DNA of 64,000 nt from an uncultured Nitrososphaerota archaeon (GTDB lineage: Archaea; Thermoproteota; Nitrososphaeria; Nitrososphaerales; CADDZS01). Below are positions 1-64,000 of this stretch, in pieces. Each line of letters begins with the position of its first letter. Position 1 is the stretch's first letter. The notes under the pieces were generated by a model. The model ran no database searches, had not been told where the DNA came from, and saw only the letters and a list, made by a program, of their open reading frames with translations. The stretch is taken from assembly GCA_963799845.1 (NCBI GenBank), contig CAWCYI010000004.1:1760001-1824000 (forward strand), given 5' to 3'. A program made the translations under genes and the position numbers.

Positions 1-146
1 TCCAGCCTTTAAGTTTGCCAGCCGTCTGAAGCAGTTCGTCGTTCATTTACTCGCACCCAAAAAGGTTTGATTACTTGAATGATTTCCTTGTGTGGCAATC
101 TATAAGAATAAAAAATAGGATTGTCGGGAGCGAGTCGAAAGCGAGA

Positions 147-911
147 ATGGATTTCGGTTGTCGTAGATTTGATGGAAAGATTGTGCTTGTGACGGGATCA
201 GGAAGAGGAATCGGCCTGGAGATCGCTCGATCTTTCGCACGCGAAGGAGCGATTCTCGTTTTGAATGATATCAATAAAGATCAACTGGACAGTGCGCTGG
301 AAGAGATTTCGCTTGACTCTCCAAAGAGCATCAGCTACCTGTGTGATATTTCAAAGAAGGAAGATGTCGCAAGAATGGTGGGTACCATTGTCTCAAGATT
401 AGGCAGAATTGATGTACTCGTCAACAATGCGGGAATAGGAACACCATCTTCTTTTCTCGATATCGGAGAAGAAGAGTGGGACCGCGTGATGGGCATCAAC
501 CTCAAAGGTACCTTTCTTGTGACCCAGCAGGTCGTCGGTCAGATGGTAAAGCAGCGGTACGGGCGCATAGTCATGATATCGAGCCTGTCCGGAAAGATGG
601 GAGGTGTTGCAACTGGAATTCATTACAGTATTTCAAAAGGAGGAATGATGGTCATGGCGAGACAGGTCGCTAGGGAATTCGGTTCGTTCAATATCACAGC
701 AAACGCCGTTGCGCCTTCGTTCGTCGATACGAATCTGCTAACGGACTTGAAACTGGAAAACAAAAAAGAAGATCTTGCGAGGTTGAACGTGATCCAGCGC
801 CTCGCAACCACCGCGGATGTGGCAAATGCCGTGTTATTTCTGGCAGCTGAACCTTCTTCCTTCATAACGGGCGAGACGTTGAATGTGAATGGAGGTAGGT
901 ATATGGACTAA
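147..911 (+). CDS. SDR family oxidoreductase (FabG/3-oxoacyl-ACP reductase-like)
   Basis: TGSGRGIG, NNAG, YSISK catalytic motif, C-terminal ITGETLNVNGG; ATG at 147 preferred over TTG at 75. Confidence 0.9.
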   Translation: MDFGCRRFDGKIVLVTGSGRGIGLEIARSFAREGAILVLNDINKDQLDSALEEISLDSPKSISYLCDISKKEDVARMVGTIVSRLGRIDVLVNNAGIGTPSSFLDIGEEEWDRVMGINLKGTFLVTQQVVGQMVKQRYGRIVMISSLSGKMGGVATGIHYSISKGGMMVMARQVAREFGSFNITANAVAPSFVDTNLLTDLKLENKKEDLARLNVIQRLATTADVANAVLFLAAEPSSFITGETLNVNGGRYMD

Positions 912-1105
912 CCCAAAGCTCACACTATTCATACTAGGTACGGCAAGCTTTTCATAAACCTCTGCCCATGTGACGATCACTCATTCGTTTGCAGTCTGTC
1001 AAAGACGATACGAGTAATCAAAATATATAGAGTTTCAATTCTCACAAGTGATAATCGTACTAATCCCTTAACTAGGCAGAAATAGTTTCCATCATTGATG
1101 TTAAC

Positions 1106-1492
1106 ATGAGTGTCGTATCAGAAGATGTAAAGACAACGATCGATCAGCTGCTGAGGGTAATTTCGACGAAGAATGTGATCTCGGAACCAATCGAAATCGG
1201 GGACAACGTAGTCATAACCATAACCAAAATTGGGCTCGGCTTCGGTACAGGAAAGGGCGAAAGCAAGGCGCCGACGGGTCCTCAAGGAGCTGAAGGGGTG
1301 GGAGGAGCAGCCGGTGTTTCTCCAGTTGCAATCGTCGTAGTTCACAAGTCAACTCCGGGCCCCGCGGGAATAGAGGTTAAATCTCTTACTCCACCTAGCA
1401 CCGTAGGTAAGGCAATCGGAGACCTTGCAACTACAATCATGCAAGGGATGAAAGAACCAAAGGAGAAAAAAGCGCCGGAAAAAGATCAGTAA
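1106..1492 (+). CDS. GerW/YtfJ family protein
   Basis: EPIEIGD...IGLGFGTGKG...GGAAGVSPVAIVVV pattern typical of YtfJ; adjacent to a DUF2953-like gene. Confidence 0.8.
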   Translation: MSVVSEDVKTTIDQLLRVISTKNVISEPIEIGDNVVITITKIGLGFGTGKGESKAPTGPQGAEGVGGAAGVSPVAIVVVHKSTPGPAGIEVKSLTPPSTVGKAIGDLATTIMQGMKEPKEKKAPEKDQ

Positions 1493-1523
1493 CCGATAGC
1501 AAATCCAGAAGGACGACCGCCTT

Positions 1524-2114
1524 TTGATTCTGGAAATTGTGGCGATCGTCCTAATTATTTTGTTCTCTCTTGCGGCAGCTGTATTGCTGATACCATTCCA
1601 TATAGTCCTCACTGCTTCTGTTTCCCAATCTGCCAGAAAGTCCGAAGTCGCGCTTTCCTGGCTGGGATTGACTCTCTGGCAGAGAAAGCAGAGTGGACCA
1701 AAAGCGCCGAAAGAAGAAAAAGAGAAGGAAATGCCTGAGAAAAAAGGACTTGGTATAACCAGGATCGTGCGAATTCTCTCTTCCCTGAGAGATTCTATTC
1801 CTGCCCTTTCAATCTTGGCTGGATCATTTAGGAGAGCCCTACATATTCAAAGACTGGATACGAATTTCACTTTTGGGTTAGGCGATCCGGCAGATACGGC
1901 AATGCTCGCCGGCTACTTGTGGTCTTTCGCGTGGCTCATAAACAGCGTTCCTTCTGTCTCGTTTTCGTTTCGCCCCGACTTTGAGATGATTGGTCTTGAC
2001 GGATCTATCAAAGCCGAAGCGAAAGTCAAGATATTATTCTTGGCAATCGGATTCGTGAGAGCGTATTCGAAGAAACCATTTCGGAAACTAATCAGAGAAG
2101 TCAGAACGAGATGA
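1524..2114 (+). CDS. DUF2953 (YtfI-like) membrane-anchored protein
   Basis: N-terminal TM helix; FGLGDPADTAMLAGYLW and FRPDF motifs; synteny with YtfJ. Confidence 0.75.
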   Translation: MILEIVAIVLIILFSLAAAVLLIPFHIVLTASVSQSARKSEVALSWLGLTLWQRKQSGPKAPKEEKEKEMPEKKGLGITRIVRILSSLRDSIPALSILAGSFRRALHIQRLDTNFTFGLGDPADTAMLAGYLWSFAWLINSVPSVSFSFRPDFEMIGLDGSIKAEAKVKILFLAIGFVRAYSKKPFRKLIREVRTR

Positions 2115-2482
2115 TGGTTATGGAGCTTGAAGAAAAAAAGGACTTTGAGATAGGCCCTACACTCGAAATAGGAGACAGACTCATTTTCGTTCTATGCGAG
2201 AGATTGCTGATTAAAACTCGGAAGGATCAACTGGTTTTCGGGATGTTGATTTCACCGATTTACATCATAATTGTAGAACATGATCTGCGCTACGCCTTCT
2301 CTCTCTTGGAAGGGACAGAAGTGGACATGGAGGAGCTTTTTCTAAAGTATCCCTCGTTGAAAGAGAAATTGAACCTAATTCGAAATCAGTTTGGGAACGT
2401 CACAAGTTTCAGCACGAAAGATACCTCACAGGCGGGGTTCGCCCTGGAGTTTTCAAACAACCATGAATCATTCGAATTCTGA
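2111..2482 (+). CDS. hypothetical protein, divergent YtfJ-like
   Basis: ATGA overlap with upstream stop; LEIGD and ISPIYIIIV segments parallel those of the 1106 protein. Confidence 0.55.
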   Translation: MMVMELEEKKDFEIGPTLEIGDRLIFVLCERLLIKTRKDQLVFGMLISPIYIIIVEHDLRYAFSLLEGTEVDMEELFLKYPSLKEKLNLIRNQFGNVTSFSTKDTSQAGFALEFSNNHESFEF

Positions 2483-2506
2483 AATCCTTGACAAAAATTA
2501 CCCGAG

Positions 2507-3211
2507 TTACGATAGCAGTTTGTCAAACACATGCTTCTCTGCTCTTCGCAGGTGTTCGCCCACCGTTCCCTTGTCCATCCGAAGGACGCTCGCAAGATCA
2601 TCGGTTCTGGTTCTCTTCGGAACATCGTAGTATCCCATGGCATGGGCAAGCCGTAGAATGCTCGTTTGCTTCCCAGTCAAGGAATTCAAGGCTGAATCGC
2701 TCCTTGCCTTGGGACGAGCTAGCCTGAGCACCTTGTACGGAACTTTGATTTGGTCCAACCCGTCCAGCAGTTGCCTGATCATCTTCTCGTGGGCAATTAC
2801 TGATACCTGAAGCTTCCCTTCTTGGAATCTTGGGTTCCCCAAACTGTATATCGGCGCTTTTTCCATCGCCTCGAAGAATTTCAATTCCTCTGCCAGCCGC
2901 CGGTCGAGCTTCCCATGACGTTTGGTAATCAGCCACCTGCCCGAAACCAGCAATATCTCGGAACCCGATTTCTCCTTGTTCAGAACCTTCACGCTGATGT
3001 TGTGAGAGTCATCGCCGGAAATAGAGTGTCTGAAAAGCTCCGATTCCTCATGCGATCCGCGGCAGAGCAGCAAGAAGCCTCGGCTGCGAAACTCTAGGAC
3101 ATTCAGAATATCGAGATGTTTCAATGCCTTGATCAGAAAGGAGGTCTCGGATTTTTCGTCGATTTGAACCTCGAAAGTCAGTTCTCTCATGGTCGTTTCG
3201 ATATACCCCAC
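2507..3211 (-). CDS. HTH_10 (bacterio-opsin activator-type) transcriptional regulator
   Basis: C-terminal LTGKQTSILRLAHAMGYYDVPKR...TVGEHLRRAE signature; divergent from MFS gene. Confidence 0.85.
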   Translation of the reverse strand: MGYIETTMRELTFEVQIDEKSETSFLIKALKHLDILNVLEFRSRGFLLLCRGSHEESELFRHSISGDDSHNISVKVLNKEKSGSEILLVSGRWLITKRHGKLDRRLAEELKFFEAMEKAPIYSLGNPRFQEGKLQVSVIAHEKMIRQLLDGLDQIKVPYKVLRLARPKARSDSALNSLTGKQTSILRLAHAMGYYDVPKRTRTDDLASVLRMDKGTVGEHLRRAEKHVFDKLLS

Positions 3212-3265
3212 ATGTGGGGTATAACAGTTATTCGAATATTCAAAAAATAATTGATTCGATCGATT

Positions 3266-4711
3266 ATGACGCCATCAAATCCCAAGATGAACAACCTGGG
3301 ACAAAAACTTGCACTCGGGGTCCAGTTCGGATTGATCGCAGGTCCTTTTCTCAGCATGATCGACTCAAACGTAGTAAACGTGGCGCTTCCAGCTATCCTG
3401 ACGGACTTTCATAGCTCACTCTCCGCAGTGCAGTGGGTGCTCAGCGCGTATCTTTTGTCCAGCGGCGGCGCGCTCGTTGCAAGTCCTTATCTCTCAAAGA
3501 AGTTCGGAGCAAACCGCGTCTACCTCCTGAGCCTGCTGGGCTTTACAGGCGCATCGGGGCTCTGCGCTCTCGCTCCCACCCTCGAGATCCTCATTCTTGC
3601 CAGAGTCCTGCAAGGAGCCTTGGGATCCGTGATGGTGCCGCTCGCGATGGACATGCTGCTTGGAAAGAGTGGGAGTTCGAAGCAAATCTCCCCTGCGTTC
3701 GGGATAATCCTCTTCCTCGCTCCGGCGCTTGGACCTACCCTCGGAGGATTTCTGATCGGCGTTGCCGGGTGGCCTTCCGTATTCCTCATAAACGTCCCGC
3801 TCGGACTCTTCTCCGCCCTCATAATATCGCGTAGCAAAATTCCTCGAATCCGCCCCAGCGAAGTGCCTAAATTTGATCTGGTGGGCGCTGTTATTCTCGC
3901 ATCCGGCGTCGTCCTCGCGTTGTACGGGGCTTCCGAAGGCCCGCTGCTCGGATGGATTTCGATCGGGTCGTTGCCCTTTTGGGTATCCGGCATCATTCTG
4001 TTGGCTGTCTACGGGCTGTGGTCTCTCCGCAAACCGAATCCAGCCATAAACCTGAAGCTGCTGAGAAATACTCAGACAGCGCTGGCACTGGTGATAATCA
4101 CCATCGCGGCTACGGTACTCTTCGCGATGCTGTTTCTTCTCCCCATCTTCATGGAATCAATCCAGGGCGTGTCTGCTACAATCACGGGCCTCACACTGTT
4201 ACCGCAGGGAATAGTCACAGGAATCGGAACCTGGATCGGCGACAAGTTGTCAAAGCAGAGGAGTGAGAGAAGCATCCGGCTTACTACCGTCCTGGGGATG
4301 GCGATTCTGGCCGCGACAACGGCGATGCTGTTGTTTGTCGACGTAGGGACGCCAGACTGGATAATCGCTGCCATCCTTAGCGGAAGAGGGCTCGCGTTGG
4401 GTCTAACGATCCAACCTCTGCTGTATGCAACAATTGGGAATCTGACAGACCAAGAAGTCCCTGATGGAAACACTTTGTTCAACGTAATGGATCGCCTCGG
4501 AGGCTCAGTCGGAATCTCCTTACTTGCTACCTTCTTCCAGTTCAGAGAGCAAGCTTACATTTCGGCCGAGTCAACGACATCTCCCTCGACCTCGCAGCTG
4601 GTTCTTGCAGCGTTGCACGGGTTTCATGATACCATCCTGCTTCTCACCGCCATTTCTTTATTCGGGCTGTTTCTTGCCATACTATTGAAGACGAAAAACG
4701 AGAATCAATAG
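3266..4711 (+). CDS. DHA2 (EmrB/QacA) MFS efflux transporter
   Basis: about 14 hydrophobic segments; IDSNVVNVALP, LARVLQG, GPTLGG, WPSVFLINVP motifs; start approximate (ORF opens at 3251). Confidence 0.9.
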   Translation: MTPSNPKMNNLGQKLALGVQFGLIAGPFLSMIDSNVVNVALPAILTDFHSSLSAVQWVLSAYLLSSGGALVASPYLSKKFGANRVYLLSLLGFTGASGLCALAPTLEILILARVLQGALGSVMVPLAMDMLLGKSGSSKQISPAFGIILFLAPALGPTLGGFLIGVAGWPSVFLINVPLGLFSALIISRSKIPRIRPSEVPKFDLVGAVILASGVVLALYGASEGPLLGWISIGSLPFWVSGIILLAVYGLWSLRKPNPAINLKLLRNTQTALALVIITIAATVLFAMLFLLPIFMESIQGVSATITGLTLLPQGIVTGIGTWIGDKLSKQRSERSIRLTTVLGMAILAATTAMLLFVDVGTPDWIIAAILSGRGLALGLTIQPLLYATIGNLTDQEVPDGNTLFNVMDRLGGSVGISLLATFFQFREQAYISAESTTSPSTSQLVLAALHGFHDTILLLTAISLFGLFLAILLKTKNENQ

Positions 4712-4749
4712 CAATACTTATTCTTAGAAAAATAAGACGAGCCAGTTTC

Positions 4750-5766
4750 TTGGAAAAGATTGATTACACACTACTACTTCCTTCCTACCGATCCTCTCAA
4801 TTGAACAGCAGGCTCTCCAAACGAATTCTCGTGACCGGAGCAACAGGGCAGATCGGTTCAGAGTTAATATTCGAGCTTTCGAAAAAATACGGTCGGAACA
4901 ATGTGGTGGCTACAAGTCACAGCAAGACTCCAAGCGAAGAAATGCTCTCTTCTGTCATCTTTGAATCCTTGGATGTCGCCGACAAAATCGCGGTTTCAAA
5001 GATCGCGGAGAAGCACAACATAGACACCATTTACCATCTTGCAGGACTGCTTTCTGCCGTGGGCGAAAAAAATCCAATGCTCGCTTGGCAGGTGAACATT
5101 GGAGGTCTCCTTAACGTGCTTGAGATTGCACGAGAACGGAACATGATCAGAGTATTTTGGCCGAGTTCAATAGCAGTCTTTGGCCCTGAAGCTCCTCGTG
5201 TAATGACGCCCCAGCTGACGCCGCTTATTCCGAGAACAATTTACGGCTCAAGTAAGGTTGCGGGAGAACTCCTTTGCAATTATTACTTCAATCGGTATGG
5301 TCTCGATGTCAGGAGCATCCGATATCCTGGCATCATCAGCAGCGAAACGCCTCCCGGAGGCGGAACAACAGATTACGCGGTCGAGATTTTCTACGAAGCA
5401 ATCAAGAAAAAGCAGTACACATGTTTTGTCAGAAGGGACACAGTCCTGCCGATGCTCTACATGCCCGACTGCATCGCGGGCACTTTGGATCTGATGGAAG
5501 CAGACTCTTCCAAGATCAAGATCCGCACTAGCTACAACCTTGGTGGACTGAGCTTCTCCGCAGAGGAACTTGCAAATGAAGTAAGAAAGTTCATTCCAGA
5601 ACTTACCGTCGATTACAAACCAGATTTTAGACAAAACATAGCCGATTCCTGGCCCATGTCGATAGACGATAGCGACGCTCAGAGGGACTGGAACTGGAAG
5701 CCCTCTTACAGCCTTGCATCGATCACCAAAGACATGATCGAAAAACTCTCCAAAAGGCTCCAGTAG
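4750..5766 (+). CDS. tdh: L-threonine 3-dehydrogenase, SDR/epimerase type
   Basis: GATGQIG, LSAVGE, PSSIAVFG, YGSSK, PGGGTTDY, RQNIADSWP motifs; directly upstream of kbl; true start may be downstream. Confidence 0.88.
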   Translation: MEKIDYTLLLPSYRSSQLNSRLSKRILVTGATGQIGSELIFELSKKYGRNNVVATSHSKTPSEEMLSSVIFESLDVADKIAVSKIAEKHNIDTIYHLAGLLSAVGEKNPMLAWQVNIGGLLNVLEIARERNMIRVFWPSSIAVFGPEAPRVMTPQLTPLIPRTIYGSSKVAGELLCNYYFNRYGLDVRSIRYPGIISSETPPGGGTTDYAVEIFYEAIKKKQYTCFVRRDTVLPMLYMPDCIAGTLDLMEADSSKIKIRTSYNLGGLSFSAEELANEVRKFIPELTVDYKPDFRQNIADSWPMSIDDSDAQRDWNWKPSYSLASITKDMIEKLSKRLQ

Positions 5767-5821
5767 TTTGGCGGGAAATGGTTAAAGTTCAGTTCCGAGC
5801 TCTCAGAATGTGGCAATCCTT

Positions 5822-7015
5822 ATGCGAAATCCAACATCGTTCCTGCGCGACGAGTACGAAGATCTGGTAAAAAACGAGCTTGAATGGAAACTACGAGTTC
5901 TTCAAGGGCCGAGCACTTCTTGGTGCACCGTTGACGGCAAGAAAGTGCTCATGTTTTGCTCTAACAATTATCTCGGCCTGAGCAATCATCCCAGACTAAA
6001 AGAGGCATCAATTAAGGCTGTGCAGAGTCATGGTGCAGGCTCAGGATCTGTCCGACCGATTGCCGGGAACATGGATCTGCATGTCGAACTGGAAAAACGT
6101 CTTGCACTTTTCAAACATGCTGATGCCTCACTGACCTATCAGACTGGTTTTGCCGCAAATGCTGGTCTGATCCCGCAGCTCGTCGGAGAAACCGACATAA
6201 TAATCAGCGACGAGCTGAACCACGGGAGCATCATCGACGGAGTCAGATTATCGCGGGCAGAACGAACGGTCTACAAGCACACGAACATGCCAGATTTGGA
6301 GCGCGTTCTCGACGAAGCAGAAAAACACACTCCCCCGTACAGACGAATCTTGTTGATAACGGATGGGGTCTTCTCGATGGATGGAGATATTGCTCCGCTG
6401 GATGAGATAGCAAAGCTCGGTTCCGAGCACGGCGCAATGGTTTACGTTGACGACGCCCACGGCGAAGGAGTTCTCGGAGAAGGAGGCAGAGGGATAGTTT
6501 CTCATTTCAAGCTTTCACGAGACAAAGTGCACGTGGAGATGGGAACATTCTCCAAAGCTTTTGGCGTAGTTGGAGGACACGTCTCGGGTTCCAAAGATCT
6601 CGTCAATTTTGCTTACAACAAATCTCGAACCTGGCTCCTCAGCGGGTCTCATCCTCCGGCGGTAGTTGCTGCATGCATCGCAGCTATCGATGTCTTGGAG
6701 AGCGAACCCCAACATGTTGAGAAACTCTGGGAGAACACTAGATACTTCAAGAAATCAATGAAGGATCTCGGGTTTGACATTGGAAACAGTCAGACGCCAA
6801 TCACTCCGGTCATGGTGGGAGACAGTACTCTTGCGAAGAAATTGAGTTCAAGGCTATTCGAGGAAGGAGTATTTGCCTTACCAATTGTTTACCCGATGGT
6901 TGCGCTTGATAAGGCGCGAATAAGGACCATCATGAACGCGGCTCTGACTAGAGAGGATCTAGACTTTGCAATCGAGGCGTTCACAGAGATAGGAAAGGAA
7001 TTGAAAATAATATGA
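5822..7015 (+). CDS. kbl: glycine C-acetyltransferase (2-amino-3-ketobutyrate CoA ligase)
   Basis: SNNYLGL, SDELNHGSIIDG, DGVFSMDGD, DDAHGEG, GTFSKAFG (PLP Lys), ARIR. Confidence 0.88.
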   Translation: MRNPTSFLRDEYEDLVKNELEWKLRVLQGPSTSWCTVDGKKVLMFCSNNYLGLSNHPRLKEASIKAVQSHGAGSGSVRPIAGNMDLHVELEKRLALFKHADASLTYQTGFAANAGLIPQLVGETDIIISDELNHGSIIDGVRLSRAERTVYKHTNMPDLERVLDEAEKHTPPYRRILLITDGVFSMDGDIAPLDEIAKLGSEHGAMVYVDDAHGEGVLGEGGRGIVSHFKLSRDKVHVEMGTFSKAFGVVGGHVSGSKDLVNFAYNKSRTWLLSGSHPPAVVAACIAAIDVLESEPQHVEKLWENTRYFKKSMKDLGFDIGNSQTPITPVMVGDSTLAKKLSSRLFEEGVFALPIVYPMVALDKARIRTIMNAALTREDLDFAIEAFTEIGKELKII

Positions 7016-7034
7016 TCGTGTCACGGTTCCGGAA

Positions 7035-7238
7035 ATGATACCTCTTCATGTTCCAAAGCCATTAGCGGAAGCATTTAACCTCCATGAAGGCAGTGTCGTG
7101 ACGTTCACAAAGGAAGAAGATGCTATCCTTTTGAGAAAAACAAGCGATACAAAGGACAAGCTTACCGAGATAATGTCGTGGAATACCAAGAGAAAGAAAG
7201 GTAAGCTAAAGAAGGTCGTCGAGAAGGAGAATTCATGA
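7035..7238 (+). CDS. AbrB/MazE-like DNA-binding protein (orphan antitoxin, possibly truncated)
   Basis: LHVPKPLAEAFNLHEGSVVTF...ILLRK swapped-hairpin pattern; no toxin downstream. Confidence 0.5.
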   Translation: MIPLHVPKPLAEAFNLHEGSVVTFTKEEDAILLRKTSDTKDKLTEIMSWNTKRKKGKLKKVVEKENS

Positions 7239-7473
7239 TGAAGACCCACAGCCTTTCACAGCCTGACCTAAATCAGATTCGGAAAAAGACCGCCTAATCA
7301 AGAATAGAGATTTACGATTGGAAGAGCAAGATAACCGGATTTCTTGCTTCTTAACCATCGAGCGTTTTATTGTCGATCTCAGTAACTATCCCTGGTAAAA
7401 TAATATATTTTTACGAACTAAATTAGAAGTGGTCTTTGGCAGCCCGTCAGTTCGAAACCTAGACCCAAATTGA

Positions 7474-8430
7474 ATGATGCGAATGGAAGATCTTTTGGAA
7501 TGTAGAAACCTCACTAAACAGTATGGAAAAGAGGCGCCTGCTTTGGACAATGTAAGCCTCTCAATAAAGACAAGTGGGATCTTTGCACTCTTGGGAAGGA
7601 ACGGCGCTGGAAAGACTACGCTGATAAGGATACTCGCGACCGAGCTCATGCCAAGCTCCGGAAGCGCGAGTATCAATGGGATGGATGTGGTGAATGACAC
7701 CAAGAAGATAAGGGCACAGATAGCGGTTATGCCACAGGAGGCAAGGCTCGTACCCTGGCTGACTCCAAGGCAGGCAATCTATTCTTACCTTTTGTACAGG
7801 GGATTCAGCAGAAACGAAGCCTCTTCAAAAGTTGCTGGAGCACTCGCAAATCTTGGACTCGGTAAATATGAGAATACTCTGAATAGGCATCTTTCTGGCG
7901 GCGTGAAAAGAAGGGTGCTGATGACTATGATCCTTGCAACTGATGCAAAGATCCTGTTCGTGGATGAACCGACAACGGGCCTTGATCCCATAATAAGAGC
8001 AGATCTGTGGGCCAAATTGAATGAACTAAAAAAGACCCACTTCATATTCTTGACAACCCATTACCTCGAAGAAGCAGAAAGACTGGCTGACATGATCGGC
8101 ATACTTGAGAACGGAAGACTTCTCAGTTTAGGCACTTTGGATCAGCTCAGGTCGATGGTCAAATACCAGTACAGCATACGCATCCTGCAAATTGGTTCTT
8201 CCTTCGAGCCGAAAATCGGCGAGGTAATCAAGAGCGCCGATGGATCAACTCAGATTTTCGCTACGGAGGAGGATGCCGACAAACTCTCAGAGCAGCTGAT
8301 AAGGGAAAGGAAACGATTTTCGATCTATCCAATCTCGCTGGAAGATATTTTCTATTATCTGGTGAGGAAACCAATCGAAGAAGATACCAAGCACAATTCA
8401 ATCGAGCAGAATGATGTTCATGAAGATTAA
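7474..8430 (+). CDS. ABC-2 type exporter ATP-binding protein
   Basis: Walker A GRNGAGKTT, LSGG signature, Walker B LFVDEPT, H-loop TTHY. Confidence 0.92.
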   Translation: MMRMEDLLECRNLTKQYGKEAPALDNVSLSIKTSGIFALLGRNGAGKTTLIRILATELMPSSGSASINGMDVVNDTKKIRAQIAVMPQEARLVPWLTPRQAIYSYLLYRGFSRNEASSKVAGALANLGLGKYENTLNRHLSGGVKRRVLMTMILATDAKILFVDEPTTGLDPIIRADLWAKLNELKKTHFIFLTTHYLEEAERLADMIGILENGRLLSLGTLDQLRSMVKYQYSIRILQIGSSFEPKIGEVIKSADGSTQIFATEEDADKLSEQLIRERKRFSIYPISLEDIFYYLVRKPIEEDTKHNSIEQNDVHED

Positions 8431-9164
8431 CAGATTGAATCAGGTTTATGCATCAATATTGATTGATGCAATATACCAGATGAAGAACTATCCAATCACA
8501 TTGGTAAGCAACGTAATTGCACCATTTTCCGTTCTAATCCTGATAATCCTCGTGAGTCATGGACAACTGTTGAGCATCTCGATAGAAGGCGCTCTGATAA
8601 CCAGTATGATCTCCGGTGGCGTGACTTTACAGATCGATCTTTCTCACATCAAGAACGACTTCAAGCTGCAGGACATGCTGATTCAGCTCGCCTACCAGCG
8701 CATTCACTTACACGCTGGGAATGGCGATGGCTGCACTCACAAACGCCCTTCCCGCACTCGCCGTTCTGACCAGTCTCGCGTTTCTATACATACACACTAG
8801 CCCAATCGGTGCGCTCACAATTTTTGCGGTGTTTTCATTAATATTTGCATTCTCGGTCGCACTTGGCTTCATGCTCTCGACCTTCAGCACCGATATCCAG
8901 CAAAACCGTGCGTTCGTGAGTATCTTGACTGTCATATTAGCAACTATAGCCCCGATATACTATCCAATAACCTACATACCACTTTCAATAAGGTTCATAG
9001 CATATCTCTCTCCAGCCACTTATGCGGCAGAAATAGCCCAGAATGCAATACGCGATTTACCACTCTCGGCTTCAAACCTCGCAATCGATTGGATTGTACT
9101 GATAGCGGTCTCTGGCGTACTGTTTGCTGTCGCTGTAAGAAAGAGTCACTGGCGCGATCCTTAA
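8411..9164 (+). CDS. ABC-2 type exporter permease (frameshift near 8685)
   Basis: two overlapping hydrophobic ORFs 8411-8800 and 8721-9164 join into one permease; PIYYP..IP and SPATYAA motifs. Confidence 0.8.
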
Positions 9165-9442
9165 TCCGGAATCGACCGGATACCTTTCCACGTCTCATGG
9201 TAGAGTCGAATCTATCCTGTCCAGATCGTAAGACAGTATATTGATGACTACTTTAGAAAAGTGATACGTTTGCTATAGAAAAGTTCCAGAATTGAATTAA
9301 TAACTGAGATGGTTATGCAATAATCTTCAGATGGGCGGATTCTACATGAATCTGAATCAAATCAGCTGGAGCAATTAAAGCTGCATGATTCAGAGCCTGT
9401 ACACATAAAGCCACCCGACTAAGCTGGCTTGTCGAACTATCA

Positions 9443-10021
9443 TTGGGCGTATCTAGCTTTTTAGTAGTCAGGCACGGAGAAACTCAAGGTAACGTGATGG
9501 GGATAAATGCCGGTCCCCTTGACTACCCGCTTACCAAGAAAGGAAAAAAGGAAATTGAGTACCTCGCGAAAACACTTTCAGAAATCAAGATCTCTGCAAT
9601 ATACTGCAGCCCGGTGTTTCGCGCAGTTGAAACTGCGAGGATACTGGCCGGGCCTCATAAGTTAGGCGTGCAAACGGTCGAGGATCTTACGGAAGCAAAG
9701 CTCAAACGTGAATTTGTGGGAAAGAAAGGAAGGAAACGCATCCTTACAACACCTGGGGCATTTGACGAAACGTACCCAGAGCTGCAAGAGCGAGTGGTGA
9801 GGTCAATCGATTACATCAAAAATCAGGCAAGTGGAAACGTCATAGTCGTCTCCCACGGAGATCCGATAACGGCGTTGCTGCAATACGTGGTGGAAAGAAA
9901 AATTGGAAAGAACAATTACTACGTGTTACATCCAGACCCAGGATCGCTCTGCATTGTCGATTTCACGGACAGGCTGGAACTGGTCTTGTTCAATTACCAT
10001 CGAAAGCAGTTTGAACGATAG
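9443..10021 (+). CDS. histidine phosphatase (PGM-like) family protein
   Basis: VRHGET, SPVFRAVETA, VVSHG motifs. Confidence 0.88.
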   Translation: MGVSSFLVVRHGETQGNVMGINAGPLDYPLTKKGKKEIEYLAKTLSEIKISAIYCSPVFRAVETARILAGPHKLGVQTVEDLTEAKLKREFVGKKGRKRILTTPGAFDETYPELQERVVRSIDYIKNQASGNVIVVSHGDPITALLQYVVERKIGKNNYYVLHPDPGSLCIVDFTDRLELVLFNYHRKQFER

Positions 10022-10146
10022 TATACTGCCGAAGCCTCTTGGGTTTCACTTTCGAGCAATTCTTTCCACTTCATCATCTGTTTCGGCTTTTATTGGTTAT
10101 CGGTACATGATATCTCGTCGAGCTGTTTCAGTACTACCGGTCTTGA

Positions 10147-10911
10147 CTAGACCGCGCTCCAGCCATCATCGATGACGACGCATGAACCATTTACAAAACT
10201 TGAATCGTCGCTGACTAGGAACAGTCCGAGCCTTGCGATTTCCGTCGGATCAGCGATTTTCGGCAGAGAAGCCATCGACTTTTTCATGAGCTCGAGACCC
10301 AGTGGGTTCGGATTGGAACTGCCAAAACCGATCGCAGTATTGACTGCACCCAGAACCATCGCGTTGCTTCTGATTCCCTTGTCGCCGTAAAATACCGCAA
10401 TGCTCTTCGTTAGTCCGATAAGCCCGTGCTTTGAGACAGCGTAAGCGACACCAGATTTTCCGCCAAAGAACGAAGCCACTGACGCCGTGTTCAGGATCGC
10501 GCCATGACCGTCCTTCAACATTCTCGGGATCACTCGCCTGCTCGCCCAGAAGGGAGCGTTCAAATTGACATTCATTACTCTCTGCCACAGCTCATCTGAA
10601 GTGTCGGCAACTGGGGTCACTCCATCCATAATTCCAGCGTTGTTGCATAGGATGTCTATTTTTCCCATTGATCGGTAGGCTTCATCAACCATGCTTTCGA
10701 CTTGATCCTTATTCGATAGATCTTTGATCATGCCGCGTGCGTTACTTCCAATCTTTGCAATGACATCGTTCACTCGATCCTCGAGAACATCCACAACAAC
10801 GACTTTGCATCCATTCTCTGAGAAAAGTTCGGCCATCGCCTTTCCCACGCCGGAACCCGCGCCAGTGATTAAGGCAATCTTACCTTCCAACTTCGGTCCA
10901 AAACTTGTCAA
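10147..10911 (-). CDS. SDR family oxidoreductase
   Basis: TGAGSGVG, NNAG, YAVSK, FVNGSCVVIDDGW. Confidence 0.9.
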   Translation of the reverse strand: MTSFGPKLEGKIALITGAGSGVGKAMAELFSENGCKVVVVDVLEDRVNDVIAKIGSNARGMIKDLSNKDQVESMVDEAYRSMGKIDILCNNAGIMDGVTPVADTSDELWQRVMNVNLNAPFWASRRVIPRMLKDGHGAILNTASVASFFGGKSGVAYAVSKHGLIGLTKSIAVFYGDKGIRSNAMVLGAVNTAIGFGSSNPNPLGLELMKKSMASLPKIADPTEIARLGLFLVSDDSSFVNGSCVVIDDGWSAV

Positions 10912-10993
10912 ACTATTCGACTTCCTATGGATTCAAGCTCCCTTCAGTCCTATTAATCTCTGGTCACGATTCTCAATTTCGATAATCGAAAAA

Positions 10994-11576
10994 TTAGACG
11001 ACAACTTGCGAACTTGTGTGCACGTTAACTAATTCGCGTCCCAACTCCAACCCTATTTGCTCAAACTTCCCTTCCATTCCTTCTTCAAGGACGGCAGCGG
11101 GCCGTTTGATTTCCTTCGCTTCTGATTTCCTCGCTTTTCTTTCCTCTTTGGTCTCGCTAGCCGGTTCGCCCTCAGGCTCCAGTTCTTCTCTTGGAGGTCT
11201 ATTTACAAAGGCAGAGGTTCGTGGCATTAGAATCTGTGCGCCAGAGGCCTTTAGCGCACCATCGATTGAATTCGATGCATCCCCTGCCCATCGGGAGTTT
11301 AGTTTTGTATCGAAAGCAAATCCATACTTTCCTTTCAGATCAACGTGTTTCAATTTGGACAGGAATTCCCTCATCGGGGCGGAAGCACGGTGCATCTCGG
11401 TGGGTCCGCCGACAGCTATCAGATCGTCAGCTGTCGAGTTTCTCAACATCGACTTCAGTTGTTTTGAAACAAGCAGCTTCAATCTGATCTTGTCTCAGTC
11501 CTTTTGCAATATCACAAGCTATCTTCTCGGTGTTTCCACACCTAGAATCAAATACGACTATCGCCTTCAATTTCAA
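10994..11576 (-). CDS. flavodoxin family protein (frameshift near 11428)
   Basis: upstream frame reads MKAIVVFDSRCGNTEKIA (FMN phosphate loop) and joins DLIAVGGPT...FAFDTK of ORF 10994-11482. Confidence 0.75.
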
Positions 11577-11728
11577 AAAACCTCTTTGGACGAAATCAGG
11601 AGGCGTAGTTAGTTAAAACGATTAGACGATCTGCAAGTCTGATAAAGTCATGATTCCCAATTTTGGAGATCGTGTATCGTGCCTTTATTCTACGCTTTGA
11701 CAACTTGTGAATCACCAATGGAGCTAGG

Positions 11729-12181
11729 TTGTCGACAATGACACGAGTTTCAGAATTAATGACCAAGACAGACATTCAATTCGTAAATCTATCTACGAGC
11801 ATTCGAGAAGCTGCCGAAGATATGAAACGGCTTCACAGAGGATGTCTAATTGTGATGAACAAGGGGAAGCTCGTGGGTATATTGACTGAAAGGGATCTGG
11901 TTCAGAAAGTACTTGCGGTTGGAAAAAATCCGAAAGAGACTCCCGTGTCAAAAATAATGTCAGAGCCGGTCATCACTGTAAACCCAGACACAAGCTTACC
12001 GGATGCCGCCAAAATAATGGTTAGAAATGCAATACGCCGGCTCCCGGTGGTCGATGGCGGAAAGGTCGTCGGAATCCTCACCACGAGCGATTTTGCAAGG
12101 TATATGCGTCTGCAGAACAGAGATGAGCCCATGTGGGCGGCGGCAGCGAGAGCGGCTGATTACCAAACTATCTTCGAATAA
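11729..12181 (+). CDS. CBS domain pair protein
   Basis: LVGILTERD, IRRLPVVD..VVGILTTSD. Confidence 0.9.
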   Translation: MSTMTRVSELMTKTDIQFVNLSTSIREAAEDMKRLHRGCLIVMNKGKLVGILTERDLVQKVLAVGKNPKETPVSKIMSEPVITVNPDTSLPDAAKIMVRNAIRRLPVVDGGKVVGILTTSDFARYMRLQNRDEPMWAAAARAADYQTIFE

Positions 12182-12265
12182 CCTAGAGCTTGAAGACCAT
12201 TCTCAGACCACTGACAGAAAGGATAAGAGTCCCAACGGGTTTCCCGAATACGACCGTGGTAGAAA

Positions 12266-12550
12266 GTGGAACCGTTCTATTTCATGAGTTACGATAGAGT
12301 CATAGGTGTTGCCAAGAATGTTCGGGAACTGGACAAGGAAATGAAAAGACTCGCAAGGGAAGATCGGCCCTGTCTGGAATACCATCTTGCAAATGGCCAC
12401 ATTGTGTCATGGCTCGAATACGCAAATGAACCCGAATTTGCAAAGGATCTGGCGGGAGTCATAAATGTCGAGGAAGCTTTACGCCTGACAGAAAGGTATG
12501 TAGCAAGATCGGTCATTCTGCACAGGACGAGACGCGGAAGGATGCACTAG
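12266..12550 (+). CDS. small conserved archaeal protein (DUF5752-like), paralogue A
   Basis: PFYFMSY...LEYHLANGHIVSWL; clear paralogue at 13042-13326. Confidence 0.7.
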   Translation: MEPFYFMSYDRVIGVAKNVRELDKEMKRLAREDRPCLEYHLANGHIVSWLEYANEPEFAKDLAGVINVEEALRLTERYVARSVILHRTRRGRMH

Positions 12551-12708
12551 TACTAGTTTGTGACATTCTGTAGAACCGCATGGCAGTACCACCCAGAGCA
12601 AGCCGAAAAAGTCTGCGGGCACCAGTGCCCATGAATTCTGTTGGAATTACAATCAAAGCGCTTATCAAGCTGGCCGAAATGGACAGAATTCCAAGGTGCT
12701 TTTGAAGC

Positions 12709-12795
12709 ATGTCAGAAGAAGATGGAGAATTGGAAGATGATGAAGACGGTGACGACGATGACTTTGAACCTTCGGACGACGATGACGACGAGTAG
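12709..12795 (+). CDS. putative 28-aa acidic micro-protein MSEEDGELEDDEDGDDDDFEPSDDDDDE
   Basis: ATG 12709 to TAG 12795 followed by TAA; almost all codons GAN with mixed third positions. Confidence 0.4.
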   Translation: MSEEDGELEDDEDGDDDDFEPSDDDDDE

Positions 12796-12805
12796 TAAGC
12801 TATCT

Positions 12806-12876
12806 TACAGGTGCGATCTCACCGCAGGGATGCAACGAAGGGAAGGCAATCTTCCTTTCGTTTAGATTGCACCGTA
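12806..12876 (+). ncRNA. candidate structured RNA (three-way junction)
   Basis: P1 GGTGCGATCT(12810-19)/AGATTGCACC(12864-73); P2 GCA-GGGA-TGC; P3 12-bp AACGAAGGGAAG/CTTCCTTTCGTT; G-U pairs favour + strand. Confidence 0.35.
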
Positions 12877-12934
12877 GTAATATATGCTTTCTAGATAAAG
12901 GCGTCGTGGGTTTCCCAAAGTCGTTGTTTTATTT

Positions 12935-13038
12935 TCATTGATTTATTATGCCATTTTTGCCCTGTTCTACACGGGGCGCAATTCTGCGTACCGAAGAGCT
13001 CGTTTCAAGCTCTGTTGCAAATTCTCTAATGCTATTGT
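12935..13038 (-). repeat. ~100-bp dispersed element, copy 1 (inverted relative to 18497-18598)
   Basis: reverse complement aligns by eye with 18497-18598: first 14 nt identical, about 6 differences over the last ~79 nt. Confidence 0.85.
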
Positions 13039-13041
13039 TTA

Positions 13042-13326
13042 CTAGTGCATCCTGCCGTGGGTCATTCTCTGAATCATAACGACTTTTTCCATATGTTTTT
13101 CCAGGATGTTCTGAGCTTCAGTGATGGTGTGGACTCCCTTCATCCTTTCCGCAGTTTCGATTTCTTCAATGGATATTAGCCACTGAACTATGTGCCCCTC
13201 CCTTAGATGATATTCAATAGCTTTCGGAAATTCTTTAGACAGTCTTCTCATCTCTTTTTCGAGCTCGTAAATGTTCGAAGCTTCACCAATTGTCATGCTA
13301 TAGCTCTTGAAATAAAATTTCGCCAA
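13042..13326 (-). CDS. small conserved archaeal protein (DUF5752-like), paralogue B
   Basis: KFYFKSY...IEYHLREGHIVQWL...HGRMH; same length (94 aa) as 12266-12550. Confidence 0.7.
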   Translation of the reverse strand: MAKFYFKSYSMTIGEASNIYELEKEMRRLSKEFPKAIEYHLREGHIVQWLISIEEIETAERMKGVHTITEAQNILEKHMEKVVMIQRMTHGRMH

Positions 13327-13345
13327 CTTTTTTCATCCCCTTGGT

Positions 13346-13855
13346 TTACGATATCAAGACAAGACCCTGCGGATTTTTCTCTTCGCGGGCAATTGTTCCT
13401 CTCCCTTCTTTGTTTGTTTCAAAAGAGACAGGCATGACGGCGCTGTTCTCTTGTGACAAGCAATTCAAAAGAGTCCTTTCAAACTTGTCAAAACACGAAA
13501 ACCTCTCCACATCAGACGAGAATCTTGTCAGATGTTGGATCTCTCTGAAAGAATCATATGTCGCTTTGCGTTTTCGAATCAAGGACTCAATGAATTGCTC
13601 ATTGCGGAAGACGGTTGCGCTTTTATTCTCCAAGAAAGAAAGGCTCGGGGAGACCGTGACAGCACTGCGCGCTCTTGACTCTTCTCTTGCCAAATGCGAA
13701 TCCAGAAAAGCCAGAAGCTCAAGTACGCGTTTTTCTGCGAGATCGTAGTCGCCGCGAGACATGAGCATGCGTAGGACCCAGAGCTGCCGGCGAATTTCAT
13801 CCTGATCATTCCTTCGACTCACGCTCAGATCTTTCAAGTTTCTTTCAAGCTCCAT
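13346..13855 (-). CDS. degenerate hemerythrin (HHE)-like helical protein
   Basis: FLDSHLAREES retains H-x3-EE; other ligand positions substituted; start uncertain (ORF extends to 13930). Confidence 0.45.
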   Translation of the reverse strand: MELERNLKDLSVSRRNDQDEIRRQLWVLRMLMSRGDYDLAEKRVLELLAFLDSHLAREESRARSAVTVSPSLSFLENKSATVFRNEQFIESLIRKRKATYDSFREIQHLTRFSSDVERFSCFDKFERTLLNCLSQENSAVMPVSFETNKEGRGTIAREEKNPQGLVLIS

Positions 13856-14021
13856 TTTGTCCCACTCCCGTCTCCCGGACACTCTGATATTTGGTAAATC
13901 GTTGTATTTATGGGACGATATGATCATCAATTTTGATAATAATCACTTGTTCAAATAGGAATCCAGATCCATTTGCCAAATCCACAACACCTTTTGTTGG
14001 CTTACACGAACTTCTATACGC

Positions 14022-14240
14022 TTGGTTCCAAGAAATCGCATCGTCGAGATTCTGTGTTTTGTTGGGATCGTTTTGCTGCTGCACAGTGCATCGAGGACTC
14101 TGATTGTCATGGGAATTGGCAGCGGCTCGTACTACTTTGGATTGCAAGGAGCGTTCGCGCCATTTGAAAACATCGAAGGATTGGTCGGCGCGATACTCGC
14201 GATGAATCCGCTGTTCCTTCTGGTATTCACCAAAACTTAG
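14022..14240 (+). CDS. possible small membrane protein
   Basis: two hydrophobic segments, fills an intergenic gap; no recognisable motif. Confidence 0.3.
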   Translation: MVPRNRIVEILCFVGIVLLLHSASRTLIVMGIGSGSYYFGLQGAFAPFENIEGLVGAILAMNPLFLLVFTKT

Positions 14241-15251
14241 AGCAGATCGTCCCACAACTTTTTCATTTCGAGTTGTGAAAGTTCTCTATCGTCTAGAATT
14301 TCATAACGAGAGCCCATCGCCACGGTAGTAGCTTTCATGCGACGGATTCCGGTCTCAAACTCTTCAAACGATATCCCGTAATCATGGGGACGGTACCTGA
14401 GGCCGAATGAATCCAGATCTCGCATGATTTCTTTGTAATCGGTATCATGAAAGAAAGCACTGATGACGCAGCCGGTCCCGAGGACTTCACCATGGGAGAA
14501 AGTTCTGCCGGTCACTTTTTCCAGACTGTAAAAAAAGACGTGCTCGATCCCCTCCTGCGGCCAGGTTCTCCCCTTTGCGATGAACGGCCACTGCAATTCA
14601 TTCAGCCTGATGTGCATCGAGACAAGTGATTTGATTCCCTTCTCTGTCACGTCGTAGATCTCCCGTCTATCGGCGTGTAGCTTTGAAAGGACTTTTTCCG
14701 CCTCTTTCACGATCTCCGGATCATATTCGGCTGACGCGTGCTCCTTCGCATATTTCCAGTCCATCAGCGATATTCTCGTGGAATAAATGTCCCCGATACC
14801 GGCTCTGTTCAATCTTGACGGAGCTGTCCTGATCAGATCCGCGTCGATGACAACCTCGCTTGCGAACTTGTTTCCCAGGTACGTTACTATCCCATTTGTT
14901 CTAATCGCGGCAACGGGAGTGATGTAAGCGTCTGCTCCAATTACCGATGGAATTGAGATGAAATCCCCTCCGGTCTGGAGGGAGACGTACTTTGCAGAGT
15001 CGATAGCCCTGCCGCCGCCAATGCCGACGATCTTCTTAATGCCGGCGGCCTTTGGAACAAAGCCGTCGAGAATCTCCTTGTCGGATTCGTGGATCAAGAA
15101 AACTTTTTCGGGATCATTTTTCAGCGTCTTGGATAAACTGTGCCAGGGAGGATCTACCGTAAACAGCGCGTATTTTTCTCCGAGATTGTCCAGGTACCGA
15201 GCTTACCGGCTCGTAGAGGACGTCATTCTCGGTCAGATGCCAGCTTGACAC
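14237..15251 (-). CDS. glycerol-1-phosphate dehydrogenase-like (EgsA/AraM, DHQS/Fe-ADH fold) protein; frameshift near 15203
   Basis: GIGGGRAIDSAKY, AGIGD, EGIEHVF, HGEVLG; N-terminus recovered from GTG 15251 via a one-base shift. Confidence 0.75.
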
Positions 15252-15257
15252 GGTGCT

Positions 15258-16303
15258 CTAACCAGAATTGAAATGCGGCAGGATTGACTTTGCAAACTTG
15301 TCCAGCGGCTCGTCGCCCCTCTCCTGAAACTCGATAACTATGTGCTTCGCGCCAGCTCTTCTGTAAGTTTCGATTTTCTCTACGATCTGCGACGGGGATC
15401 CTGACACCAGAAATTGCAGGGCGAGTTCATCCGGGATGGAATTTTCGGCGTTGTTGATCAACTGATCCGCCCTGTCGCTCACCAGCATCTGCTGGTACGG
15501 GATCAGCTCTTCCGGCGGCTTGAACCCGATGAATTTCAGGGTGTGTATCTCGGCGAGGAGAGCTTTTTCGTGTTGCTGATTGCTTCGCGAAGTTGCGTGC
15601 CGCTTTCCGCCAGCGAGATAAAAATCCACGCGACCGGTTCGAAATTTCGATTCTGGATATTCTTCGCGGACCTGAATCCCTCCACGATCTTCAGCCGTTT
15701 CGCGTAGGTTTCGGCGGTATTGAGCCACGGGATCCATCCGTCGCCAAACTCACCCGCGACGCGCAGGCCGTTCATTCCTCCCAGCGCGCCGACGATTATC
15801 CTCGGCGAGAACTTGGTCTTGACATCGAGCCATGCATTATTCAAATGGAAATGATTTCCCTGAAACGAGATGGGATTTTTCCGGTCAGATTCCCAGAGGA
15901 GCCTTATCACCTGTATCGCCTCGGCGAGTCGTTCAGCTCTAACTTTTGGGGCATCGAACGGAAGGCCGAACGGAATTAAGTTCATCGCCTCCCCGGCGCC
16001 TATTCCGAGAGAGACCCTGCCACCAGTGATTTCAGAAAGTGTTGCGACTGTTTGCGCAGTCCTCGCGGGGTGCATCCGCTGAGTGTCCGTAACGGCAGTT
16101 GCAAATTCAATTTTTTTTGTCTGGACGCCAATCGCGCTGATAGTAGTCCAGGGCTCTACCTTGGATCCGCCAGTGTCGATCAGGTGATCAACCGCCCAAA
16201 GCGAATCGAAGCCGAGCTTCTCGCACCTGATTCCCAATTGTATTGATTCATTCGGAGGAACGAAATCGATTGTGGTGCCGATCTTCAAGTGTCCTGTCAT
16301 CAA
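15258..16303 (-). CDS. LLM class flavin/F420-dependent oxidoreductase (frameshift in A-run near 15567)
   Basis: GFDSLWAVDHL, GRVSLGIGAG, DGW; C-terminal VSGSPSQIVEKIETYRRAGAKH in adjacent frame. Confidence 0.85.
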
Positions 16304-16412
16304 GAAGATTCGGATTGAGGCTGCCTAGATTAATGAATCGGGGACGATCCTTTTTTCCGCCACTGCAACTGGTTGCTGCAGAGTCAGCGCACCGGACTGG
16401 TTTAATTGCGGG

Positions 16413-17348
16413 CTATAGTTTCCCCAGTACTTCCCTTGCAAACTTCTCGGAGTAGACTTTGGTCTTTTCCAGATTCTCGCGCAAAAAGCTGAGGGCGAGA
16501 AAAGAAACTCCAAGGTTTTCAAATTCCCTAACGTCTGCGACAATTTGTCGAGAGTTGCCGGCAAATAAGTTCCCTTTATCTGGATGATCGTTCAATTCAA
16601 AATTCTGTGCAAGGTACCCTATCCTGACGTCGTCTGGATTCCTACCCGTCTTCTTTACCTGCTGCTTGAGCCGTGCGATAGCTTCGGCCATTTGCGAGGA
16701 ATTTGATAGTAGAAACCTCGGGTTGCTGTCGATCGGAAACCAACCATCTCCAAGCTCGGCCGCCCGCCTGACTGCCCTCGGGCTTTCACCGCCGACCCAA
16801 ACTGGTGGATGCGGCTTCTGGACGACCTTCGGCGAAAAGTGGACATTGGAGAATTGAAAGTACTCACCGCTGAAGCTGGGATTTTTCTCGGACCAGATCA
16901 CTTTGAGAATCCGCAGGTATTCGTCCATGATCTTACCTCTTTCTTCGTACGGGATATGGAGAAGGTCGAACTCATCCTTCATCCAACCCACGCCGACTCC
17001 GACGTCCAGCCTCCCACCGGAAAGATAGTCCACGGTTGCGAGGGTGTTTGCCATGGCGAGCGGGTTCCGGTAGGGGATAACTGCGATACCGGTCATCAGA
17101 CGGATTTTTTCTGTTTTTGCCGCAACGAAGGAAAGTGTCGTTGATTGATCAAGGTCTTCGGTTGTATCAGTATACTCGCCTGAGGTCGAGTACGGGTACG
17201 TCGTGTTGATCTTGTTTGGCATTACGATGTGGTCGGAGGGTTCTACCAGCGTATCGAAGCCGAGGCTTTCGGCGTGCTCTGCAAGCTTGGTAAGGTTGTC
17301 AGGTTTTGACAGTTCACCGTCGTGGGGGAGACAGAATCCGAATTTCAA
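16413..17348 (-). CDS. LLM class F420-dependent oxidoreductase (Rv2161c-like)
   Basis: DHIVMP, LSGGRLDVGVGVGWMKDEF, PKVVQKPHPPVWVGG, DGWFP. Confidence 0.9.
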   Translation of the reverse strand: MKFGFCLPHDGELSKPDNLTKLAEHAESLGFDTLVEPSDHIVMPNKINTTYPYSTSGEYTDTTEDLDQSTTLSFVAAKTEKIRLMTGIAVIPYRNPLAMANTLATVDYLSGGRLDVGVGVGWMKDEFDLLHIPYEERGKIMDEYLRILKVIWSEKNPSFSGEYFQFSNVHFSPKVVQKPHPPVWVGGESPRAVRRAAELGDGWFPIDSNPRFLLSNSSQMAEAIARLKQQVKKTGRNPDDVRIGYLAQNFELNDHPDKGNLFAGNSRQIVADVREFENLGVSFLALSFLRENLEKTKVYSEKFAREVLGKL

Positions 17349-18349
17349 GATCTATCCCCTACTTTAGGCGAGATCATCGACTTGAGCCCGATGTAGTCTT
17401 CTCTTTTGGCCAGCCCCTTGAGCGGTTCTCGTTTCAAATATCGTTCGATGTTTCGCACCGCATTCTTGACCGCAAGCTCGTGTGACTCTGGCACGGCATC
17501 CGCATTGTGAGGGGAGCCCAAAAAATTTGGGAGATCGAGGAAGGGGTAGTTCTGAGCGAATGGCGCGCCGGGAGCGGGATATTTCCACCAGACGTCAATC
17601 CCGGCCTTGAAAGAAGGATTCGCTCGAAGATGATCATAGAGTGCTTTCTCGTTTATGATCTTACCGCGACCCACGTTGACCAAAATACAGTTTGCTTTAG
17701 TTAAGCGGAGATTTGATTCGTTAATCAAATTCATAGTACCGACAGTCAGTGGCATCGCAATCACCACAATGTCAGACTTCGACAGGAGCTCGTTAAGACC
17801 GCCGAGGCTATTCGTCCTGTCAAAGAATTCGACTTTTCTTCCCGACGAGTTGATTCCAATGGTGCCTATACCAAACGCCTTTGCAAGTCGAGCTACGGCC
17901 TGTCCAATTCCTCCAGTCCCAATAATTCCAATAGTCTTGCCCTTCAGAAAGATTCCTTGACCCTGATCGAAGACTGATTTTCTAAGCTCCTCTTCTCGAA
18001 GGATGATATTCCTCGCAAGACAGAGGATCATTCCAAAAACGTGTTCAGCAATTTGCTCGGAAAAGGCACCGACGTTTCCGCATACCAGGACTTCTCGTGG
18101 AATCACTTCGAAATCGATTACGTCGACTCCGGCAGATAGCGTCTGTACTAAACGAAGATTCTTCATCCGTTCAAACTTGATCTCGTTTAACCACTTTGTG
18201 TCGGAGACGAGGAGGATCTCTACATTCGAGGCTACTTCGTCTGGAAGCTCGTCACCCTCGACTATTTCGATTGTGTTGCTGGAAGACAGTTGCAGTCTCG
18301 AACGCAACGTGCTTGAGAGCTTGGTTGTGGAAAAAATTATTCTTGTCAA
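17345..18349 (-). CDS. D-2-hydroxyacid dehydrogenase
   Basis: AGVD, GIIGTGGIG, LVNVGRG, IDVWW, SPHNA. Confidence 0.9.
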   Translation of the reverse strand: MTRIIFSTTKLSSTLRSRLQLSSSNTIEIVEGDELPDEVASNVEILLVSDTKWLNEIKFERMKNLRLVQTLSAGVDVIDFEVIPREVLVCGNVGAFSEQIAEHVFGMILCLARNIILREEELRKSVFDQGQGIFLKGKTIGIIGTGGIGQAVARLAKAFGIGTIGINSSGRKVEFFDRTNSLGGLNELLSKSDIVVIAMPLTVGTMNLINESNLRLTKANCILVNVGRGKIINEKALYDHLRANPSFKAGIDVWWKYPAPGAPFAQNYPFLDLPNFLGSPHNADAVPESHELAVKNAVRNIERYLKREPLKGLAKREDYIGLKSMISPKVGDRS

Positions 18350-18496
18350 TCGCCAACTGAATTCTCAAATAGGCTTGGTCTTTTAATTGGTTCGATGAAA
18401 CAGTGACTTTTCAGGTCTGCAGGTACAAAACTACCTGAAATAATCTTCGTTAGTAGTAGTGTAACTGTGAGATTGTGAAAACAGACTTCTTTGCTT

Positions 18497-18598
18497 ACAA
18501 TAGCATTAGAAATAACCAGAAGAGCTAGAAACGAGCTCTCCGGTACGCAGGATTGCGCCCCCGTAGAACAGGGCGAAAATGGCATAATAAATCAATGA
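18497..18598 (+). repeat. ~100-bp dispersed element, copy 2
   Basis: matches reverse complement of 12935-13038; hairpins AGAGCT/AGCTCT, CGCA/TGCG, GCCC/GGGC. Confidence 0.85.
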
Positions 18599-18739
18599 TC
18601 GTGAAACAAATGGCCAAGAGAGCTGGAGGGTACACGAGGAGGTCGTGGACCTGCCGGAAATTCGATGGCGAAGATCTCGCAGGGTATCTTGGAGCCGGGC
18701 ACACTGTAACCTGCTTCAGAGTTTGGAAAATGATTTTTC

Positions 18740-18949
18740 TTACTGCTTTCCAGCGGCTTCAAAAACAACTTGCCTTCCTTCAGATTCTGAGATTCTGACG
18801 TAGCACCGCTTTACATATTTCACGCCTGACTTCTGTGTCCGCCGGGGGTGCCGGAATACACGATAACGAAGTGTGCCGTTCTCATTTCGCATGATTTGAA
18901 CCACGCTCTCCCGTGCAATTTTGCCGCATCTTGGGCATACTAGATCCAA
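18740..18949 (-). CDS. small basic zinc-finger protein (CxxC...H...C)
   Basis: CPRCG...YRVFRH...KRCYV; Lys/Arg rich. Confidence 0.55.
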   Translation of the reverse strand: MDLVCPRCGKIARESVVQIMRNENGTLRYRVFRHPRRTQKSGVKYVKRCYVRISESEGRQVVFEAAGKQ

Positions 18950-19111
18950 TTAGGTCAAATCTTCTCCAATGAGGTGGGACAGAGTTGTCGTCAGAAGACA
19001 GGGATTGGTGTAATAAAAACTCCTGAAGCCCTATTGGCTGGATAAATTTCAAAACCCTGACGTCAAGACTATATTCTTATGTTGCAACTTTTTTTCGTTA
19101 ATTAGCGCCGA

Positions 19112-20242
19112 ATGAAGATTTCCAGGACATTAGACGAAGCTGACCTAGAGGATCTGGTGATTGGTGCCACAATCCTATCATCCGGAGGAGGAGGCTCGGT
19201 TGAGAACGCGTTTAGGATAATAAGGAAAATATCGGAAAAAGGGCTTGCACCGCACCTTGTTGACCCTGCCGGATTACCCGCAAAGGCTCTCGTTTTTGCT
19301 CCCGGCGATGTTGGTGGAGGGATAACGTCGGAAGAAGAAAAAAGGTTTGAGAGGGTCTACAAAACGAAGATCCCGATAAAGTGGAAACGGTGGCCGTGGG
19401 ATAAATGGTCGTCCGCATCAATAGCGGAACTTGCCAAATATCTGGGCCGGGAACCTGACGCGTTTCTGGCGATGGAAGCAGGTCCCGGTTCTTTTCTCAG
19501 CGTGATCTTCGAAGCAGCCGAAAGCGGAAAGCCGACGATCGATGGTGATACTGTCGGACGCGCGGTTCCTGAGATGACGATGTCGAAACTTTTTCTCAAT
19601 AATACGAGAGTTCTCGCCTCGGCTTCGACATCGCACTTTGGAGATATTATCATCTTGAAACAGATCCCCAATTTCAGGAGAATGGAAGATATCGTCAGGT
19701 CGTTCGCGAGTGCCTCGGGAGGAGGTGTGGGACTAGTTTCTGCGTTCGAAGGATCTACTGTCAGCAGAGGGACGATACCAAATTCAATTTCGCGATGCAT
19801 CAAGCTCGGTAGAGAGGTACGGACTTCTCCGATGAAGGACCTGTTGAAGACTGTCCTAGAAGAGACACGTGGAAAGATCCTATTTGTCGGGAAAGTGGAT
19901 AAAGTGGAATCCGAGCCCAGGCTCGGATATCTATTCGGGTCTTATTTGATGACCGGCACCGGCGAATATCGAGGGGCCAAGCTCAAAATCTGGTTCAAGA
20001 ACGAGAACCACGTAGCTTGGAAGAACGGGAGGCCGGTTGCCACATCTCCTGACACGATTACAATTTTTGATCCTGAGAAAAGACAGGGAATGTGGAATTG
20101 GGACGTGGTTCCAAGAGACAGGGAGTTAATTGTACTCGGAATACCTGCGGATAATATTTGGAAAACAAAAAGGGGTCTCGAAGTTCTGGGCCCCAGAGCT
20201 TTCGGTTTTGATATTGAGTACAGGCCGGTTCGCGCCGGCTAA
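19112..20242 (+). CDS. DUF917 family (S-methyl-thiohydantoin desulfurase-like) protein 1
   Basis: GATILSSGGGG, DGDTVGRAVPE, WFKNENH, ATSPD, VLGPRAFG. Confidence 0.85.
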   Translation: MKISRTLDEADLEDLVIGATILSSGGGGSVENAFRIIRKISEKGLAPHLVDPAGLPAKALVFAPGDVGGGITSEEEKRFERVYKTKIPIKWKRWPWDKWSSASIAELAKYLGREPDAFLAMEAGPGSFLSVIFEAAESGKPTIDGDTVGRAVPEMTMSKLFLNNTRVLASASTSHFGDIIILKQIPNFRRMEDIVRSFASASGGGVGLVSAFEGSTVSRGTIPNSISRCIKLGREVRTSPMKDLLKTVLEETRGKILFVGKVDKVESEPRLGYLFGSYLMTGTGEYRGAKLKIWFKNENHVAWKNGRPVATSPDTITIFDPEKRQGMWNWDVVPRDRELIVLGIPADNIWKTKRGLEVLGPRAFGFDIEYRPVRAG

Positions 20243-21081
20243 TAGCGCAGGTCCTTCATGAAATCTTCTATCGCTTGTGTGATGTTCTTCGCGGCTCCCT
20301 CTATCATGTTCTTTCCCCATTCCCTGTTTGCCTTGGTCGCATCTCCGAGAATTCCGGATGAAGTAACATCCTTGAACGTCCTGAATGTGGACGTGTAGAA
20401 GCCCTCCGACATCTTGATCGCTTCAGAAGCCTGGGGCATCTCCCGTTTCGCCCTTTCGATTTTGACCTGATCCGGTCTCAGATAGAGAGTCCAGGAAGTC
20501 TCCTGCGCGTTAGCGTGAAAGCCATCGTCGAAACTGATTCCCTTGCCGAGCTCCTTCGGGATAAAGTCCCACCAGTTGAAACCGATAACCTTCTTTGGAG
20601 AGAGCTCGTTTCTCGATTCGGCCGTGGCTATTGACAGCGCTGCCGTATTGCCTCCGTGGCCGTTGATGAAGATTACAGGATCAAAACCGTGGGAGGTGAG
20701 AGACCGCGCATAGTCCTTGACTACTGCGATGAACGTCTGTGCCTGCAGTGTAATGGTTCCGGGAAAAGGCATGTGGTGTGCGGACACGCCGGGTCGGAGT
20801 GGTGGCGCTACGACGCACCCCAGCTGCATTGCTACCAAGATGGACACCTCAAGAGGTGCAACGACATCTGAATAAAGTGGTAGATGTGGACCATGCTGCT
20901 CGATCGAACCGGTGGGTACTAGAATCGTCTTGGTCTGTTTCAGCAATTCCTGAACATCAGGCCATGTCATTTCTTCCAGAAAGATTGAATTTGGCAATTT
21001 TATTGTGCTACCTTTGGGTTCTAAGATCAGAGTGCACTCTATTAAATTTCTGGAAAGACATTCCCCTTTATAGGAGAGCAA
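20239..21081 (-). CDS. creatininase / creatinine amidohydrolase family protein
   Basis: PTGSIEQHGPHLP, HMPFPGT, INGHGGN, HANAQETS, SGILGD. Confidence 0.9.
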   Translation of the reverse strand: MLSYKGECLSRNLIECTLILEPKGSTIKLPNSIFLEEMTWPDVQELLKQTKTILVPTGSIEQHGPHLPLYSDVVAPLEVSILVAMQLGCVVAPPLRPGVSAHHMPFPGTITLQAQTFIAVVKDYARSLTSHGFDPVIFINGHGGNTAALSIATAESRNELSPKKVIGFNWWDFIPKELGKGISFDDGFHANAQETSWTLYLRPDQVKIERAKREMPQASEAIKMSEGFYTSTFRTFKDVTSSGILGDATKANREWGKNMIEGAAKNITQAIEDFMKDLRY

Positions 21082-21222
21082 GGTTTCTTACTCTCAGAAT
21101 TTAAGCCTGAATTTCTCGAGGAAAATTTGTATGACCAGTCTGCAAATGCACAAGGCGTGTCCAAAAAGTCACGATATCACTCAATGATTATATTTTTCGG
21201 AGAATCTCAGGTATAGAGCACG

Positions 21223-22281
21223 TTGAGTAAGAGAGGCTACACCGACTACCATGAGAGGATACCGCCGGGATGGCGTATAGCTCCAGTCGATCGCTGGCCG
21301 ATCAACAATCACGATTCGGGTCAAACGCCAAATTTCGATGTAGGAAAGTGGAGGTTCAGGACGTATGGTGAAGTAGAAAACCCACTCGACATAACGTATG
21401 AAGAATTCCGGAATCTTCCGCATATTACAAAGACGCTTGACCATCACTGCATCGATGGTTGGAGTTATCTCGGTCAGGTGTGGAACGGCGTCGACATTTC
21501 CGTCATAAAGGAAAAGACAAAAGTCCGGAAAAGTGCTTGCTACATTTTGGTTGAGAGTAGCCAAGGTCTGAGCCAGACGTTTCCAATAGGCCAGGATCTC
21601 TTGCTTGCGGATGGCCAGAATGGGTCAGTCCTGCCGAGACCCGCCGGGTATCCGCTGCGGATAGTGGCTCCAGGAGAATTCGGAATGAAAAGCACGAAGT
21701 GGGTTGAGAAGATCAAGTTTTGCAGCGAGCGGGAAGTCGATGCACTGGATAGGATGGTCATGCAGAACGGCCTGTACGAATTGTACTCCGAGAAATTGAG
21801 TGACTTCAATCCATGGACTGTCGATAATAAAGAGAGAAAGAAATTTCTCTGCAAGAATTTCGCCGCTGGAGTCGAGGCGGTGAGGTTTAAGAAAAAGCAG
21901 GAATTTCTCGACAGTAACGATGCGATCTCTTCAGAAACTTTTGCACTTTGCAAGCTAGGCGACCTAAAGGAGAATGCAGGTTCAAAGTTTGTAATTAACG
22001 GAAACGAGATTCTTGTGGTAAAGTCAGGGAACTTGATCTACGGGGTAGAGCCAATTTGTCCTCACCTTGGTTCAGATTTGTCTCGCGGAAGGGTCAACTG
22101 CGATGCCAAAACCGTCAAATGTCCCTTGCATGGCGCGGTGTTTGATATTGCTAGTGGGACATGCCTAAGCGGCAGCTATGGATGCGACGGCGATACTTTT
22201 CCTCCAATCCGAACTTACCGGATAAAGGTAGAATCTGATACCGTATTCCTTGAAAGAAATCAGGAATGGGGAACGATTTAG
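21223..22281 (+). CDS. sulfite-oxidase-family molybdopterin-binding domain fused to C-terminal Rieske [2Fe-2S] domain
   Basis: HHCIDGWS (Mo Cys), GYPLRIVAPG..GMKSTKW; CPHLG...CPLHGAVFD. Confidence 0.85.
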   Translation: MSKRGYTDYHERIPPGWRIAPVDRWPINNHDSGQTPNFDVGKWRFRTYGEVENPLDITYEEFRNLPHITKTLDHHCIDGWSYLGQVWNGVDISVIKEKTKVRKSACYILVESSQGLSQTFPIGQDLLLADGQNGSVLPRPAGYPLRIVAPGEFGMKSTKWVEKIKFCSEREVDALDRMVMQNGLYELYSEKLSDFNPWTVDNKERKKFLCKNFAAGVEAVRFKKKQEFLDSNDAISSETFALCKLGDLKENAGSKFVINGNEILVVKSGNLIYGVEPICPHLGSDLSRGRVNCDAKTVKCPLHGAVFDIASGTCLSGSYGCDGDTFPPIRTYRIKVESDTVFLERNQEWGTI

Positions 22282-23352
22282 GACAGGTTGAACGCGCTGG
22301 GACTGACAAGCTTTATGAGCTTCCTCAGACAGCCACTTCTCCGCGACCGGGATCTTGAAGACCTTGCAACGATTGCCGTACCTCAACTGATCTGTCGTTA
22401 TTGGAAGAAGAGATTCTAGATCGTGGATTGAAATTATCTGGGGCGTGGCGACGATCGTCTCTTCATTCTGCTCGAGTATGCGCTTGGCAATCAGAAACTC
22501 GTTCTGGAACAAGATCTTGAGTTTCTGGTCGCGATAGTGATCAATCCCTTCTATCAAAACATGGCCGATCGCAAAGCCCCTGAGATTGAATCTCTTCAGG
22601 TCAGTCACCTTCCCAACGAAGATTTCCTTCGCCCCGCATGAGTCGATCAGCGATTGCTCTGCTTCCTTGTTTTTCATCCCTTCGAGAAGCGATTCCCCGA
22701 TGTTTAGGGCGAGGCTGAGCGTGTTGGGGATTGCACTTTTTCTGTATCCAGCGCCATTCATTGGATGGCTGGCTACGCATCCTCGTCCACCCATCGCGAC
22801 GGTTATGGATCTGGCGAGCTTTTCTGTCCATGAATCGGAAAGACCGTTTATGATGACCTCGTTACCCTTCTCGTCGGAAATGCACATCGGGCTTGCTCTC
22901 TGGCCGTAAGCGTTGAAAGTTGTCATCTGAAGCTCGGGAAAAGCTCTTCCTTCTCCATCGCCATCGATTACGGGCAGCTTCACGTAGACCGCATTTATGA
23001 AGGGGACCAGCGAGTTGATCCCTCCGATTTCTGCGGGAGAAAGGTGCGTCGCATTTCTCCCGATGATCTTTTCAAGACTTCTGGTCGACCTCGCATACTC
23101 GGTTCCCGCGGGAATCTTTTCAACGCCGATCGTGGGCGATCCCATGCCGGCAATGCAGAAAGAAAAATGTGAATCATCGATTTCATCGAAAGGCGTAACC
23201 TCCAGCTCCTCGACTTGGAATCTTTCCATCGCTGATTTTAGAAGAAGCGCGCCAAGGTACGGATTTCCGCCCCCTCCTGACCCGAGGACAGCGCTGCCAA
23301 GCGCGAGAGAGTCAATGTTTGATTTTCTGAATTTCCTGAGCTCAGATCTCAT
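22278..23352 (-). CDS. DUF917 family protein 2 (frameshift near 22313)
   Basis: LGSGGGGNP, EIGGINS, DGDGEGRAFPELQM, FQNEF; removing one A gives HKLVSPSAFNLS* ending at 22278. Confidence 0.85.
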
Positions 23353-23469
23353 GCAGTAGTCATGATTCCTTCAGACTAAGTCTACCTTTGAAGGACGCCT
23401 GACCATAAGAAAGAAGAAAGTGTATCCTTCCTTATGATTGGGAGGATAGATTGAGGTGTCCTTCGGAGC

Positions 23470-25188
23470 CTATGATTTGTAATACACGTTGTACAGACCG
23501 TACTCAAAGCTGGGACCCAGGGAATAGGTGTACCCGCCGACGTGCGGGGACAACGCCACGAAGTACGGGGCAATGTCCAGGTATACATCCACGTAATTCT
23601 GAGTGATGTCTGTCTGGAGCTGGTAGAAGTACTGCTGTCTCTGGGCGTCGTTTATTGTTGTCCTCTCCTGTGTAAGAAGGCTATCTACAGTTGAGTTGCT
23701 GAACCACTCCATGGAAATCCACGTGCCGTGAGCTGAAGATGAATACGGGGAGTAGAGCAACGAATCAACATCTGGATAGAAAGGCAGGAATTCGATGATT
23801 GTAAAGTCAGGCGTCGAAGTAACATTCGCTGCAATCTGAGTGACGGTAAGGAACGTTTGGGGCTGGATGTTTACCGTGACGCCGATCTGCCCCAGATCCT
23901 TCTGGAATTCCTCGGCTATCTGTTGTTCCTGAATGCTGCCCTGGACATACACTATAGTAAGAGCTTGAGCACCCGGGTTGACTCCTGAACTAGTAATCGC
24001 CGCTTTGGCTGCGCTAATGTTTTGTGAAAGTGGCTTTACAGCCGAGTTATAGTCCTTGTAGGATTGCGGAACAGGACCGGCGAGCTGGACACCGCCAGGG
24101 AAAATATAGGGCAGTGACGAGTAATTGAAAGCTAGCGCGACTGCCTTTCTGAAAAGGGTGCTATTCAGCGGGGCCTTCTGGGTATTCATCTTGATCATGT
24201 AGAAGGTCGCGGTCGAATAGTTCATGAATTGCCAGCCCAAAGACGAGTGTAGAGACTGGTATGTCGAGAGCTGAAGATAATCACTCACCCAGTCCAACGA
24301 GCCTTCTTTGGCAAGAGACAATACGGTGGCATCGGAAGTCACAATCGTGTAAGTGACTGTATTGTACGGGTGCGGGTTACTGGACCATCCCAGCCAATAT
24401 CCGGAGAATCTATCGATGGTAAGGGAAACTCCAGGTTGGTAGTTTCCGAGCATGTAAGGCCCAGATCCTGCTTCGTGGTTGTTCAGCCAGCCAGCTCCCC
24501 AGTCACCCATCGGGTTGCTCGATGAGGAATTTGCCAGGTGCTGCATTACGGTTTGCTGGTCTACGATGAAGAAAAGAGAAAGCGTGCTCACAAACGGGGC
24601 GTAGACTGTTTCGGTTTGCATCTGGACCGCCGAAGAATTCAGAGCTTTGATTCCGGAAGAGTTCAATATTCCTATCCAGAATGAAGCAGAACCCTCGCCG
24701 ATTGCAAGCATCCGCTGCATCGAGAAAACCACGTCGCTCGCATTTAGGATGTTCCCGCTGTGGAACTTGATGCCCTGATTAAGAATGAAAGTATACGTCT
24801 TGCCGTCGGATGCTGCGGTCCAGCTGCTGGCGACGTGCGGAATGATCGTCGAATTCGGAGCCTGCGTTACGAGGTTATCATACATGTTGTACATGGCAAG
24901 ATCTTGGGTGTAATCATTTCCAACCGCTGGGTCGATGTTTCCAAAGTCCTGCTGAACCTGCACATTCAGCGTAGGAGTCGATGCGTTTGATGCGGTAGAT
25001 GAGGTCGTAGAAGTGGTTGAAACCACAGGTGAACTTGAAGTGGTAATCGTTGACGAGGTTGAAGTCGTAGATGTGGTCGTTGATTTGGTAGATAACGCGA
25101 GGATCCCAGCTCCAGCGATGATTATTATTATGACGACGACTACGACAATCAGAGCGACTCTGCTAATGGCATGTCTAAAATTCTTCAA
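23470..25188 (-). CDS. peptide/nickel ABC transporter substrate-binding protein (family 5)
   Basis: class III-like signal peptide, Ser/Thr linker, IDPA, KFHSGNILNASDVVFS, GSGPY. Confidence 0.9.
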   Translation of the reverse strand: MKNFRHAISRVALIVVVVVIIIIIAGAGILALSTKSTTTSTTSTSSTITTSSSPVVSTTSTTSSTASNASTPTLNVQVQQDFGNIDPAVGNDYTQDLAMYNMYDNLVTQAPNSTIIPHVASSWTAASDGKTYTFILNQGIKFHSGNILNASDVVFSMQRMLAIGEGSASFWIGILNSSGIKALNSSAVQMQTETVYAPFVSTLSLFFIVDQQTVMQHLANSSSSNPMGDWGAGWLNNHEAGSGPYMLGNYQPGVSLTIDRFSGYWLGWSSNPHPYNTVTYTIVTSDATVLSLAKEGSLDWVSDYLQLSTYQSLHSSLGWQFMNYSTATFYMIKMNTQKAPLNSTLFRKAVALAFNYSSLPYIFPGGVQLAGPVPQSYKDYNSAVKPLSQNISAAKAAITSSGVNPGAQALTIVYVQGSIQEQQIAEEFQKDLGQIGVTVNIQPQTFLTVTQIAANVTSTPDFTIIEFLPFYPDVDSLLYSPYSSSAHGTWISMEWFSNSTVDSLLTQERTTINDAQRQQYFYQLQTDITQNYVDVYLDIAPYFVALSPHVGGYTYSLGPSFEYGLYNVYYKS

Positions 25189-25306
25189 AGTTGAAACTTT
25201 GAAGGTGGTAAGCGACTTAGCTCTTAAGCTTAGCGGAATTCGTTAATCGGAAAAAAACGAAATTCGCACGCTTAAATATTATCCAGTGGTAGTTGCCTCC
25301 CATTCA

Positions 25307-26323
25307 ATGCGGTTTTGGGAGTACGTTTTTCGCAGAGCAATGCTCGCGCTCTTGACTCTCGTAGGACTTTCTGTTGTCATTTTTTATTTGTCCAGAGTCC
25401 TCCCCGCTGATCCGGGCAGACTTGCGCTGGGGCCGTATGCGAGCGAGCAACAGGTGAAATTATACGATCACCAGCTCGGGCTTGACAAGCCGATCTACGA
25501 ACAATATTTTCTCTATCTCTGGAACTTTATTCACGGACAGTGGGGACAATCGATAATCACCCACAACAATGTGCTTGCTGACGTTGAATACTATTTTCCA
25601 TCAACCTTTGAACTGATCACAATTTCGATAATTCTCACAGCGCTCATTGGGATACCTCTGGGAATAGTCGCGGCGAGCCGCCGCGGAAAGGGATCGTCAG
25701 CAGTGATTAGATTACTCTGGATAATCGGAATTGCGATACCTCCGTTTGCGACCGGAATCGCTTTACAGTTGATCTTCGGCTATTATCTCGACCTCCTGCC
25801 GGTCGCGACCCAGATCAGCGGAGCTCTGCCGACGAGGATCACCGGAATGGTTTTGGTCGACAGCCTGCTCACACTTAACTGGCCAGCGTTCGTGAGCTCT
25901 TCCGCACATTTGATCCTTCCCGAGATCGCACTTTCCCTTACCGGCATCGGGCAGATCGCCCAGTTGACCTACGCTGGAGTTCTTGACGAAACTGGTGAGG
26001 ATTACTACACCGCCCTAATCGCATTCGGAGCAAAGTCTAGATCGCTCAACTTCAAGTATGCAATGAGATCCGCTCTTGTTCCTGTTTTGACAGTTCTTGG
26101 TCTGCTCTACGCTTCTCTGATAGCTTACGCGTTTCTGGTCGAAGATGTGTTCACCTGGGGCGGACTGTCCCAGTACGCGGTGACCGCCATGCAGACAAAG
26201 GATTTCAACGCGATTGTCGCGACCGTCCTCATAGTTGGCTTCTTCTACATCGTGCTTAATTTCCTCGTGGATATTGCCCTCGGATATGTTGATCCCAGAA
26301 TGAGATTGGATGGAGCAGAATGA
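25307..26323 (+). CDS. peptide ABC transporter permease (DppB/OppB-like)
   Basis: LPADP, LGLDKPIYEQY, HLILP, VEDVF, YVDPR. Confidence 0.9.
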   Translation: MRFWEYVFRRAMLALLTLVGLSVVIFYLSRVLPADPGRLALGPYASEQQVKLYDHQLGLDKPIYEQYFLYLWNFIHGQWGQSIITHNNVLADVEYYFPSTFELITISIILTALIGIPLGIVAASRRGKGSSAVIRLLWIIGIAIPPFATGIALQLIFGYYLDLLPVATQISGALPTRITGMVLVDSLLTLNWPAFVSSSAHLILPEIALSLTGIGQIAQLTYAGVLDETGEDYYTALIAFGAKSRSLNFKYAMRSALVPVLTVLGLLYASLIAYAFLVEDVFTWGGLSQYAVTAMQTKDFNAIVATVLIVGFFYIVLNFLVDIALGYVDPRMRLDGAE

Positions 26324-27207
26324 CCGAGACATTAACAAAACCGCCAAAAGGTGAGAGGTTCAAGGAACTCACAAACCAGCTTTACCGTTTGACGTATGAT
26401 CCGCTCGCGATAGGCGGCCTGGTAATCTTGGCAGGGATCATCTTCGTCGCGATCTTTGCTCCGTTCCTTACCCCATATGCAAATCAGGTGGGGCCTTACA
26501 CGAACTTTGCGGCGGAGTATATGCATCCGTCGTGGGCTCACTGGTTCGGGACGGACAATGTTGGAAAGGATATTTTCACCCAGGTTATCTTTGGTTTCAG
26601 AATTTCGCTTTCAATTGCGTTGGTAGTCCTCGTGGCGAGCGCCCCTGTTGGAATCGTGCTCGGCCTGGTCGCGGGGTACTACGAAGGATGGATAGGAGCG
26701 TTAATCCAAAGGGTCACCGAGATATTTCTGTCGCTGCCCGCCCTAATTTTCGCACTCGTAATCGCGGCCATCCTCGGTCCAAACCTTCAGGACGTAATAA
26801 TCGCCCTGATCAGCCTCTGGTGGAACTGGTATGCGAGGATAATGTATACCGTGACAAAATCACTCAAAAATCGCCCTTACGTGGAAGCAGCCAAAGTGCA
26901 GGGAGCCGGGCCCTTGCGAATAATGTTCAGGGAGATCCTTCCGAATGCGACATCGACCCTGACCGCGAAGATGATGCTCGATCTGGGCTTCATCATACTG
27001 ATAGAATCGGCCATGGGGTTCCTCGGGATTGGGGCACAGCCGCCAACGCCTGATCTTGGAGTGATGGTGGCCTCTGGGCTTCCATACCTCGCGACGTACT
27101 GGTGGATTTCGCTTTTCCCGAGTCTTGCTCTGACTGTCCTCGTCCTCTCCTTCAACTTAATCGGAATCGGGATAAGGGATCTCTTTGACGTGAAGGTGGT
27201 CGCCTAG
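26320..27207 (+). CDS. peptide ABC transporter permease (DppC/OppC-like)
   Basis: HWFGTDNVGKD, YVEAAKVQGA, ILPNA, FLGIGAQPPTPDLG. Confidence 0.92.
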   Translation: MTETLTKPPKGERFKELTNQLYRLTYDPLAIGGLVILAGIIFVAIFAPFLTPYANQVGPYTNFAAEYMHPSWAHWFGTDNVGKDIFTQVIFGFRISLSIALVVLVASAPVGIVLGLVAGYYEGWIGALIQRVTEIFLSLPALIFALVIAAILGPNLQDVIIALISLWWNWYARIMYTVTKSLKNRPYVEAAKVQGAGPLRIMFREILPNATSTLTAKMMLDLGFIILIESAMGFLGIGAQPPTPDLGVMVASGLPYLATYWWISLFPSLALTVLVLSFNLIGIGIRDLFDVKVVA

Positions 27208-28185
27208 ATGTCGCTGCTTGAAATTGACAAGCTGAATCTCAGCGTTACCGCCAATCGGATCAAGGTACCGATTTTAAGGAATGTAAGTATCAATGTGGAG
27301 AAGGCCGAGGTCGTAGCGATCGTGGGAGAAACCGGGAGTGGGAAGACGCTCACGGCGAAAGCGGTAATGGGCATTCTCCCCAAGAACTCCATCATCGATT
27401 CTGGGCATGCATTCTATGAGGGAGTCGACATACTTACTTCCTCATCTGAAGCCCGCAAGGCTCGAAAAAAGATCGCTATGGTATTCCAGAACCCGATGTC
27501 ATCCCTGAATCAACTTTTCAAGATAAAGGATCAGATGAGCGACGTTTTGAACTGGTCCGGCGTCGACAAATCGCAGATGACAAAGGAGACACGGATCGAC
27601 AAAATTATTTCGACTCTGGAACAGGTGAAATTAGGGCAAAACGCACTTGACATGTATCCCTTCCAGCTGAGCGGGGGGATGAGACAAAGGGTGATGATAG
27701 CGATGTCACTCTTGCGCGAGCCAGATCTCCTGATAGCAGATGAACCAACAACTGCGCTCGACGTTACAACGCAGAGGGAGATACTGAACCTGCTCCAGGA
27801 GCTCGCTGGCAAGAACAAGATGAGCCTCTTGCTCATCACGCACAATTTGGGAATCGCTTTTGAGACTGCCGAGCGGACCTACGTATTCTACGCCGGAAGG
27901 GTCGTGGAAGAGGGCACAACCTCATCCTTGTTTCGGAACCCTCTGCATCCATACACCCGAGGCCTCATTGATTCGATCCCGTCTCTGGACAGGTCCAGGG
28001 CGATGGAGGGAATTCGAGGAGAGATTTCTCAGGACGACAGGAGCACCGAATCGTGCTGCTTCAACAGGAGATGTCCAATCGCGATTGAGATCTGCACGAA
28101 GGAAGAGCCGCAGCTGGAAGAACTGGAGTCGCGACACCGAGTGGCGTGCTTTGTGGCGAGTCAGAGGGCGAGGCGAACGAAGTGA
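27208..28185 (+). CDS. peptide ABC transporter ATP-binding protein (DppD-like)
   Basis: GETGSGKT, LSGGMRQR, DEPTTALD, HPYT, C-terminal Cys cluster. Confidence 0.93.
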   Translation: MSLLEIDKLNLSVTANRIKVPILRNVSINVEKAEVVAIVGETGSGKTLTAKAVMGILPKNSIIDSGHAFYEGVDILTSSSEARKARKKIAMVFQNPMSSLNQLFKIKDQMSDVLNWSGVDKSQMTKETRIDKIISTLEQVKLGQNALDMYPFQLSGGMRQRVMIAMSLLREPDLLIADEPTTALDVTTQREILNLLQELAGKNKMSLLLITHNLGIAFETAERTYVFYAGRVVEEGTTSSLFRNPLHPYTRGLIDSIPSLDRSRAMEGIRGEISQDDRSTESCCFNRRCPIAIEICTKEEPQLEELESRHRVACFVASQRARRTK

Positions 28186-29139
28186 AACAAATTTTTGAAG
28201 TAGACCAGGTCTCCAAGACGTTTGAGCTTCGAACCGGCTTGACGCGAAAGAAGGTGGGAGAAGTTAGGGCAGTTGACAATGTCTCATTCAGTGTCGGTCG
28301 GGGAGAGACGCTCGGAATCATCGGCGAAACTGGATCTGGCAAGACGACGATAGCGAAGATGCTGTTGCTACTCGTTAGACCTGATTCGGGGAAGATACTC
28401 TTCGAGGATCGCGATATCTCCTCATTTTCCAAGTCAGAGGAGAAAGATTACAGGAAGAAGGTTCAAACCGTGTTCCAGGACCCGACTTCGTCTCTCAATC
28501 CGAGGCACAATGTGAAGACGATCATCGAATCTCCGCTCAAGATTCATCACGAGGAATTCAAGAAGCGAATCCCCGACCTGTTGAAACTCGTCAATCTAGA
28601 CGAATCTTACGAGTACAGATATCCGCATACACTGAGCGGGGGAGAGAAACAGCGCGTAGCTGATCGCCCGTGCCCTGGCTTTAAACCCTGAGGTTATCAT
28701 CCTGGACGAACCTACTTCCGCACTTGACGTATCCGTACAGGCAAAGATAATTGCTCTGTTGAAAAGCTTCAAAGAAAAGCTCGATATCACCTATCTCTTT
28801 ATCTCGCATGACCTGAGTCTCGTCGCGAACTTTTGCGATCGAACTCTGGTTGTTTACAACGGAAAAATGTGCGAGATGGGAAAAACTTCGGAGATTTTCA
28901 AAAATCCGATCCATCCGTACACCGAACTCTTGCTTTCTTCTGTCCCAGTCGTCAGCGAGTCGGAGGAAAACATGAAGCCGAAGGACGTGCCAATCCAAAC
29001 GAATTCAAGATCCGTCAGATACACAGACGGCTGCGTTTTTCGCGACAAGTGCTGGTTGAAGCAGAGCATCTGCGAGACGCGGGTGCCGGAGTTCAGGGAG
29101 GTTTCCCAGGATCACTGGGTCGCCTGCCACGTGAGGTGA
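28182..29139 (+). CDS. peptide ABC transporter ATP-binding protein (DppF-like); frameshift near 28661
   Basis: GETGSGKT, LSGGEKQRV, then IARALALNPEVIILDEPT in the next frame; HPYT, VACH. Confidence 0.9.
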
Positions 29140-29145
29140 AATGCG

Positions 29146-29478
29146 ATGACTTCTGACGACGATGAAAACGGTGAACACAAATCGAGGTCTTCGATCGGAG
29201 CTTCGCGGTTCTTTGTCTGGTACGGAAATAGAAGGAGACGAGGGATGCTTGACGATGCAAGACTGTCGTTCAGGGATTATCTCGTGAAAATTGGATTAAT
29301 TTTTGCGTTCATGCTGCTCGACCTGATTTTCTTTCCTTCCTTGGTTCAGATTTTAATCCCGATCTCCACCGATTTCTACGTAGCGTGGGCGGCCGGCGGA
29401 TTGTTGCTGGTATTTGTCGAAAAAAAGATGCTCGACAGAATCTTGCCGCCGCGGAAAATACCTACGAGCAATCAGTGA
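29146..29478 (+). CDS. hypothetical 2-TM membrane protein
   Basis: two hydrophobic helices; co-oriented inside the dpp-DUF917 operon. Confidence 0.6.
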   Translation: MTSDDDENGEHKSRSSIGASRFFVWYGNRRRRGMLDDARLSFRDYLVKIGLIFAFMLLDLIFFPSLVQILIPISTDFYVAWAAGGLLLVFVEKKMLDRILPPRKIPTSNQ

Positions 29479-29537
29479 ATTAATTTCTCACGAGTGTTGG
29501 AAGATTTAATAGCTGAAAATCCGTTCGAGGCTAATTC

Positions 29538-30616
29538 ATGAAGATTACCGCGCAGGAAATCGAGGATATTGCCATTGGTGCCGCAGTCCTCGGAACCGGA
29601 GGTGGAGGAGATCCATTCATCGGGAAGCTGCTTGCGCTCGACGCAGTGGCAAGGTATGGTTCAGTTGAATTAATCCAGCCGGAAGAAGTACCAGACGAAG
29701 GGCTCGTGGTACCATCCGCGGGGATTGGAGCTCCCACTGTGTTGGTAGAGAAAATTCCGAACGGAGAAGAGGGGCTGGCTGCCCTCAGGATTCTCGAGGA
29801 CAAGATCCACAAAAAGCTGTCGCGATTACGCCGATTGAGCAGGGCGGACTGAACTCGGAAATCCCAATTTCTGTTGCGGCGAAGACCAGGCTCCCCCTGA
29901 CGGACTGCGACGGGATAGGAAGAGCCTTCCCCGAGCTCCAGATGTGCTCGTTCAGCCTCGACGGAATTCCTGCAAATCCAATGGTACTCGCCGACGAGAA
30001 AGGAAATGTGGTACTCCTTGAAACGATAGACAACTTGTGGACTGAGAGATTCGCACGAAGTACTGTTGTCCAGATGGGCGGATCTGCGCTCAGTGTTGCT
30101 TATCCTATGACGGGTGCGCAGCTGAAAAAATCGTGCATAAAGGGGACTGTTTCACTCTCGCTGAGGCTGGGCGAAGTGACCCGTTTTGCGAGAGAAAAGG
30201 GCGAAAATCCTCTCCACGACATTGCAAAGATACTCAGGAGCAAAATATTGTTCAAGGGAAAGTTGGTCGATATTTTCAGGAGGACGACGGGCGGTTTTGC
30301 AAGGGGCGAGGCACTCTTTCAGGGATTGGATGAATTTGACGGAGAATCCCTGAGGATCAAGTTCCAGAACGAGAACCTGATCGCCATGCGAAATGAGAAG
30401 AAGGTTGTAGCGACGGTACCGGACTTGATCTCTGTTCTCGATGTGGAGACAGGCATCGCGATCACAACTGAAGAGCTAAGATACGGAAATCGTGTCGTCA
30501 TCATAGGTTCGCCCTGCAACGAAAGATGGAGGACGCCCAAGGGCATCACCGTCGCGGGTCCGAGGTATTTCGGTTATGATGTTGACTATGTTCCCGTGGA
30601 GGAGCTGAGCGCTTAG
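29538..30616 (+). CDS. DUF917 family protein 3 (frameshift in A-run near 29815)
   Basis: LGTGGGGDP, GAPTVLVEK; shifted frame IEQGGLNS, DGIGRAFPELQM, FQNENL, GPRYFG. Confidence 0.88.
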
Positions 30617-30617
30617 T

Positions 30618-32204
30618 ATGCCGTACAGAATTGGAATCGACGTTGGTGGCACGCACACCGACGCGGTTATACTCGACGAGAACGACAAGCTCATCTGGGC
30701 CGAGAAAGTTGACACAACGGAGGACGTATCGACAGGGATCAATCAGGCCCTGGAAAGGGTTCTAAAGAATAGCTCGGTTGATCGGAAGAAAATCATCGCG
30801 GTAATGTTCGGGACGACCCACTGCACGAATGCCGTTGTTGAAAGAAAAAATCTCACGCACGTCGGTCTCCTGCGCATCGGAAAGCCTGCGACTCTGGGAA
30901 TTTCGCCACTATTCTCCCTGCCCAAAGATCTTCGATTGGCCATCGGAGATACCTGGTCTATAGTCTCGGGGGGGCATGAGTTCGACGGAAGAGAAATCTG
31001 GGCGTTTGATGAAAAAGCCACCCGAGAGGCGGCGGAGGACTTTAGGTCCCGCGGCGTCGAATCTGTTGCGATAGTGTCGGTCTTCTCTCCGGTCAATTCC
31101 ATTCATGAGGAGCGAGCCCAAAAGATATTCGCCGAGGTCATGGGCCCCACAGTTCCGCTAACTCTTTCCCACGAAATTGGAAGCATCGGTCTGTTGGAGC
31201 GCGAAAACGCCTCGGCCCTCAACGCCGCCCTAATGAAAGTCGCGCAAAAAGCAATTTCAGGATTCGTGAGCGCGGTGAATGAATCTGGGCTGTCCTCTGC
31301 GAAGATCTATCTTACGCAGAACGATGGGACGCTGATGTCGGTTGATTATGCCCGAAAGTACCCGGTCAAGACAATCGCGTCAGGTCCCACAAATAGCATG
31401 AGGGGCGCGGCATTTCTCACGGGGATCTCTGATGGAGTAATCGTTGACATTGGCGGTACGACTGCGCTCGTCGGAGCTATCATGCACGGTTTCCCGAGGG
31501 AATCCAACATTGCTGTCGAAATTGGAGGGGCCAGGACCAATTTCAGGATGCCCGATTTAATTGCGATAAGCTGCGGCGGCGGGACGGTCGTAAAATATGA
31601 TCAGAATGCCGTGCAGATAGGTCCAGAAAGCGTGGGGTTTCGGATAACCAGAGAGAGCGTTGCATGGGGCGGAAAAACCTTGACCACGACCGACGTGAGC
31701 TTGGGACTAGGTTATTCCAAAGTCGACGACCCTACATCTGTCGCGGAGAGAGTCGGGAATTCGTTTAGCAAGCAACTGCTTGAGCGAGCGCGTGACAGGA
31801 TAATCGCGATCATAGAAGATTCGATTGACAGGATGAAGACATCCGCAGATCCGGTGGAGGTTGTACTGGTAGGCGGAGGTGGAATCATTGTTCCGGAGGA
31901 TTACTATGGAAAGTTCAAGGGAGTATCGAGGGTCGTGAGACCGTCGCATTTCCAGTATGCGAACGCGATAGGAGCAGCTATCGCGCAGGCAAGCGGAGAG
32001 GTGGACAGGATCTATGAGTTGGACAAGATGACTCGGGAGCAGGCCTTAGAGAAAGCAAAGCAGGAGGCGATCCAGGATTCGATTAATGCAGGAGCGGAAC
32101 CCTCGACCGTGAGCATTGTCGAGGCTGAAGAGTTGCCCTTATCATACTTGCCGGGGCTGGCGCTCAGAATTAGGGCAAAGGCGGTTGGGAAACTCAGGAT
32201 CTAA
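30618..32204 (+). CDS. hydantoinase/oxoprolinase family protein (HyuA-like ATP-binding subunit)
   Basis: IGIDVGGTHTD, GLLERENA, SGPTNSMRGA, DIGGT, GGGT, ANAIGAA. Confidence 0.92.
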   Translation: MPYRIGIDVGGTHTDAVILDENDKLIWAEKVDTTEDVSTGINQALERVLKNSSVDRKKIIAVMFGTTHCTNAVVERKNLTHVGLLRIGKPATLGISPLFSLPKDLRLAIGDTWSIVSGGHEFDGREIWAFDEKATREAAEDFRSRGVESVAIVSVFSPVNSIHEERAQKIFAEVMGPTVPLTLSHEIGSIGLLERENASALNAALMKVAQKAISGFVSAVNESGLSSAKIYLTQNDGTLMSVDYARKYPVKTIASGPTNSMRGAAFLTGISDGVIVDIGGTTALVGAIMHGFPRESNIAVEIGGARTNFRMPDLIAISCGGGTVVKYDQNAVQIGPESVGFRITRESVAWGGKTLTTTDVSLGLGYSKVDDPTSVAERVGNSFSKQLLERARDRIIAIIEDSIDRMKTSADPVEVVLVGGGGIIVPEDYYGKFKGVSRVVRPSHFQYANAIGAAIAQASGEVDRIYELDKMTREQALEKAKQEAIQDSINAGAEPSTVSIVEAEELPLSYLPGLALRIRAKAVGKLRI

Positions 32205-32354
32205 TTATGACATGCTTGCTGATGATAAGTAAATCAGCAGTTAGACATGCTTCTTTTCAACGTACATCTCATACATACACCTCGAAAAATTGGGAGCTTC
32301 AGAATTTCTCTAAATAACTGGAGAATTGGGCTGAGAAATATCCAGCAATCTTAA

Positions 32355-32390
32355 ATGTCTATTACGTCTATTATGCCTATTATGCCTACT
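32355..32390 (+). repeat. four tandem imperfect 9-bp repeats over the antitoxin start
   Basis: ATGTCTATT ACGTCTATT ATGCCTATT ATGCCTACT. Confidence 0.6.
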
Positions 32391-32610
32391 AGTAAGGTCA
32401 ACAGGAACTACCAAGTCACGATTCCGAAGGATGTACGGCGAAAGGCAAAGATAGACATCGGCGACACCGTTTTGGTAGAGTACGATCAAAATGAGAATAC
32501 AGTAAAACTGACCCCGCCGAAACGAGGAAGTAGAAAGTCATGGAAGTCTTGGTACGAAGCTTACCGTTGAAGATATCGAGTCCGGCATCGAAAGGGGGCA
32601 GTCAGACTGA
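32382..32610 (+). CDS. vapB: AbrB/MazE-type antitoxin (frameshift near 32547)
   Basis: SKVNRNYQVTIPKDVR..IDIGD; shifted frame LTVEDIESGIERG stops at 32610, just before the PIN gene. Confidence 0.8.
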
Positions 32611-32615
32611 CAGAA

Positions 32616-33011
32616 GTGGTTGTTGACACAAATGTCCTGATCTTCGACACGTTTGAGGACAGCGACTTTCATGAAGAGGCTTCTAATGGATTAGATTCGC
32701 TATCAAAGTGGAATCTCCCTTCAATCGTGTTCCATGAACTCGTATGGTTTTTCAAATCCCGTGAAATTGATCGTAGCAGAGCAAAATTGAAGATTGAAGA
32801 GTTTCTGACTAACGAGAAGACAATATTCTTTCAATGCACTGCAGATGATGTGAGATTTTCGATCGCGCGAATGAACAACTATAGGAATTACAATGATTAC
32901 CTAATTCTTTCAGTGGCAAGAAGGCTCGAACTACCCCTGTACACCTTCGACCGCGAGCTCAAGAAAGTAGCTGCAAAGTCTGGCGTGAAGATTTACAAAG
33001 GTCTTGAATAG
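32616..33011 (+). CDS. vapC: PIN-domain VapC toxin
   Basis: VVDTNV, VFHE, YNDYLI, YTFD. Confidence 0.88.
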   Translation: MVVDTNVLIFDTFEDSDFHEEASNGLDSLSKWNLPSIVFHELVWFFKSREIDRSRAKLKIEEFLTNEKTIFFQCTADDVRFSIARMNNYRNYNDYLILSVARRLELPLYTFDRELKKVAAKSGVKIYKGLE

Positions 33012-33023
33012 ATCGAAGGAGAT

Positions 33024-33236
33024 TTGGAAGATTTAGCTTCACTCAAGTATGATACCCAGGCCAAAGCTTTCTACGTGAAAATCAGAAAAGGGAAAGTAGC
33101 TCAAACCGAGCCACTTAGCGATTGCATCTTTCTAGACCTGGACGCCAAAGGAAAGCTCGTTGGCATGGAAGTTATTCTCCACAAAGATTTACCGGAAGAT
33201 ATGACTAGAAAAATAAGCGCGGCTGCTGCCCTTTAG
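33024..33236 (+). CDS. DUF2283 domain protein
   Basis: YDTQAKAFYV...IFLDLDAKGKLVGMEV. Confidence 0.8.
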   Translation: MEDLASLKYDTQAKAFYVKIRKGKVAQTEPLSDCIFLDLDAKGKLVGMEVILHKDLPEDMTRKISAAAAL

Positions 33237-33331
33237 AGCTTTTAACAGGTTTCCACACTTATTATCCAACATGCAGACCCGGGACGGCTAAATCTTTATG
33301 TTCAGATTTTTTTCGACCTTTGCTGCAATAA

Positions 33332-33910
33332 ATGAAAATAGACAATAATCAAGACGACCCTGACCTTACGAAGAAACTAGATTTCTTCTTCGAGGTAGTC
33401 AGGAAAAGAAGGGCGTGCAGGCACTTTGATTCTACTCCGATTCCACGGGAGATTCTTGACAAGATATTGTATGCGGCCCACAGGGCACCGACGGGAGGAA
33501 ACATACCATACAGGTTTGTAATTCTGGTAGATGACCCTGTTCAACTGAAGTTGCTGAAGATGGTCTCGCCTGGACTCCTGGGTAACGCGATGGCTGCACT
33601 CGTCATATGCACGAACGCTAGGATAGCCGAAGAGAGCGGAAACCTGGCTATCGAAATGTCGCGCGTTGATGCGGGAGCAGCAGCTGAAAATGCCGTGCTT
33701 GCGACTTACGCATTGGGGCTCGGGGCGTCTTTTATCAAGTCTTACTCGGAAGCGGCTGTCCGTAGAGTTCTGGAGATTCCCGATCATTGTAGGACGGAAA
33801 TCGTTGTGTCGCTTGGTTTTCCATCAAAGGACGAGCCTCCGCCGATCAAGAAGGGAAAGGCGGGGAAGATTACATACCTGAATTTCTACGGGAATGAAAA
33901 GGGGAGTTAG
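33332..33910 (+). CDS. nitroreductase family protein, cyclodipeptide oxidase A subunit (AlbA)-like
   Basis: RRACRHF, APTGGN, SPGLLG, ENAVLATYALGLG, LEIPDH, terminal FYGN; adjacent to AlbB-like gene. Confidence 0.85.
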   Translation: MKIDNNQDDPDLTKKLDFFFEVVRKRRACRHFDSTPIPREILDKILYAAHRAPTGGNIPYRFVILVDDPVQLKLLKMVSPGLLGNAMAALVICTNARIAEESGNLAIEMSRVDAGAAAENAVLATYALGLGASFIKSYSEAAVRRVLEIPDHCRTEIVVSLGFPSKDEPPPIKKGKAGKITYLNFYGNEKGS

Positions 33911-33911
33911 A

Positions 33912-34244
33912 ATGCCGGACAAAATTTCAAAGAGTACTGATAGACTTGAAGATGGTCTGTTTGAGCTGGCGTTATTTCTTCTAATTTCGGCTAGAGGTTG
34001 CGTGGATGAGCCACGCATCTATGGATCGTTTCGGCTCATGGATGCGCTCAGCAGGCTTTGTGAAGTTTATTCGAAGTCTGACAAGCTTGAGCCAGACGAG
34101 TTTCTTTCCAAATTAAAAGAACAGGTGGACAGGGACAAGTACAAGAGCATTCAATCCGAAGAGGCGTTCATCAAGAGCATGGATGATCTGGTGGTAAAGT
34201 TCACGGATGAGCTCAAGAGGAGATACGGCTCTTCTTCGAAATAG
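33912..34244 (+). CDS. DUF6092 family protein, cyclodipeptide oxidase B subunit (AlbB)-like
   Basis: LALFLLISARGCVDEPRIYGSFRLMDALSR; GGGGAG just upstream of ATG 33912. Confidence 0.75.
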   Translation: MPDKISKSTDRLEDGLFELALFLLISARGCVDEPRIYGSFRLMDALSRLCEVYSKSDKLEPDEFLSKLKEQVDRDKYKSIQSEEAFIKSMDDLVVKFTDELKRRYGSSSK

Positions 34245-34387
34245 GTCGTTGAAAAAGAAATGATTAATCCCCGATTCATTTTGTCCTTGTCCGACTTCAC
34301 CTCGCTTATATCATCAGTTTGAGTTATTCAGAAAGACCAATGCTGATTTAGGTCCATTTGACAAGGATTTGGGAACGTCGCGCGTAA

Positions 34388-34705
34388 ATGATTTCTGGAA
34401 ATTTTTTGAAATTCACGGGATTGCTCGAGCCCGCAGTAGAGGGTGGATTTATCTTAAAGTGCTTCGAACTCCCTGTCGCTACTGAAGGGGAAACAAAAGA
34501 AGAAGCTCTTGCGAATCTGAAAGAGGCAATCGAGGGATATATCGAAGTAAGGGCTGAGTTGCTGGGTAAATCCAAAACAAAGATGAAGAGAGAATTGGTG
34601 GAAATTACAGATGATTTAATCTTACATGCAGTCGGAGCGGGCAAGTCCGGAGAACGAAAAAATGCCCTTAAGGATTTGGAAAGATTGGAATCGATCGACT
34701 TTTGA
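34388..34705 (+). CDS. hicB: HicB family antitoxin (orphan)
   Basis: ELPVATEGETKEEALANLKEAIEGY. Confidence 0.75.
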   Translation: MISGNFLKFTGLLEPAVEGGFILKCFELPVATEGETKEEALANLKEAIEGYIEVRAELLGKSKTKMKRELVEITDDLILHAVGAGKSGERKNALKDLERLESIDF

Positions 34706-34761
34706 ATAATTAGGAGGATGAAAAACTAATCTGGAGAGCCCTTGTGAAAATCTGTACCAAA

Positions 34762-35214
34762 CTAGCAACTGTTCAGATATATGTGCAAAAACTCTCTGCT
34801 CGAGCATGCTTTGGTATTTCTTGCGATCTCGGTGGAGACTATCAGATCGAGCCTCAATTTCTGATCGCCCGTTACAACATAGTTCGACTTCGCGATTGCT
34901 GTCGCACTGAAGATAGGAGTGTCTTTTTGATCGTGTACTTTTCCCATATCTGTCTCAATTCTTGATAGTATATCATGCAACCGAACAAGTTGGTAATCTA
35001 TCTTATCGAGGTACAAACCAAGCAGGCTCTCCAATCCCTCGAATTTCTCCTTGAGCACTTCTCTTGACTCAATTAATACTGTCTCGGGCAGGACGAGGTC
35101 AATAGTGCCCTCTTCGATCAACTGCAAAATCCGGTGCTCATTACCCTTTGCGAATACGAGTCCAGATATCAATATGTTAGTGTCTAGGAGTACGCTTACT
35201 CTTTCTTTTTGCAT
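34762..35214 (-). CDS. PIN-domain toxin (PIN_3 type)
   Basis: VLLDTNILISG, DQKDTP, VVTGDQKL. Confidence 0.85.
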   Translation of the reverse strand: MQKERVSVLLDTNILISGLVFAKGNEHRILQLIEEGTIDLVLPETVLIESREVLKEKFEGLESLLGLYLDKIDYQLVRLHDILSRIETDMGKVHDQKDTPIFSATAIAKSNYVVTGDQKLRLDLIVSTEIARNTKACSSREFLHIYLNSC

Positions 35215-35479
35215 AGGTGTCCTTCCAGAGCTCACCCCTGATGCGTTCGACATCTTTACCGAGAAGACGTTTCGTCAATCCTTTCTCCGCTGCCACTTTC
35301 TCAAGAATTTCGGAGATTTCATTTATCCCAAGATCGTCAACTCTCTTCATGAAAACAATGTTCCCGATAGGTTTCATGTAGATGTAGCTGCCTTTCTTCA
35401 GACCCGTGCTGGACCGCAGTCTCGAAGGCAATGTCACCTGACCCTTCGAAGTGACCTTGACGATCTCTTCTTGGCTCAT
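35177..35479 (-). CDS. AbrB/MazE-type antitoxin
   Basis: VKVTSKGQVTLPSRLR..GLKKGS; upstream of and overlapping the PIN gene. Confidence 0.85.
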   Translation of the reverse strand: MSQEEIVKVTSKGQVTLPSRLRSSTGLKKGSYIYMKPIGNIVFMKRVDDLGINEISEILEKVAAEKGLTKRLLGKDVERIRGELWKDTYAKRKSKRTPRH

Positions 35480-35587
35480 CTTATTATACAGTAAGGAATC
35501 CTTACCCTTTAAGGATAGCGACAATCTTTCTGATAACATACTGGAAAATTCTAAATTATTCCTATGGATGAAATAATTTCCTGAAAA

Positions 35588-36389
35588 TCAAGTTTCGAAT
35601 TTTACCCATTCGCTGGGTGGGATTGGTTGCTCCAGTCCATCTACAGGAATGTTTCGTCCATTGATCCAGTTGGCGCGGGGAGAGGAGAGAAAAACGATAA
35701 CGTCTGCAACTTCCTCTGGAGTACCCAGACGACCCATGGGGAATCCATCTATAACGTAGTCCGCAAAACTTTCCGGGTATTTTTTGCTGAAATTATCCCA
35801 GCCAGAACCGGACCAGAGGATAGAACCAGGGGAGACCGTGTTTACGCGGATTTTAGAACCTCTGAGTTCCAGAGCGAGACGCTCGGCCAGAAAGATCATC
35901 GCCGCCTTTGACGAGCCATACTGGCCGGTGAAAGCTAGTTGAGGCTCCCACCCGGAGATCGATGCCACGTTCACGATCGAGCCGCCGCCTCGCGCCTTCA
36001 TGTGCGGCGCGACCAGCCGCGTCATCCGGATCAGCTGGAAGAGATTCATTTCAAAAGTCTTTTTCCAATCTTCATCACTGCTTTTCATCAGATTTCCCCC
36101 GGAGTTGGAACCTACGTTGTTCACAAGTATGTCTATACCGCCCAATTCCTCCAAGATTCGAGCTACGAATTTCGAGGCATCCTCTGGCTCGCACACATCG
36201 CCCTGAAACGCTAGCACTCGACGACCCATTGCTCTAAATTCCTTCTCAGCTTCTTGAAGAGCTTCTTTATTTCGCGCGCAAAAACCCACGTTGCAACCTT
36301 CCATAGCAAATGATCTCGCAGTGCGGAGACCTATTCCCCTGCTTCCGCCAGTAATCAGAGCTGACTTTGTCTTTTAGACCTAGATCCAT
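35588..36389 (-). CDS. SDR family oxidoreductase (frameshift near 36366)
   Basis: MDLGLKDK then SALITGGSRGIG in shifted frame; NNVG, YGSSK, NGRNIPVDG. Confidence 0.88.
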
Positions 36390-36563
36390 GATCGCAAATG
36401 TCGGCGACGGATTCGATATATCTTCTTTGTTTTTGTTAAATCTAGCGACTAGTGTGAAACCCCGAAAAGAGATCAGGATCCGATCTAGACTACAGTTAGC
36501 GAATAAATAATCCTTTCAATGCTTTTAGACCAAGTATCGAAGTAAAATCTGGTCAGATCTGGG

Positions 36564-38243
36564 TTGAAAATAGTTGTAGAAGCCGATCGCATTTACACGA
36601 TGAATCCTGCCTCGGCAAAGGTTCGATTCATAATCGCAGAAGCTGGTTTTATCACCTACACAGGCAATAACCCGATTCCTTCTGAATTGGAAGGCGCTAC
36701 CTATTATGATTTCAAAGATCACATCGTCACGCCCGGATTGATAGACTCGCATAACCATTTTCTTCACACCGGTCTGGGATCTCTTTTCACAGCTAATCTC
36801 GCCGCTTTTGAAGAAACAAATCTTGACGCCATAATAGATAAGATACAAGAATTCGCGAGGAAATCGGAATTCCCATGGACCTTAGGTAGCGGTCTAAATG
36901 AAAAAAGGATCAAAGAAGGCCGACTGCCGACTGCGCTAGATCTTGATAGGATCAATACGAACAAACCCATTTTCATAACGCACAACACGGTACATTACGG
37001 TGTGTGCAACAGCGCTGCTCTAAAGATAGCTCAAGTTAGTAGGGAAACCTGTGATCCAGTCGGGGCAAAGATTGGAAGATTTCCCGATGGTGAACCGAAC
37101 GGTATTCTCTTTGAACCAGCGGCAATGGATCTTGTCCGCAAACACATACCATCATTCTCCAAGGAACAATACAAGAGAGCGATGTCGGAAGCATCCGGAC
37201 GTTATTTGGCTGAGGGTCTGGTCTGCGTGAAGGACACTGGAGGAACCGGAGCAGATCTTGACGAGGTGCAAAGAGTGGAAATACTAAATGAGCTGAACGA
37301 AGCTCACGAGCTCCAGATAAGACAGAGTATCTGCCTTCCCGTATTTTCTCTTGAGGACGTATGGAAAAAAGTGGATCTCTCAAAAAGAATTGGGGACAGC
37401 GAATTTCTCAGGTTTGTCGGATACAAGCTCTTTCTTGATGGAAGCGGTTACGGAAGAACCGCGTGGATGAAAGAGGAGTGGAATAGAAATTTCGAAGTTA
37501 TAGAAAAAGGAAATTTCGGATTTCCGCTCTGGAAAATTGAAGATTTTCGTGCGGTGCTCGATTACTTTGCCGACAATCTAACGGATGAGATGATCGATAT
37601 TCACACGATAGGAGATATGGCGATTGAGACCGCTCTAATTGAAATAAGGAGAATAAAGGCTAGAAATCCAAGATTGAGATTTTCTCTAATCCATGTCTAT
37701 GCTCCTGAGGAGAGACAACTCGAGTTGATGAAGGAGCTCGATGTCTTTGTGGAATTTCAATCAGCCTTCCTGTATTTTTACGGCGACCTCATGGCTGACA
37801 ATCTCGGAGAAAACAGGCTCAAGAGATTCATGCCGGCGAAATCATTCCTCGAGAAAGGATTGACCGCTGCAAATAGCTCTGACTCTCCAGTAGTTCCGTT
37901 TGCTCCGGTTTACGGGATATTTGCATCGATGTACAGGGAGACGAAGAGCGGGGTTCCAAGCCGTAAAGTATTCAATCCGAACGAAAGGGTAGAGTTCGAG
38001 GAAGCTCTTCCTCTCTACACGCGTAATGCCGCAAAGTGTGTAGGAAGACGAGATTTAGGCGTTCTTGAAAACGGGAGGCGCGCAGATTTTGTCGTTTGGA
38101 AAAAGGAAATTCAAGATCTGAAAGAGAATGAGAAACTCGAAGGGAACGTCCTTGCTACATTTGTAGGCGGAAGGCAAGTATACGTCAATCCTGATCTCGA
38201 TTCCAAGTCTCAGCTAGTCTTTGCCTCGGTTGCATCCCAATGA
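36564..38243 (+). CDS. amidohydrolase_3 (YtcJ-like) metallohydrolase
   Basis: PGLIDSHNH, KLFLDGS, IHTIGD, LIH, SSDSPV. Confidence 0.9.
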   Translation: MKIVVEADRIYTMNPASAKVRFIIAEAGFITYTGNNPIPSELEGATYYDFKDHIVTPGLIDSHNHFLHTGLGSLFTANLAAFEETNLDAIIDKIQEFARKSEFPWTLGSGLNEKRIKEGRLPTALDLDRINTNKPIFITHNTVHYGVCNSAALKIAQVSRETCDPVGAKIGRFPDGEPNGILFEPAAMDLVRKHIPSFSKEQYKRAMSEASGRYLAEGLVCVKDTGGTGADLDEVQRVEILNELNEAHELQIRQSICLPVFSLEDVWKKVDLSKRIGDSEFLRFVGYKLFLDGSGYGRTAWMKEEWNRNFEVIEKGNFGFPLWKIEDFRAVLDYFADNLTDEMIDIHTIGDMAIETALIEIRRIKARNPRLRFSLIHVYAPEERQLELMKELDVFVEFQSAFLYFYGDLMADNLGENRLKRFMPAKSFLEKGLTAANSSDSPVVPFAPVYGIFASMYRETKSGVPSRKVFNPNERVEFEEALPLYTRNAAKCVGRRDLGVLENGRRADFVVWKKEIQDLKENEKLEGNVLATFVGGRQVYVNPDLDSKSQLVFASVASQ

Positions 38244-38258
38244 AAAGCCTACTCGCCA

Positions 38259-39539
38259 TTAGGACTGAATGTCGCTCATCGCTTTCAGGAATTCGGCTAT
38301 CTCATCCAAGGTATTATAGTGAACCAAGCTGGGTCTAAGAAAGCCTGTTTGTTTGTACAGCTCGGTGGCTTTTGAATAATAGTTCTCAGTCCTAATCGCG
38401 ATGCTGTATTTTTCCCAAATCTTTCTGACTACCGAATCATCCGACATGTCTTTGACCTTGAATGCAAAAGTAGGGTACCTCTCTTCGAGTTTCTTGAGAT
38501 CTTTTTTTCCGAAAAACTGTATGTGTGGCATGTCTAGCAGACCCGGGTATCCTCCGTATCCGCCTAACATCGCCTTTGATTGTTCCCTCCCGTATTGCTC
38601 GATTGCTTCCATTGCGTCGTGAACGGCCTTTGCGCGGTTTGAAGATTGTAACCCCTGTCGAGAAGTTCCCAATCGTTGCGACAGCCAGACCAGATGATCG
38701 ATTACGGCGCTGATCGCGGCAAAGATCGTGTGATCTCTGTTCCCCCATTCCCATTTCGAGGGAGGAGTCAGGGGCGCAGGCGCTACCTTGTAATTCTGCA
38801 GGCGTTTCAAATGCTCATGTTTGCCGTACATGAAGGCGCCGTGGGCGGAAAATAGCTTGTACCCTGAAAAAATCAAGAAATCACAATCAATCGATTGCAC
38901 GTCGACCGGACCGTGCGGAACTGAATGAACGGCGTCAACGATGAATAGTGCCCCAACTTCCCGCGCCGCCTTTCCAATTTCATACAAGTTCGTTTTGTTG
39001 CCGAGGAGGTTTGCGGCAGCCGAAACTGACACGATTTTGGTTTTCTTGTCCACAAGCGTATGAAATTGGGCGAGGTCGAGAGAACCGTCTTCCAACAGGT
39101 GAATTAATCTGACTTCGGAAATCTTTCCCTGAGTTTTTAGTTCCAGCCAGGGACTGAGGTTTGCATAATGCTCGTAACCGGTAGTAATAGCGTTTTCACT
39201 GCCAGTCATTTCCTTTCCCAGCGCGTAGCTTAATCGAAAAAACAGGCTGGTCGATGATTCACCAGATACGATGTTTCCGGCTGACGGAGCGTTGAGAAGA
39301 TCTGCGACCGCCTGCCTTCCTTCGGAAATCAGATCGGCTTGATTTACCGATTCCTCGAAGATCGATCCTTCTTCGGCTGCGCAATCAATTCGTGCGCGCG
39401 CCTGGGCCTCGGCTGCCTTTGCGAGTACCAGTGTGCCGCCACCGTTGTCAAAGAAAATCCTCTTCCGTCCGCTGGAGGTGTAACCGGCTCGAGGAAATCT
39501 GTCCCTTATCTCTTGCACAATTTCGTTCCCAAAATTCAT
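38259..39539 (-). CDS. class V PLP-dependent enzyme, cysteine desulfurase-like (VC1184-type)
   Basis: FFDNGGGT, EHYANLSPW, DAVH, SGYKLF (PLP Lys), RPSLVHYNT. Confidence 0.85.
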   Translation of the reverse strand: MNFGNEIVQEIRDRFPRAGYTSSGRKRIFFDNGGGTLVLAKAAEAQARARIDCAAEEGSIFEESVNQADLISEGRQAVADLLNAPSAGNIVSGESSTSLFFRLSYALGKEMTGSENAITTGYEHYANLSPWLELKTQGKISEVRLIHLLEDGSLDLAQFHTLVDKKTKIVSVSAAANLLGNKTNLYEIGKAAREVGALFIVDAVHSVPHGPVDVQSIDCDFLIFSGYKLFSAHGAFMYGKHEHLKRLQNYKVAPAPLTPPSKWEWGNRDHTIFAAISAVIDHLVWLSQRLGTSRQGLQSSNRAKAVHDAMEAIEQYGREQSKAMLGGYGGYPGLLDMPHIQFFGKKDLKKLEERYPTFAFKVKDMSDDSVVRKIWEKYSIAIRTENYYSKATELYKQTGFLRPSLVHYNTLDEIAEFLKAMSDIQS

Positions 39540-39730
39540 TCGAATGATCTCTACTGAGATTTCAGGCTGAAGAGGCCAGCGTTAATTAAGTTTCGTAGTA
39601 GGCTGAGAAAGAAGGAGAAGTTTTGCTTCCTTGATTTTTAGAGCACCGACACACAGGCATCCTCAGTTAACCTCACTGGGCCATTTTTAATCCTTAAGTG
39701 CTTGAGTACCGCAGTACTCTTAGAAAATAA

Positions 39731-39977
39731 ATGGCTCAGTTAAAGTTCATCGTTAGCGATGATCTCGCGAAGAAGTTTAGGCATACTGTGTTGGCCAAGC
39801 GAAGGAAAATTAGAAGTTTCACATGAGGGCGAAGAAGCTTTGAAACTCTATCTGAAAAAAAACAAGAAGAAAATTATCGATTCCTCAGAGGATTCCTCCC
39901 GAGTTGACACAATCTTACGTGTAATAGGCGCGATCAAGTCCAGTAAAAGGCAAAACGCCCTTGACGACTTAATTTGA
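39731..39977 (+). CDS. RHH-type antitoxin (frameshift near 39802)
   Basis: MAQLKFIVSDDLAKKFR then GEEALKLYL; overlaps start of the PIN gene. Confidence 0.6.
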
Positions 39978-40413
39978 ATCGATTGGTTCTTGATATTCAT
40001 AGCTCAACGATATTAGTATCCGCGGCTGATGAATCCGATGCGTTGCATGATGACGGCGCTGCTGTGTTGAAGGCTCTCTATGATAGAACTCTGCCGACAG
40101 CTATGACGACTGATTATGTTATTGATGAGACCCTTCTCTTCTTCGGAAGAGGCATGTGAAGTCGGGCTCGTATCCGAGATTGCAGACAACATATTATCTT
40201 CGACATTAATCCGGAGAGCCTAATGTCGACGAGATCCTTTTCAAAGAATCTCTCCCGAATTTTCGAAAATACTCGGAGTTGAGTTTCACTGATGCGGGCA
40301 GTCTGACGCTCATGAGGAAGCAAAGAATACGAGAAATATATTCCCATGACACGGATTATGACATAAAGGGCACCGTCCAAAAGGAAAGGCCCTGTACCGT
40401 GATTTCATGCTAA
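39974..40413 (+). pseudogene. VapC PIN toxin, disrupted
   Basis: N-terminal part TTDYVIDET stops at 40159; C-terminal part LSFTDA...IYSHDTDYD lies further downstream; conserved first-Asp region also distorted. Confidence 0.7.
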
Positions 40414-40467
40414 TCTGGAGACTCGTGGAGGATGTCGTAATGAATCGAAATTCGTTGGGAATTCCCC

Positions 40468-41563
40468 TCACTCCAGGGTCCTTGGAAATGTGCTAAGCTG
40501 CAAAGCTCCCTCTTCAGTAATCAAAACGTCTTCTTCGATCCTGATTCCTCCATAACCTGGAATATATATCCCCGGCTCGATAGTAACGGTCTGATCTTTT
40601 TCAAGTAGATGATCACTCGAGGGATCAAGCATTGGATATCCAGAGTTGATTCCGATTCCGTGTCCCACACCATGGGTGAAATACTGTGAATATCCCCGTT
40701 GCTTCATTACTCGCCTCGCGGCTGCATCGACTTGTCTAGCTTTTACGCTGGGTTTGATTATGTTCATTGCTGCTTCTGTCGCTTCGTTTATCACATTGTA
40801 GAGCTCGAGTTCTTTTTTGCCCGTTCGCTCTACGGTATGGGTTCTTGTGATATCTGACCAGTAACCGTTCACGCGGGCCCCCAGATCTACGAAGATAAGC
40901 TCACCGTTTCGGAGGCGTTTTTGTGTCGGGCTACCGTGAGGGTACGCGGATCTCTTGCCGGAGGCAACGAGAGGCGAGAAGGCAAACCAGTCAGCACCGT
41001 TTTTGAGCATCTCGGCGACAGCGCAGGTCGAGATTTCACTTTCTGTAACTCCTTCAGATATCATCTCTTTTGCGCGGGCGTGCGCCGTTTCCGTGATCCC
41101 GATTGCCTTTGTGATATTCCGGAGTCTCCATGGCGTCCTTCCTCGCCCTGAGTCTATCCAGATCACCGCTTATGTCCCTGAGCGGACCAGCGCTATCAGC
41201 CAACTTTTTAGCTAGCGCATACGACATCTTGCCGTAGTCGACGCCCAATTTTTTTACTCCGAGCAATGCCATATTTTCCATTATGAAGGTCTCGAGCCCT
41301 GAGGGATCCGCGGGACCTTCGACGACCTCGCCGAACAGGATCTCATCCTTTGCTTCTTCGGCACCCAGTTTTAGACTGAACACGAGAACCTTTCCCTGCT
41401 GAGTTACAAGTGTGGGCACCGATACGCCTAAGTAAGTTAAGGGCAAGCCCGTGAAATATTGGACGGCACCCGGCTCGGAAATAAGTGCGGATTCTATCGA
41501 GAGTTCGGACATCATCTTCAGAATTTTTTCCATGCGCTTTTTGTAGTAGATCTTGCCAACCAT
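40468..41563 (-). CDS. M24 Xaa-Pro (di)peptidase (frameshift near 41126)
   Basis: creatinase_N-like domain plus PHG, DLG..YWSDITRT, HGVGHGIG, TIEPGIY, IRIEED. Confidence 0.88.
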
Positions 41564-41619
41564 GATGTTGCCGGGTTTTAGAGAGCAGCATTTAGAATTA
41601 CCGAAGGGTGCTTGGCCGA

Positions 41620-42396
41620 ATGTCCACTAGAACGAAGAGACACAACCTTCCAAGAGAAGTTCCAGTCAGGTTTCGCAGCAAGGGGAAAACTGTCTTTGGA
41701 GTACTCCATCTCCCTCCAAAGAAAACCGAGTCCGTCTTGATTTTCGCGAACGGTTTCCCCGACAACATGCTAGAGATTCACATAATCATCGCAAGCGCCC
41801 GATATTTTTCCGAAAGAGGGTTTGCGTTTTTGAGATTCAATCCGAGAGGCCGGTGGCCGAGCAAAGGAACCTTCACGAAGATGGACGTGAGCGATACGGT
41901 CGAAGATCTGCGTAATGCCATCTTGTTCGCGAGACGGAAGGGATTCGAAAAGATAGGACTGATCGGACACAGCCTCGGCGGTGTAGCGTCGATACTGGTA
42001 CCCAAGAATTATGTTAGGGCGGTGGCGCTGTGGGAGGCGTCTTCCCCCAAATACGTACACAAGAGGTGGACTACAAGGAAGATGAAAAAGCAGATGGAAG
42101 AGCTCGGATATGCGGTTCATGCCGATTATGGAATTGTTGTGGGCAGTCGCATGTATGGTGAGTTTGGGAGGTTGGGCGATATCTCAGAATCTGTTCGCAA
42201 AATTGGGGTGCCGGTACTCATCGTCGCAGGAACCCGAGCAAAATTCATGACAAACCTATCAAAAACATACTTCAAAGTGGCCCCTGAACCGAAGGAACTC
42301 AGGATTATTCTAGGGGCGAGTCACACATTCGATAATTTGAAGCATGAACAGAAGCTCTTTGGTTACACATTCGACTGGTTTAACAAGTGGTTATAG
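41620..42396 (+). CDS. alpha/beta hydrolase
   Basis: GHSLGG nucleophile elbow, GASHTF. Confidence 0.85.
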   Translation: MSTRTKRHNLPREVPVRFRSKGKTVFGVLHLPPKKTESVLIFANGFPDNMLEIHIIIASARYFSERGFAFLRFNPRGRWPSKGTFTKMDVSDTVEDLRNAILFARRKGFEKIGLIGHSLGGVASILVPKNYVRAVALWEASSPKYVHKRWTTRKMKKQMEELGYAVHADYGIVVGSRMYGEFGRLGDISESVRKIGVPVLIVAGTRAKFMTNLSKTYFKVAPEPKELRIILGASHTFDNLKHEQKLFGYTFDWFNKWL

Positions 42397-42526
42397 AAGT
42401 CCAATTGGACGCCCTAAAGAATCTTGATTGAAATCTGAAAGGACAATCGAGAACAGATCGGGTCTTTTATTCTACTCTTAGTATTTTTTGAATCCTTAAA
42501 TAAGAAAATTAGTAGGCTTTTCGCTA

Positions 42527-44786
42527 ATGTTTAGATTTTTGGCGCGAACTGAAAGAGCGATTAGCACTGCCGCAGTCATAGTAATTATCGTCATCCTGGT
42601 CATCGCCGCCATAGGGTGGAATTTACTATTTCAGCTCTACTCGAACATCTTCGAGCACATCTACCTCTACTCAAAGCACGACGCAATCGACCAGCTCGTC
42701 TTCTTCGAGTAGTTCTTCAACTCAGGCAACTTCATCTCAGACCTCTTCATCTTCGTCGAGTTCGACAACTGCGATTTCTTCATCTTCAAGTTCGAGCTCC
42801 AGCAGTACGTCGAGCAGTACGTCCACCGTACCATCATCATTTACCTATGAGACTTCTCTGACTTATCAGTACCTCGATCCTGCGATAAGCTACGGGGGAC
42901 TTGACTGGTCTACCGATCCGAATGTCTATGAATCTCTACTGGGCTACAACGGCTCCTGTGGCAGTTGTGTGATACCTCTTCTCGCGCAGAGCTATACCGC
43001 GTCTCCCAACCTTATGACTTACAACTTTACTCTCAGATCAGGAATCACTTTTGCCGACGGAGAGTCGCTGAACTCTACTGATGTCTATTTCTCGCTTGAC
43101 CGATTGCTGATAATGGACGGAAGCACCTCGATAACTCACGGATCGCAGGCAGCTTGGCTCATTCAACAGATGCTGAATACAAGCTTGAGCTCCAACTTGT
43201 GCTGCTCGCAGACTTACAATTCCACTTATGTCTCCGATGTTCTGGCCGAAAATTTTGTTCAGGTGACCGGAGGATTAACATTCCAGATTCACGTGATGAC
43301 TCCGACTGCCGCGTTTCCATACCTGCTCTCGATCGTGAATGTCGAAATACTCGCGCCGAGTTATGTAATGCAGCACGATCTCGCACTCTGGAACCAGTCC
43401 AGCCTTGGGTACACGCTGCCCTATCCAACTCTCACCGGCAACCTTAGCTCTCAGATCCAGCAATACTTCCTTGATGAAGTGGCGACGTGCAACTCTGGCG
43501 CGACGCCGAAGGGTTGTGCGACTACCTACCTAGACAATTCTCAAGACGGCTCGCTCGCGGGCACCGGTCCCTACACTATCAAGAGCGTTAGTCCGACGAC
43601 CGATGATATTGTTCTTCAGGCGAATTCCGGGTACTGGGGCGGTCCTTCGGGAAGTACTCACGCGCAGATAAAAACTATCAACGTCAACTACGTGCCGCAG
43701 GTCACGACAAGGGAACTCGACCTCCGCTCTCTGGCAACCTCAGGACAGGCGATCTCGATCGATCTACCAAACACTAACTTTTACGACGTTGTGAATAGGA
43801 GCCAGTGGTTGAATAATGGCACGCTTTCGTCGGTAATACCCGGGGTCACAATCTACGGACCCTCCTTCCAATATGGGACGGGGTTTGATGCATTTGGAAC
43901 TAACGTGACGAATTCCATTACGGGACAGTATCTCAGCTTCCAACCGTTCGCGGATCGAAGAATCCGCCTTGCCTTCGCAGACTCGATCAACGTCAGCCAG
44001 ATAGTTGATCAGGTAGGCAACGGGTTGTGGAAGACTGGATTCAATGTCGTTCCTCCTGATTTACCACCGATTGGTTCTTACAATACGTCGATCGCACCCG
44101 TCTATACGTTCAATCCCGATCAATCTGCCCAGCTCCTGCTGCAGGCTATGCAGAGTCCGCTTACCTCTTTCAACTTCGTGAATGGGACTGTAGCGCCGCC
44201 CGGCGTCTTCAACGACACGTTCGGGTGCCCGTCTCTTGATTCATCCGGAGTATGTGCTCATCCCGTACCGCAATCGATCACCCTTACATACGACCAAGGC
44301 TTCCAAGAAGCTGACGCTACGATAATGGAGGAGATAGCCTCGGCGATCAACAACATTAGCTCGACTTACAACATGGGGCTGACTGTCTCGGTTGCACCTG
44401 CGGCGCTCGGATTTTTCTACACTCAACTTGCGGAGGGTCATCTCTACATGTTCAATGATGCCTGGGGAGCGGACTATCCGTGGGTGACGGACTTTCTCAA
44501 TCCGTTCTTCACGCCCAGCGGATTCTATGCTTCGGGGGCTGGTTGGAACATTCCATACCTCACAGGGCTTTACAAGCAGGCAGTGGCGGCCACTGCGGAT
44601 GGGAACCTCAGCGGTGTGATCAAGGCAAGCAACTTGATGAACATCTATGCAAACCAAAACGTCATGTACATCTGGTCGGAGAATTCGGCGGACTATTACG
44701 TGATGACCTCGAACGTCCACGGATACTTCTTCAATCCATCCAATTACTTCGGGCTGTACGAGCCGTACTGGGCAGATCTGTACTAG
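42527..44786 (+). CDS. family 5 ABC substrate-binding protein, orphan (frameshift near 42615)
   Basis: RA|ISTAAVIVII class III signal, long Ser/Thr linker, LDPA, FADGESLNSTDVYFS, GTGPY. Confidence 0.85.
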
Positions 44787-45042
44787 AACGGAATTACTCG
44801 AACGAGGGCTGGAAGTCTAAAGACCTCCGCAAGCATCATCTCGATCCTGTCTGGATCATACGTTTCTGACGCTTGGAAAGATTACGAGTGAGTTTTCGCG
44901 CGTCTGCCTTTGATTTTTTGCTCAGTTCTCTGAATCGAGGCGATGCACTTCTGTTCATCTTCCTCCAGTGTATAGAAGAAATCTGAACGTTTGTTGGTTA
45001 TCAGATGCCATACTTCCCTGCAGGGTTATCCAAATATATTTT

Positions 45043-45083
45043 AAAAAAAAGACGGGCGGGCTGAAATTAGATCAGCCCTCGTT
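45043..45083 (-). terminator. hairpin + T8 terminator downstream of 45088-45510
   Basis: minus strand GGGCTGA-TCTAATT-TCAGCCC followed by GCCCGTC and TTTTTTTT. Confidence 0.55.
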
Positions 45084-45087
45084 GTAT

Positions 45088-45510
45088 TTAGCGCGTGTAG
45101 AGTTTGTACGAGAATTCGCCAGTTGCGTTGTTGGCCGTGACTTCTACTCGGCCCTTGGTCTTGTTCAACCAGTCGAGTTTCGGCGATCGCGTCATGAATT
45201 CGATTTCACCCTCAGCCCAAACGGTTGTTGGACCGGTAGCTTTCCCATTTCCTCTACCATGAATTGCGACGACGTCTCTCTCTGGAGTAGTCTGCAATGA
45301 TTTCGACTCCCAATCAGCCGTGCCGTCGTTCTTTTGGAAAACATTCACAGTTTCAATGTGAGAAGCGGTGTATTTGCCCCCCGCAAACTGTCCTTGGTTG
45401 TTCAGTTCCAGCGCTGCGCCCCATGGTGACAAGTGCTTAATCGTCGTCGAAACTGTCTTACCACGTATTTCTCCTAAAAGTTCGCCTGTTTTTTGTGTTT
45501 GTGTTTGCAT
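45088..45510 (-). CDS. hypothetical beta-rich protein
   Basis: clean ORF with its own terminator; alternating beta-strand pattern, KLDWLN motif. Confidence 0.7.
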   Translation of the reverse strand: MQTQTQKTGELLGEIRGKTVSTTIKHLSPWGAALELNNQGQFAGGKYTASHIETVNVFQKNDGTADWESKSLQTTPERDVVAIHGRGNGKATGPTTVWAEGEIEFMTRSPKLDWLNKTKGRVEVTANNATGEFSYKLYTR

Positions 45511-45707
45511 TTTTTCTCAGCTGCTACAGTGGTCAAGTTGCTTATACGCCTATGTCGAGACGGCACCAAGTCTCCGTCGGATGTGGATTCACTTCTCAGC
45601 TGTCCGCAGAGCTGGTTTGGCAGTTCAAGGAGACTTTTCTAAGCATTATTTACTGAAATCTCGCGAGTATTGAAGGTTCTGGGTATTCGTGCTCGAAGTT
45701 TCATGCA

Positions 45708-46037
45708 TTAAGAAAGCAATGATCCAGCAGTGAAAACTTTCGCTTTCGTAGCAATCTCGGTCAGGTCAGATCCGAGTGGAGCAGCCAAAACTAATGCGCC
45801 CTTGCCGGGATGAAGCGGCAACACCATTACCGTAAGCTCTTCATAAAATCCTATGAGATTCTTGGTCGCCTCACCCAGTACCGAGCCCGCGGAGTCCAAA
45901 TAACTTGAATAGAGTATTTTTGAATCCAGAGTTAGAAGCTTTTCACATATCCATTGAGGGTCGAATTCCCTCACGATTTGCAACGCGGCTCTTCGATGCG
46001 AGCTACGTCCTGCCATACATCCACTTTGGAATTTCAC
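45708..46037 (-). CDS. hypothetical protein, weakly DUF6659/roadblock-like
   Basis: ICEKLLTLDSKILYSSYLDSAG resembles thaumarchaeal DUF6659 N-termini from memory; start uncertain. Confidence 0.35.
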   Translation of the reverse strand: MKFQSGCMAGRSSHRRAALQIVREFDPQWICEKLLTLDSKILYSSYLDSAGSVLGEATKNLIGFYEELTVMVLPLHPGKGALVLAAPLGSDLTEIATKAKVFTAGSLLS

Positions 46038-46279
46038 TTTGCTCTTGCTCCTATTATTTGGATTGTCAAAGGTCTTCGTGTTTAGTCGTGAACGATATTT
46101 AAGACTGGGAGACGATCATCAAAATTGATAATACCCTATCTCATGAAAACAGGTCTACATTCGTCCTATAAACAAGAGAAACTAAATTTCGAAAATGCTC
46201 AAGCAGTTGTTTTCAGTGACTTCGGAAAATCGATGAGAGTGATTCTTGCGGCCGATGAAAAAAGATCGGGATTTCGCGA

Positions 46280-48532
46280 TCACGTATGGAGTGACGCGAA
46301 ATAGAATGTGAGCGTTGAAGGGTTGTAGAAGAAGCCCTTGACATTTGAAGTGAATATGTTCAACGATTCTGGGTAGAACGTCCACAAGTAAAGTACGTCA
46401 TAGTTTGCGATCGTATTCATCACGTTGCTTACTTGGATTACGCCCGTAATGTTCCCCACAGAGGTCGCGGTTATAGCTTGATTGTAAAGCGAGGCAAGTA
46501 TTGTCAGATTCAATCCCACTGCGGTGTCAATCAGGGCTGAGGAATACAAGATGGCGAGAAAGTCGTTCACCCAAGGATAATCGGCGGTTGTCTGCAGCGC
46601 GAACATGAACAAGTTATCAGACAGGGCGAGGGTGATCATCTGGCCGATTGGTACAGGAACTACACTCACGGTCAATCCCATGTTGTATGTGGAACTCACA
46701 TTGTTTACCGCTGTCGCGATCTGGATCAATACTGCTTGGTCGACTGTGTCCCCAGTATAGTAGGTCAGTTGGATATTCTGAGAAACCGGACTGCTACATT
46801 GGCCAGCCTTATTCAGAGTGGAGCAGCCGAAAGTATTGTTGAAGTAACCTTGTGGCGCAGCCGTCCCGTTAAAGAAATTGAAGTTAGTTAATGGATGCTC
46901 CATCGCAGCCAAGAGAAGATCCTGAACGGCTGTCAAGTTGAAGCTGTACCTCGGTGTGATCGATGAATTATGAGCGTCGATAGGTGGAAGTCCAGGGGGA
47001 ATTCCGTTGATAGCTACCGCCCCCAAGTTGTTGTTTTCGTTGATGTTGATATTGGAGATGTTTACTGCATCTGAAAATGCGAGTCTCAATCTAACGTCGG
47101 AAAATGGTTGGAACTTGTAATATGAACCAGTATTCGGATTTGTAACATTCTGGGAGAACAGCACCCAATTTGTTGTGTAACTCGTGTAGGGGCCGTATAG
47201 CGAAACGCCGGGGACTACCGAAGAGAGAGTGCCCTGATTCAGCCAAGATGTCCGATTGGCGAAATCGTAGAGATTGGAATTGGGGAGATCTATTGTAAAT
47301 GCCTGTCCGGATCTTGCCGCATTCTCCAGGTCCACTTCCCTTGTTACCAAGCTGGGGACGTAATTGATATTGACAGTCGTAAACTGGGGCTGTATTTTTT
47401 GAGAATAGGGTCCTCCCCAGTAGTTCGCATTTGATTTCAAAACAAAGTCGTTTGTACTGGAGGAGAAGTTTGCAATAGTATATGGACCGGTGGATGCAAG
47501 TGAGCCGTGAGCGTCTGAATCGATGTAGGTCGCGCCGCATCCTTTCGGCGTCGCACCCGAGTTGCACGTCGCTACTTCATCCATAAAGTACTCGTTAATC
47601 GCCTGAGTCGCGTTACCACTAGGGGCGGCGAACGGGAGTGAATAACCATTGGACGACGCGCTCCACAACGAAAGATCAGTTTGCATAACATAATCTGGCG
47701 CCACAATGTTCGCCCACGTCCCTGCCAACAAGAAGGGAAGAGCAGTGTTGGGGTGGAGCATATGGAGCGTGAAAGTCAGAGGCCCCGTTATCTGGACAAA
47801 ATCCTGATCGAGAACTTGATTTGCCCAGGCAGAAGTGTAATTCTGGGCAGTACTCAGCGAAGAGCTGAGACTGGTATTCAGTAACTGCTGCATAATGAAC
47901 GCGCCCTGAGTACCGTGAGTTGTCGGTGTGCTGCCATCTATGATGAGCAATCTATTCAGCGAGAAGTAGACTGCGGTGGAATTCAGCTGTTCACCATCTG
48001 CAAATTTGATCCCACTCCTCAGAGTGAAATTGGCAGTAGTGCCGTCCGCTGAGACTGTGTAGTTTGAGGCAAGCCACGGGACTACATAGGTAGAGTTAGC
48101 ACCAGGATATTGCAAGAGTGGTTCGTAGATGTTTTCAATCAGGAATTGATCGTACGTGAAATAGGAAACATCCGGATCCAAATTCTCTGGAGTGTTCAAA
48201 GTTTCATAAGTGAAAGTCGTAGGTCCTGAGGTAGATGATGAAGACACCGAGGTGGAAGACGACGTTGTCAGAGAAACAGAGCTCGAACTCGAAGTTGAAC
48301 TTGACGACGTAGTTCCCGTGGTTGAACTTGTAGAACTGGTCGGAGTTGAAGAACTGGAACTCGAAGAAGTACTAGAAGACGTTTGAGTGGTACTGGTCGT
48401 GGTAGTTTGACTCGTCTTGACGCTTAGAGCTGCGTAAGCACCGACCAGTAAAATGACTATCACGACTACAACTATAACGATTGTAGATGTTCTAGAAAGA
48501 GCTCCGTAATTTTTGTTGAAATTGTTACGCAT
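46280..48532 (-). CDS. family 5 ABC substrate-binding protein, orphan, paralogue of 42527-44786
   Basis: signal peptide, Ser/Thr linker, KFADGEQLNSTAVYFS, DEVATCNSGATPKGC shared with paralogue. Confidence 0.88.
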   Translation of the reverse strand: MRNNFNKNYGALSRTSTIVIVVVVIVILLVGAYAALSVKTSQTTTTSTTQTSSSTSSSSSSSTPTSSTSSTTGTTSSSSTSSSSSVSLTTSSSTSVSSSSTSGPTTFTYETLNTPENLDPDVSYFTYDQFLIENIYEPLLQYPGANSTYVVPWLASNYTVSADGTTANFTLRSGIKFADGEQLNSTAVYFSLNRLLIIDGSTPTTHGTQGAFIMQQLLNTSLSSSLSTAQNYTSAWANQVLDQDFVQITGPLTFTLHMLHPNTALPFLLAGTWANIVAPDYVMQTDLSLWSASSNGYSLPFAAPSGNATQAINEYFMDEVATCNSGATPKGCGATYIDSDAHGSLASTGPYTIANFSSSTNDFVLKSNANYWGGPYSQKIQPQFTTVNINYVPSLVTREVDLENAARSGQAFTIDLPNSNLYDFANRTSWLNQGTLSSVVPGVSLYGPYTSYTTNWVLFSQNVTNPNTGSYYKFQPFSDVRLRLAFSDAVNISNININENNNLGAVAINGIPPGLPPIDAHNSSITPRYSFNLTAVQDLLLAAMEHPLTNFNFFNGTAAPQGYFNNTFGCSTLNKAGQCSSPVSQNIQLTYYTGDTVDQAVLIQIATAVNNVSSTYNMGLTVSVVPVPIGQMITLALSDNLFMFALQTTADYPWVNDFLAILYSSALIDTAVGLNLTILASLYNQAITATSVGNITGVIQVSNVMNTIANYDVLYLWTFYPESLNIFTSNVKGFFYNPSTLTFYFASLHT

Positions 48533-48629
48533 TATTTTGTTGTAACTTCGAGTGAACTATTTATCAGTTCTTACCATGAATTGCATGTACCTTGATCTGA
48601 CTTGAAAAAAGCTGAAAACCATCGTCTAG

Positions 48630-49935
48630 TTATTCAGATGAAGCACGGATTTGATTATTGACTGGAAGATCTAATTTTGTTTTATCGATAATCTCTCCAT
48701 TCTTCACAACAGTCGACACGCTCTTGATATTTCTGACATCCCTCGTCGGATCTTCATCAAGCAGAACCATATCAGCTCAGCTTTCCCCGTGCTATCGATC
48801 CCATTTCACTTTCTTTGGACAGGAATAGAGCTCCGTTGTAAGTCGCAGCCACGATGACATCAAACGGGGATATTCCCGATTCCTGCAATAACTCCAGTTC
48901 GCGCTGATAATCGGGCCCCGAAGTGAGGTCAGTTCCCGTGGAAATAATTCCTCCTTCTGCTTGCAAGCGCTTCAGATTTTCTTGAGCGACCGGTGTCATC
49001 ACTTTCATCCACATTGCCCACCGGTTTTTCTTCTGTTTCTCGCTCTCTTCGTTCTTCAGATAGACGAGCTCGGGTTCTGAAAAGCAATCGCGATACGATT
49101 TTTCGTCGAGGTGCTCGGGATGATCTGCGATCCGAGAATATCGATCTCCAATTGTAAGCGTACTGACTACTGGAATTCTCTTGTGAGATAGTAGCCAGAG
49201 GAATTCGTCGGTTACCGGAGATTGGATGACCGGGTGCGCAAGAGAGTCGATGCCGCAAGCGATGGCTTCGCGACTCCTGAGCTCATTTGAAGTGTGAATC
49301 GTCACTAGGAATTTTTTCGAGTGGCAATAATCTACGATCTTTCTCAGTGTATCGATTTGCAGAATGGGAATTAGCGGCCTCGTGCCCCAGTTGTGTTCGT
49401 CGAATGTCACTTTGACGACGTCAGGACCTTTTGACAGATTATCCTGAATTTTCTGTTCGTCTTCCGGCAGTGAGGAGATGTAAGTCGTGTGTGAAAAACC
49501 GTTGTGACCACCTCTGCAGGTAATCAAGCTTCCAGTACAATAAATTCGAGGGCTGGTAATTTTTCCATCCCTTTCCAACTTTCTGAGGGGGAAGATGATA
49601 TCCGGATCATTACCTGCATCATAGACCGAAGTAACGCCGCAGTACAAATAACTGTGGAGCCTCGAAATTAGTTTAGACCTTACGTCCTCTTTGGAATCTT
49701 CCGAAGTTCTTTCGGGATCGGATGGATGGAAATAGTCAAGATGTATGTGCGAATCTACCATGCCTGGAATTAGGAATCTATTTTCACAATCGATAACTTC
49801 TGATCGTGAATCTGCCGCAAGTGTAGAATCAGAGATCCGTTCTATTTTGTTATCTCGTACGAATACCGTCGTCTTTTCTCTTAATTTCTTCGAGACAACA
49901 TCGACAAGCGTCACATTCTTGAAAACAACGGCCAT
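48630..49935 (-). CDS. amidohydrolase family protein (frameshift near 48777)
   Basis: PGMVDSHIH, GVTSVYDAG, TGTD; C-terminal GKL-ADMVLLDEDP...VVKNG in shifted frame. Confidence 0.87.
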
Positions 49936-50036
49936 GTGGTATGCCTTCAAACCGTATTGTTATGACTAAAAAAGAAAGTCCCCAGTAGCCAACAAGTTAC
50001 ATAATGCTTAACTTTTCTTTGATATTTGTATGAAGC

Positions 50037-51023
50037 ATGTCAGAATCGGCCGTCGGCGTTGCGGTCGCGTGCATGCCGATAACATACAACAAGCAGCAGA
50101 ATCTTAGTGCGATAATGAGCATCGTTGAAGAATCTGGTTCGAAAAATGTGGATCTTCTGATTCTGCCCGAAACTTGCCTTCAAGGGTATTGTTGGGATGC
50201 TGAATCATTCTATGATTTTGAACAGCGCAAGTACTACCTTGAAACAGCTGAATCGATATCAGGTCCGTCTACAGAAATCATTGCGAACCACGCGAAAAAG
50301 AATAACATGTATGTCCAGATGGGCATGGCGGAAAGAGCCCCCGTCGGCGGTGGAGTTGTTATTTACAATTCAGTAGTGTTGATAGGACCGAAAGGAGTTG
50401 TCGGGGTCTCCAGAAAAATTCACAACAAATCTGAGAACGCCATTTTCAACGATGGAAATGAAATTGTGGTTTGGGACACGCCCTTTGCAAAGCTGGGCCC
50501 TGTCATCTGTTATGACCTGTGTTTTCCGGAAGTGACCAGGGTACAGGCTTTGAAGGGTGCTGACATGATCACAATGTCCAGGGCATGGGCGAAGGGCGGA
50601 AACGATCATGATCCGGAGTTTGGTAGCAGGTCATACAATGCGATTTCGAAGTCGGTTGCGATCACGAACCAGGTCTGGCTTGCGCAGTCAAATGCAGTGG
50701 GCATTCCGGAAGGCGGAAAATCAAGGACAGACTATTTTGGCCACAGCAGAATCCTGTCCCCACTCGGGGAAGTCGTCGCAGAATCCAAGGGAGAAGGACT
50801 CGCGTTCGCGAAGCTGAAGCTGAAGGAAGGGATTCTGGACGCTAGGACAAAGGACATGTTTGGGATGAATATGATCAAAGACAGAAAACCCGTTCTATAC
50901 GGTGCGCTGAGTGATTTATCACTCTATGAAAAATCACTGTTCATCTGGATGCACAAGATAAATACAATTTTTCAGTGTCTATTTACGAAGTCAAGAACAA
51001 ATTTGTTGAAGATTTCCGCTTGA
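50037..51023 (+). CDS. carbon-nitrogen hydrolase (nitrilase superfamily)
   Basis: catalytic triad LPE, RKIH, ICYD; C-terminus may be extended by an indel. Confidence 0.88.
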   Translation: MSESAVGVAVACMPITYNKQQNLSAIMSIVEESGSKNVDLLILPETCLQGYCWDAESFYDFEQRKYYLETAESISGPSTEIIANHAKKNNMYVQMGMAERAPVGGGVVIYNSVVLIGPKGVVGVSRKIHNKSENAIFNDGNEIVVWDTPFAKLGPVICYDLCFPEVTRVQALKGADMITMSRAWAKGGNDHDPEFGSRSYNAISKSVAITNQVWLAQSNAVGIPEGGKSRTDYFGHSRILSPLGEVVAESKGEGLAFAKLKLKEGILDARTKDMFGMNMIKDRKPVLYGALSDLSLYEKSLFIWMHKINTIFQCLFTKSRTNLLKISA

Positions 51024-51805
51024 TCGAGGTAGCAGAAATGTCCACTCTGAGGAATTGAAAGATACTCCGATTTTGGAAGGAGCTCGTGTTGCTTCTTGCA
51101 CACCGGAGCAGTATCGTCGTCTCCGCCGTGGATTATCGCACTTGGGACAGTAGATTGAATCAGGTCTTCGACCATTGATTCCTGACCATACGCCGCTTTT
51201 AGCAGCTCGATTGCCCCGTAAGCGTCGCCGTTCATCCTTGCATATCTCTCCTCAAACAAATAACGCACAAGATAACCTCCAAACTGGCTCTTTGAAAACT
51301 TCTCGTGGAACTGATAGTGCGCTGTTGGCTTCCAAACGGTGTTCCAAAAGTTCAGATAACCTTTCGCCAGAGCTTCGAGATAGACATCGGATGTCGGTTG
51401 ATTACTATTGCCAACTCCTTCGACAACCATATCCTCTACCGGATACGAGGGCGCTCCGATCCAAATAGTTGCCCGAACTCTGTCCGGATGATCAATTGTA
51501 AATTTTTGACATATCGCTCCACCCAGTGAACTTCCAACCAAATACGATTTTTTGATTCCAAGGCTTTCACAAATCGCGAGAAGGTCCTTCGAGAGTCTTG
51601 ATAATTGATATCCCTTGCTTGGCCTCGCCGACTTTCCAAGACCGCGAATATCCGGGGTAATAACTCGAAAATACTCTGAGAACACGGGAGTTTGAAGCAA
51701 CCACATTGCATGATCAGCGGGCCAAGGATGGACTAAAATCATAGGAAAACCATCCCCGTACTCTTCATAGTACAGCTTGGTTCCGTCTGCTTCAACGGTT
51801 GGCAA
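50972..51805 (-). CDS. alpha/beta hydrolase
   Basis: DIRGLGKS, GSSLGG, HGGDD, SGHF. Confidence 0.88.
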   Translation of the reverse strand: MPTVEADGTKLYYEEYGDGFPMILVHPWPADHAMWLLQTPVFSEYFRVITPDIRGLGKSARPSKGYQLSRLSKDLLAICESLGIKKSYLVGSSLGGAICQKFTIDHPDRVRATIWIGAPSYPVEDMVVEGVGNSNQPTSDVYLEALAKGYLNFWNTVWKPTAHYQFHEKFSKSQFGGYLVRYLFEERYARMNGDAYGAIELLKAAYGQESMVEDLIQSTVPSAIIHGGDDDTAPVCKKQHELLPKSEYLSIPQSGHFCYLDQAEIFNKFVLDFVNRH

Positions 51806-51892
51806 GTTCTACCTTACTGCGCTTTTTTTCTATTCTTTGAAGTCTAAAGTTGGCGACACAACCACCCAGGTTTAATCTGCACGTTCAGAATT

Positions 51893-52879
51893 TTAATCAA
51901 GTTGACCCCACATCATGATCTTCTCCCCGGGTACCACGACCGGATTGTGTATCATCAGCATGGCTACTCCGTTCGATGGAGCACGAATTTCTTCTAGAAC
52001 TTCTCCTTCCAGATTCTTTACGATCCCGATGATTCCACCTTTAGGTAGCTTTTCGCCGGGATTCACGTTGCTGAAAAACAATCCTGAGTGGGATATACCG
52101 ATGTTGGCAACGCTTCTCACGATCTTCTGATCTCGTGCGGGTTGCACCCCGCCATCGAGCATCTGCAAATAACGCATAACATTGACCAGTCCATCGAATA
52201 TCTTGTTCACTTCTTTTTCGAGGATAACGTCTCCCTGACCCAATTCGCAGAGGGCACTCGATATTCCCCGCGTCGGCATAACCCGGAACGAGGTACCCGA
52301 CGTGGGAAGAGGAGCTCCTACTTGGTCTTCGATGAGACTGATGTACTCAAATCCCAGGGCTCTCGCCATCCCTTCAGATTTTTCATCGACCTCCGGTTTC
52401 CCGCTCTTGTAGAACAGGGAATACCCTATCTCTGATTCATTTGAATCACCACCGTGGAGATCAATGAAATAGTTCGCCTTAGAAATCAGATTGTTGAAGA
52501 CATTGAATGTGATCATGTGGCTCAGAGATCCATCCTGCCTCCCGGGCCATGTTCCCTGTATGTTCATTCCGTCAACAGGGCACAGGTAGGTTCTTTCCCA
52601 GAACCCAAGGATATTTAGAGCGCGTACGATGATCAAAGTCCCATGCAGGGATTCTGGCATTATCTCCCTAGAAAGCCGGATAGCCGCACCGATTCCGGCA
52701 TATTCAGTGCCGTGGGTACCGGCTACGATGCATAATGTAGGTCCATTGCGGCTCCCCTTGATTACCGTGTACGGAATGCGAGCGTAAGCTCTGGTATTAG
52801 CTCGCGCGTCAGCAAAGTATGGTCCAACTTCCAAGAATGCATTTGATCCAGATCCATTTTCAAGGTTCGTAATATTCAA
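51893..52879 (-). CDS. succinylglutamate desuccinylase/aspartoacylase (M14) family protein
   Basis: GTHGTE, IDLHGG, CELG, C-terminal biotinyl-like hairpin. Confidence 0.88.
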   Translation of the reverse strand: MNITNLENGSGSNAFLEVGPYFADARANTRAYARIPYTVIKGSRNGPTLCIVAGTHGTEYAGIGAAIRLSREIMPESLHGTLIIVRALNILGFWERTYLCPVDGMNIQGTWPGRQDGSLSHMITFNVFNNLISKANYFIDLHGGDSNESEIGYSLFYKSGKPEVDEKSEGMARALGFEYISLIEDQVGAPLPTSGTSFRVMPTRGISSALCELGQGDVILEKEVNKIFDGLVNVMRYLQMLDGGVQPARDQKIVRSVANIGISHSGLFFSNVNPGEKLPKGGIIGIVKNLEGEVLEEIRAPSNGVAMLMIHNPVVVPGEKIMMWGQLD

Positions 52880-53067
52880 AAAAATCTCCGAGCGGGAAGT
52901 GTGTTGAAATCAGTTTATGTCTTTCGAGTCCTACAGAGAGTTGGAAAGGAAGATAATTATTGAGAGCCCAACGGCTTTCAATCCCTACTCCAGATTCTCG
53001 GAAAGGGTGATGTGGGCGTGGCTTTTTGCGAGTCCAGATGAGCTATGTTTCTGGTCTCCATAATTTG

Positions 53068-54612
53068 TTAACCGAACTTGATCCCTTGAGCTAGAGGGAG
53101 CTCGTCGCTCCAGTTGATAGTTGTAGTCTGCCGCCGCATGTACTGCTTCCAGGCATCAGAGCCGGCCTCTCTCCCGCCACCGGTTTCCTTTTCGCCTCCG
53201 AAAGCTCCGCCGATTTCAGCTCCCGACGTGCCGATGTTTACGTTAGCAATTCCACAATCACTCCCAATGACGGATAGAAATCTCTCGGCTTTCTGGAGCG
53301 ATTCGGTAAAAATCGCAGAAGATAGTCCTTGGGGAACTTCGTTATGCAATCGTATTGCGTCATCCAGAGTGTCGTAAGGCATGATGTACAGAATAGGAGC
53401 GAATGTTTCTTCGCAGACTAGCATCGTATTGCCGGGAACCGAGACGATCGCAGGTGTTGCGTAAAAGCCAGGTCTGTCCAGCCGCTCGCCACCCGTGACG
53501 ATCTTCCCACCTTGTGCCGGCAAGATAGAGAGCGCCTTCATCATGGTGTTAACTGCATCCTCATCAATCAAAGGACCCATCAGCGTCTGCGAATCAAGCG
53601 GGTTGCCAATTCTAACCTGCCTGTATGATTTCACAAGTCTTTGGGTGAGGTCATCAATGATTGATTTCTGAGCGATTATCCTTCTCGTCGTGGTGCAGCG
53701 CTGGCCCGCAGTTCCAACAGCACCGAAAAGAATAGCCCTTACTGCAAGGTCAAGGTTTGAGTCCTCCGCGACTATTATTGAGTTGTTGCCGCCTAGTTCC
53801 AAAATCCTTCCCGCAAGACGCTTCGAGGTAGCCTCCGCAACGCGCCTCCCCATGCGAGTTGACCCTGTTGCTGAAATTAGAGCAACTCGCTTATCATTGA
53901 GGAGTCTTTCTCCGATCGTCGAGCCGTTTCCCACAACGAGCGTGAAAATCCCTTTCTGATCATGGGCTTTCATTACTCTATTGACGACATGTTGAATAGC
54001 AATCGCGCTCAAGGGAGTTTTTGATGATGGTTTCCAAACCATAGTGTCGCCGCACACTGCCGCGACCATGGAATTCCACGACCAAGGTGCCACTGGAAAA
54101 TTGAATGCCGTTATTATGCCAACGACACCGAGGGGGTGCCATTGTTCGTACATTCTGTGAAATGGTCGCTCTGATTGCATCGTCAGTCCGTAAAGCTGAC
54201 GCGAAAGGCCAACTGCGAAATCAGCAATGTCGATAGCCTCCTGCACCTCTCCCAAGCCCTCCGGCACGATCTTTCCCATCTCGAGAGTTATCAGCTTCCC
54301 AAGAGGTTCCTTTAGTCTTCGAAGTTCATTTGCAATTTCCTGAACAATCGTTCCCCGTTTGGGGGCTGGCATTAGACGCCATTTTGAGAAACTTTCCTGC
54401 GCGACTGAAATGACATGATCGTAATCATCGTTCGACGCTGGCGCGACCTTTGCAATAGCTGATCCATCGATCGGTGAAATGACATCAATTAGATCTTTTC
54501 CTTCAATGCTGCTCCAGTCGTCGGGTCCAGCACAAGCTCCCGAGTTAATTTCTGTTATTCCAAGAGCTTTGACGAAAGTGTCGTCCCTTTGCGAAGTCAA
54601 ACTGAATGCCAT
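53068..54612 (-). CDS. aldehyde dehydrogenase family 7 (aminoadipate semialdehyde / P6C dehydrogenase)
   Basis: AFNFPVA, LELGGNN, GTAGQRCTT, SDCGIANVNIGTSGAEIGGAFGGEKETGGGRE, LPLAQGIKF. Confidence 0.92.
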   Translation of the reverse strand: MAFSLTSQRDDTFVKALGITEINSGACAGPDDWSSIEGKDLIDVISPIDGSAIAKVAPASNDDYDHVISVAQESFSKWRLMPAPKRGTIVQEIANELRRLKEPLGKLITLEMGKIVPEGLGEVQEAIDIADFAVGLSRQLYGLTMQSERPFHRMYEQWHPLGVVGIITAFNFPVAPWSWNSMVAAVCGDTMVWKPSSKTPLSAIAIQHVVNRVMKAHDQKGIFTLVVGNGSTIGERLLNDKRVALISATGSTRMGRRVAEATSKRLAGRILELGGNNSIIVAEDSNLDLAVRAILFGAVGTAGQRCTTTRRIIAQKSIIDDLTQRLVKSYRQVRIGNPLDSQTLMGPLIDEDAVNTMMKALSILPAQGGKIVTGGERLDRPGFYATPAIVSVPGNTMLVCEETFAPILYIMPYDTLDDAIRLHNEVPQGLSSAIFTESLQKAERFLSVIGSDCGIANVNIGTSGAEIGGAFGGEKETGGGREAGSDAWKQYMRRQTTTINWSDELPLAQGIKFG

Positions 54613-54834
54613 ATTGCTTTGACTCTGGAAGCAAATTTGCATAAATATCTTAGGCCCTCAATCTTCCGTCGAGCTTTTGAAACTGCAATATTGGTTTGAA
54701 ATTGATTTTCTCTTGTATCGGAGATAAATTCCGTCGGCCTCTTGGAGTAGACCAGAAAAGCGTACTGAGTCTTCATATTCGATAAATCTCTTGCGAGGAT
54801 AACAAAATCGTTTTGAGATTAAGGAAGAAACGAC

Positions 54835-55347
54835 ATGGGAATTATTAGCTCCATCATGTTCGGAAACGACAAAAAGAGAAGGAAGCACAATTTCAAGAAG
54901 AAAAAGCAGTATTACAAAAAACAGTACTCCGGCGGGCAAAGGCATGCCCAATCTTCCTACGGACAACGATACCCACAAACCCAAACTAACTTTGCCAATC
55001 CTACACCTCGATTCCCGACACTCAAGGGTGAACTCGTCAGGAGTTTATCTGAGAAATACATTGCAGACTTTCTTTTCATGCATCATGTCGCATACGAGTA
55101 CGAGAGACCTCTTTCGCTGGAAGCTAAGACAGTTCATCCGGATTTCTACCTGCCTACTTACGGCATCTACGTTGAATTTTGGGGATTGCTTGACCGAAAT
55201 CATCCTGACTACTGGGAGAGTTTCAAATGGAAGGTCGACCAGTACGAAAAACACAGGGTGAAGTTTATTCCATTGTTGAATGAGGATCTTCCGAAGCTTG
55301 ACACAGTTTTCGGGGTTAAGTTGCGCCAAGCAATTCAAGCGAGGTAG
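54835..55347 (+). CDS. stand-alone PD-(D/E)xK-like nuclease with basic N-terminal tail
   Basis: VRSLSEKYIADFL..YEYE..PDFYL..IYVEFWG, the nuclease-like module I recall from HelD/UvrD helicases. Confidence 0.7.
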   Translation: MGIISSIMFGNDKKRRKHNFKKKKQYYKKQYSGGQRHAQSSYGQRYPQTQTNFANPTPRFPTLKGELVRSLSEKYIADFLFMHHVAYEYERPLSLEAKTVHPDFYLPTYGIYVEFWGLLDRNHPDYWESFKWKVDQYEKHRVKFIPLLNEDLPKLDTVFGVKLRQAIQAR

Positions 55348-55355
55348 ATTCTACC

Positions 55356-55646
55356 ATGAAATACATGACGGATGCTCATCTTGCCAACGTTTCTCAATTT
55401 CTGAAAAGTAACCGAGTTAATTGTGAAACTGTTCATCAGTACATGAAAGGAAATGAGGATAGCCAAGTCCAAATTTATGATCCAGAAATTGTTCAATTTC
55501 TCATGAAGAAAAGATCAGAAGGAGTGGACATTACTTTGATTTGTAATGATAAAGATCTGGCGGGGCATTGTAGAGTACAGAATCTGCCGGTTATCTTTCT
55601 ACCGTATGCGGTACTTACTCTCATCAAAGAGTTGGAAAGTAAATAA
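55356..55646 (+). CDS. Mut7-C/DUF5615 PIN-like protein
   Basis: MKYMTDAHL..., DPEI, LICNDKDL. Confidence 0.65.
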   Translation: MKYMTDAHLANVSQFLKSNRVNCETVHQYMKGNEDSQVQIYDPEIVQFLMKKRSEGVDITLICNDKDLAGHCRVQNLPVIFLPYAVLTLIKELESK

Positions 55647-55817
55647 TTGTCCTTCGATCAAAAGAATTAGTATTCTACTCAAGAGTTCTTGGAACGAGTG
55701 CTACTGTTTTTCCAAATTCGGAATGTAGATCGCTGACTCGATTGTAACGGTCTGATTTTTTTCAAGGAGATTATCCCTCTTGACTGAGTTCATGCATCAT
55801 TTCGAAAGGTGAGGGAT

Positions 55818-56391
55818 CTATACTTTTTTTCTCAATTGAACCTCAAATATCGAATCGAGTTGATTCTTATGCAAATCAATCGGATAATCTCGCAATTGCT
55901 CGCGGGTGAGTATTGTGCAATCATATTTTCGAGCTGTAGTTAACAAAAGGTCCATGTATGAGGGATCACTGTCAGCCTTTCTCAACATGCCATCGATTGT
56001 CTCAATATCCTGCATGATCATGTAGTTGCGAACTCTCGCGGATGCAATAACATCATTCAGCATTCTTGAATTAGACTGAACAGCTCTCCTCTTTTCCGCT
56101 GCGGCGATTTCTACCTTCAAATCGTGAATTGCTTCTCGAATCTTCGAAATCGTCGAAAATGGATACCAACTGATATCGTTGCATAGTCGCTCCAAATTGG
56201 ATCGATGGTACTGGAATCTATCCGCGCTCAGCAAAGAGCTAGATTCGCTAACCAATTTTTCATAACCCTCCAGTAGCGCGCGCGCGTTTCGCAACCGTGC
56301 GAGTCTGTTCTCCGCACAGCTTGAAACAAGCTCTGTTAGCTCAGAAGAGCTTGAAACGAGCTGAACGGAGCTCAGAGAGCTCGAATCTCAT
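55818..56391 (-). CDS. hypothetical helical protein (probable frameshift near 56366)
   Basis: 158-aa ORF extends upstream without stops; ATG 56391 reachable by a one-base shift. Confidence 0.5.
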
Positions 56392-56514
56392 TGAACGAAG
56401 CGCAACTTGGATTCAATTGAACGGATTCCTATCTCACTGAATTACGGGTGATTAGGAGAATCAAGTTCGTTTGAAAACCCACTTTCTCTTAGTAAATGTC
56501 AGATATTACGGTCC

Positions 56515-57033
56515 TTAATCAATCCCCAGTATGATATCCTTTATCGCAACATAGTCTTTGGTACCCAGCCGGTACCCCACTCGAACCAGATCATCGAGCA
56601 TCTCCAGCACCTTTGACGCTTTCACGTCTCCCTTCTTTGCCCAATAAATCGGAAGGTAAGAAGTGGAACGAACGGGGAGCCCCATGGATCGAGCGGTCTT
56701 TGCTGCTATTTCGTCATCCATGAGCAGCCAATCGATTTTTCTGCCAGCTTCCTGCATGGCAAGCGAGATGCACTCTTTTTCTCCCTCGCCGAGATTGTCG
56801 GAAAGGGGCGGATTTCTAATGACTTTTTTCGACTTTACTACTTTGATCCAGCCGTCGTCGATCGCTTTCTCTATCTCGGGAACATCCGGGCTGCCGAGGT
56901 GCTTGCCCTTCAAAATCTCGTCCAGGACTGCTTGAGGGATAATTATCTGCTCAAAGGTTTCCCTCATCGCCTTCCAGAACAGTGGCACTTTAGCCGGATG
57001 GATGAGGCTGGACGTGTCGGCGACAGCTTTCAA
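56515..57033 (-). CDS. PIN-domain toxin (DUF3368 type)
   Basis: VADTSSLI, IPQAVLDE, LGEGEKECI, LMDDEIA. Confidence 0.85.
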   Translation of the reverse strand: MKAVADTSSLIHPAKVPLFWKAMRETFEQIIIPQAVLDEILKGKHLGSPDVPEIEKAIDDGWIKVVKSKKVIRNPPLSDNLGEGEKECISLAMQEAGRKIDWLLMDDEIAAKTARSMGLPVRSTSYLPIYWAKKGDVKASKVLEMLDDLVRVGYRLGTKDYVAIKDIILGID

Positions 57034-57047
57034 GAAAAATGTTCTCG

Positions 57048-57365
57048 CTATCTTTTGCCGAAATCCGATTCCAGGGATAGTCTAATGCCCCTGATATCGA
57101 TCCTTATTGGGATATCCTCATTTTCCAAGATTTTGTATAATTCTGCGATGGAGATCCCCGCCAGCTCGGAGGCCTTCCCGACCGACAGCTTGCCTCTCCT
57201 GTATTCATCGACAGCTTTCCTCCTGTTATATTCATCCAACCCGATGTCCAGAACCTTCCGAAGTACCGACGAGCGGTCTATCTTTTCCTCCTTTGATATT
57301 CTTTCCAGCTTATCAATCTGGCTTTTGCTCACTCTTCCCGTGAGGTGCCTATTATCGGAATGCAT
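57048..57365 (-). CDS. UPF0175 family antitoxin (RHH + HTH)
   Basis: DRSSVLRK, YRRGKLSVGKASELAGIS. Confidence 0.85.
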   Translation of the reverse strand: MHSDNRHLTGRVSKSQIDKLERISKEEKIDRSSVLRKVLDIGLDEYNRRKAVDEYRRGKLSVGKASELAGISIAELYKILENEDIPIRIDIRGIRLSLESDFGKR

Positions 57366-57512
57366 TATTGTGCCACAAAGGGTCAAAGTGTGTTATAAAC
57401 TATTATGTCTGAAATCCGTTGTATAACTAGGGAGTTCTCGTAGCCGCGTATTCCGTAAAGGTATACTCGGTTAGCTTTATCTTAATCGAATATCATTTTT
57501 AGGTTGAAACTC

Positions 57513-57741
57513 TTGGCAGTCAGTGAACAAGTCTTCAACATTCTCGTCGAGAAAGACGAGGATGGTTTCTACGTAGCCTCCGTCGTAGAGCTTCCCGGCT
57601 GCCACACGCAGACCAAAACTCTCGACCAGCTGAAGCGAGAGGATCAGGGAAGCAGTTGAAGGATATTTGGAAACTTCTAAACCCGAACGAGGACCAGAAT
57701 TTGTCGGCCTTCAGCAACTCAGACTGCAAATATCCAAGTGA
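57513..57741 (+). CDS. hicB: HicB antitoxin (frameshift near 57633; absent from the ORF track)
   Basis: ILVEKDEDGFYVASVVELPGCHTQ..TLDQL then ERIREAVEGYL; stop overlaps hicA GTG. Confidence 0.8.
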
Positions 57742-57980
57742 AACTGACTTTGCCGATAAAGGCGACTAAAGTTCGGAGAGTCGTTAAGGCACCCAACAAA
57801 CTGGGATTCAGATTGGAGCGAACTCATGGGAGTTATCTAATTTTCAAGCATCCTGATGGAAGGATAACCGTCGTGCCGCGACATAGCAATGAAGAGATTG
57901 GTCGTGGTCTATTGAGAAAAATTGCTATTGATCTGCGATTGTCGGCGGATGATTTTGCCAAAATTCTCGAAGAAAGCTAG
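57738..57980 (+). CDS. hicA: HicA toxin
   Basis: LGF..THGSY..FKHPDGRITVVPRH..EIGRGLLRKI; the usual GSH His appears as Tyr. Confidence 0.8.
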   Translation: MKLTLPIKATKVRRVVKAPNKLGFRLERTHGSYLIFKHPDGRITVVPRHSNEEIGRGLLRKIAIDLRLSADDFAKILEES

Positions 57981-58007
57981 CCAAAAACATCAGCTAGGTA
58001 TCTAGTA

Positions 58008-58289
58008 TCATTTAGAACCTGTGTGTCTAGAAAGATTTTCAATTAAAGCAGACTCTGATAGCTTTACATTTTTCTTAATCCTGGGAATATCTTCGCAATA
58101 TCTCTCGATCGCTCTTCGGATGTCGTCGAAATCTGATTTCTTCTTATTTGGTTCGAAGGATCTCTTCAAGGCTTTAGCATCTCCTGATTCCTCGAAGACG
58201 ACACTATCTCCTGCTTTTATTCCTCTTCTTTCGGCGAGCTTCTCTGGCGGCATAACTTGACGCTTTCTCGTAACCTGATGCCTTTTCAA
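58008..58289 (-). CDS. AbrB-like protein, degenerate/orphan
   Basis: VTRKRQV..PEKLAERRGIKAGDSVVF. Confidence 0.5.
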   Translation of the reverse strand: MKRHQVTRKRQVMPPEKLAERRGIKAGDSVVFEESGDAKALKRSFEPNKKKSDFDDIRRAIERYCEDIPRIKKNVKLSESALIENLSRHTGSK

Positions 58290-58401
58290 AATAGACTACG
58301 TTTCAATGTAGGACAATCTTTCTATTTTGATAATTCTTTTGATACAACGGCAACTCGATTAAATACACGATTAGAAAATACCCCTGATTTGAAGTAATTA
58401 C

Positions 58402-59256
58402 ATGGTACTGAAAGGATTTGCGATCAGCTGCTGGATCTGGTCGTCAGATTTCAGTTCGAACGATTTTGAGGCATTCAGAAATGCCAGTGAATTTGGTTTT
58501 ACAGGCATAGAAATTCCGACTCTTGATGGCGTCCTAGATAGCGTCCAGATCAAGAATGTTCTCAATTCGACGTCTCCTCGCCTAACGCCGATCATTATTG
58601 GAGGAGGCTTACCCCAGACTGATATGGCTTCAGACAGTGTTTCGATTGCTGAAAACGGATCAGACTATGTTAAGAGATGTATCAAGGCATGCGCAGACAT
58701 TGGCGGATCTCAGGTATGCGGCCCTCTGTACACCGCAGTCGGAAGTCTCCGATATTTATCAGAGGCCGAAAGGAACAATGTCCTGCAACGAGTAATCCGG
58801 TCTTTCAAAGATATTGGCAGGTACGCCCAGGATTTTGGCGTTTCCATCGCGCTGGAGCCACTCTGCCGCTACGATACTCACCTGATCAACACCTCAGCGC
58901 AGGCAAGGGATCTTGTCGATAAAATTGACCGGGAAAATATTGGAATATTGCTGGATACATTTCACCTGAACATCGAGGAAAAATCATTCAAGGATGCTAT
59001 CTCAACCGCTGGAGAAAAGCTCATCCACTTCCACGCATGCGAAAATGACAGGGGTACTCCCGGAACGGGGCACATCAACTGGAACGAGGTGTCAGATACT
59101 CTTCGCCTAACTGGATATGATGGCTGGATCTCGATAGAGTCGTTTACTCCATTTGATCCGAATTTTTCATCTGCAATGCGAGTCTGGAGAAAACTCGAAA
59201 GTACGCAGGACGAGATTGCTGCGAAAGGACTTGCCTTTCTGAAGACCAAATTCTAG
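58402..59256 (+). CDS. D-tagatose/D-psicose 3-epimerase family (sugar phosphate isomerase/epimerase)
   Basis: ALEPLCRYD, LLDTFHLNIEE, HFHACENDRGTPG, IESF. Confidence 0.88.
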   Translation: MVLKGFAISCWIWSSDFSSNDFEAFRNASEFGFTGIEIPTLDGVLDSVQIKNVLNSTSPRLTPIIIGGGLPQTDMASDSVSIAENGSDYVKRCIKACADIGGSQVCGPLYTAVGSLRYLSEAERNNVLQRVIRSFKDIGRYAQDFGVSIALEPLCRYDTHLINTSAQARDLVDKIDRENIGILLDTFHLNIEEKSFKDAISTAGEKLIHFHACENDRGTPGTGHINWNEVSDTLRLTGYDGWISIESFTPFDPNFSSAMRVWRKLESTQDEIAAKGLAFLKTKF

Positions 59257-60810
59257 TCAGATTTCATGTCCTCCATTGCAATCATTGCCGTGTTATGCCC
59301 AGGTAATCCGGATACTCCACCGCCCGGATGGTTTGCCGGACTGCACATGTACAAACCCTTGATTGGAGTCCTGTACTCCGACCAGTTCGGGAAAGGCTTC
59401 AATGCGAGAGATTGATCTAAAGTAGCCTTGCCCACTCCTGGATCGCCGTATACAAGGCTGGGATTCAATCCCTCAATATCCTGCGGTGACAGTACAACTT
59501 TTTTCAGGATGATCTTCTTGACATTCGGAGCATAGTTGGACAATCGCTCAATGCACGCATCGGCAAAGCGCTCCTTCTGATCAACAGTCCAGGGCCTTCC
59601 ATTCACGAACACTGGAGCCCTGACAAAATTCCACATTATGTGTTTTCCAAGGGGAGCTCTCGTAGAATCATAGCAGGTCGTGTTATCGATCGTCATGAAA
59701 GGCTCTTTCGGTGGCTGACCAATTACGCAATCATTGTACGCCCGCGATATCTGGTTGAGCGAGTCGCCAATCTGCACCAGACCCGCTTTCTGGACCTCCT
59801 TCGGTCTGTAGTCGAGCCAATCATCCAGAGCTGCATGGATCATGACTTCGCTCACTTTCGAGTAGCGGAAACTCCTCACCTTCTTCTTGAAAGACTCATC
59901 AAGAGCAGAATCGGGGACAAGCTTGAGGAACAACGATTTCGGTTCCACACTAGCAACCACTCCCTTCTTTGCTTCGATCGTTGTCCCCTTTGCCGTCTTC
60001 ACGCCGTAAGCAGCGCCATGCCTGACGAGGATTTCAGTTACCTCCTGCCCCGTGATAATACTACCATTATGCGATTCCACGCACTTCCGCAGCGCTTCCA
60101 CAAGCGTGGTCATTCCGCCTAATGGAACGCCAGCTCCCCTGGTACTGCAGCAGTCCAAAGAAGACCATGACAAGAATCGCGCTCCCTGCGTCCTCCGGAG
60201 ACAGTGGAATGTGATTACTTCCCCACAGCGCAAGAAACGCCCTCATCTCCTCGGACTCGAAATTCTCCTCAAGCCAGTCCCTCGCCGACATGTAGGAAAA
60301 TTGTAGAAAGTCAAGCCCAGTGTCAGATCCCTCCAGCGCGCTCATCATTGATGAAAATAGAACCGGGGCCGAAGCAAGACTCCCGAGCAAGATGTCCTTT
60401 GATTCTATGAAAAATTCATAGAATTCTTTGAATTTGTCGGCGTCTTTTTTGGAGAATCTGGAGATCGATTTCAGAGTCAGGTTAAGATCCCGGTAGATCG
60501 AAATTGCTTCGCCGTTACGAAATGGCGTCGAAGCAACCGGATCGGGATCAACATCCCTGTAGCCATACTTCTTGAGTTCCAGTTCATCCTGAATTGAACT
60601 TGCCCTCCAGATGTTTATCGATGTAGCGAACATATCGTGCTTGAACCCTGGTAATGTTATCTCTTTTGTTACCGCTCCTCCACCAAGATAATTCTGACGC
60701 TCGATAGTTAGTGTGGAATATCCTGCCTTACCCAGGTAGGCGGCAGCGGAAAGGCCATTCGTTCCACCTCCCACGATAATGAAATCTGGCGAATCCAAAA
60801 GGTTGCTCAT
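59253..60810 (-). CDS. phytoene desaturase-like FAD oxidoreductase (frameshift near 60138)
   Basis: IVGGGTNGL, LGGG, LPGF, YRTPIKGLY, HPGGGVSGLPG. Confidence 0.85.
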
Positions 60811-60965
60811 TCGGAGCTTACCAGCGTTCCGTATTTTAGGATTCAAACAGATTTTCGATACGAGGCTATTACAGATCCGAAAAAAAGAGGAAGGGTCCTC
60901 GCTCCGCTCGACAGTCTTCCCAAGAATTCAATTGCACGTATTCCCATGCCATTCTTAGACAACTG

Positions 60966-61395
60966 CTATCCAATCCGCGCCACCAGTCCGTCGAAACCTC
61001 GATCAAGAGAAATGAGATAATCCAGATTGTACTCCTTGATCTGCGTCAATATCGTATGGTCTGTGAAGCTCAACTCTTTGAGTTTCCCGCTCCGGAATAC
61101 TCTCCAGCTTTCGGCGAATGTCTTCTCGTCAACCCGGATGAGCCTTGCGAGTGTCAGTATTCTTTCCTCTTTTGATCCCAGGATGATCTTCCCGACCTTT
61201 ACCGCGTTCTCCACCCTCCCAGTACGAATCAGAGTCACGGTGAGCGCCTCATCAAACACGTAATCTGAGGTATAGGGCTGACCAAACTCACCTTTGCGAA
61301 TTCTTTCGAAGAGAAGAACAGCTGACTTTGTGATCTCGATTTTTCTTGTTCGCCAATGAAACGAACATGTTCGTGTCGATGAAAGAGCTGGTCAT
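60966..61395 (-). CDS. vapC: VapC PIN toxin (frameshift near 61328)
   Basis: FIDTNMFV; TSDYVFDEA; LSFTD; ISLDRGFD. Confidence 0.8.
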
Positions 61396-61405
61396 AAGAT
61401 TCAAT

Positions 61406-61705
61406 CTACCTTTTTATGATCCTTGTCTTTCTCCCGTAAAGTGTCTCGTCGATGTCTTGCCATCTCGACTTGAAACCCCAATCTTCGCTCAAAGCTAGAA
61501 TCCTCTGGAAATCCTCGCTGGACATCGGAACCGTTTCTTTGAGAACTCGATCTACAAAATCATCGCTTCTCTCGATTGCATCGCTGATGAGCGCTGAAAG
61601 CAACTCTTGCTGTGTGACCTTTTTCCCCCTGAGAGTGATGAGTGCTTGGAGCTTTTCCAGGTTTTGCTTATCAGCTTCGTCGACCTTTACTGTTGTGGTA
61701 GGCAT
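61406..61705 (-). CDS. VapB-type antitoxin
   Basis: TTVKVD...VTQQELL...DIDETLYG, immediately upstream of the PIN gene. Confidence 0.75.
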   Translation of the reverse strand: MPTTTVKVDEADKQNLEKLQALITLRGKKVTQQELLSALISDAIERSDDFVDRVLKETVPMSSEDFQRILALSEDWGFKSRWQDIDETLYGRKTRIIKR

Positions 61706-61808
61706 TCAATTCATGGTATACAAGTATTCCAGATATACTTTGCTACCGACAGCAAAGCACATGAGCAAGATGATTGAGAGTTTCTTTGATGTAATCATTG
61801 AATTCCTT

Positions 61809-62724
61809 TCAAACATTCAGTACAATGACAACGCCCACAAACAAGACGACAATCCCGATTATCTGGATCTTTGTCAACCTGTCCTTGTAAAATGCAGTCG
61901 CGAGAATAGTGGTAACAACGCCGAGCAGGCTGGAAAGGGTCGTCACCAGAGCTGGACTGTTCCCGGAGTAAATGTACCCGAGGGTAAGAGCGGTAAACCC
62001 TGCCGAGTCAAGAACGGCCATAACGATTAACCACTTCCACGCACCGTCTTTCGGGAGCACGAGCTTTTTCATCGTTAAAAGGAGGAACGGGAACGAAAAC
62101 AAAACTGCGCCGACCCTCACGAACCAGACACTCAGCACCGATCCAAAATAGCCCGCGCCGTAATTCAGGCCGAGATAAGCTGCCCCGAAGAAAATGCTCG
62201 CGAGTAAAGCCGATACCACGCCGGTTGAATTTCGTTTCTTTGGGACCTGCCCCGATGAACCATCTGGACCGGGAGTGACACCGGACAAGATAACACCAGA
62301 AATCACTATCGCGATGGCGATTCCCTTTTCGAGTCCTATCCCCTGACCCAGCAGGACAAATCCAAAAAGGATCGTGAATATCGGAAAAGAGCCAGCGATC
62401 GGAGCCGTCAGCGACATGTTTCCAATCGAAAAAGCCCGGTAGAGGAGCATCAGTCCAAGGACATTCAGCGCGCCAACGAAGATGTCGAGCAGCATATAGT
62501 TCGCTCCCTTCGAAATGAATCCCATGCTCGGCAGCCCAGTGATCAGGATGAACGCGGAGAAACCTGCGAGGCTGAACAGCTGCATGTAAGCCGTAGAGTA
62601 GCCGTATCCGATCTTTCTCGACGCAAACCGTGAAAGGAAATCCGTCGTACCCCAGAACAACGCAGCGAGCAGCCCAAAGATGGCCGGCGGGATCAGATCG
62701 TACTCTTGCCTCCAGAAGTAGCAT
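61809..62724 (-). CDS. DMT/EamA family transporter
   Basis: about 10 TM in two EamA repeats; GLLAALFWG; start uncertain. Confidence 0.85.
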
Positions 62725-62807
62725 GAGGCTAAATTTTCCGGGGAGAATCAACTTTGCGTTCAATCACGGGAAATTGATTTTAGAGGGCTTTCGAAAGAGA
62801 ACGTGGC

Positions 62808-63725
62808 TTGCCGAAGATCCAGTTTGGGTTCCAGTTCCCCAACGTGATGGGCTACAGTTCCTTTGATCGCTTGAGAAAAATTGCAGAAACGGTGGAGGAC
62901 CTTGGTTTCAACTCCATCTGGACTTCTGATCACGTCCTTCCAGTAGCGGCTTTCCAAAAAACAGCAGAACCTGGGATATACGAATCAGTAACGACTCTCG
63001 CTTATCTCGCGGCCGTTACCAAAGAGGTCACGATTGGATCGTCCGTCCTGCTCCCGCTGAGACACCCATTGTTACTTGCGACGATGTTCAACACGATAGA
63101 CCACGCCTCTTCAGGGAGACTACGAATTGGTCACGGCGTCGGCTGGTACAGATCCGAGTTTGAGAACATGGGAATCCCATTTGCAAAACGAGGTCTCGTG
63201 GCCACAGAGCAGCTGATGATCATGAAATTGCTCTGGACAAAACCATCCGTGAGCTACAAGGGAGAGTTCTACACTCTCAGGGGTGCAAAGGTTGTGCCGA
63301 AACCGGTGCAGAAACCTCATCCTCCAATCTTGATCGGCGGATCTTCGAATCAGGCACTAGAGCGCGCGCTCGAGCTTGGAAACGGTTGGATGCCGTTTGC
63401 TGCTTCCGTGGAGGATGTCAGAAAAGGAATGGAGGAAATTAAGCGAATCGCTTCCTCGAAGAAGAGGAATCTGAAAGATTTCCTTCTCTACGTGGATTTA
63501 CCCACTACGTTGAAGCCGAAAGGCGAGTCGGAAATAACTTTCAAGAAACTAAAAATTGATGACGACAGGGAAGAAAGTCTTACAGGAGATTTTTCCATTA
63601 TCACAAACAGAATCGAACGGTACATATCCCTTGGAGTGCAACAAATAATTCTTGAATTCGAGGAACACGAGAAAGAAATTGAAAACCTCAAGCTTTTCAA
63701 AAGTGAAATTGCGTCAAGGTTCTAG
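62808..63725 (+). CDS. LLM class F420-dependent oxidoreductase
   Basis: IWTSDHV, GRLRIGHGVGW, PKPVQKPHPPILIGG, NGWMP. Confidence 0.9.
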   Translation: MPKIQFGFQFPNVMGYSSFDRLRKIAETVEDLGFNSIWTSDHVLPVAAFQKTAEPGIYESVTTLAYLAAVTKEVTIGSSVLLPLRHPLLLATMFNTIDHASSGRLRIGHGVGWYRSEFENMGIPFAKRGLVATEQLMIMKLLWTKPSVSYKGEFYTLRGAKVVPKPVQKPHPPILIGGSSNQALERALELGNGWMPFAASVEDVRKGMEEIKRIASSKKRNLKDFLLYVDLPTTLKPKGESEITFKKLKIDDDREESLTGDFSIITNRIERYISLGVQQIILEFEEHEKEIENLKLFKSEIASRF

Positions 63726-63855
63726 CAAGATCTCCCTAGGATTAGATCTTTTCTTCCACGTTCCTGCAGGAGGCTTTAACCGGAACGAAAAGAATATCCA
63801 ATTCATAGCAGTCTCGATTACAATTTAAGGAAAGTACCAAGACCTGTTTCCGAAT

Positions 63856-64000
63856 TTGAAAAATGAACAAGTGAAGGCAGCCGGTACTCACGGCTCCAAA
63901 AAAGATCGAGACCAGAACCTTTCCGACGCCGGAAATCACGAAAGAGACCGGGCTGGTCAGGATGCTCGGTTCCGGCATCTGCGGCACGGACAAGCACGTC
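63856..64000 (+). CDS. zinc-binding (MDR) dehydrogenase, 5' part, runs off the window; frameshift near 63883
   Basis: VKAA-VLTAPKKIE...GLVRMLGSGICGTDKH (catalytic Zn Cys motif). Confidence 0.75.
   Translation, partial: MKNEQVKAAGTHGSKKDRDQNLSDAGNHERDRAGQDARFRHLRHGQAR

Follow-up and report, generated by a model that had tools for sequence, protein, structure and literature searches.

Classical hydantoin-utilisation (hyu) clusters combine an NCS1 permease, a hydantoinase, a racemase and a carbamoylase; NCS1 permeases are carriers of hydantoins, allantoin and nucleobases. Two-subunit ATP-dependent lactam hydrolases of the hydantoinase/oxoprolinase family include HyuA/HyuB, OplA/OplB, caprolactamase CapA/CapB (PDB 6YRA) and N-methylhydantoinase (PDB 7HK5). 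Their ATP-binding motifs and the CapA/CapB mechanism are described in PMC8453981. A third group, the non-CDPS cyclodipeptide-oxidase (CDO) clusters, was characterised bioinformatically by Andreas et al. (Nat Commun 2024, PMC11055893), and the accessible portions of that paper already report an enrichment of DUF917 around the AlbA/AlbB (AlbAB) pair.

The window analysed here, 64,000 nucleotides in length, comes from a soil archaeon whose genome is 86.7% complete. All genes named in the first-pass annotation for positions 19112-34244 were recovered with Pfam, among them three DUF917 copies, a Moco-Rieske fusion, a peptide ABC importer and a CDO-like pair, the last also by matches to solved AlbA and AlbB. 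We lean towards the reading that part of this region encodes an importer-fed, ATP-dependent system in two divergent operons that opens cyclic amide rings, with cyclic dipeptides the favoured substrates.

Two divergent operons and their reading frames

The left operon (minus strand) consists of a family-5 solute-binding protein of the Dpp/Opp/Nik type (SBP_bac_5, 23470-25188; PF00496, 212 bits) with DUF917_2 (22165-23352) downstream of it. The right operon (plus strand) comprises two permeases, dppB (25286-26323) and dppC (26320-27207), two ATPases with oligo_HPY tails, dppD (27208-28185) and dppF (28146-29139), orf110 (29146-29478), DUF917_3 (29538-30616) and a short hyuA (30618-32204), which starts 1 nt after the end of DUF917_3. 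Many unrelated amidases and peptidases are found in the rest of the window, as are two more binding proteins.

The assembled window has both dppF and DUF917_3 broken across two frames, with the N and C domains of DUF917_3 falling in different ones. Both frames are restored in short-read contigs from four soil-metagenome runs of one study; these runs could derive from the very sample behind the window. Contigs of all four lack the base at 28662 in dppF, and an extra A at ~29810, in an A-run of DUF917_3, is present in the only run covering that position. We therefore regard the breaks as assembly indels, not pseudogenes. The importer is complete, as had been claimed, comprising the binding protein and dppBCDF.

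The C-terminus of DUF917_2 is ~30 aa longer than in its relatives, and its 117-nt overlap with the Moco-Rieske gene is therefore possibly an indel artefact. The frame orf110, which would encode a small protein containing a hydrophobic stretch, had no Pfam or NCBIfam match and no homologue in any fetched locus, and it may not be a real gene.

The binding protein scored below every NCBIfam equivalog. Its nearest fetched relatives adjoin AlbAB, DUF917 or HyuA-DUF917 genes in the same and other phyla; it is closer to DUF917- or HyuA-adjacent proteins from Bacillota and Actinomycetota than to the window's two other family-5 proteins, which are far more distant.

Short HyuA and its DUF917 partner

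The short HyuA is an ASKHA-type ATPase of 528 aa with Hydant_A_N and Hydantoinase_A domains. It covers only positions 1-174 of the 291 in the Hydantoinase_A profile and has no Hydant_A_C match in Pfam. The motifs DxGGTxTD and DxGGT (phosphate/ATP binding) were invariant in 47 sequences.

Of 79 short-hyuA loci, drawn from archaea and no fewer than nine bacterial phyla, 78 have a DUF917 gene as the neighbour of hyuA. In 75 of them the two genes share a strand and are no more than 350 nt apart, in two they share a strand but are separated by 1.3-1.7 kb, and in one they are divergent. The remaining locus lies at a contig end, where adjacency cannot be assessed. Short-HyuA matches in a sample of 401 genomes from the phylum were sharply bimodal, and DUF917 was directly upstream of every full-length short hyuA gene (20/20, in 16 genomes). 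One observation stands against the favoured reading: a C-terminal fragment of short HyuA in a genome (G212, 85% complete) that has no DUF917 match. Among the best 120 longer homologues, 115 carry the HyuA and DUF917 domains in one chain; carriers of such fusions include animals, fungi, amoebae and algae. Three of the 120 are fused to an NCS1 permease and two to a binding protein of family 5. For one HyuA-DUF917 fusion, an AF2 model reached a pTM of 0.90, with low confidence in the linker only.

The first-pass annotation had noted the lack of a B subunit, and hyuB is indeed absent beside the short HyuA. A cognate hyuB elsewhere in the genome is also unlikely to be the true partner, since in all five HyuB loci found in the 86.7% complete sequence the gene sits directly beside its own long HyuA. 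Across the 79 loci HyuB occurs in six, always behind a separate long HyuA. Judged by gene order and fusion, short HyuA is constantly partnered by DUF917 and not by HyuB, and the earlier proposal that DUF917 takes the place of HyuB in this respect agrees with the near-obligate pairing. The two together are a widespread candidate two-protein ATP-using enzyme. Searches of the available literature found no biochemical data on any HyuA-DUF917 pair.

The AlbA/AlbB-like pair and the extent of the system

The AlbA-like nitroreductase (33332-33910, plus strand) matched solved AlbA (8uc3_A, E 4.4e-16), and the AlbB-like DUF6092 protein (33894-34244, plus strand) matched solved AlbB (9exv_C, 5.1e-6; 8uc3_D, 7.6e-4). 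The two genes overlap by 17 nt. Aligned with 8uc3_A, the AlbA-like protein retains R24 and R28 but has R175 replaced by Lys and C115 by Asp.

Of 30 AlbAB-like loci from other genomes of the phylum, seven have DUF917 at most 10 kb away. Four of these, all from one family, have either a DUF917-HyuA-AlbA-AlbB-DUF917-HyuA sandwich or AlbAB directly beside the DUF917-HyuA pair; in the other three, from two other families, AlbAB is near DUF917. The remaining 23 loci had no DUF917 in the fetched stretch, and several of their contigs are just 3-7 kb long. At the genome level, DUF917 was found in 22 of 30 genomes with DUF6092 versus 40 of 370 without it. The co-occurrence of DUF6092 and nitroreductase with DUF917-HyuA, on which the earlier proposal leaned, is thus recurrent, and it accords with the enrichment published in 2024.

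In the window, AlbAB is split from hyuA by a vapB-like antitoxin, a PIN toxin and a DUF2283 gene (32355-33236, plus strand). The suggestion that these genes are an insertion fits locus L008, where hyuA abuts albA with no such genes between. Copies of the module (64-76% amino acid identity) are present on unrelated contigs of genomes from the same family. We take these genes to be a toxin-antitoxin module that was probably inserted here.

In the trees, each of the three DUF917 copies represents a different subfamily. DUF917_3 is of the HyuA-coupled subfamily, its C-terminal part grouping with HyuA-adjacent DUF917s (support 95 and 88 in two trees). DUF917_2 shares a 5-row clade (support 98-99) with DUF917s from the second position of DUF917-HyuA-DUF917 triads (L119, L120, L121 and L065). 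DUF917_1 (19112-20242, plus strand), with S-Me-THD-like N and C domains, is on a long branch in a stand-alone 12-row clade (support 98), no member of which has a short HyuA beside it; DUF917_1 keeps most of the nearly invariant family residues. The idea that the paralogues widen the substrate range of one lactamase is not supported by this distribution.

Two further genes had been counted as parts of the system. The creatininase-family amidohydrolase (20239-21081, minus strand; PF02633, 230 bits) was correctly assigned to its family, but the name holds no further than that: it scored 145.7 bits against an equivalog cut-off of 235 for creatininase, and was also below the cut-offs for MftE and IolN. 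A homologue follows hyuA in only one of 73 loci (L059). For the Oxidored_molyb and Rieske fusion (Moco-Rieske, 21223-22281, plus strand) the only match among the other fetched loci was weak and partial, in L088, where it lies ~8.6 kb downstream from the HyuA-DUF917 pair. Neither gene is a conserved partner, and both, like DUF917_1, are probably separate neighbours.

These observations bear on whether the 15-kb span is one system at all. The functional unit could consist of SBP-DUF917_2 and dppBCDF-DUF917_3-hyuA, with AlbAB, DUF917_1 and the creatininase-family and Moco-Rieske genes independent of it in an area rich in amide and peptide enzymes; we regard this as possible but doubtful. Besides the flanking genes just described, the amidases, peptidases and extra binding proteins in the rest of the window favour such a division, as do the module between hyuA and AlbAB and more toxin-antitoxin-like genes after AlbAB. 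In a genome of the same genus AlbAB has other neighbours and no preceding hyuA, and AlbAB was found in none of the 79 cross-phylum HyuA-DUF917 loci. The sandwich arrangements, the genome-level co-occurrence and the published enrichment argue for including AlbAB. So does the second AlbAB of the same genome, in which racemase-AlbA-AlbB lies beside HyuA(long)-HyuB-SBP-dppBCDF, again a Dpp operon with an ATP-dependent lactamase.

Substrate, chemistry and relation to known systems

Taken together, the importer, HyuA-DUF917 and the CDO-like pair suggest that small peptide-derived cyclic amides are most likely imported and opened. The Dpp/Opp-type importer would take up such a compound, and short HyuA may then use ATP to activate the amide carbonyl as a phospho-lactim, as proposed for CapA/OplA. 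DUF917, though not a HyuB homologue, would fill the role of the metal-dependent HyuB/CapB in a presumed complex with HyuA, directing water onto the activated carbon and so opening the ring. The AlbA/AlbB-like flavoenzyme encoded downstream would probably dehydrogenate the same ring system at C-alpha/C-beta. As substrates we consider 2,5-diketopiperazines (cyclic dipeptides) the most probable; these would yield dipeptides or dehydrodipeptides for ordinary peptidases.

The same machinery could act on 5-substituted hydantoins or related cyclic ureides in place of diketopiperazines, as an ATP-dependent hydantoinase producing N-carbamoyl amino acids, with the AlbAB-like enzyme dehydrogenating hydantoins; we hold this to be unlikely. 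An NCS1 permease is the commonest neighbour (56 of 73 anchored loci) and is almost mutually exclusive with the Dpp-type ABC importer (7 loci); as the commonest partner, it speaks for a hydantoin-type ring no less than for a diketopiperazine. Asp/Glu/hydantoin racemases recur, the named DUF917 members act, going by their family names, on thiohydantoins, a CN_hydrolase is encoded in the window (50037-51023), and the accessible parts of PMC11055893 take the clusters as 'hydantoin or allantoin modification'. However, a carbamoylase-type CN_hydrolase, needed to complete the pathway, was linked in only one of the 73 loci. What recurs instead are peptide-type ABC importers and dipeptidases, M19 in five loci and M29 in archaeal ones; the recurring racemases, M19, M29, M20 and M24 peptidases and regulators count as peptide, not ureide, neighbours. 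Cyclic dipeptides are the only substrates shown for CDO enzymes in the accessible parts of the same paper.

Both domains of the DUF917/S-Me-THD-like family (PF06032 and PF20906) were present in all three window proteins, well above cut-off. The named members of the family are desulfurases, which replace a sulfur and do not open the ring. The window proteins scored 39-74 bits against cut-offs of 440-450 for the NCBIfam equivalogs NF058529 (thiohydantoin desulfurase) and NF058532 (S-methyl thiohydantoin desulfurase), so none of the three is one of those desulfurases; these low scores also speak against a hydantoin substrate. The only fold match of DUF917 was the structural-genomics entry 2O3I, on which an orthologue model superposes with a Z of 40. 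Similarity to HyuB was not detectable (hhalign probability 0.13%) and no His or Cys is invariant in DUF917, which leaves no evident metal hydrolase site of the CapB kind.

HyuA-DUF917 might accordingly be no hydrolase, ATP serving another replacement at the activated carbon (amidine or thio-group exchange) or a carboxylation as in acetone and acetophenone carboxylases. We consider this improbable, although DUF917 lacks HyuB's Asp-His-Asp-His site, its named relatives swap sulfur, carboxylases are also driven by HyuA homologues, and no dedicated downstream enzyme is universally linked. Moreover, 60 of the 83 DUF917 genes in the phylum sample have no adjoining short HyuA; together with the desulfurase activity of named members, this indicates that DUF917 can work without ATP activation and that its chemistry here could differ. 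Against a non-hydrolytic role, the importer, racemase and peptidase neighbours suggest that a ring derived from amino acids is imported and broken down, and among solved structures the ATPase matches lactam-opening enzymes best.

Synthesis or tailoring of a modified cyclic dipeptide natural product, in the manner of the albonoursin genes, is a very improbable role for the cluster: Streptomyces does use AlbAB as a biosynthetic tailoring enzyme (PMC11055893, accessible parts), but no CDPS gene was found in the 86.7% complete genome, which makes an imported substrate likelier than biosynthesis, the transporter is a complete importer with a binding protein, not an exporter, and the residue replaced by Asp here is the Cys to which FMN is covalently bound in CDPS-linked AlbA.

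The favoured ring-opening system can be set beside the described ones as follows. Like classical hyu clusters, relatives of the module occur with NCS1 permeases and Asp/Glu/hydantoin racemases; unlike them, they have no dihydropyrimidinase-type hydantoinase and almost never a carbamoylase, and the window has a peptide-type ABC importer in place of NCS1. As in the known ATP-dependent lactam hydrolases, short HyuA matches the A subunit (residues 2-370, to solved N-methylhydantoinase and caprolactamase), keeps both phosphate-binding motifs, and is encoded tightly beside a second protein and beside an importer. It differs from them in being ~150-190 residues shorter and in having as partner DUF917, of a different fold and with no His-based metal site. 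The genome also encodes five canonical HyuA/HyuB pairs, of which one is accompanied by an importer of this type and by a CDO-like pair. The cluster also resembles the non-CDPS CDO clusters of Andreas et al., in that AlbA/AlbB-like proteins, DUF917 and a dipeptide/oligopeptide ABC importer come together in an archaeon. There, DUF917 is taken as a probable hydantoinase and the accessible portions of the paper do not mention a short HyuA partner, whereas here the ATPase is part of the proposed unit.

Gene content and reading frames of the locus

Pfam searches recovered every gene named in the first-pass annotation, with coordinates unchanged. The window contains three DUF917 (S-Me-THD-like) genes, DUF917_1 (19112..20242, plus strand), DUF917_2 (22165..23352, minus strand), and DUF917_3 (29538..30616, plus strand), together with a creatininase-family gene, a fusion of Oxidored_molyb and Rieske domains (Moco-Rieske), and a Dpp/Opp-type transporter comprising a family-5 solute-binding protein (23470..25188, minus strand), two permeases, and two ATPases (dppBCDF, 25286..29139, plus strand). 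The gene for a HyuA of 528 aa (30618..32204, plus strand) is followed by vapB, PIN, and DUF2283 genes (32355..33236, plus strand), and then by a nitroreductase and a DUF6092 gene that overlap by 17 nt (albA and albB, 33332..34244, plus strand). DUF917_1 is convergent with the creatininase-family gene (minus strand), as is the Moco-Rieske gene (plus strand) with DUF917_2. The minus strand carries the binding-protein gene and then DUF917_2. Divergent from the binding-protein side, the genes between 25286 and 34244 are all on the plus strand, in the order dppB-dppC-dppD-dppF-orf110-DUF917_3-hyuA-vapB-PIN-DUF2283-albA-albB.

The frames of dppF and DUF917_3 are each split in two in the window. Short-read contigs from four soil-metagenome runs of one study, possibly including the source sample of the window, were mapped to positions 28100-30700. 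Base 28662, in dppF, was absent in all four runs, and an extra A was found behind 29810, in DUF917_3, in the sole run covering that site; either change brings its gene back into frame. A third indel relative to the short-read contigs is intergenic (29515), which makes three in 2.6 kb. These contigs rule out that dppF and DUF917_3 are pseudogenes. Single-base indels are numerous in the assembly. Further frame-split genes lie at 13346-16303 and 40468-41563 (luciferase-like at 15258-16303, Fe-ADH-like, and M24 plus Creatinase_N at 40468-41563); elsewhere in the genome two of the five HyuB genes, the binding-protein gene of locus L034 (in three frames), and a fourth DUF917 gene, in locus L039, are split as well. 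Because the reads restore both frames and other genes of the assembly are split in the same way, dppF and DUF917_3 are to be taken as intact; for the same reason, the ends of open reading frames in the window are unreliable and need caution. DUF917_2 extends about 30 aa further at its C-terminus than its nearest relatives do, and an indel artefact may account for the 117 nt by which it overlaps the Moco-Rieske gene.

The short HyuA and its DUF917 partner

The window HyuA covers only positions 1-174 of the 291 in the Pfam Hydantoinase_A profile, aligns to solved A subunits over residues 2-370 only, and has no Pfam match to Hydant_A_C along its 528 aa. The full-length A subunits of HyuA/HyuB lactamases have about 650-720 aa. 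No HyuB (PF02538) was found in the window. The genome, which is 86.7% complete, contains five HyuB loci, each directly adjoined by its own long HyuA, and the window HyuA is the only one of the genome that is without a HyuB. The description of this HyuA as lacking a B subunit is thus true at the locus.

Across 401 sampled genomes of the window's phylum, scores for the short HyuA were sharply bimodal relative to the long forms. Twenty full-length short hyuA genes were found in 16 other genomes, and each has a match to the DUF917 C-domain directly upstream; one further C-terminal fragment of a short HyuA occurs in a genome (G212, 85% complete) with no DUF917 match. A cross-phylum scan, with one genome per species and an alignment of short HyuAs as query, returned 79 loci. 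The archaeal ones come from Pyrodictiaceae, Caldivirga, Methanomethylicales, Desulfurococcales, Thermoplasmata, and Nitrososphaerota, and the bacterial ones from Bacillota, Chloroflexota, Acidobacteriota, Binatota, Actinomycetota, Pseudomonadota, and Gemmatimonadota. A DUF917 gene adjoins the short hyuA in 78 of the 79: in 75 on the same strand with a gap of at most 350 nt, in two on the same strand at 1.3-1.7 kb, and in one divergently. The remaining locus is at a contig edge. HyuB is present in six of the 79 loci, always behind a separate long HyuA and never as the direct partner of the short form. Of the best 120 longer homologues, 115 are single chains that combine HyuA with DUF917 domains, among them proteins of Branchiostoma, echinoderms, molluscs, cnidarians, Trichoplax, many fungi, amoebae, and algae; the other five are fusions to an NCS1 permease (three) or to a family-5 binding protein (two). 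These counts agree with the first-pass annotation, which had noted that DUF917 often accompanies or fuses to hydantoinase A. Gene adjacency and domain fusion mark the short HyuA and DUF917 as constant partners.

Some of the larger open frames call for care. Five single predicted proteins (P0001, P0019, P0002, P0005, and P0029) join a short HyuA to a family-5 binding protein or an NCS1 permease; if they are genuine and not the product of run-on gene calling, the ATPase is directly linked to uptake. A 2724-aa open frame matching HyuA and DUF917 in a Proteobacteria MAG (L108:9929-18103) could be a giant fusion, a run-on, or the result of an odd genetic code.

The two phosphate-binding motifs of the ASKHA fold, DxGGTxTD and DxGGT as defined in the caprolactamase paper (PMC8453981), are invariant in 47 short HyuAs, including that of the window (columns D9, G11, T13, T15, and D16, and D276, G278, and G279). 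That paper proposes phosphorylation of the substrate in its lactim form by CapA, followed by passage through a tunnel to the metal site of CapB (Asp-His-Asp-His), where the phosphorylated substrate is hydrolyzed. DUF917 was rejected as a distant HyuB homologue, the profile-profile probability in hhalign being 0.13%. No His or Cys is invariant in a 46-sequence alignment of DUF917. The residues that are invariant comprise a GGGG motif, E74, E104, N109, D128, R132, E173, R177, N281, E282, and D298, of which E74, E104, D128, E173, E282, and D298 make up a conserved acidic cluster (numbering of the orthologue from the archaeal locus L035); they are largely kept in the three window copies and in the fusions. 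Both domains of the family (PF06032 and PF20906) score above the gathering threshold in all three window copies, with DUF917_3 in two pieces owing to the indel.

The AF2 model of the L035 orthologue (pLDDT 94) has one strong fold match, the structural-genomics entry 2O3I (Foldseek E 1.8e-26; VIA Z 40.1, rmsd 2.4 over 335 residues); the next match has a Z of at most 5.8. No solved hydantoinase or amidohydrolase is among the fold matches listed for this model. VirB10-like and Mop-like barrels (Z 5-5.8) are too weak to count as fold relatives. Residues ~55-200 of the same model (L035:14239-15339) resemble the C-terminal part of CbiG and CobE (3by5, Z 4.5; 3eeq, Z 4.3; 2w6l, Z 4.3), a resemblance too weak to use, yet the sole enzyme-like lead on the DUF917 fold. 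The Trichoplax fusion, modelled in AF2 with 45 fusion sequences, has a pLDDT of 88 and a pTM of 0.90, with low confidence only in the linker (533-562); this prediction lends indirect support to a defined interface between HyuA and DUF917.

We calculated DUF917 phylogenies from 124 rows (FastTree) and 68 rows (IQ-TREE), in which DUF917_3 was represented only by the part behind the frameshift. DUF917_3 falls among the HyuA-adjacent DUF917s (support 95 in FastTree and 88 in IQ-TREE). DUF917_2 groups in a five-row clade (98-99) together with the second DUF917 of DUF917-HyuA-DUF917 triads, from three genomes of the phylum and one Thermoplasmata MAG, and may be a second subunit. DUF917_1 is on a long branch within a 12-row clade (98), no member of which is adjoined by a short HyuA. 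In the 401-genome sample, 60 of the 83 DUF917 genes do not adjoin a short HyuA, so DUF917 can act alone. The earlier suggestion that the paralogues broaden the substrate range of one lactamase is, from its position in the trees, unlikely for DUF917_1. A fourth, indel-split DUF917 gene of the genome (L039, G000:C6:708000-727900; 7479-15188) heads another dppBCDF operon, with an M20 peptidase gene upstream.

The named members of the DUF917 family are, to go by the family names, desulfurases. None of the window copies reaches the thiohydantoin desulfurase (NF058529) or S-methyl-thiohydantoin desulfurase (NF058532) equivalog, whose cut-offs are 440 and 450 bits, respectively; the best scores are 73.9 bits for DUF917_2, 49.5 for DUF917_1, and 65.5 for the C-terminal piece of DUF917_3. 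No paper describing DUF917 chemistry was found in the literature searched (thiohydantoin desulfurase, S-Me-THD/PF06032, and the ergothioneine pathway).

The CDO-like pair, the importer, and the likely substrate

The nitroreductase matched AlbA (8uc3_A) of the cyclodipeptide oxidases (CDOs) with an E-value of 4.4e-16, and the DUF6092 protein matched AlbB (9exv_C, 5.1e-6; 8uc3_D, 7.6e-4); for the A subunit, the generic nitroreductase 3g14_A scored slightly higher than AlbA. As in CDOs, the nitroreductase-fold A subunit and the small AlbB are encoded together. Of the three arginines reported to bind the FMN phosphate in AlbA (R24, R28, and R175; PMC11055893), R24 and R28 are kept and R175 is replaced by Lys, according to a pairwise HMMER alignment only. 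C115 of AlbA, which holds FMN covalently in the biosynthetic subgroup, is aligned to Asp; most non-CDPS CDOs are described in PMC11055893 as being without an equivalent of C115. A neighboring CDPS also marks that biosynthetic subgroup; no CDPS gene was found in the window's genome.

The comparison of DUF6092 with DUF917 and HyuA neighborhoods that the first-pass annotation had proposed was run on the 401-genome sample. DUF6092 occurs in 31 of these genomes, and all 30 loci of the other genomes were fetched. In seven of the 30, no more than 10 kb separates AlbAB-like genes from a DUF917 gene; several of the other 23 are on contigs of only 3-7 kb. Four genomes of one family have abutting genes in the order (DUF917-HyuA-)AlbA-AlbB-DUF917-HyuA-racemase-ABC transporter; one complete genome has dppCDF-AroM-DUF1177-DUF917-HyuA-NCS1-small membrane protein-AlbA-AlbB; and two genomes of a third family have DUF917-AlbA-AlbB-NCS1, adjoining or nearby, with an M29 peptidase. 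DUF917 is held by 22 of the 30 DUF6092 genomes versus 40 of the 370 without DUF6092, and DUF6092 by nine of the 16 short-HyuA genomes, counts that are descriptive only because related genomes are not independent. Against a link between the two modules, AlbAB was found in none of the 79 cross-phylum loci. Also against it, in the only same-genus relative with AlbAB (G403), the pair is on a 3.3-kb contig with other neighbors. In five loci of one family of the phylum (L018, L024, L025, L026, and L027), the AlbA-like and AlbB-like proteins are encoded in one open reading frame of 288-331 aa; such fused CDO forms are mentioned in PMC11055893.

A second set in the window's genome (L034, G000:C6:984400-1004300; 7951-19901) consists of orf194-Asp/Glu/hydantoin racemase-AlbA-like-AlbB-like, convergent with HyuA(long)-HyuB-SBP-dppBCDF. 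The window's binding protein has its nearest relative here. The same importer and oxidase types therefore accompany the canonical lactamase at L034 and the DUF917 version in the window.

Toxin-antitoxin-type genes stand on both sides of albAB in the window, which likewise speaks against a link with HyuA-DUF917. On one side is VapBC, a PIN-domain protein whose gene directly follows that of a small AbrB/MazE-type antitoxin; on the other, directly after albB (34388-35253), are a DUF7387/UPF0150-like small protein and a PIN_3 protein, so that the pair is bracketed by such modules. Copies of vapBC with 64-76% amino acid identity are found on unrelated contigs of genomes from the same family, and in L008, an archaeal locus, hyuA leads directly into albA. 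Both observations fit the idea that the vapBC-DUF2283 genes may be an insertion.

The importer has the family-5 binding protein, two permeases, and two ATPases with oligo_HPY C-terminal regions of the Dpp/Opp type, and dppF is intact in the reads; the locus does encode a complete peptide ABC importer, as had been claimed. No ligand-specific equivalog was reached. Neighbors were counted in 73 loci with an anchored short HyuA. Within 6 kb of it, an NCS1 permease is found in 56 and a Dpp-type ABC system in seven, with both in one locus only. Racemases occur in nine of the 73 loci, and a creatininase-family protein, CN_hydrolase, M24 peptidase, and Amidohydro_3 in one each. In an unsupervised clustering of 663 neighboring open reading frames, the recurrent groups after DUF917, HyuA, and NCS1 were mainly regulators (TetR, sigma-54 activators, and Lrp/AsnC), ABC ATPase, and racemases, followed by SDR and zinc-type dehydrogenases and a TonB-dependent receptor (six loci each) and an M19 dipeptidase (five); archaeal loci additionally have M29 and M20/M28 peptidases, AroM, and DUF1177. 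The NCS1 and racemase links fit cyclic dipeptides or hydantoins alike. Because no carbamoylase recurs, dipeptidases and peptide-type importers are present, a CDO-like enzyme is encoded, and no CDPS was found in the genome, the gene content appears to favor diketopiperazines over hydantoins as substrate, although not by much.

Two side observations concern the transporter genes. Directly beside the NCS1 permease gene, archaeal DUF917 loci encode a small hydrophobic protein (120-140 aa) that matches no Pfam family (L020:11738-12151, L036:8472-8873, L035:10866-11234, L119:7895-8284, and relatives, in at least three sequence groups); it may be an accessory subunit of the permease. A Cpn60/TCP-1 (thermosome-like) paralogue lies just beyond the ABC genes that follow DUF917-HyuA in two Calditenuaceae-type genomes and one Thaumarchaeota MAG (L008:1778-3559, L021:1604-3436, and L092:7216-8721).

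The creatininase assignment of the first-pass annotation stands at the level of the Pfam family and fails at that of the equivalog: the protein is under every equivalog cut-off, with 145.7 bits against the 235 of TIGR04448 (EC 3.5.2.10). Its only parallel is in L059, directly after hyuA; for the Moco-Rieske gene, the only one is a weak match in L088, at some distance. Comparison with the remaining loci fetched from the phylum found neither gene. No homologue of orf110 (29146..29478, plus strand) was found in any fetched locus, which rules it out as a conserved component. We treat these three genes as neighbors and not as parts of the system. After the cluster, the region 36564-54642 is dense in amide- and peptide-processing genes: Amidohydro_3, a class-V aminotransferase, an M24 prolidase/creatinase-like protein, an S33-like hydrolase, two more family-5 binding proteins, Amidohydro_1, CN_hydrolase, an AstE/AspA-type deacylase, and an aldehyde dehydrogenase.

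Proposed function and comparison with known systems

Cyclic dipeptides are found in abundance as natural products, as signals, and as by-products of heating and peptide breakdown, and to our knowledge CDOs are the only enzyme family that acts specifically on them. No gene for a diketopiperazine hydrolase was found in the literature searched; a 2013 survey of diketopiperazine degradation includes the statement that the rings were stable to the peptidases tested (PMC3852281). We put forward, as a tentative and rather doubtful reading when taken whole, that the short HyuA and DUF917 are this long-sought hydrolase, with an AlbAB route in some archaea. The enzyme would be ATP-driven and consist of two proteins, and a protein unrelated to HyuB would open the phospho-activated ring in organisms ranging from archaea to marine animals and fungi. 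In archaea with AlbAB sandwiched by two HyuA-DUF917 pairs, dehydrogenation and ring opening would make up a dedicated route from imported cyclic dipeptides to amino acids and 2-oxo acids.

The short HyuA-DUF917 module, found in archaea and many bacterial phyla and fused in animals, fungi, and protists, is one of the more widely distributed enzyme modules for which no reaction is known. The window locus and its relatives tie it to the CDO family and to peptide-type importers, which yields a short and directly testable list of substrates.

Parts of this picture are already on record. Public domain architectures and annotations show HyuA and DUF917 together ("DUF917 family protein/N-methylhydantoinase A..."). 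The enrichment of DUF917 near CDOs is in print: non-CDPS CDO clusters are reported to be enriched in DUF917, hydantoin racemases, AroM, peptide ABC transporters, and peptidases (Andreas et al. 2024, PMC11055893). The distribution section of that paper does not mention a short-HyuA partner, and no experimental work on the HyuA-DUF917 pair was found in the literature searched. The window locus is a member of this bioinformatically described cluster type. Given these known associations, and with no experimental work found, we regard the locus as a variant of an ATP-dependent lactamase within a described type of cluster; its value lies in the parallel between HyuB and DUF917 within one genome, the sandwiched CDO pairs in relatives, and the short substrate list.

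The window's system shares with the HyuA/HyuB lactamases the ASKHA phosphate-binding motifs of the A subunit. In contrast, those lactamases have a full-length A subunit and a HyuB partner, both of which are missing here. The likeness holds in outline: the short HyuA-DUF917 pair probably works along the lines of a HyuA/HyuB enzyme. If true, this would show that the principle of the ATP-dependent lactamases also works when the second subunit has an entirely different fold.
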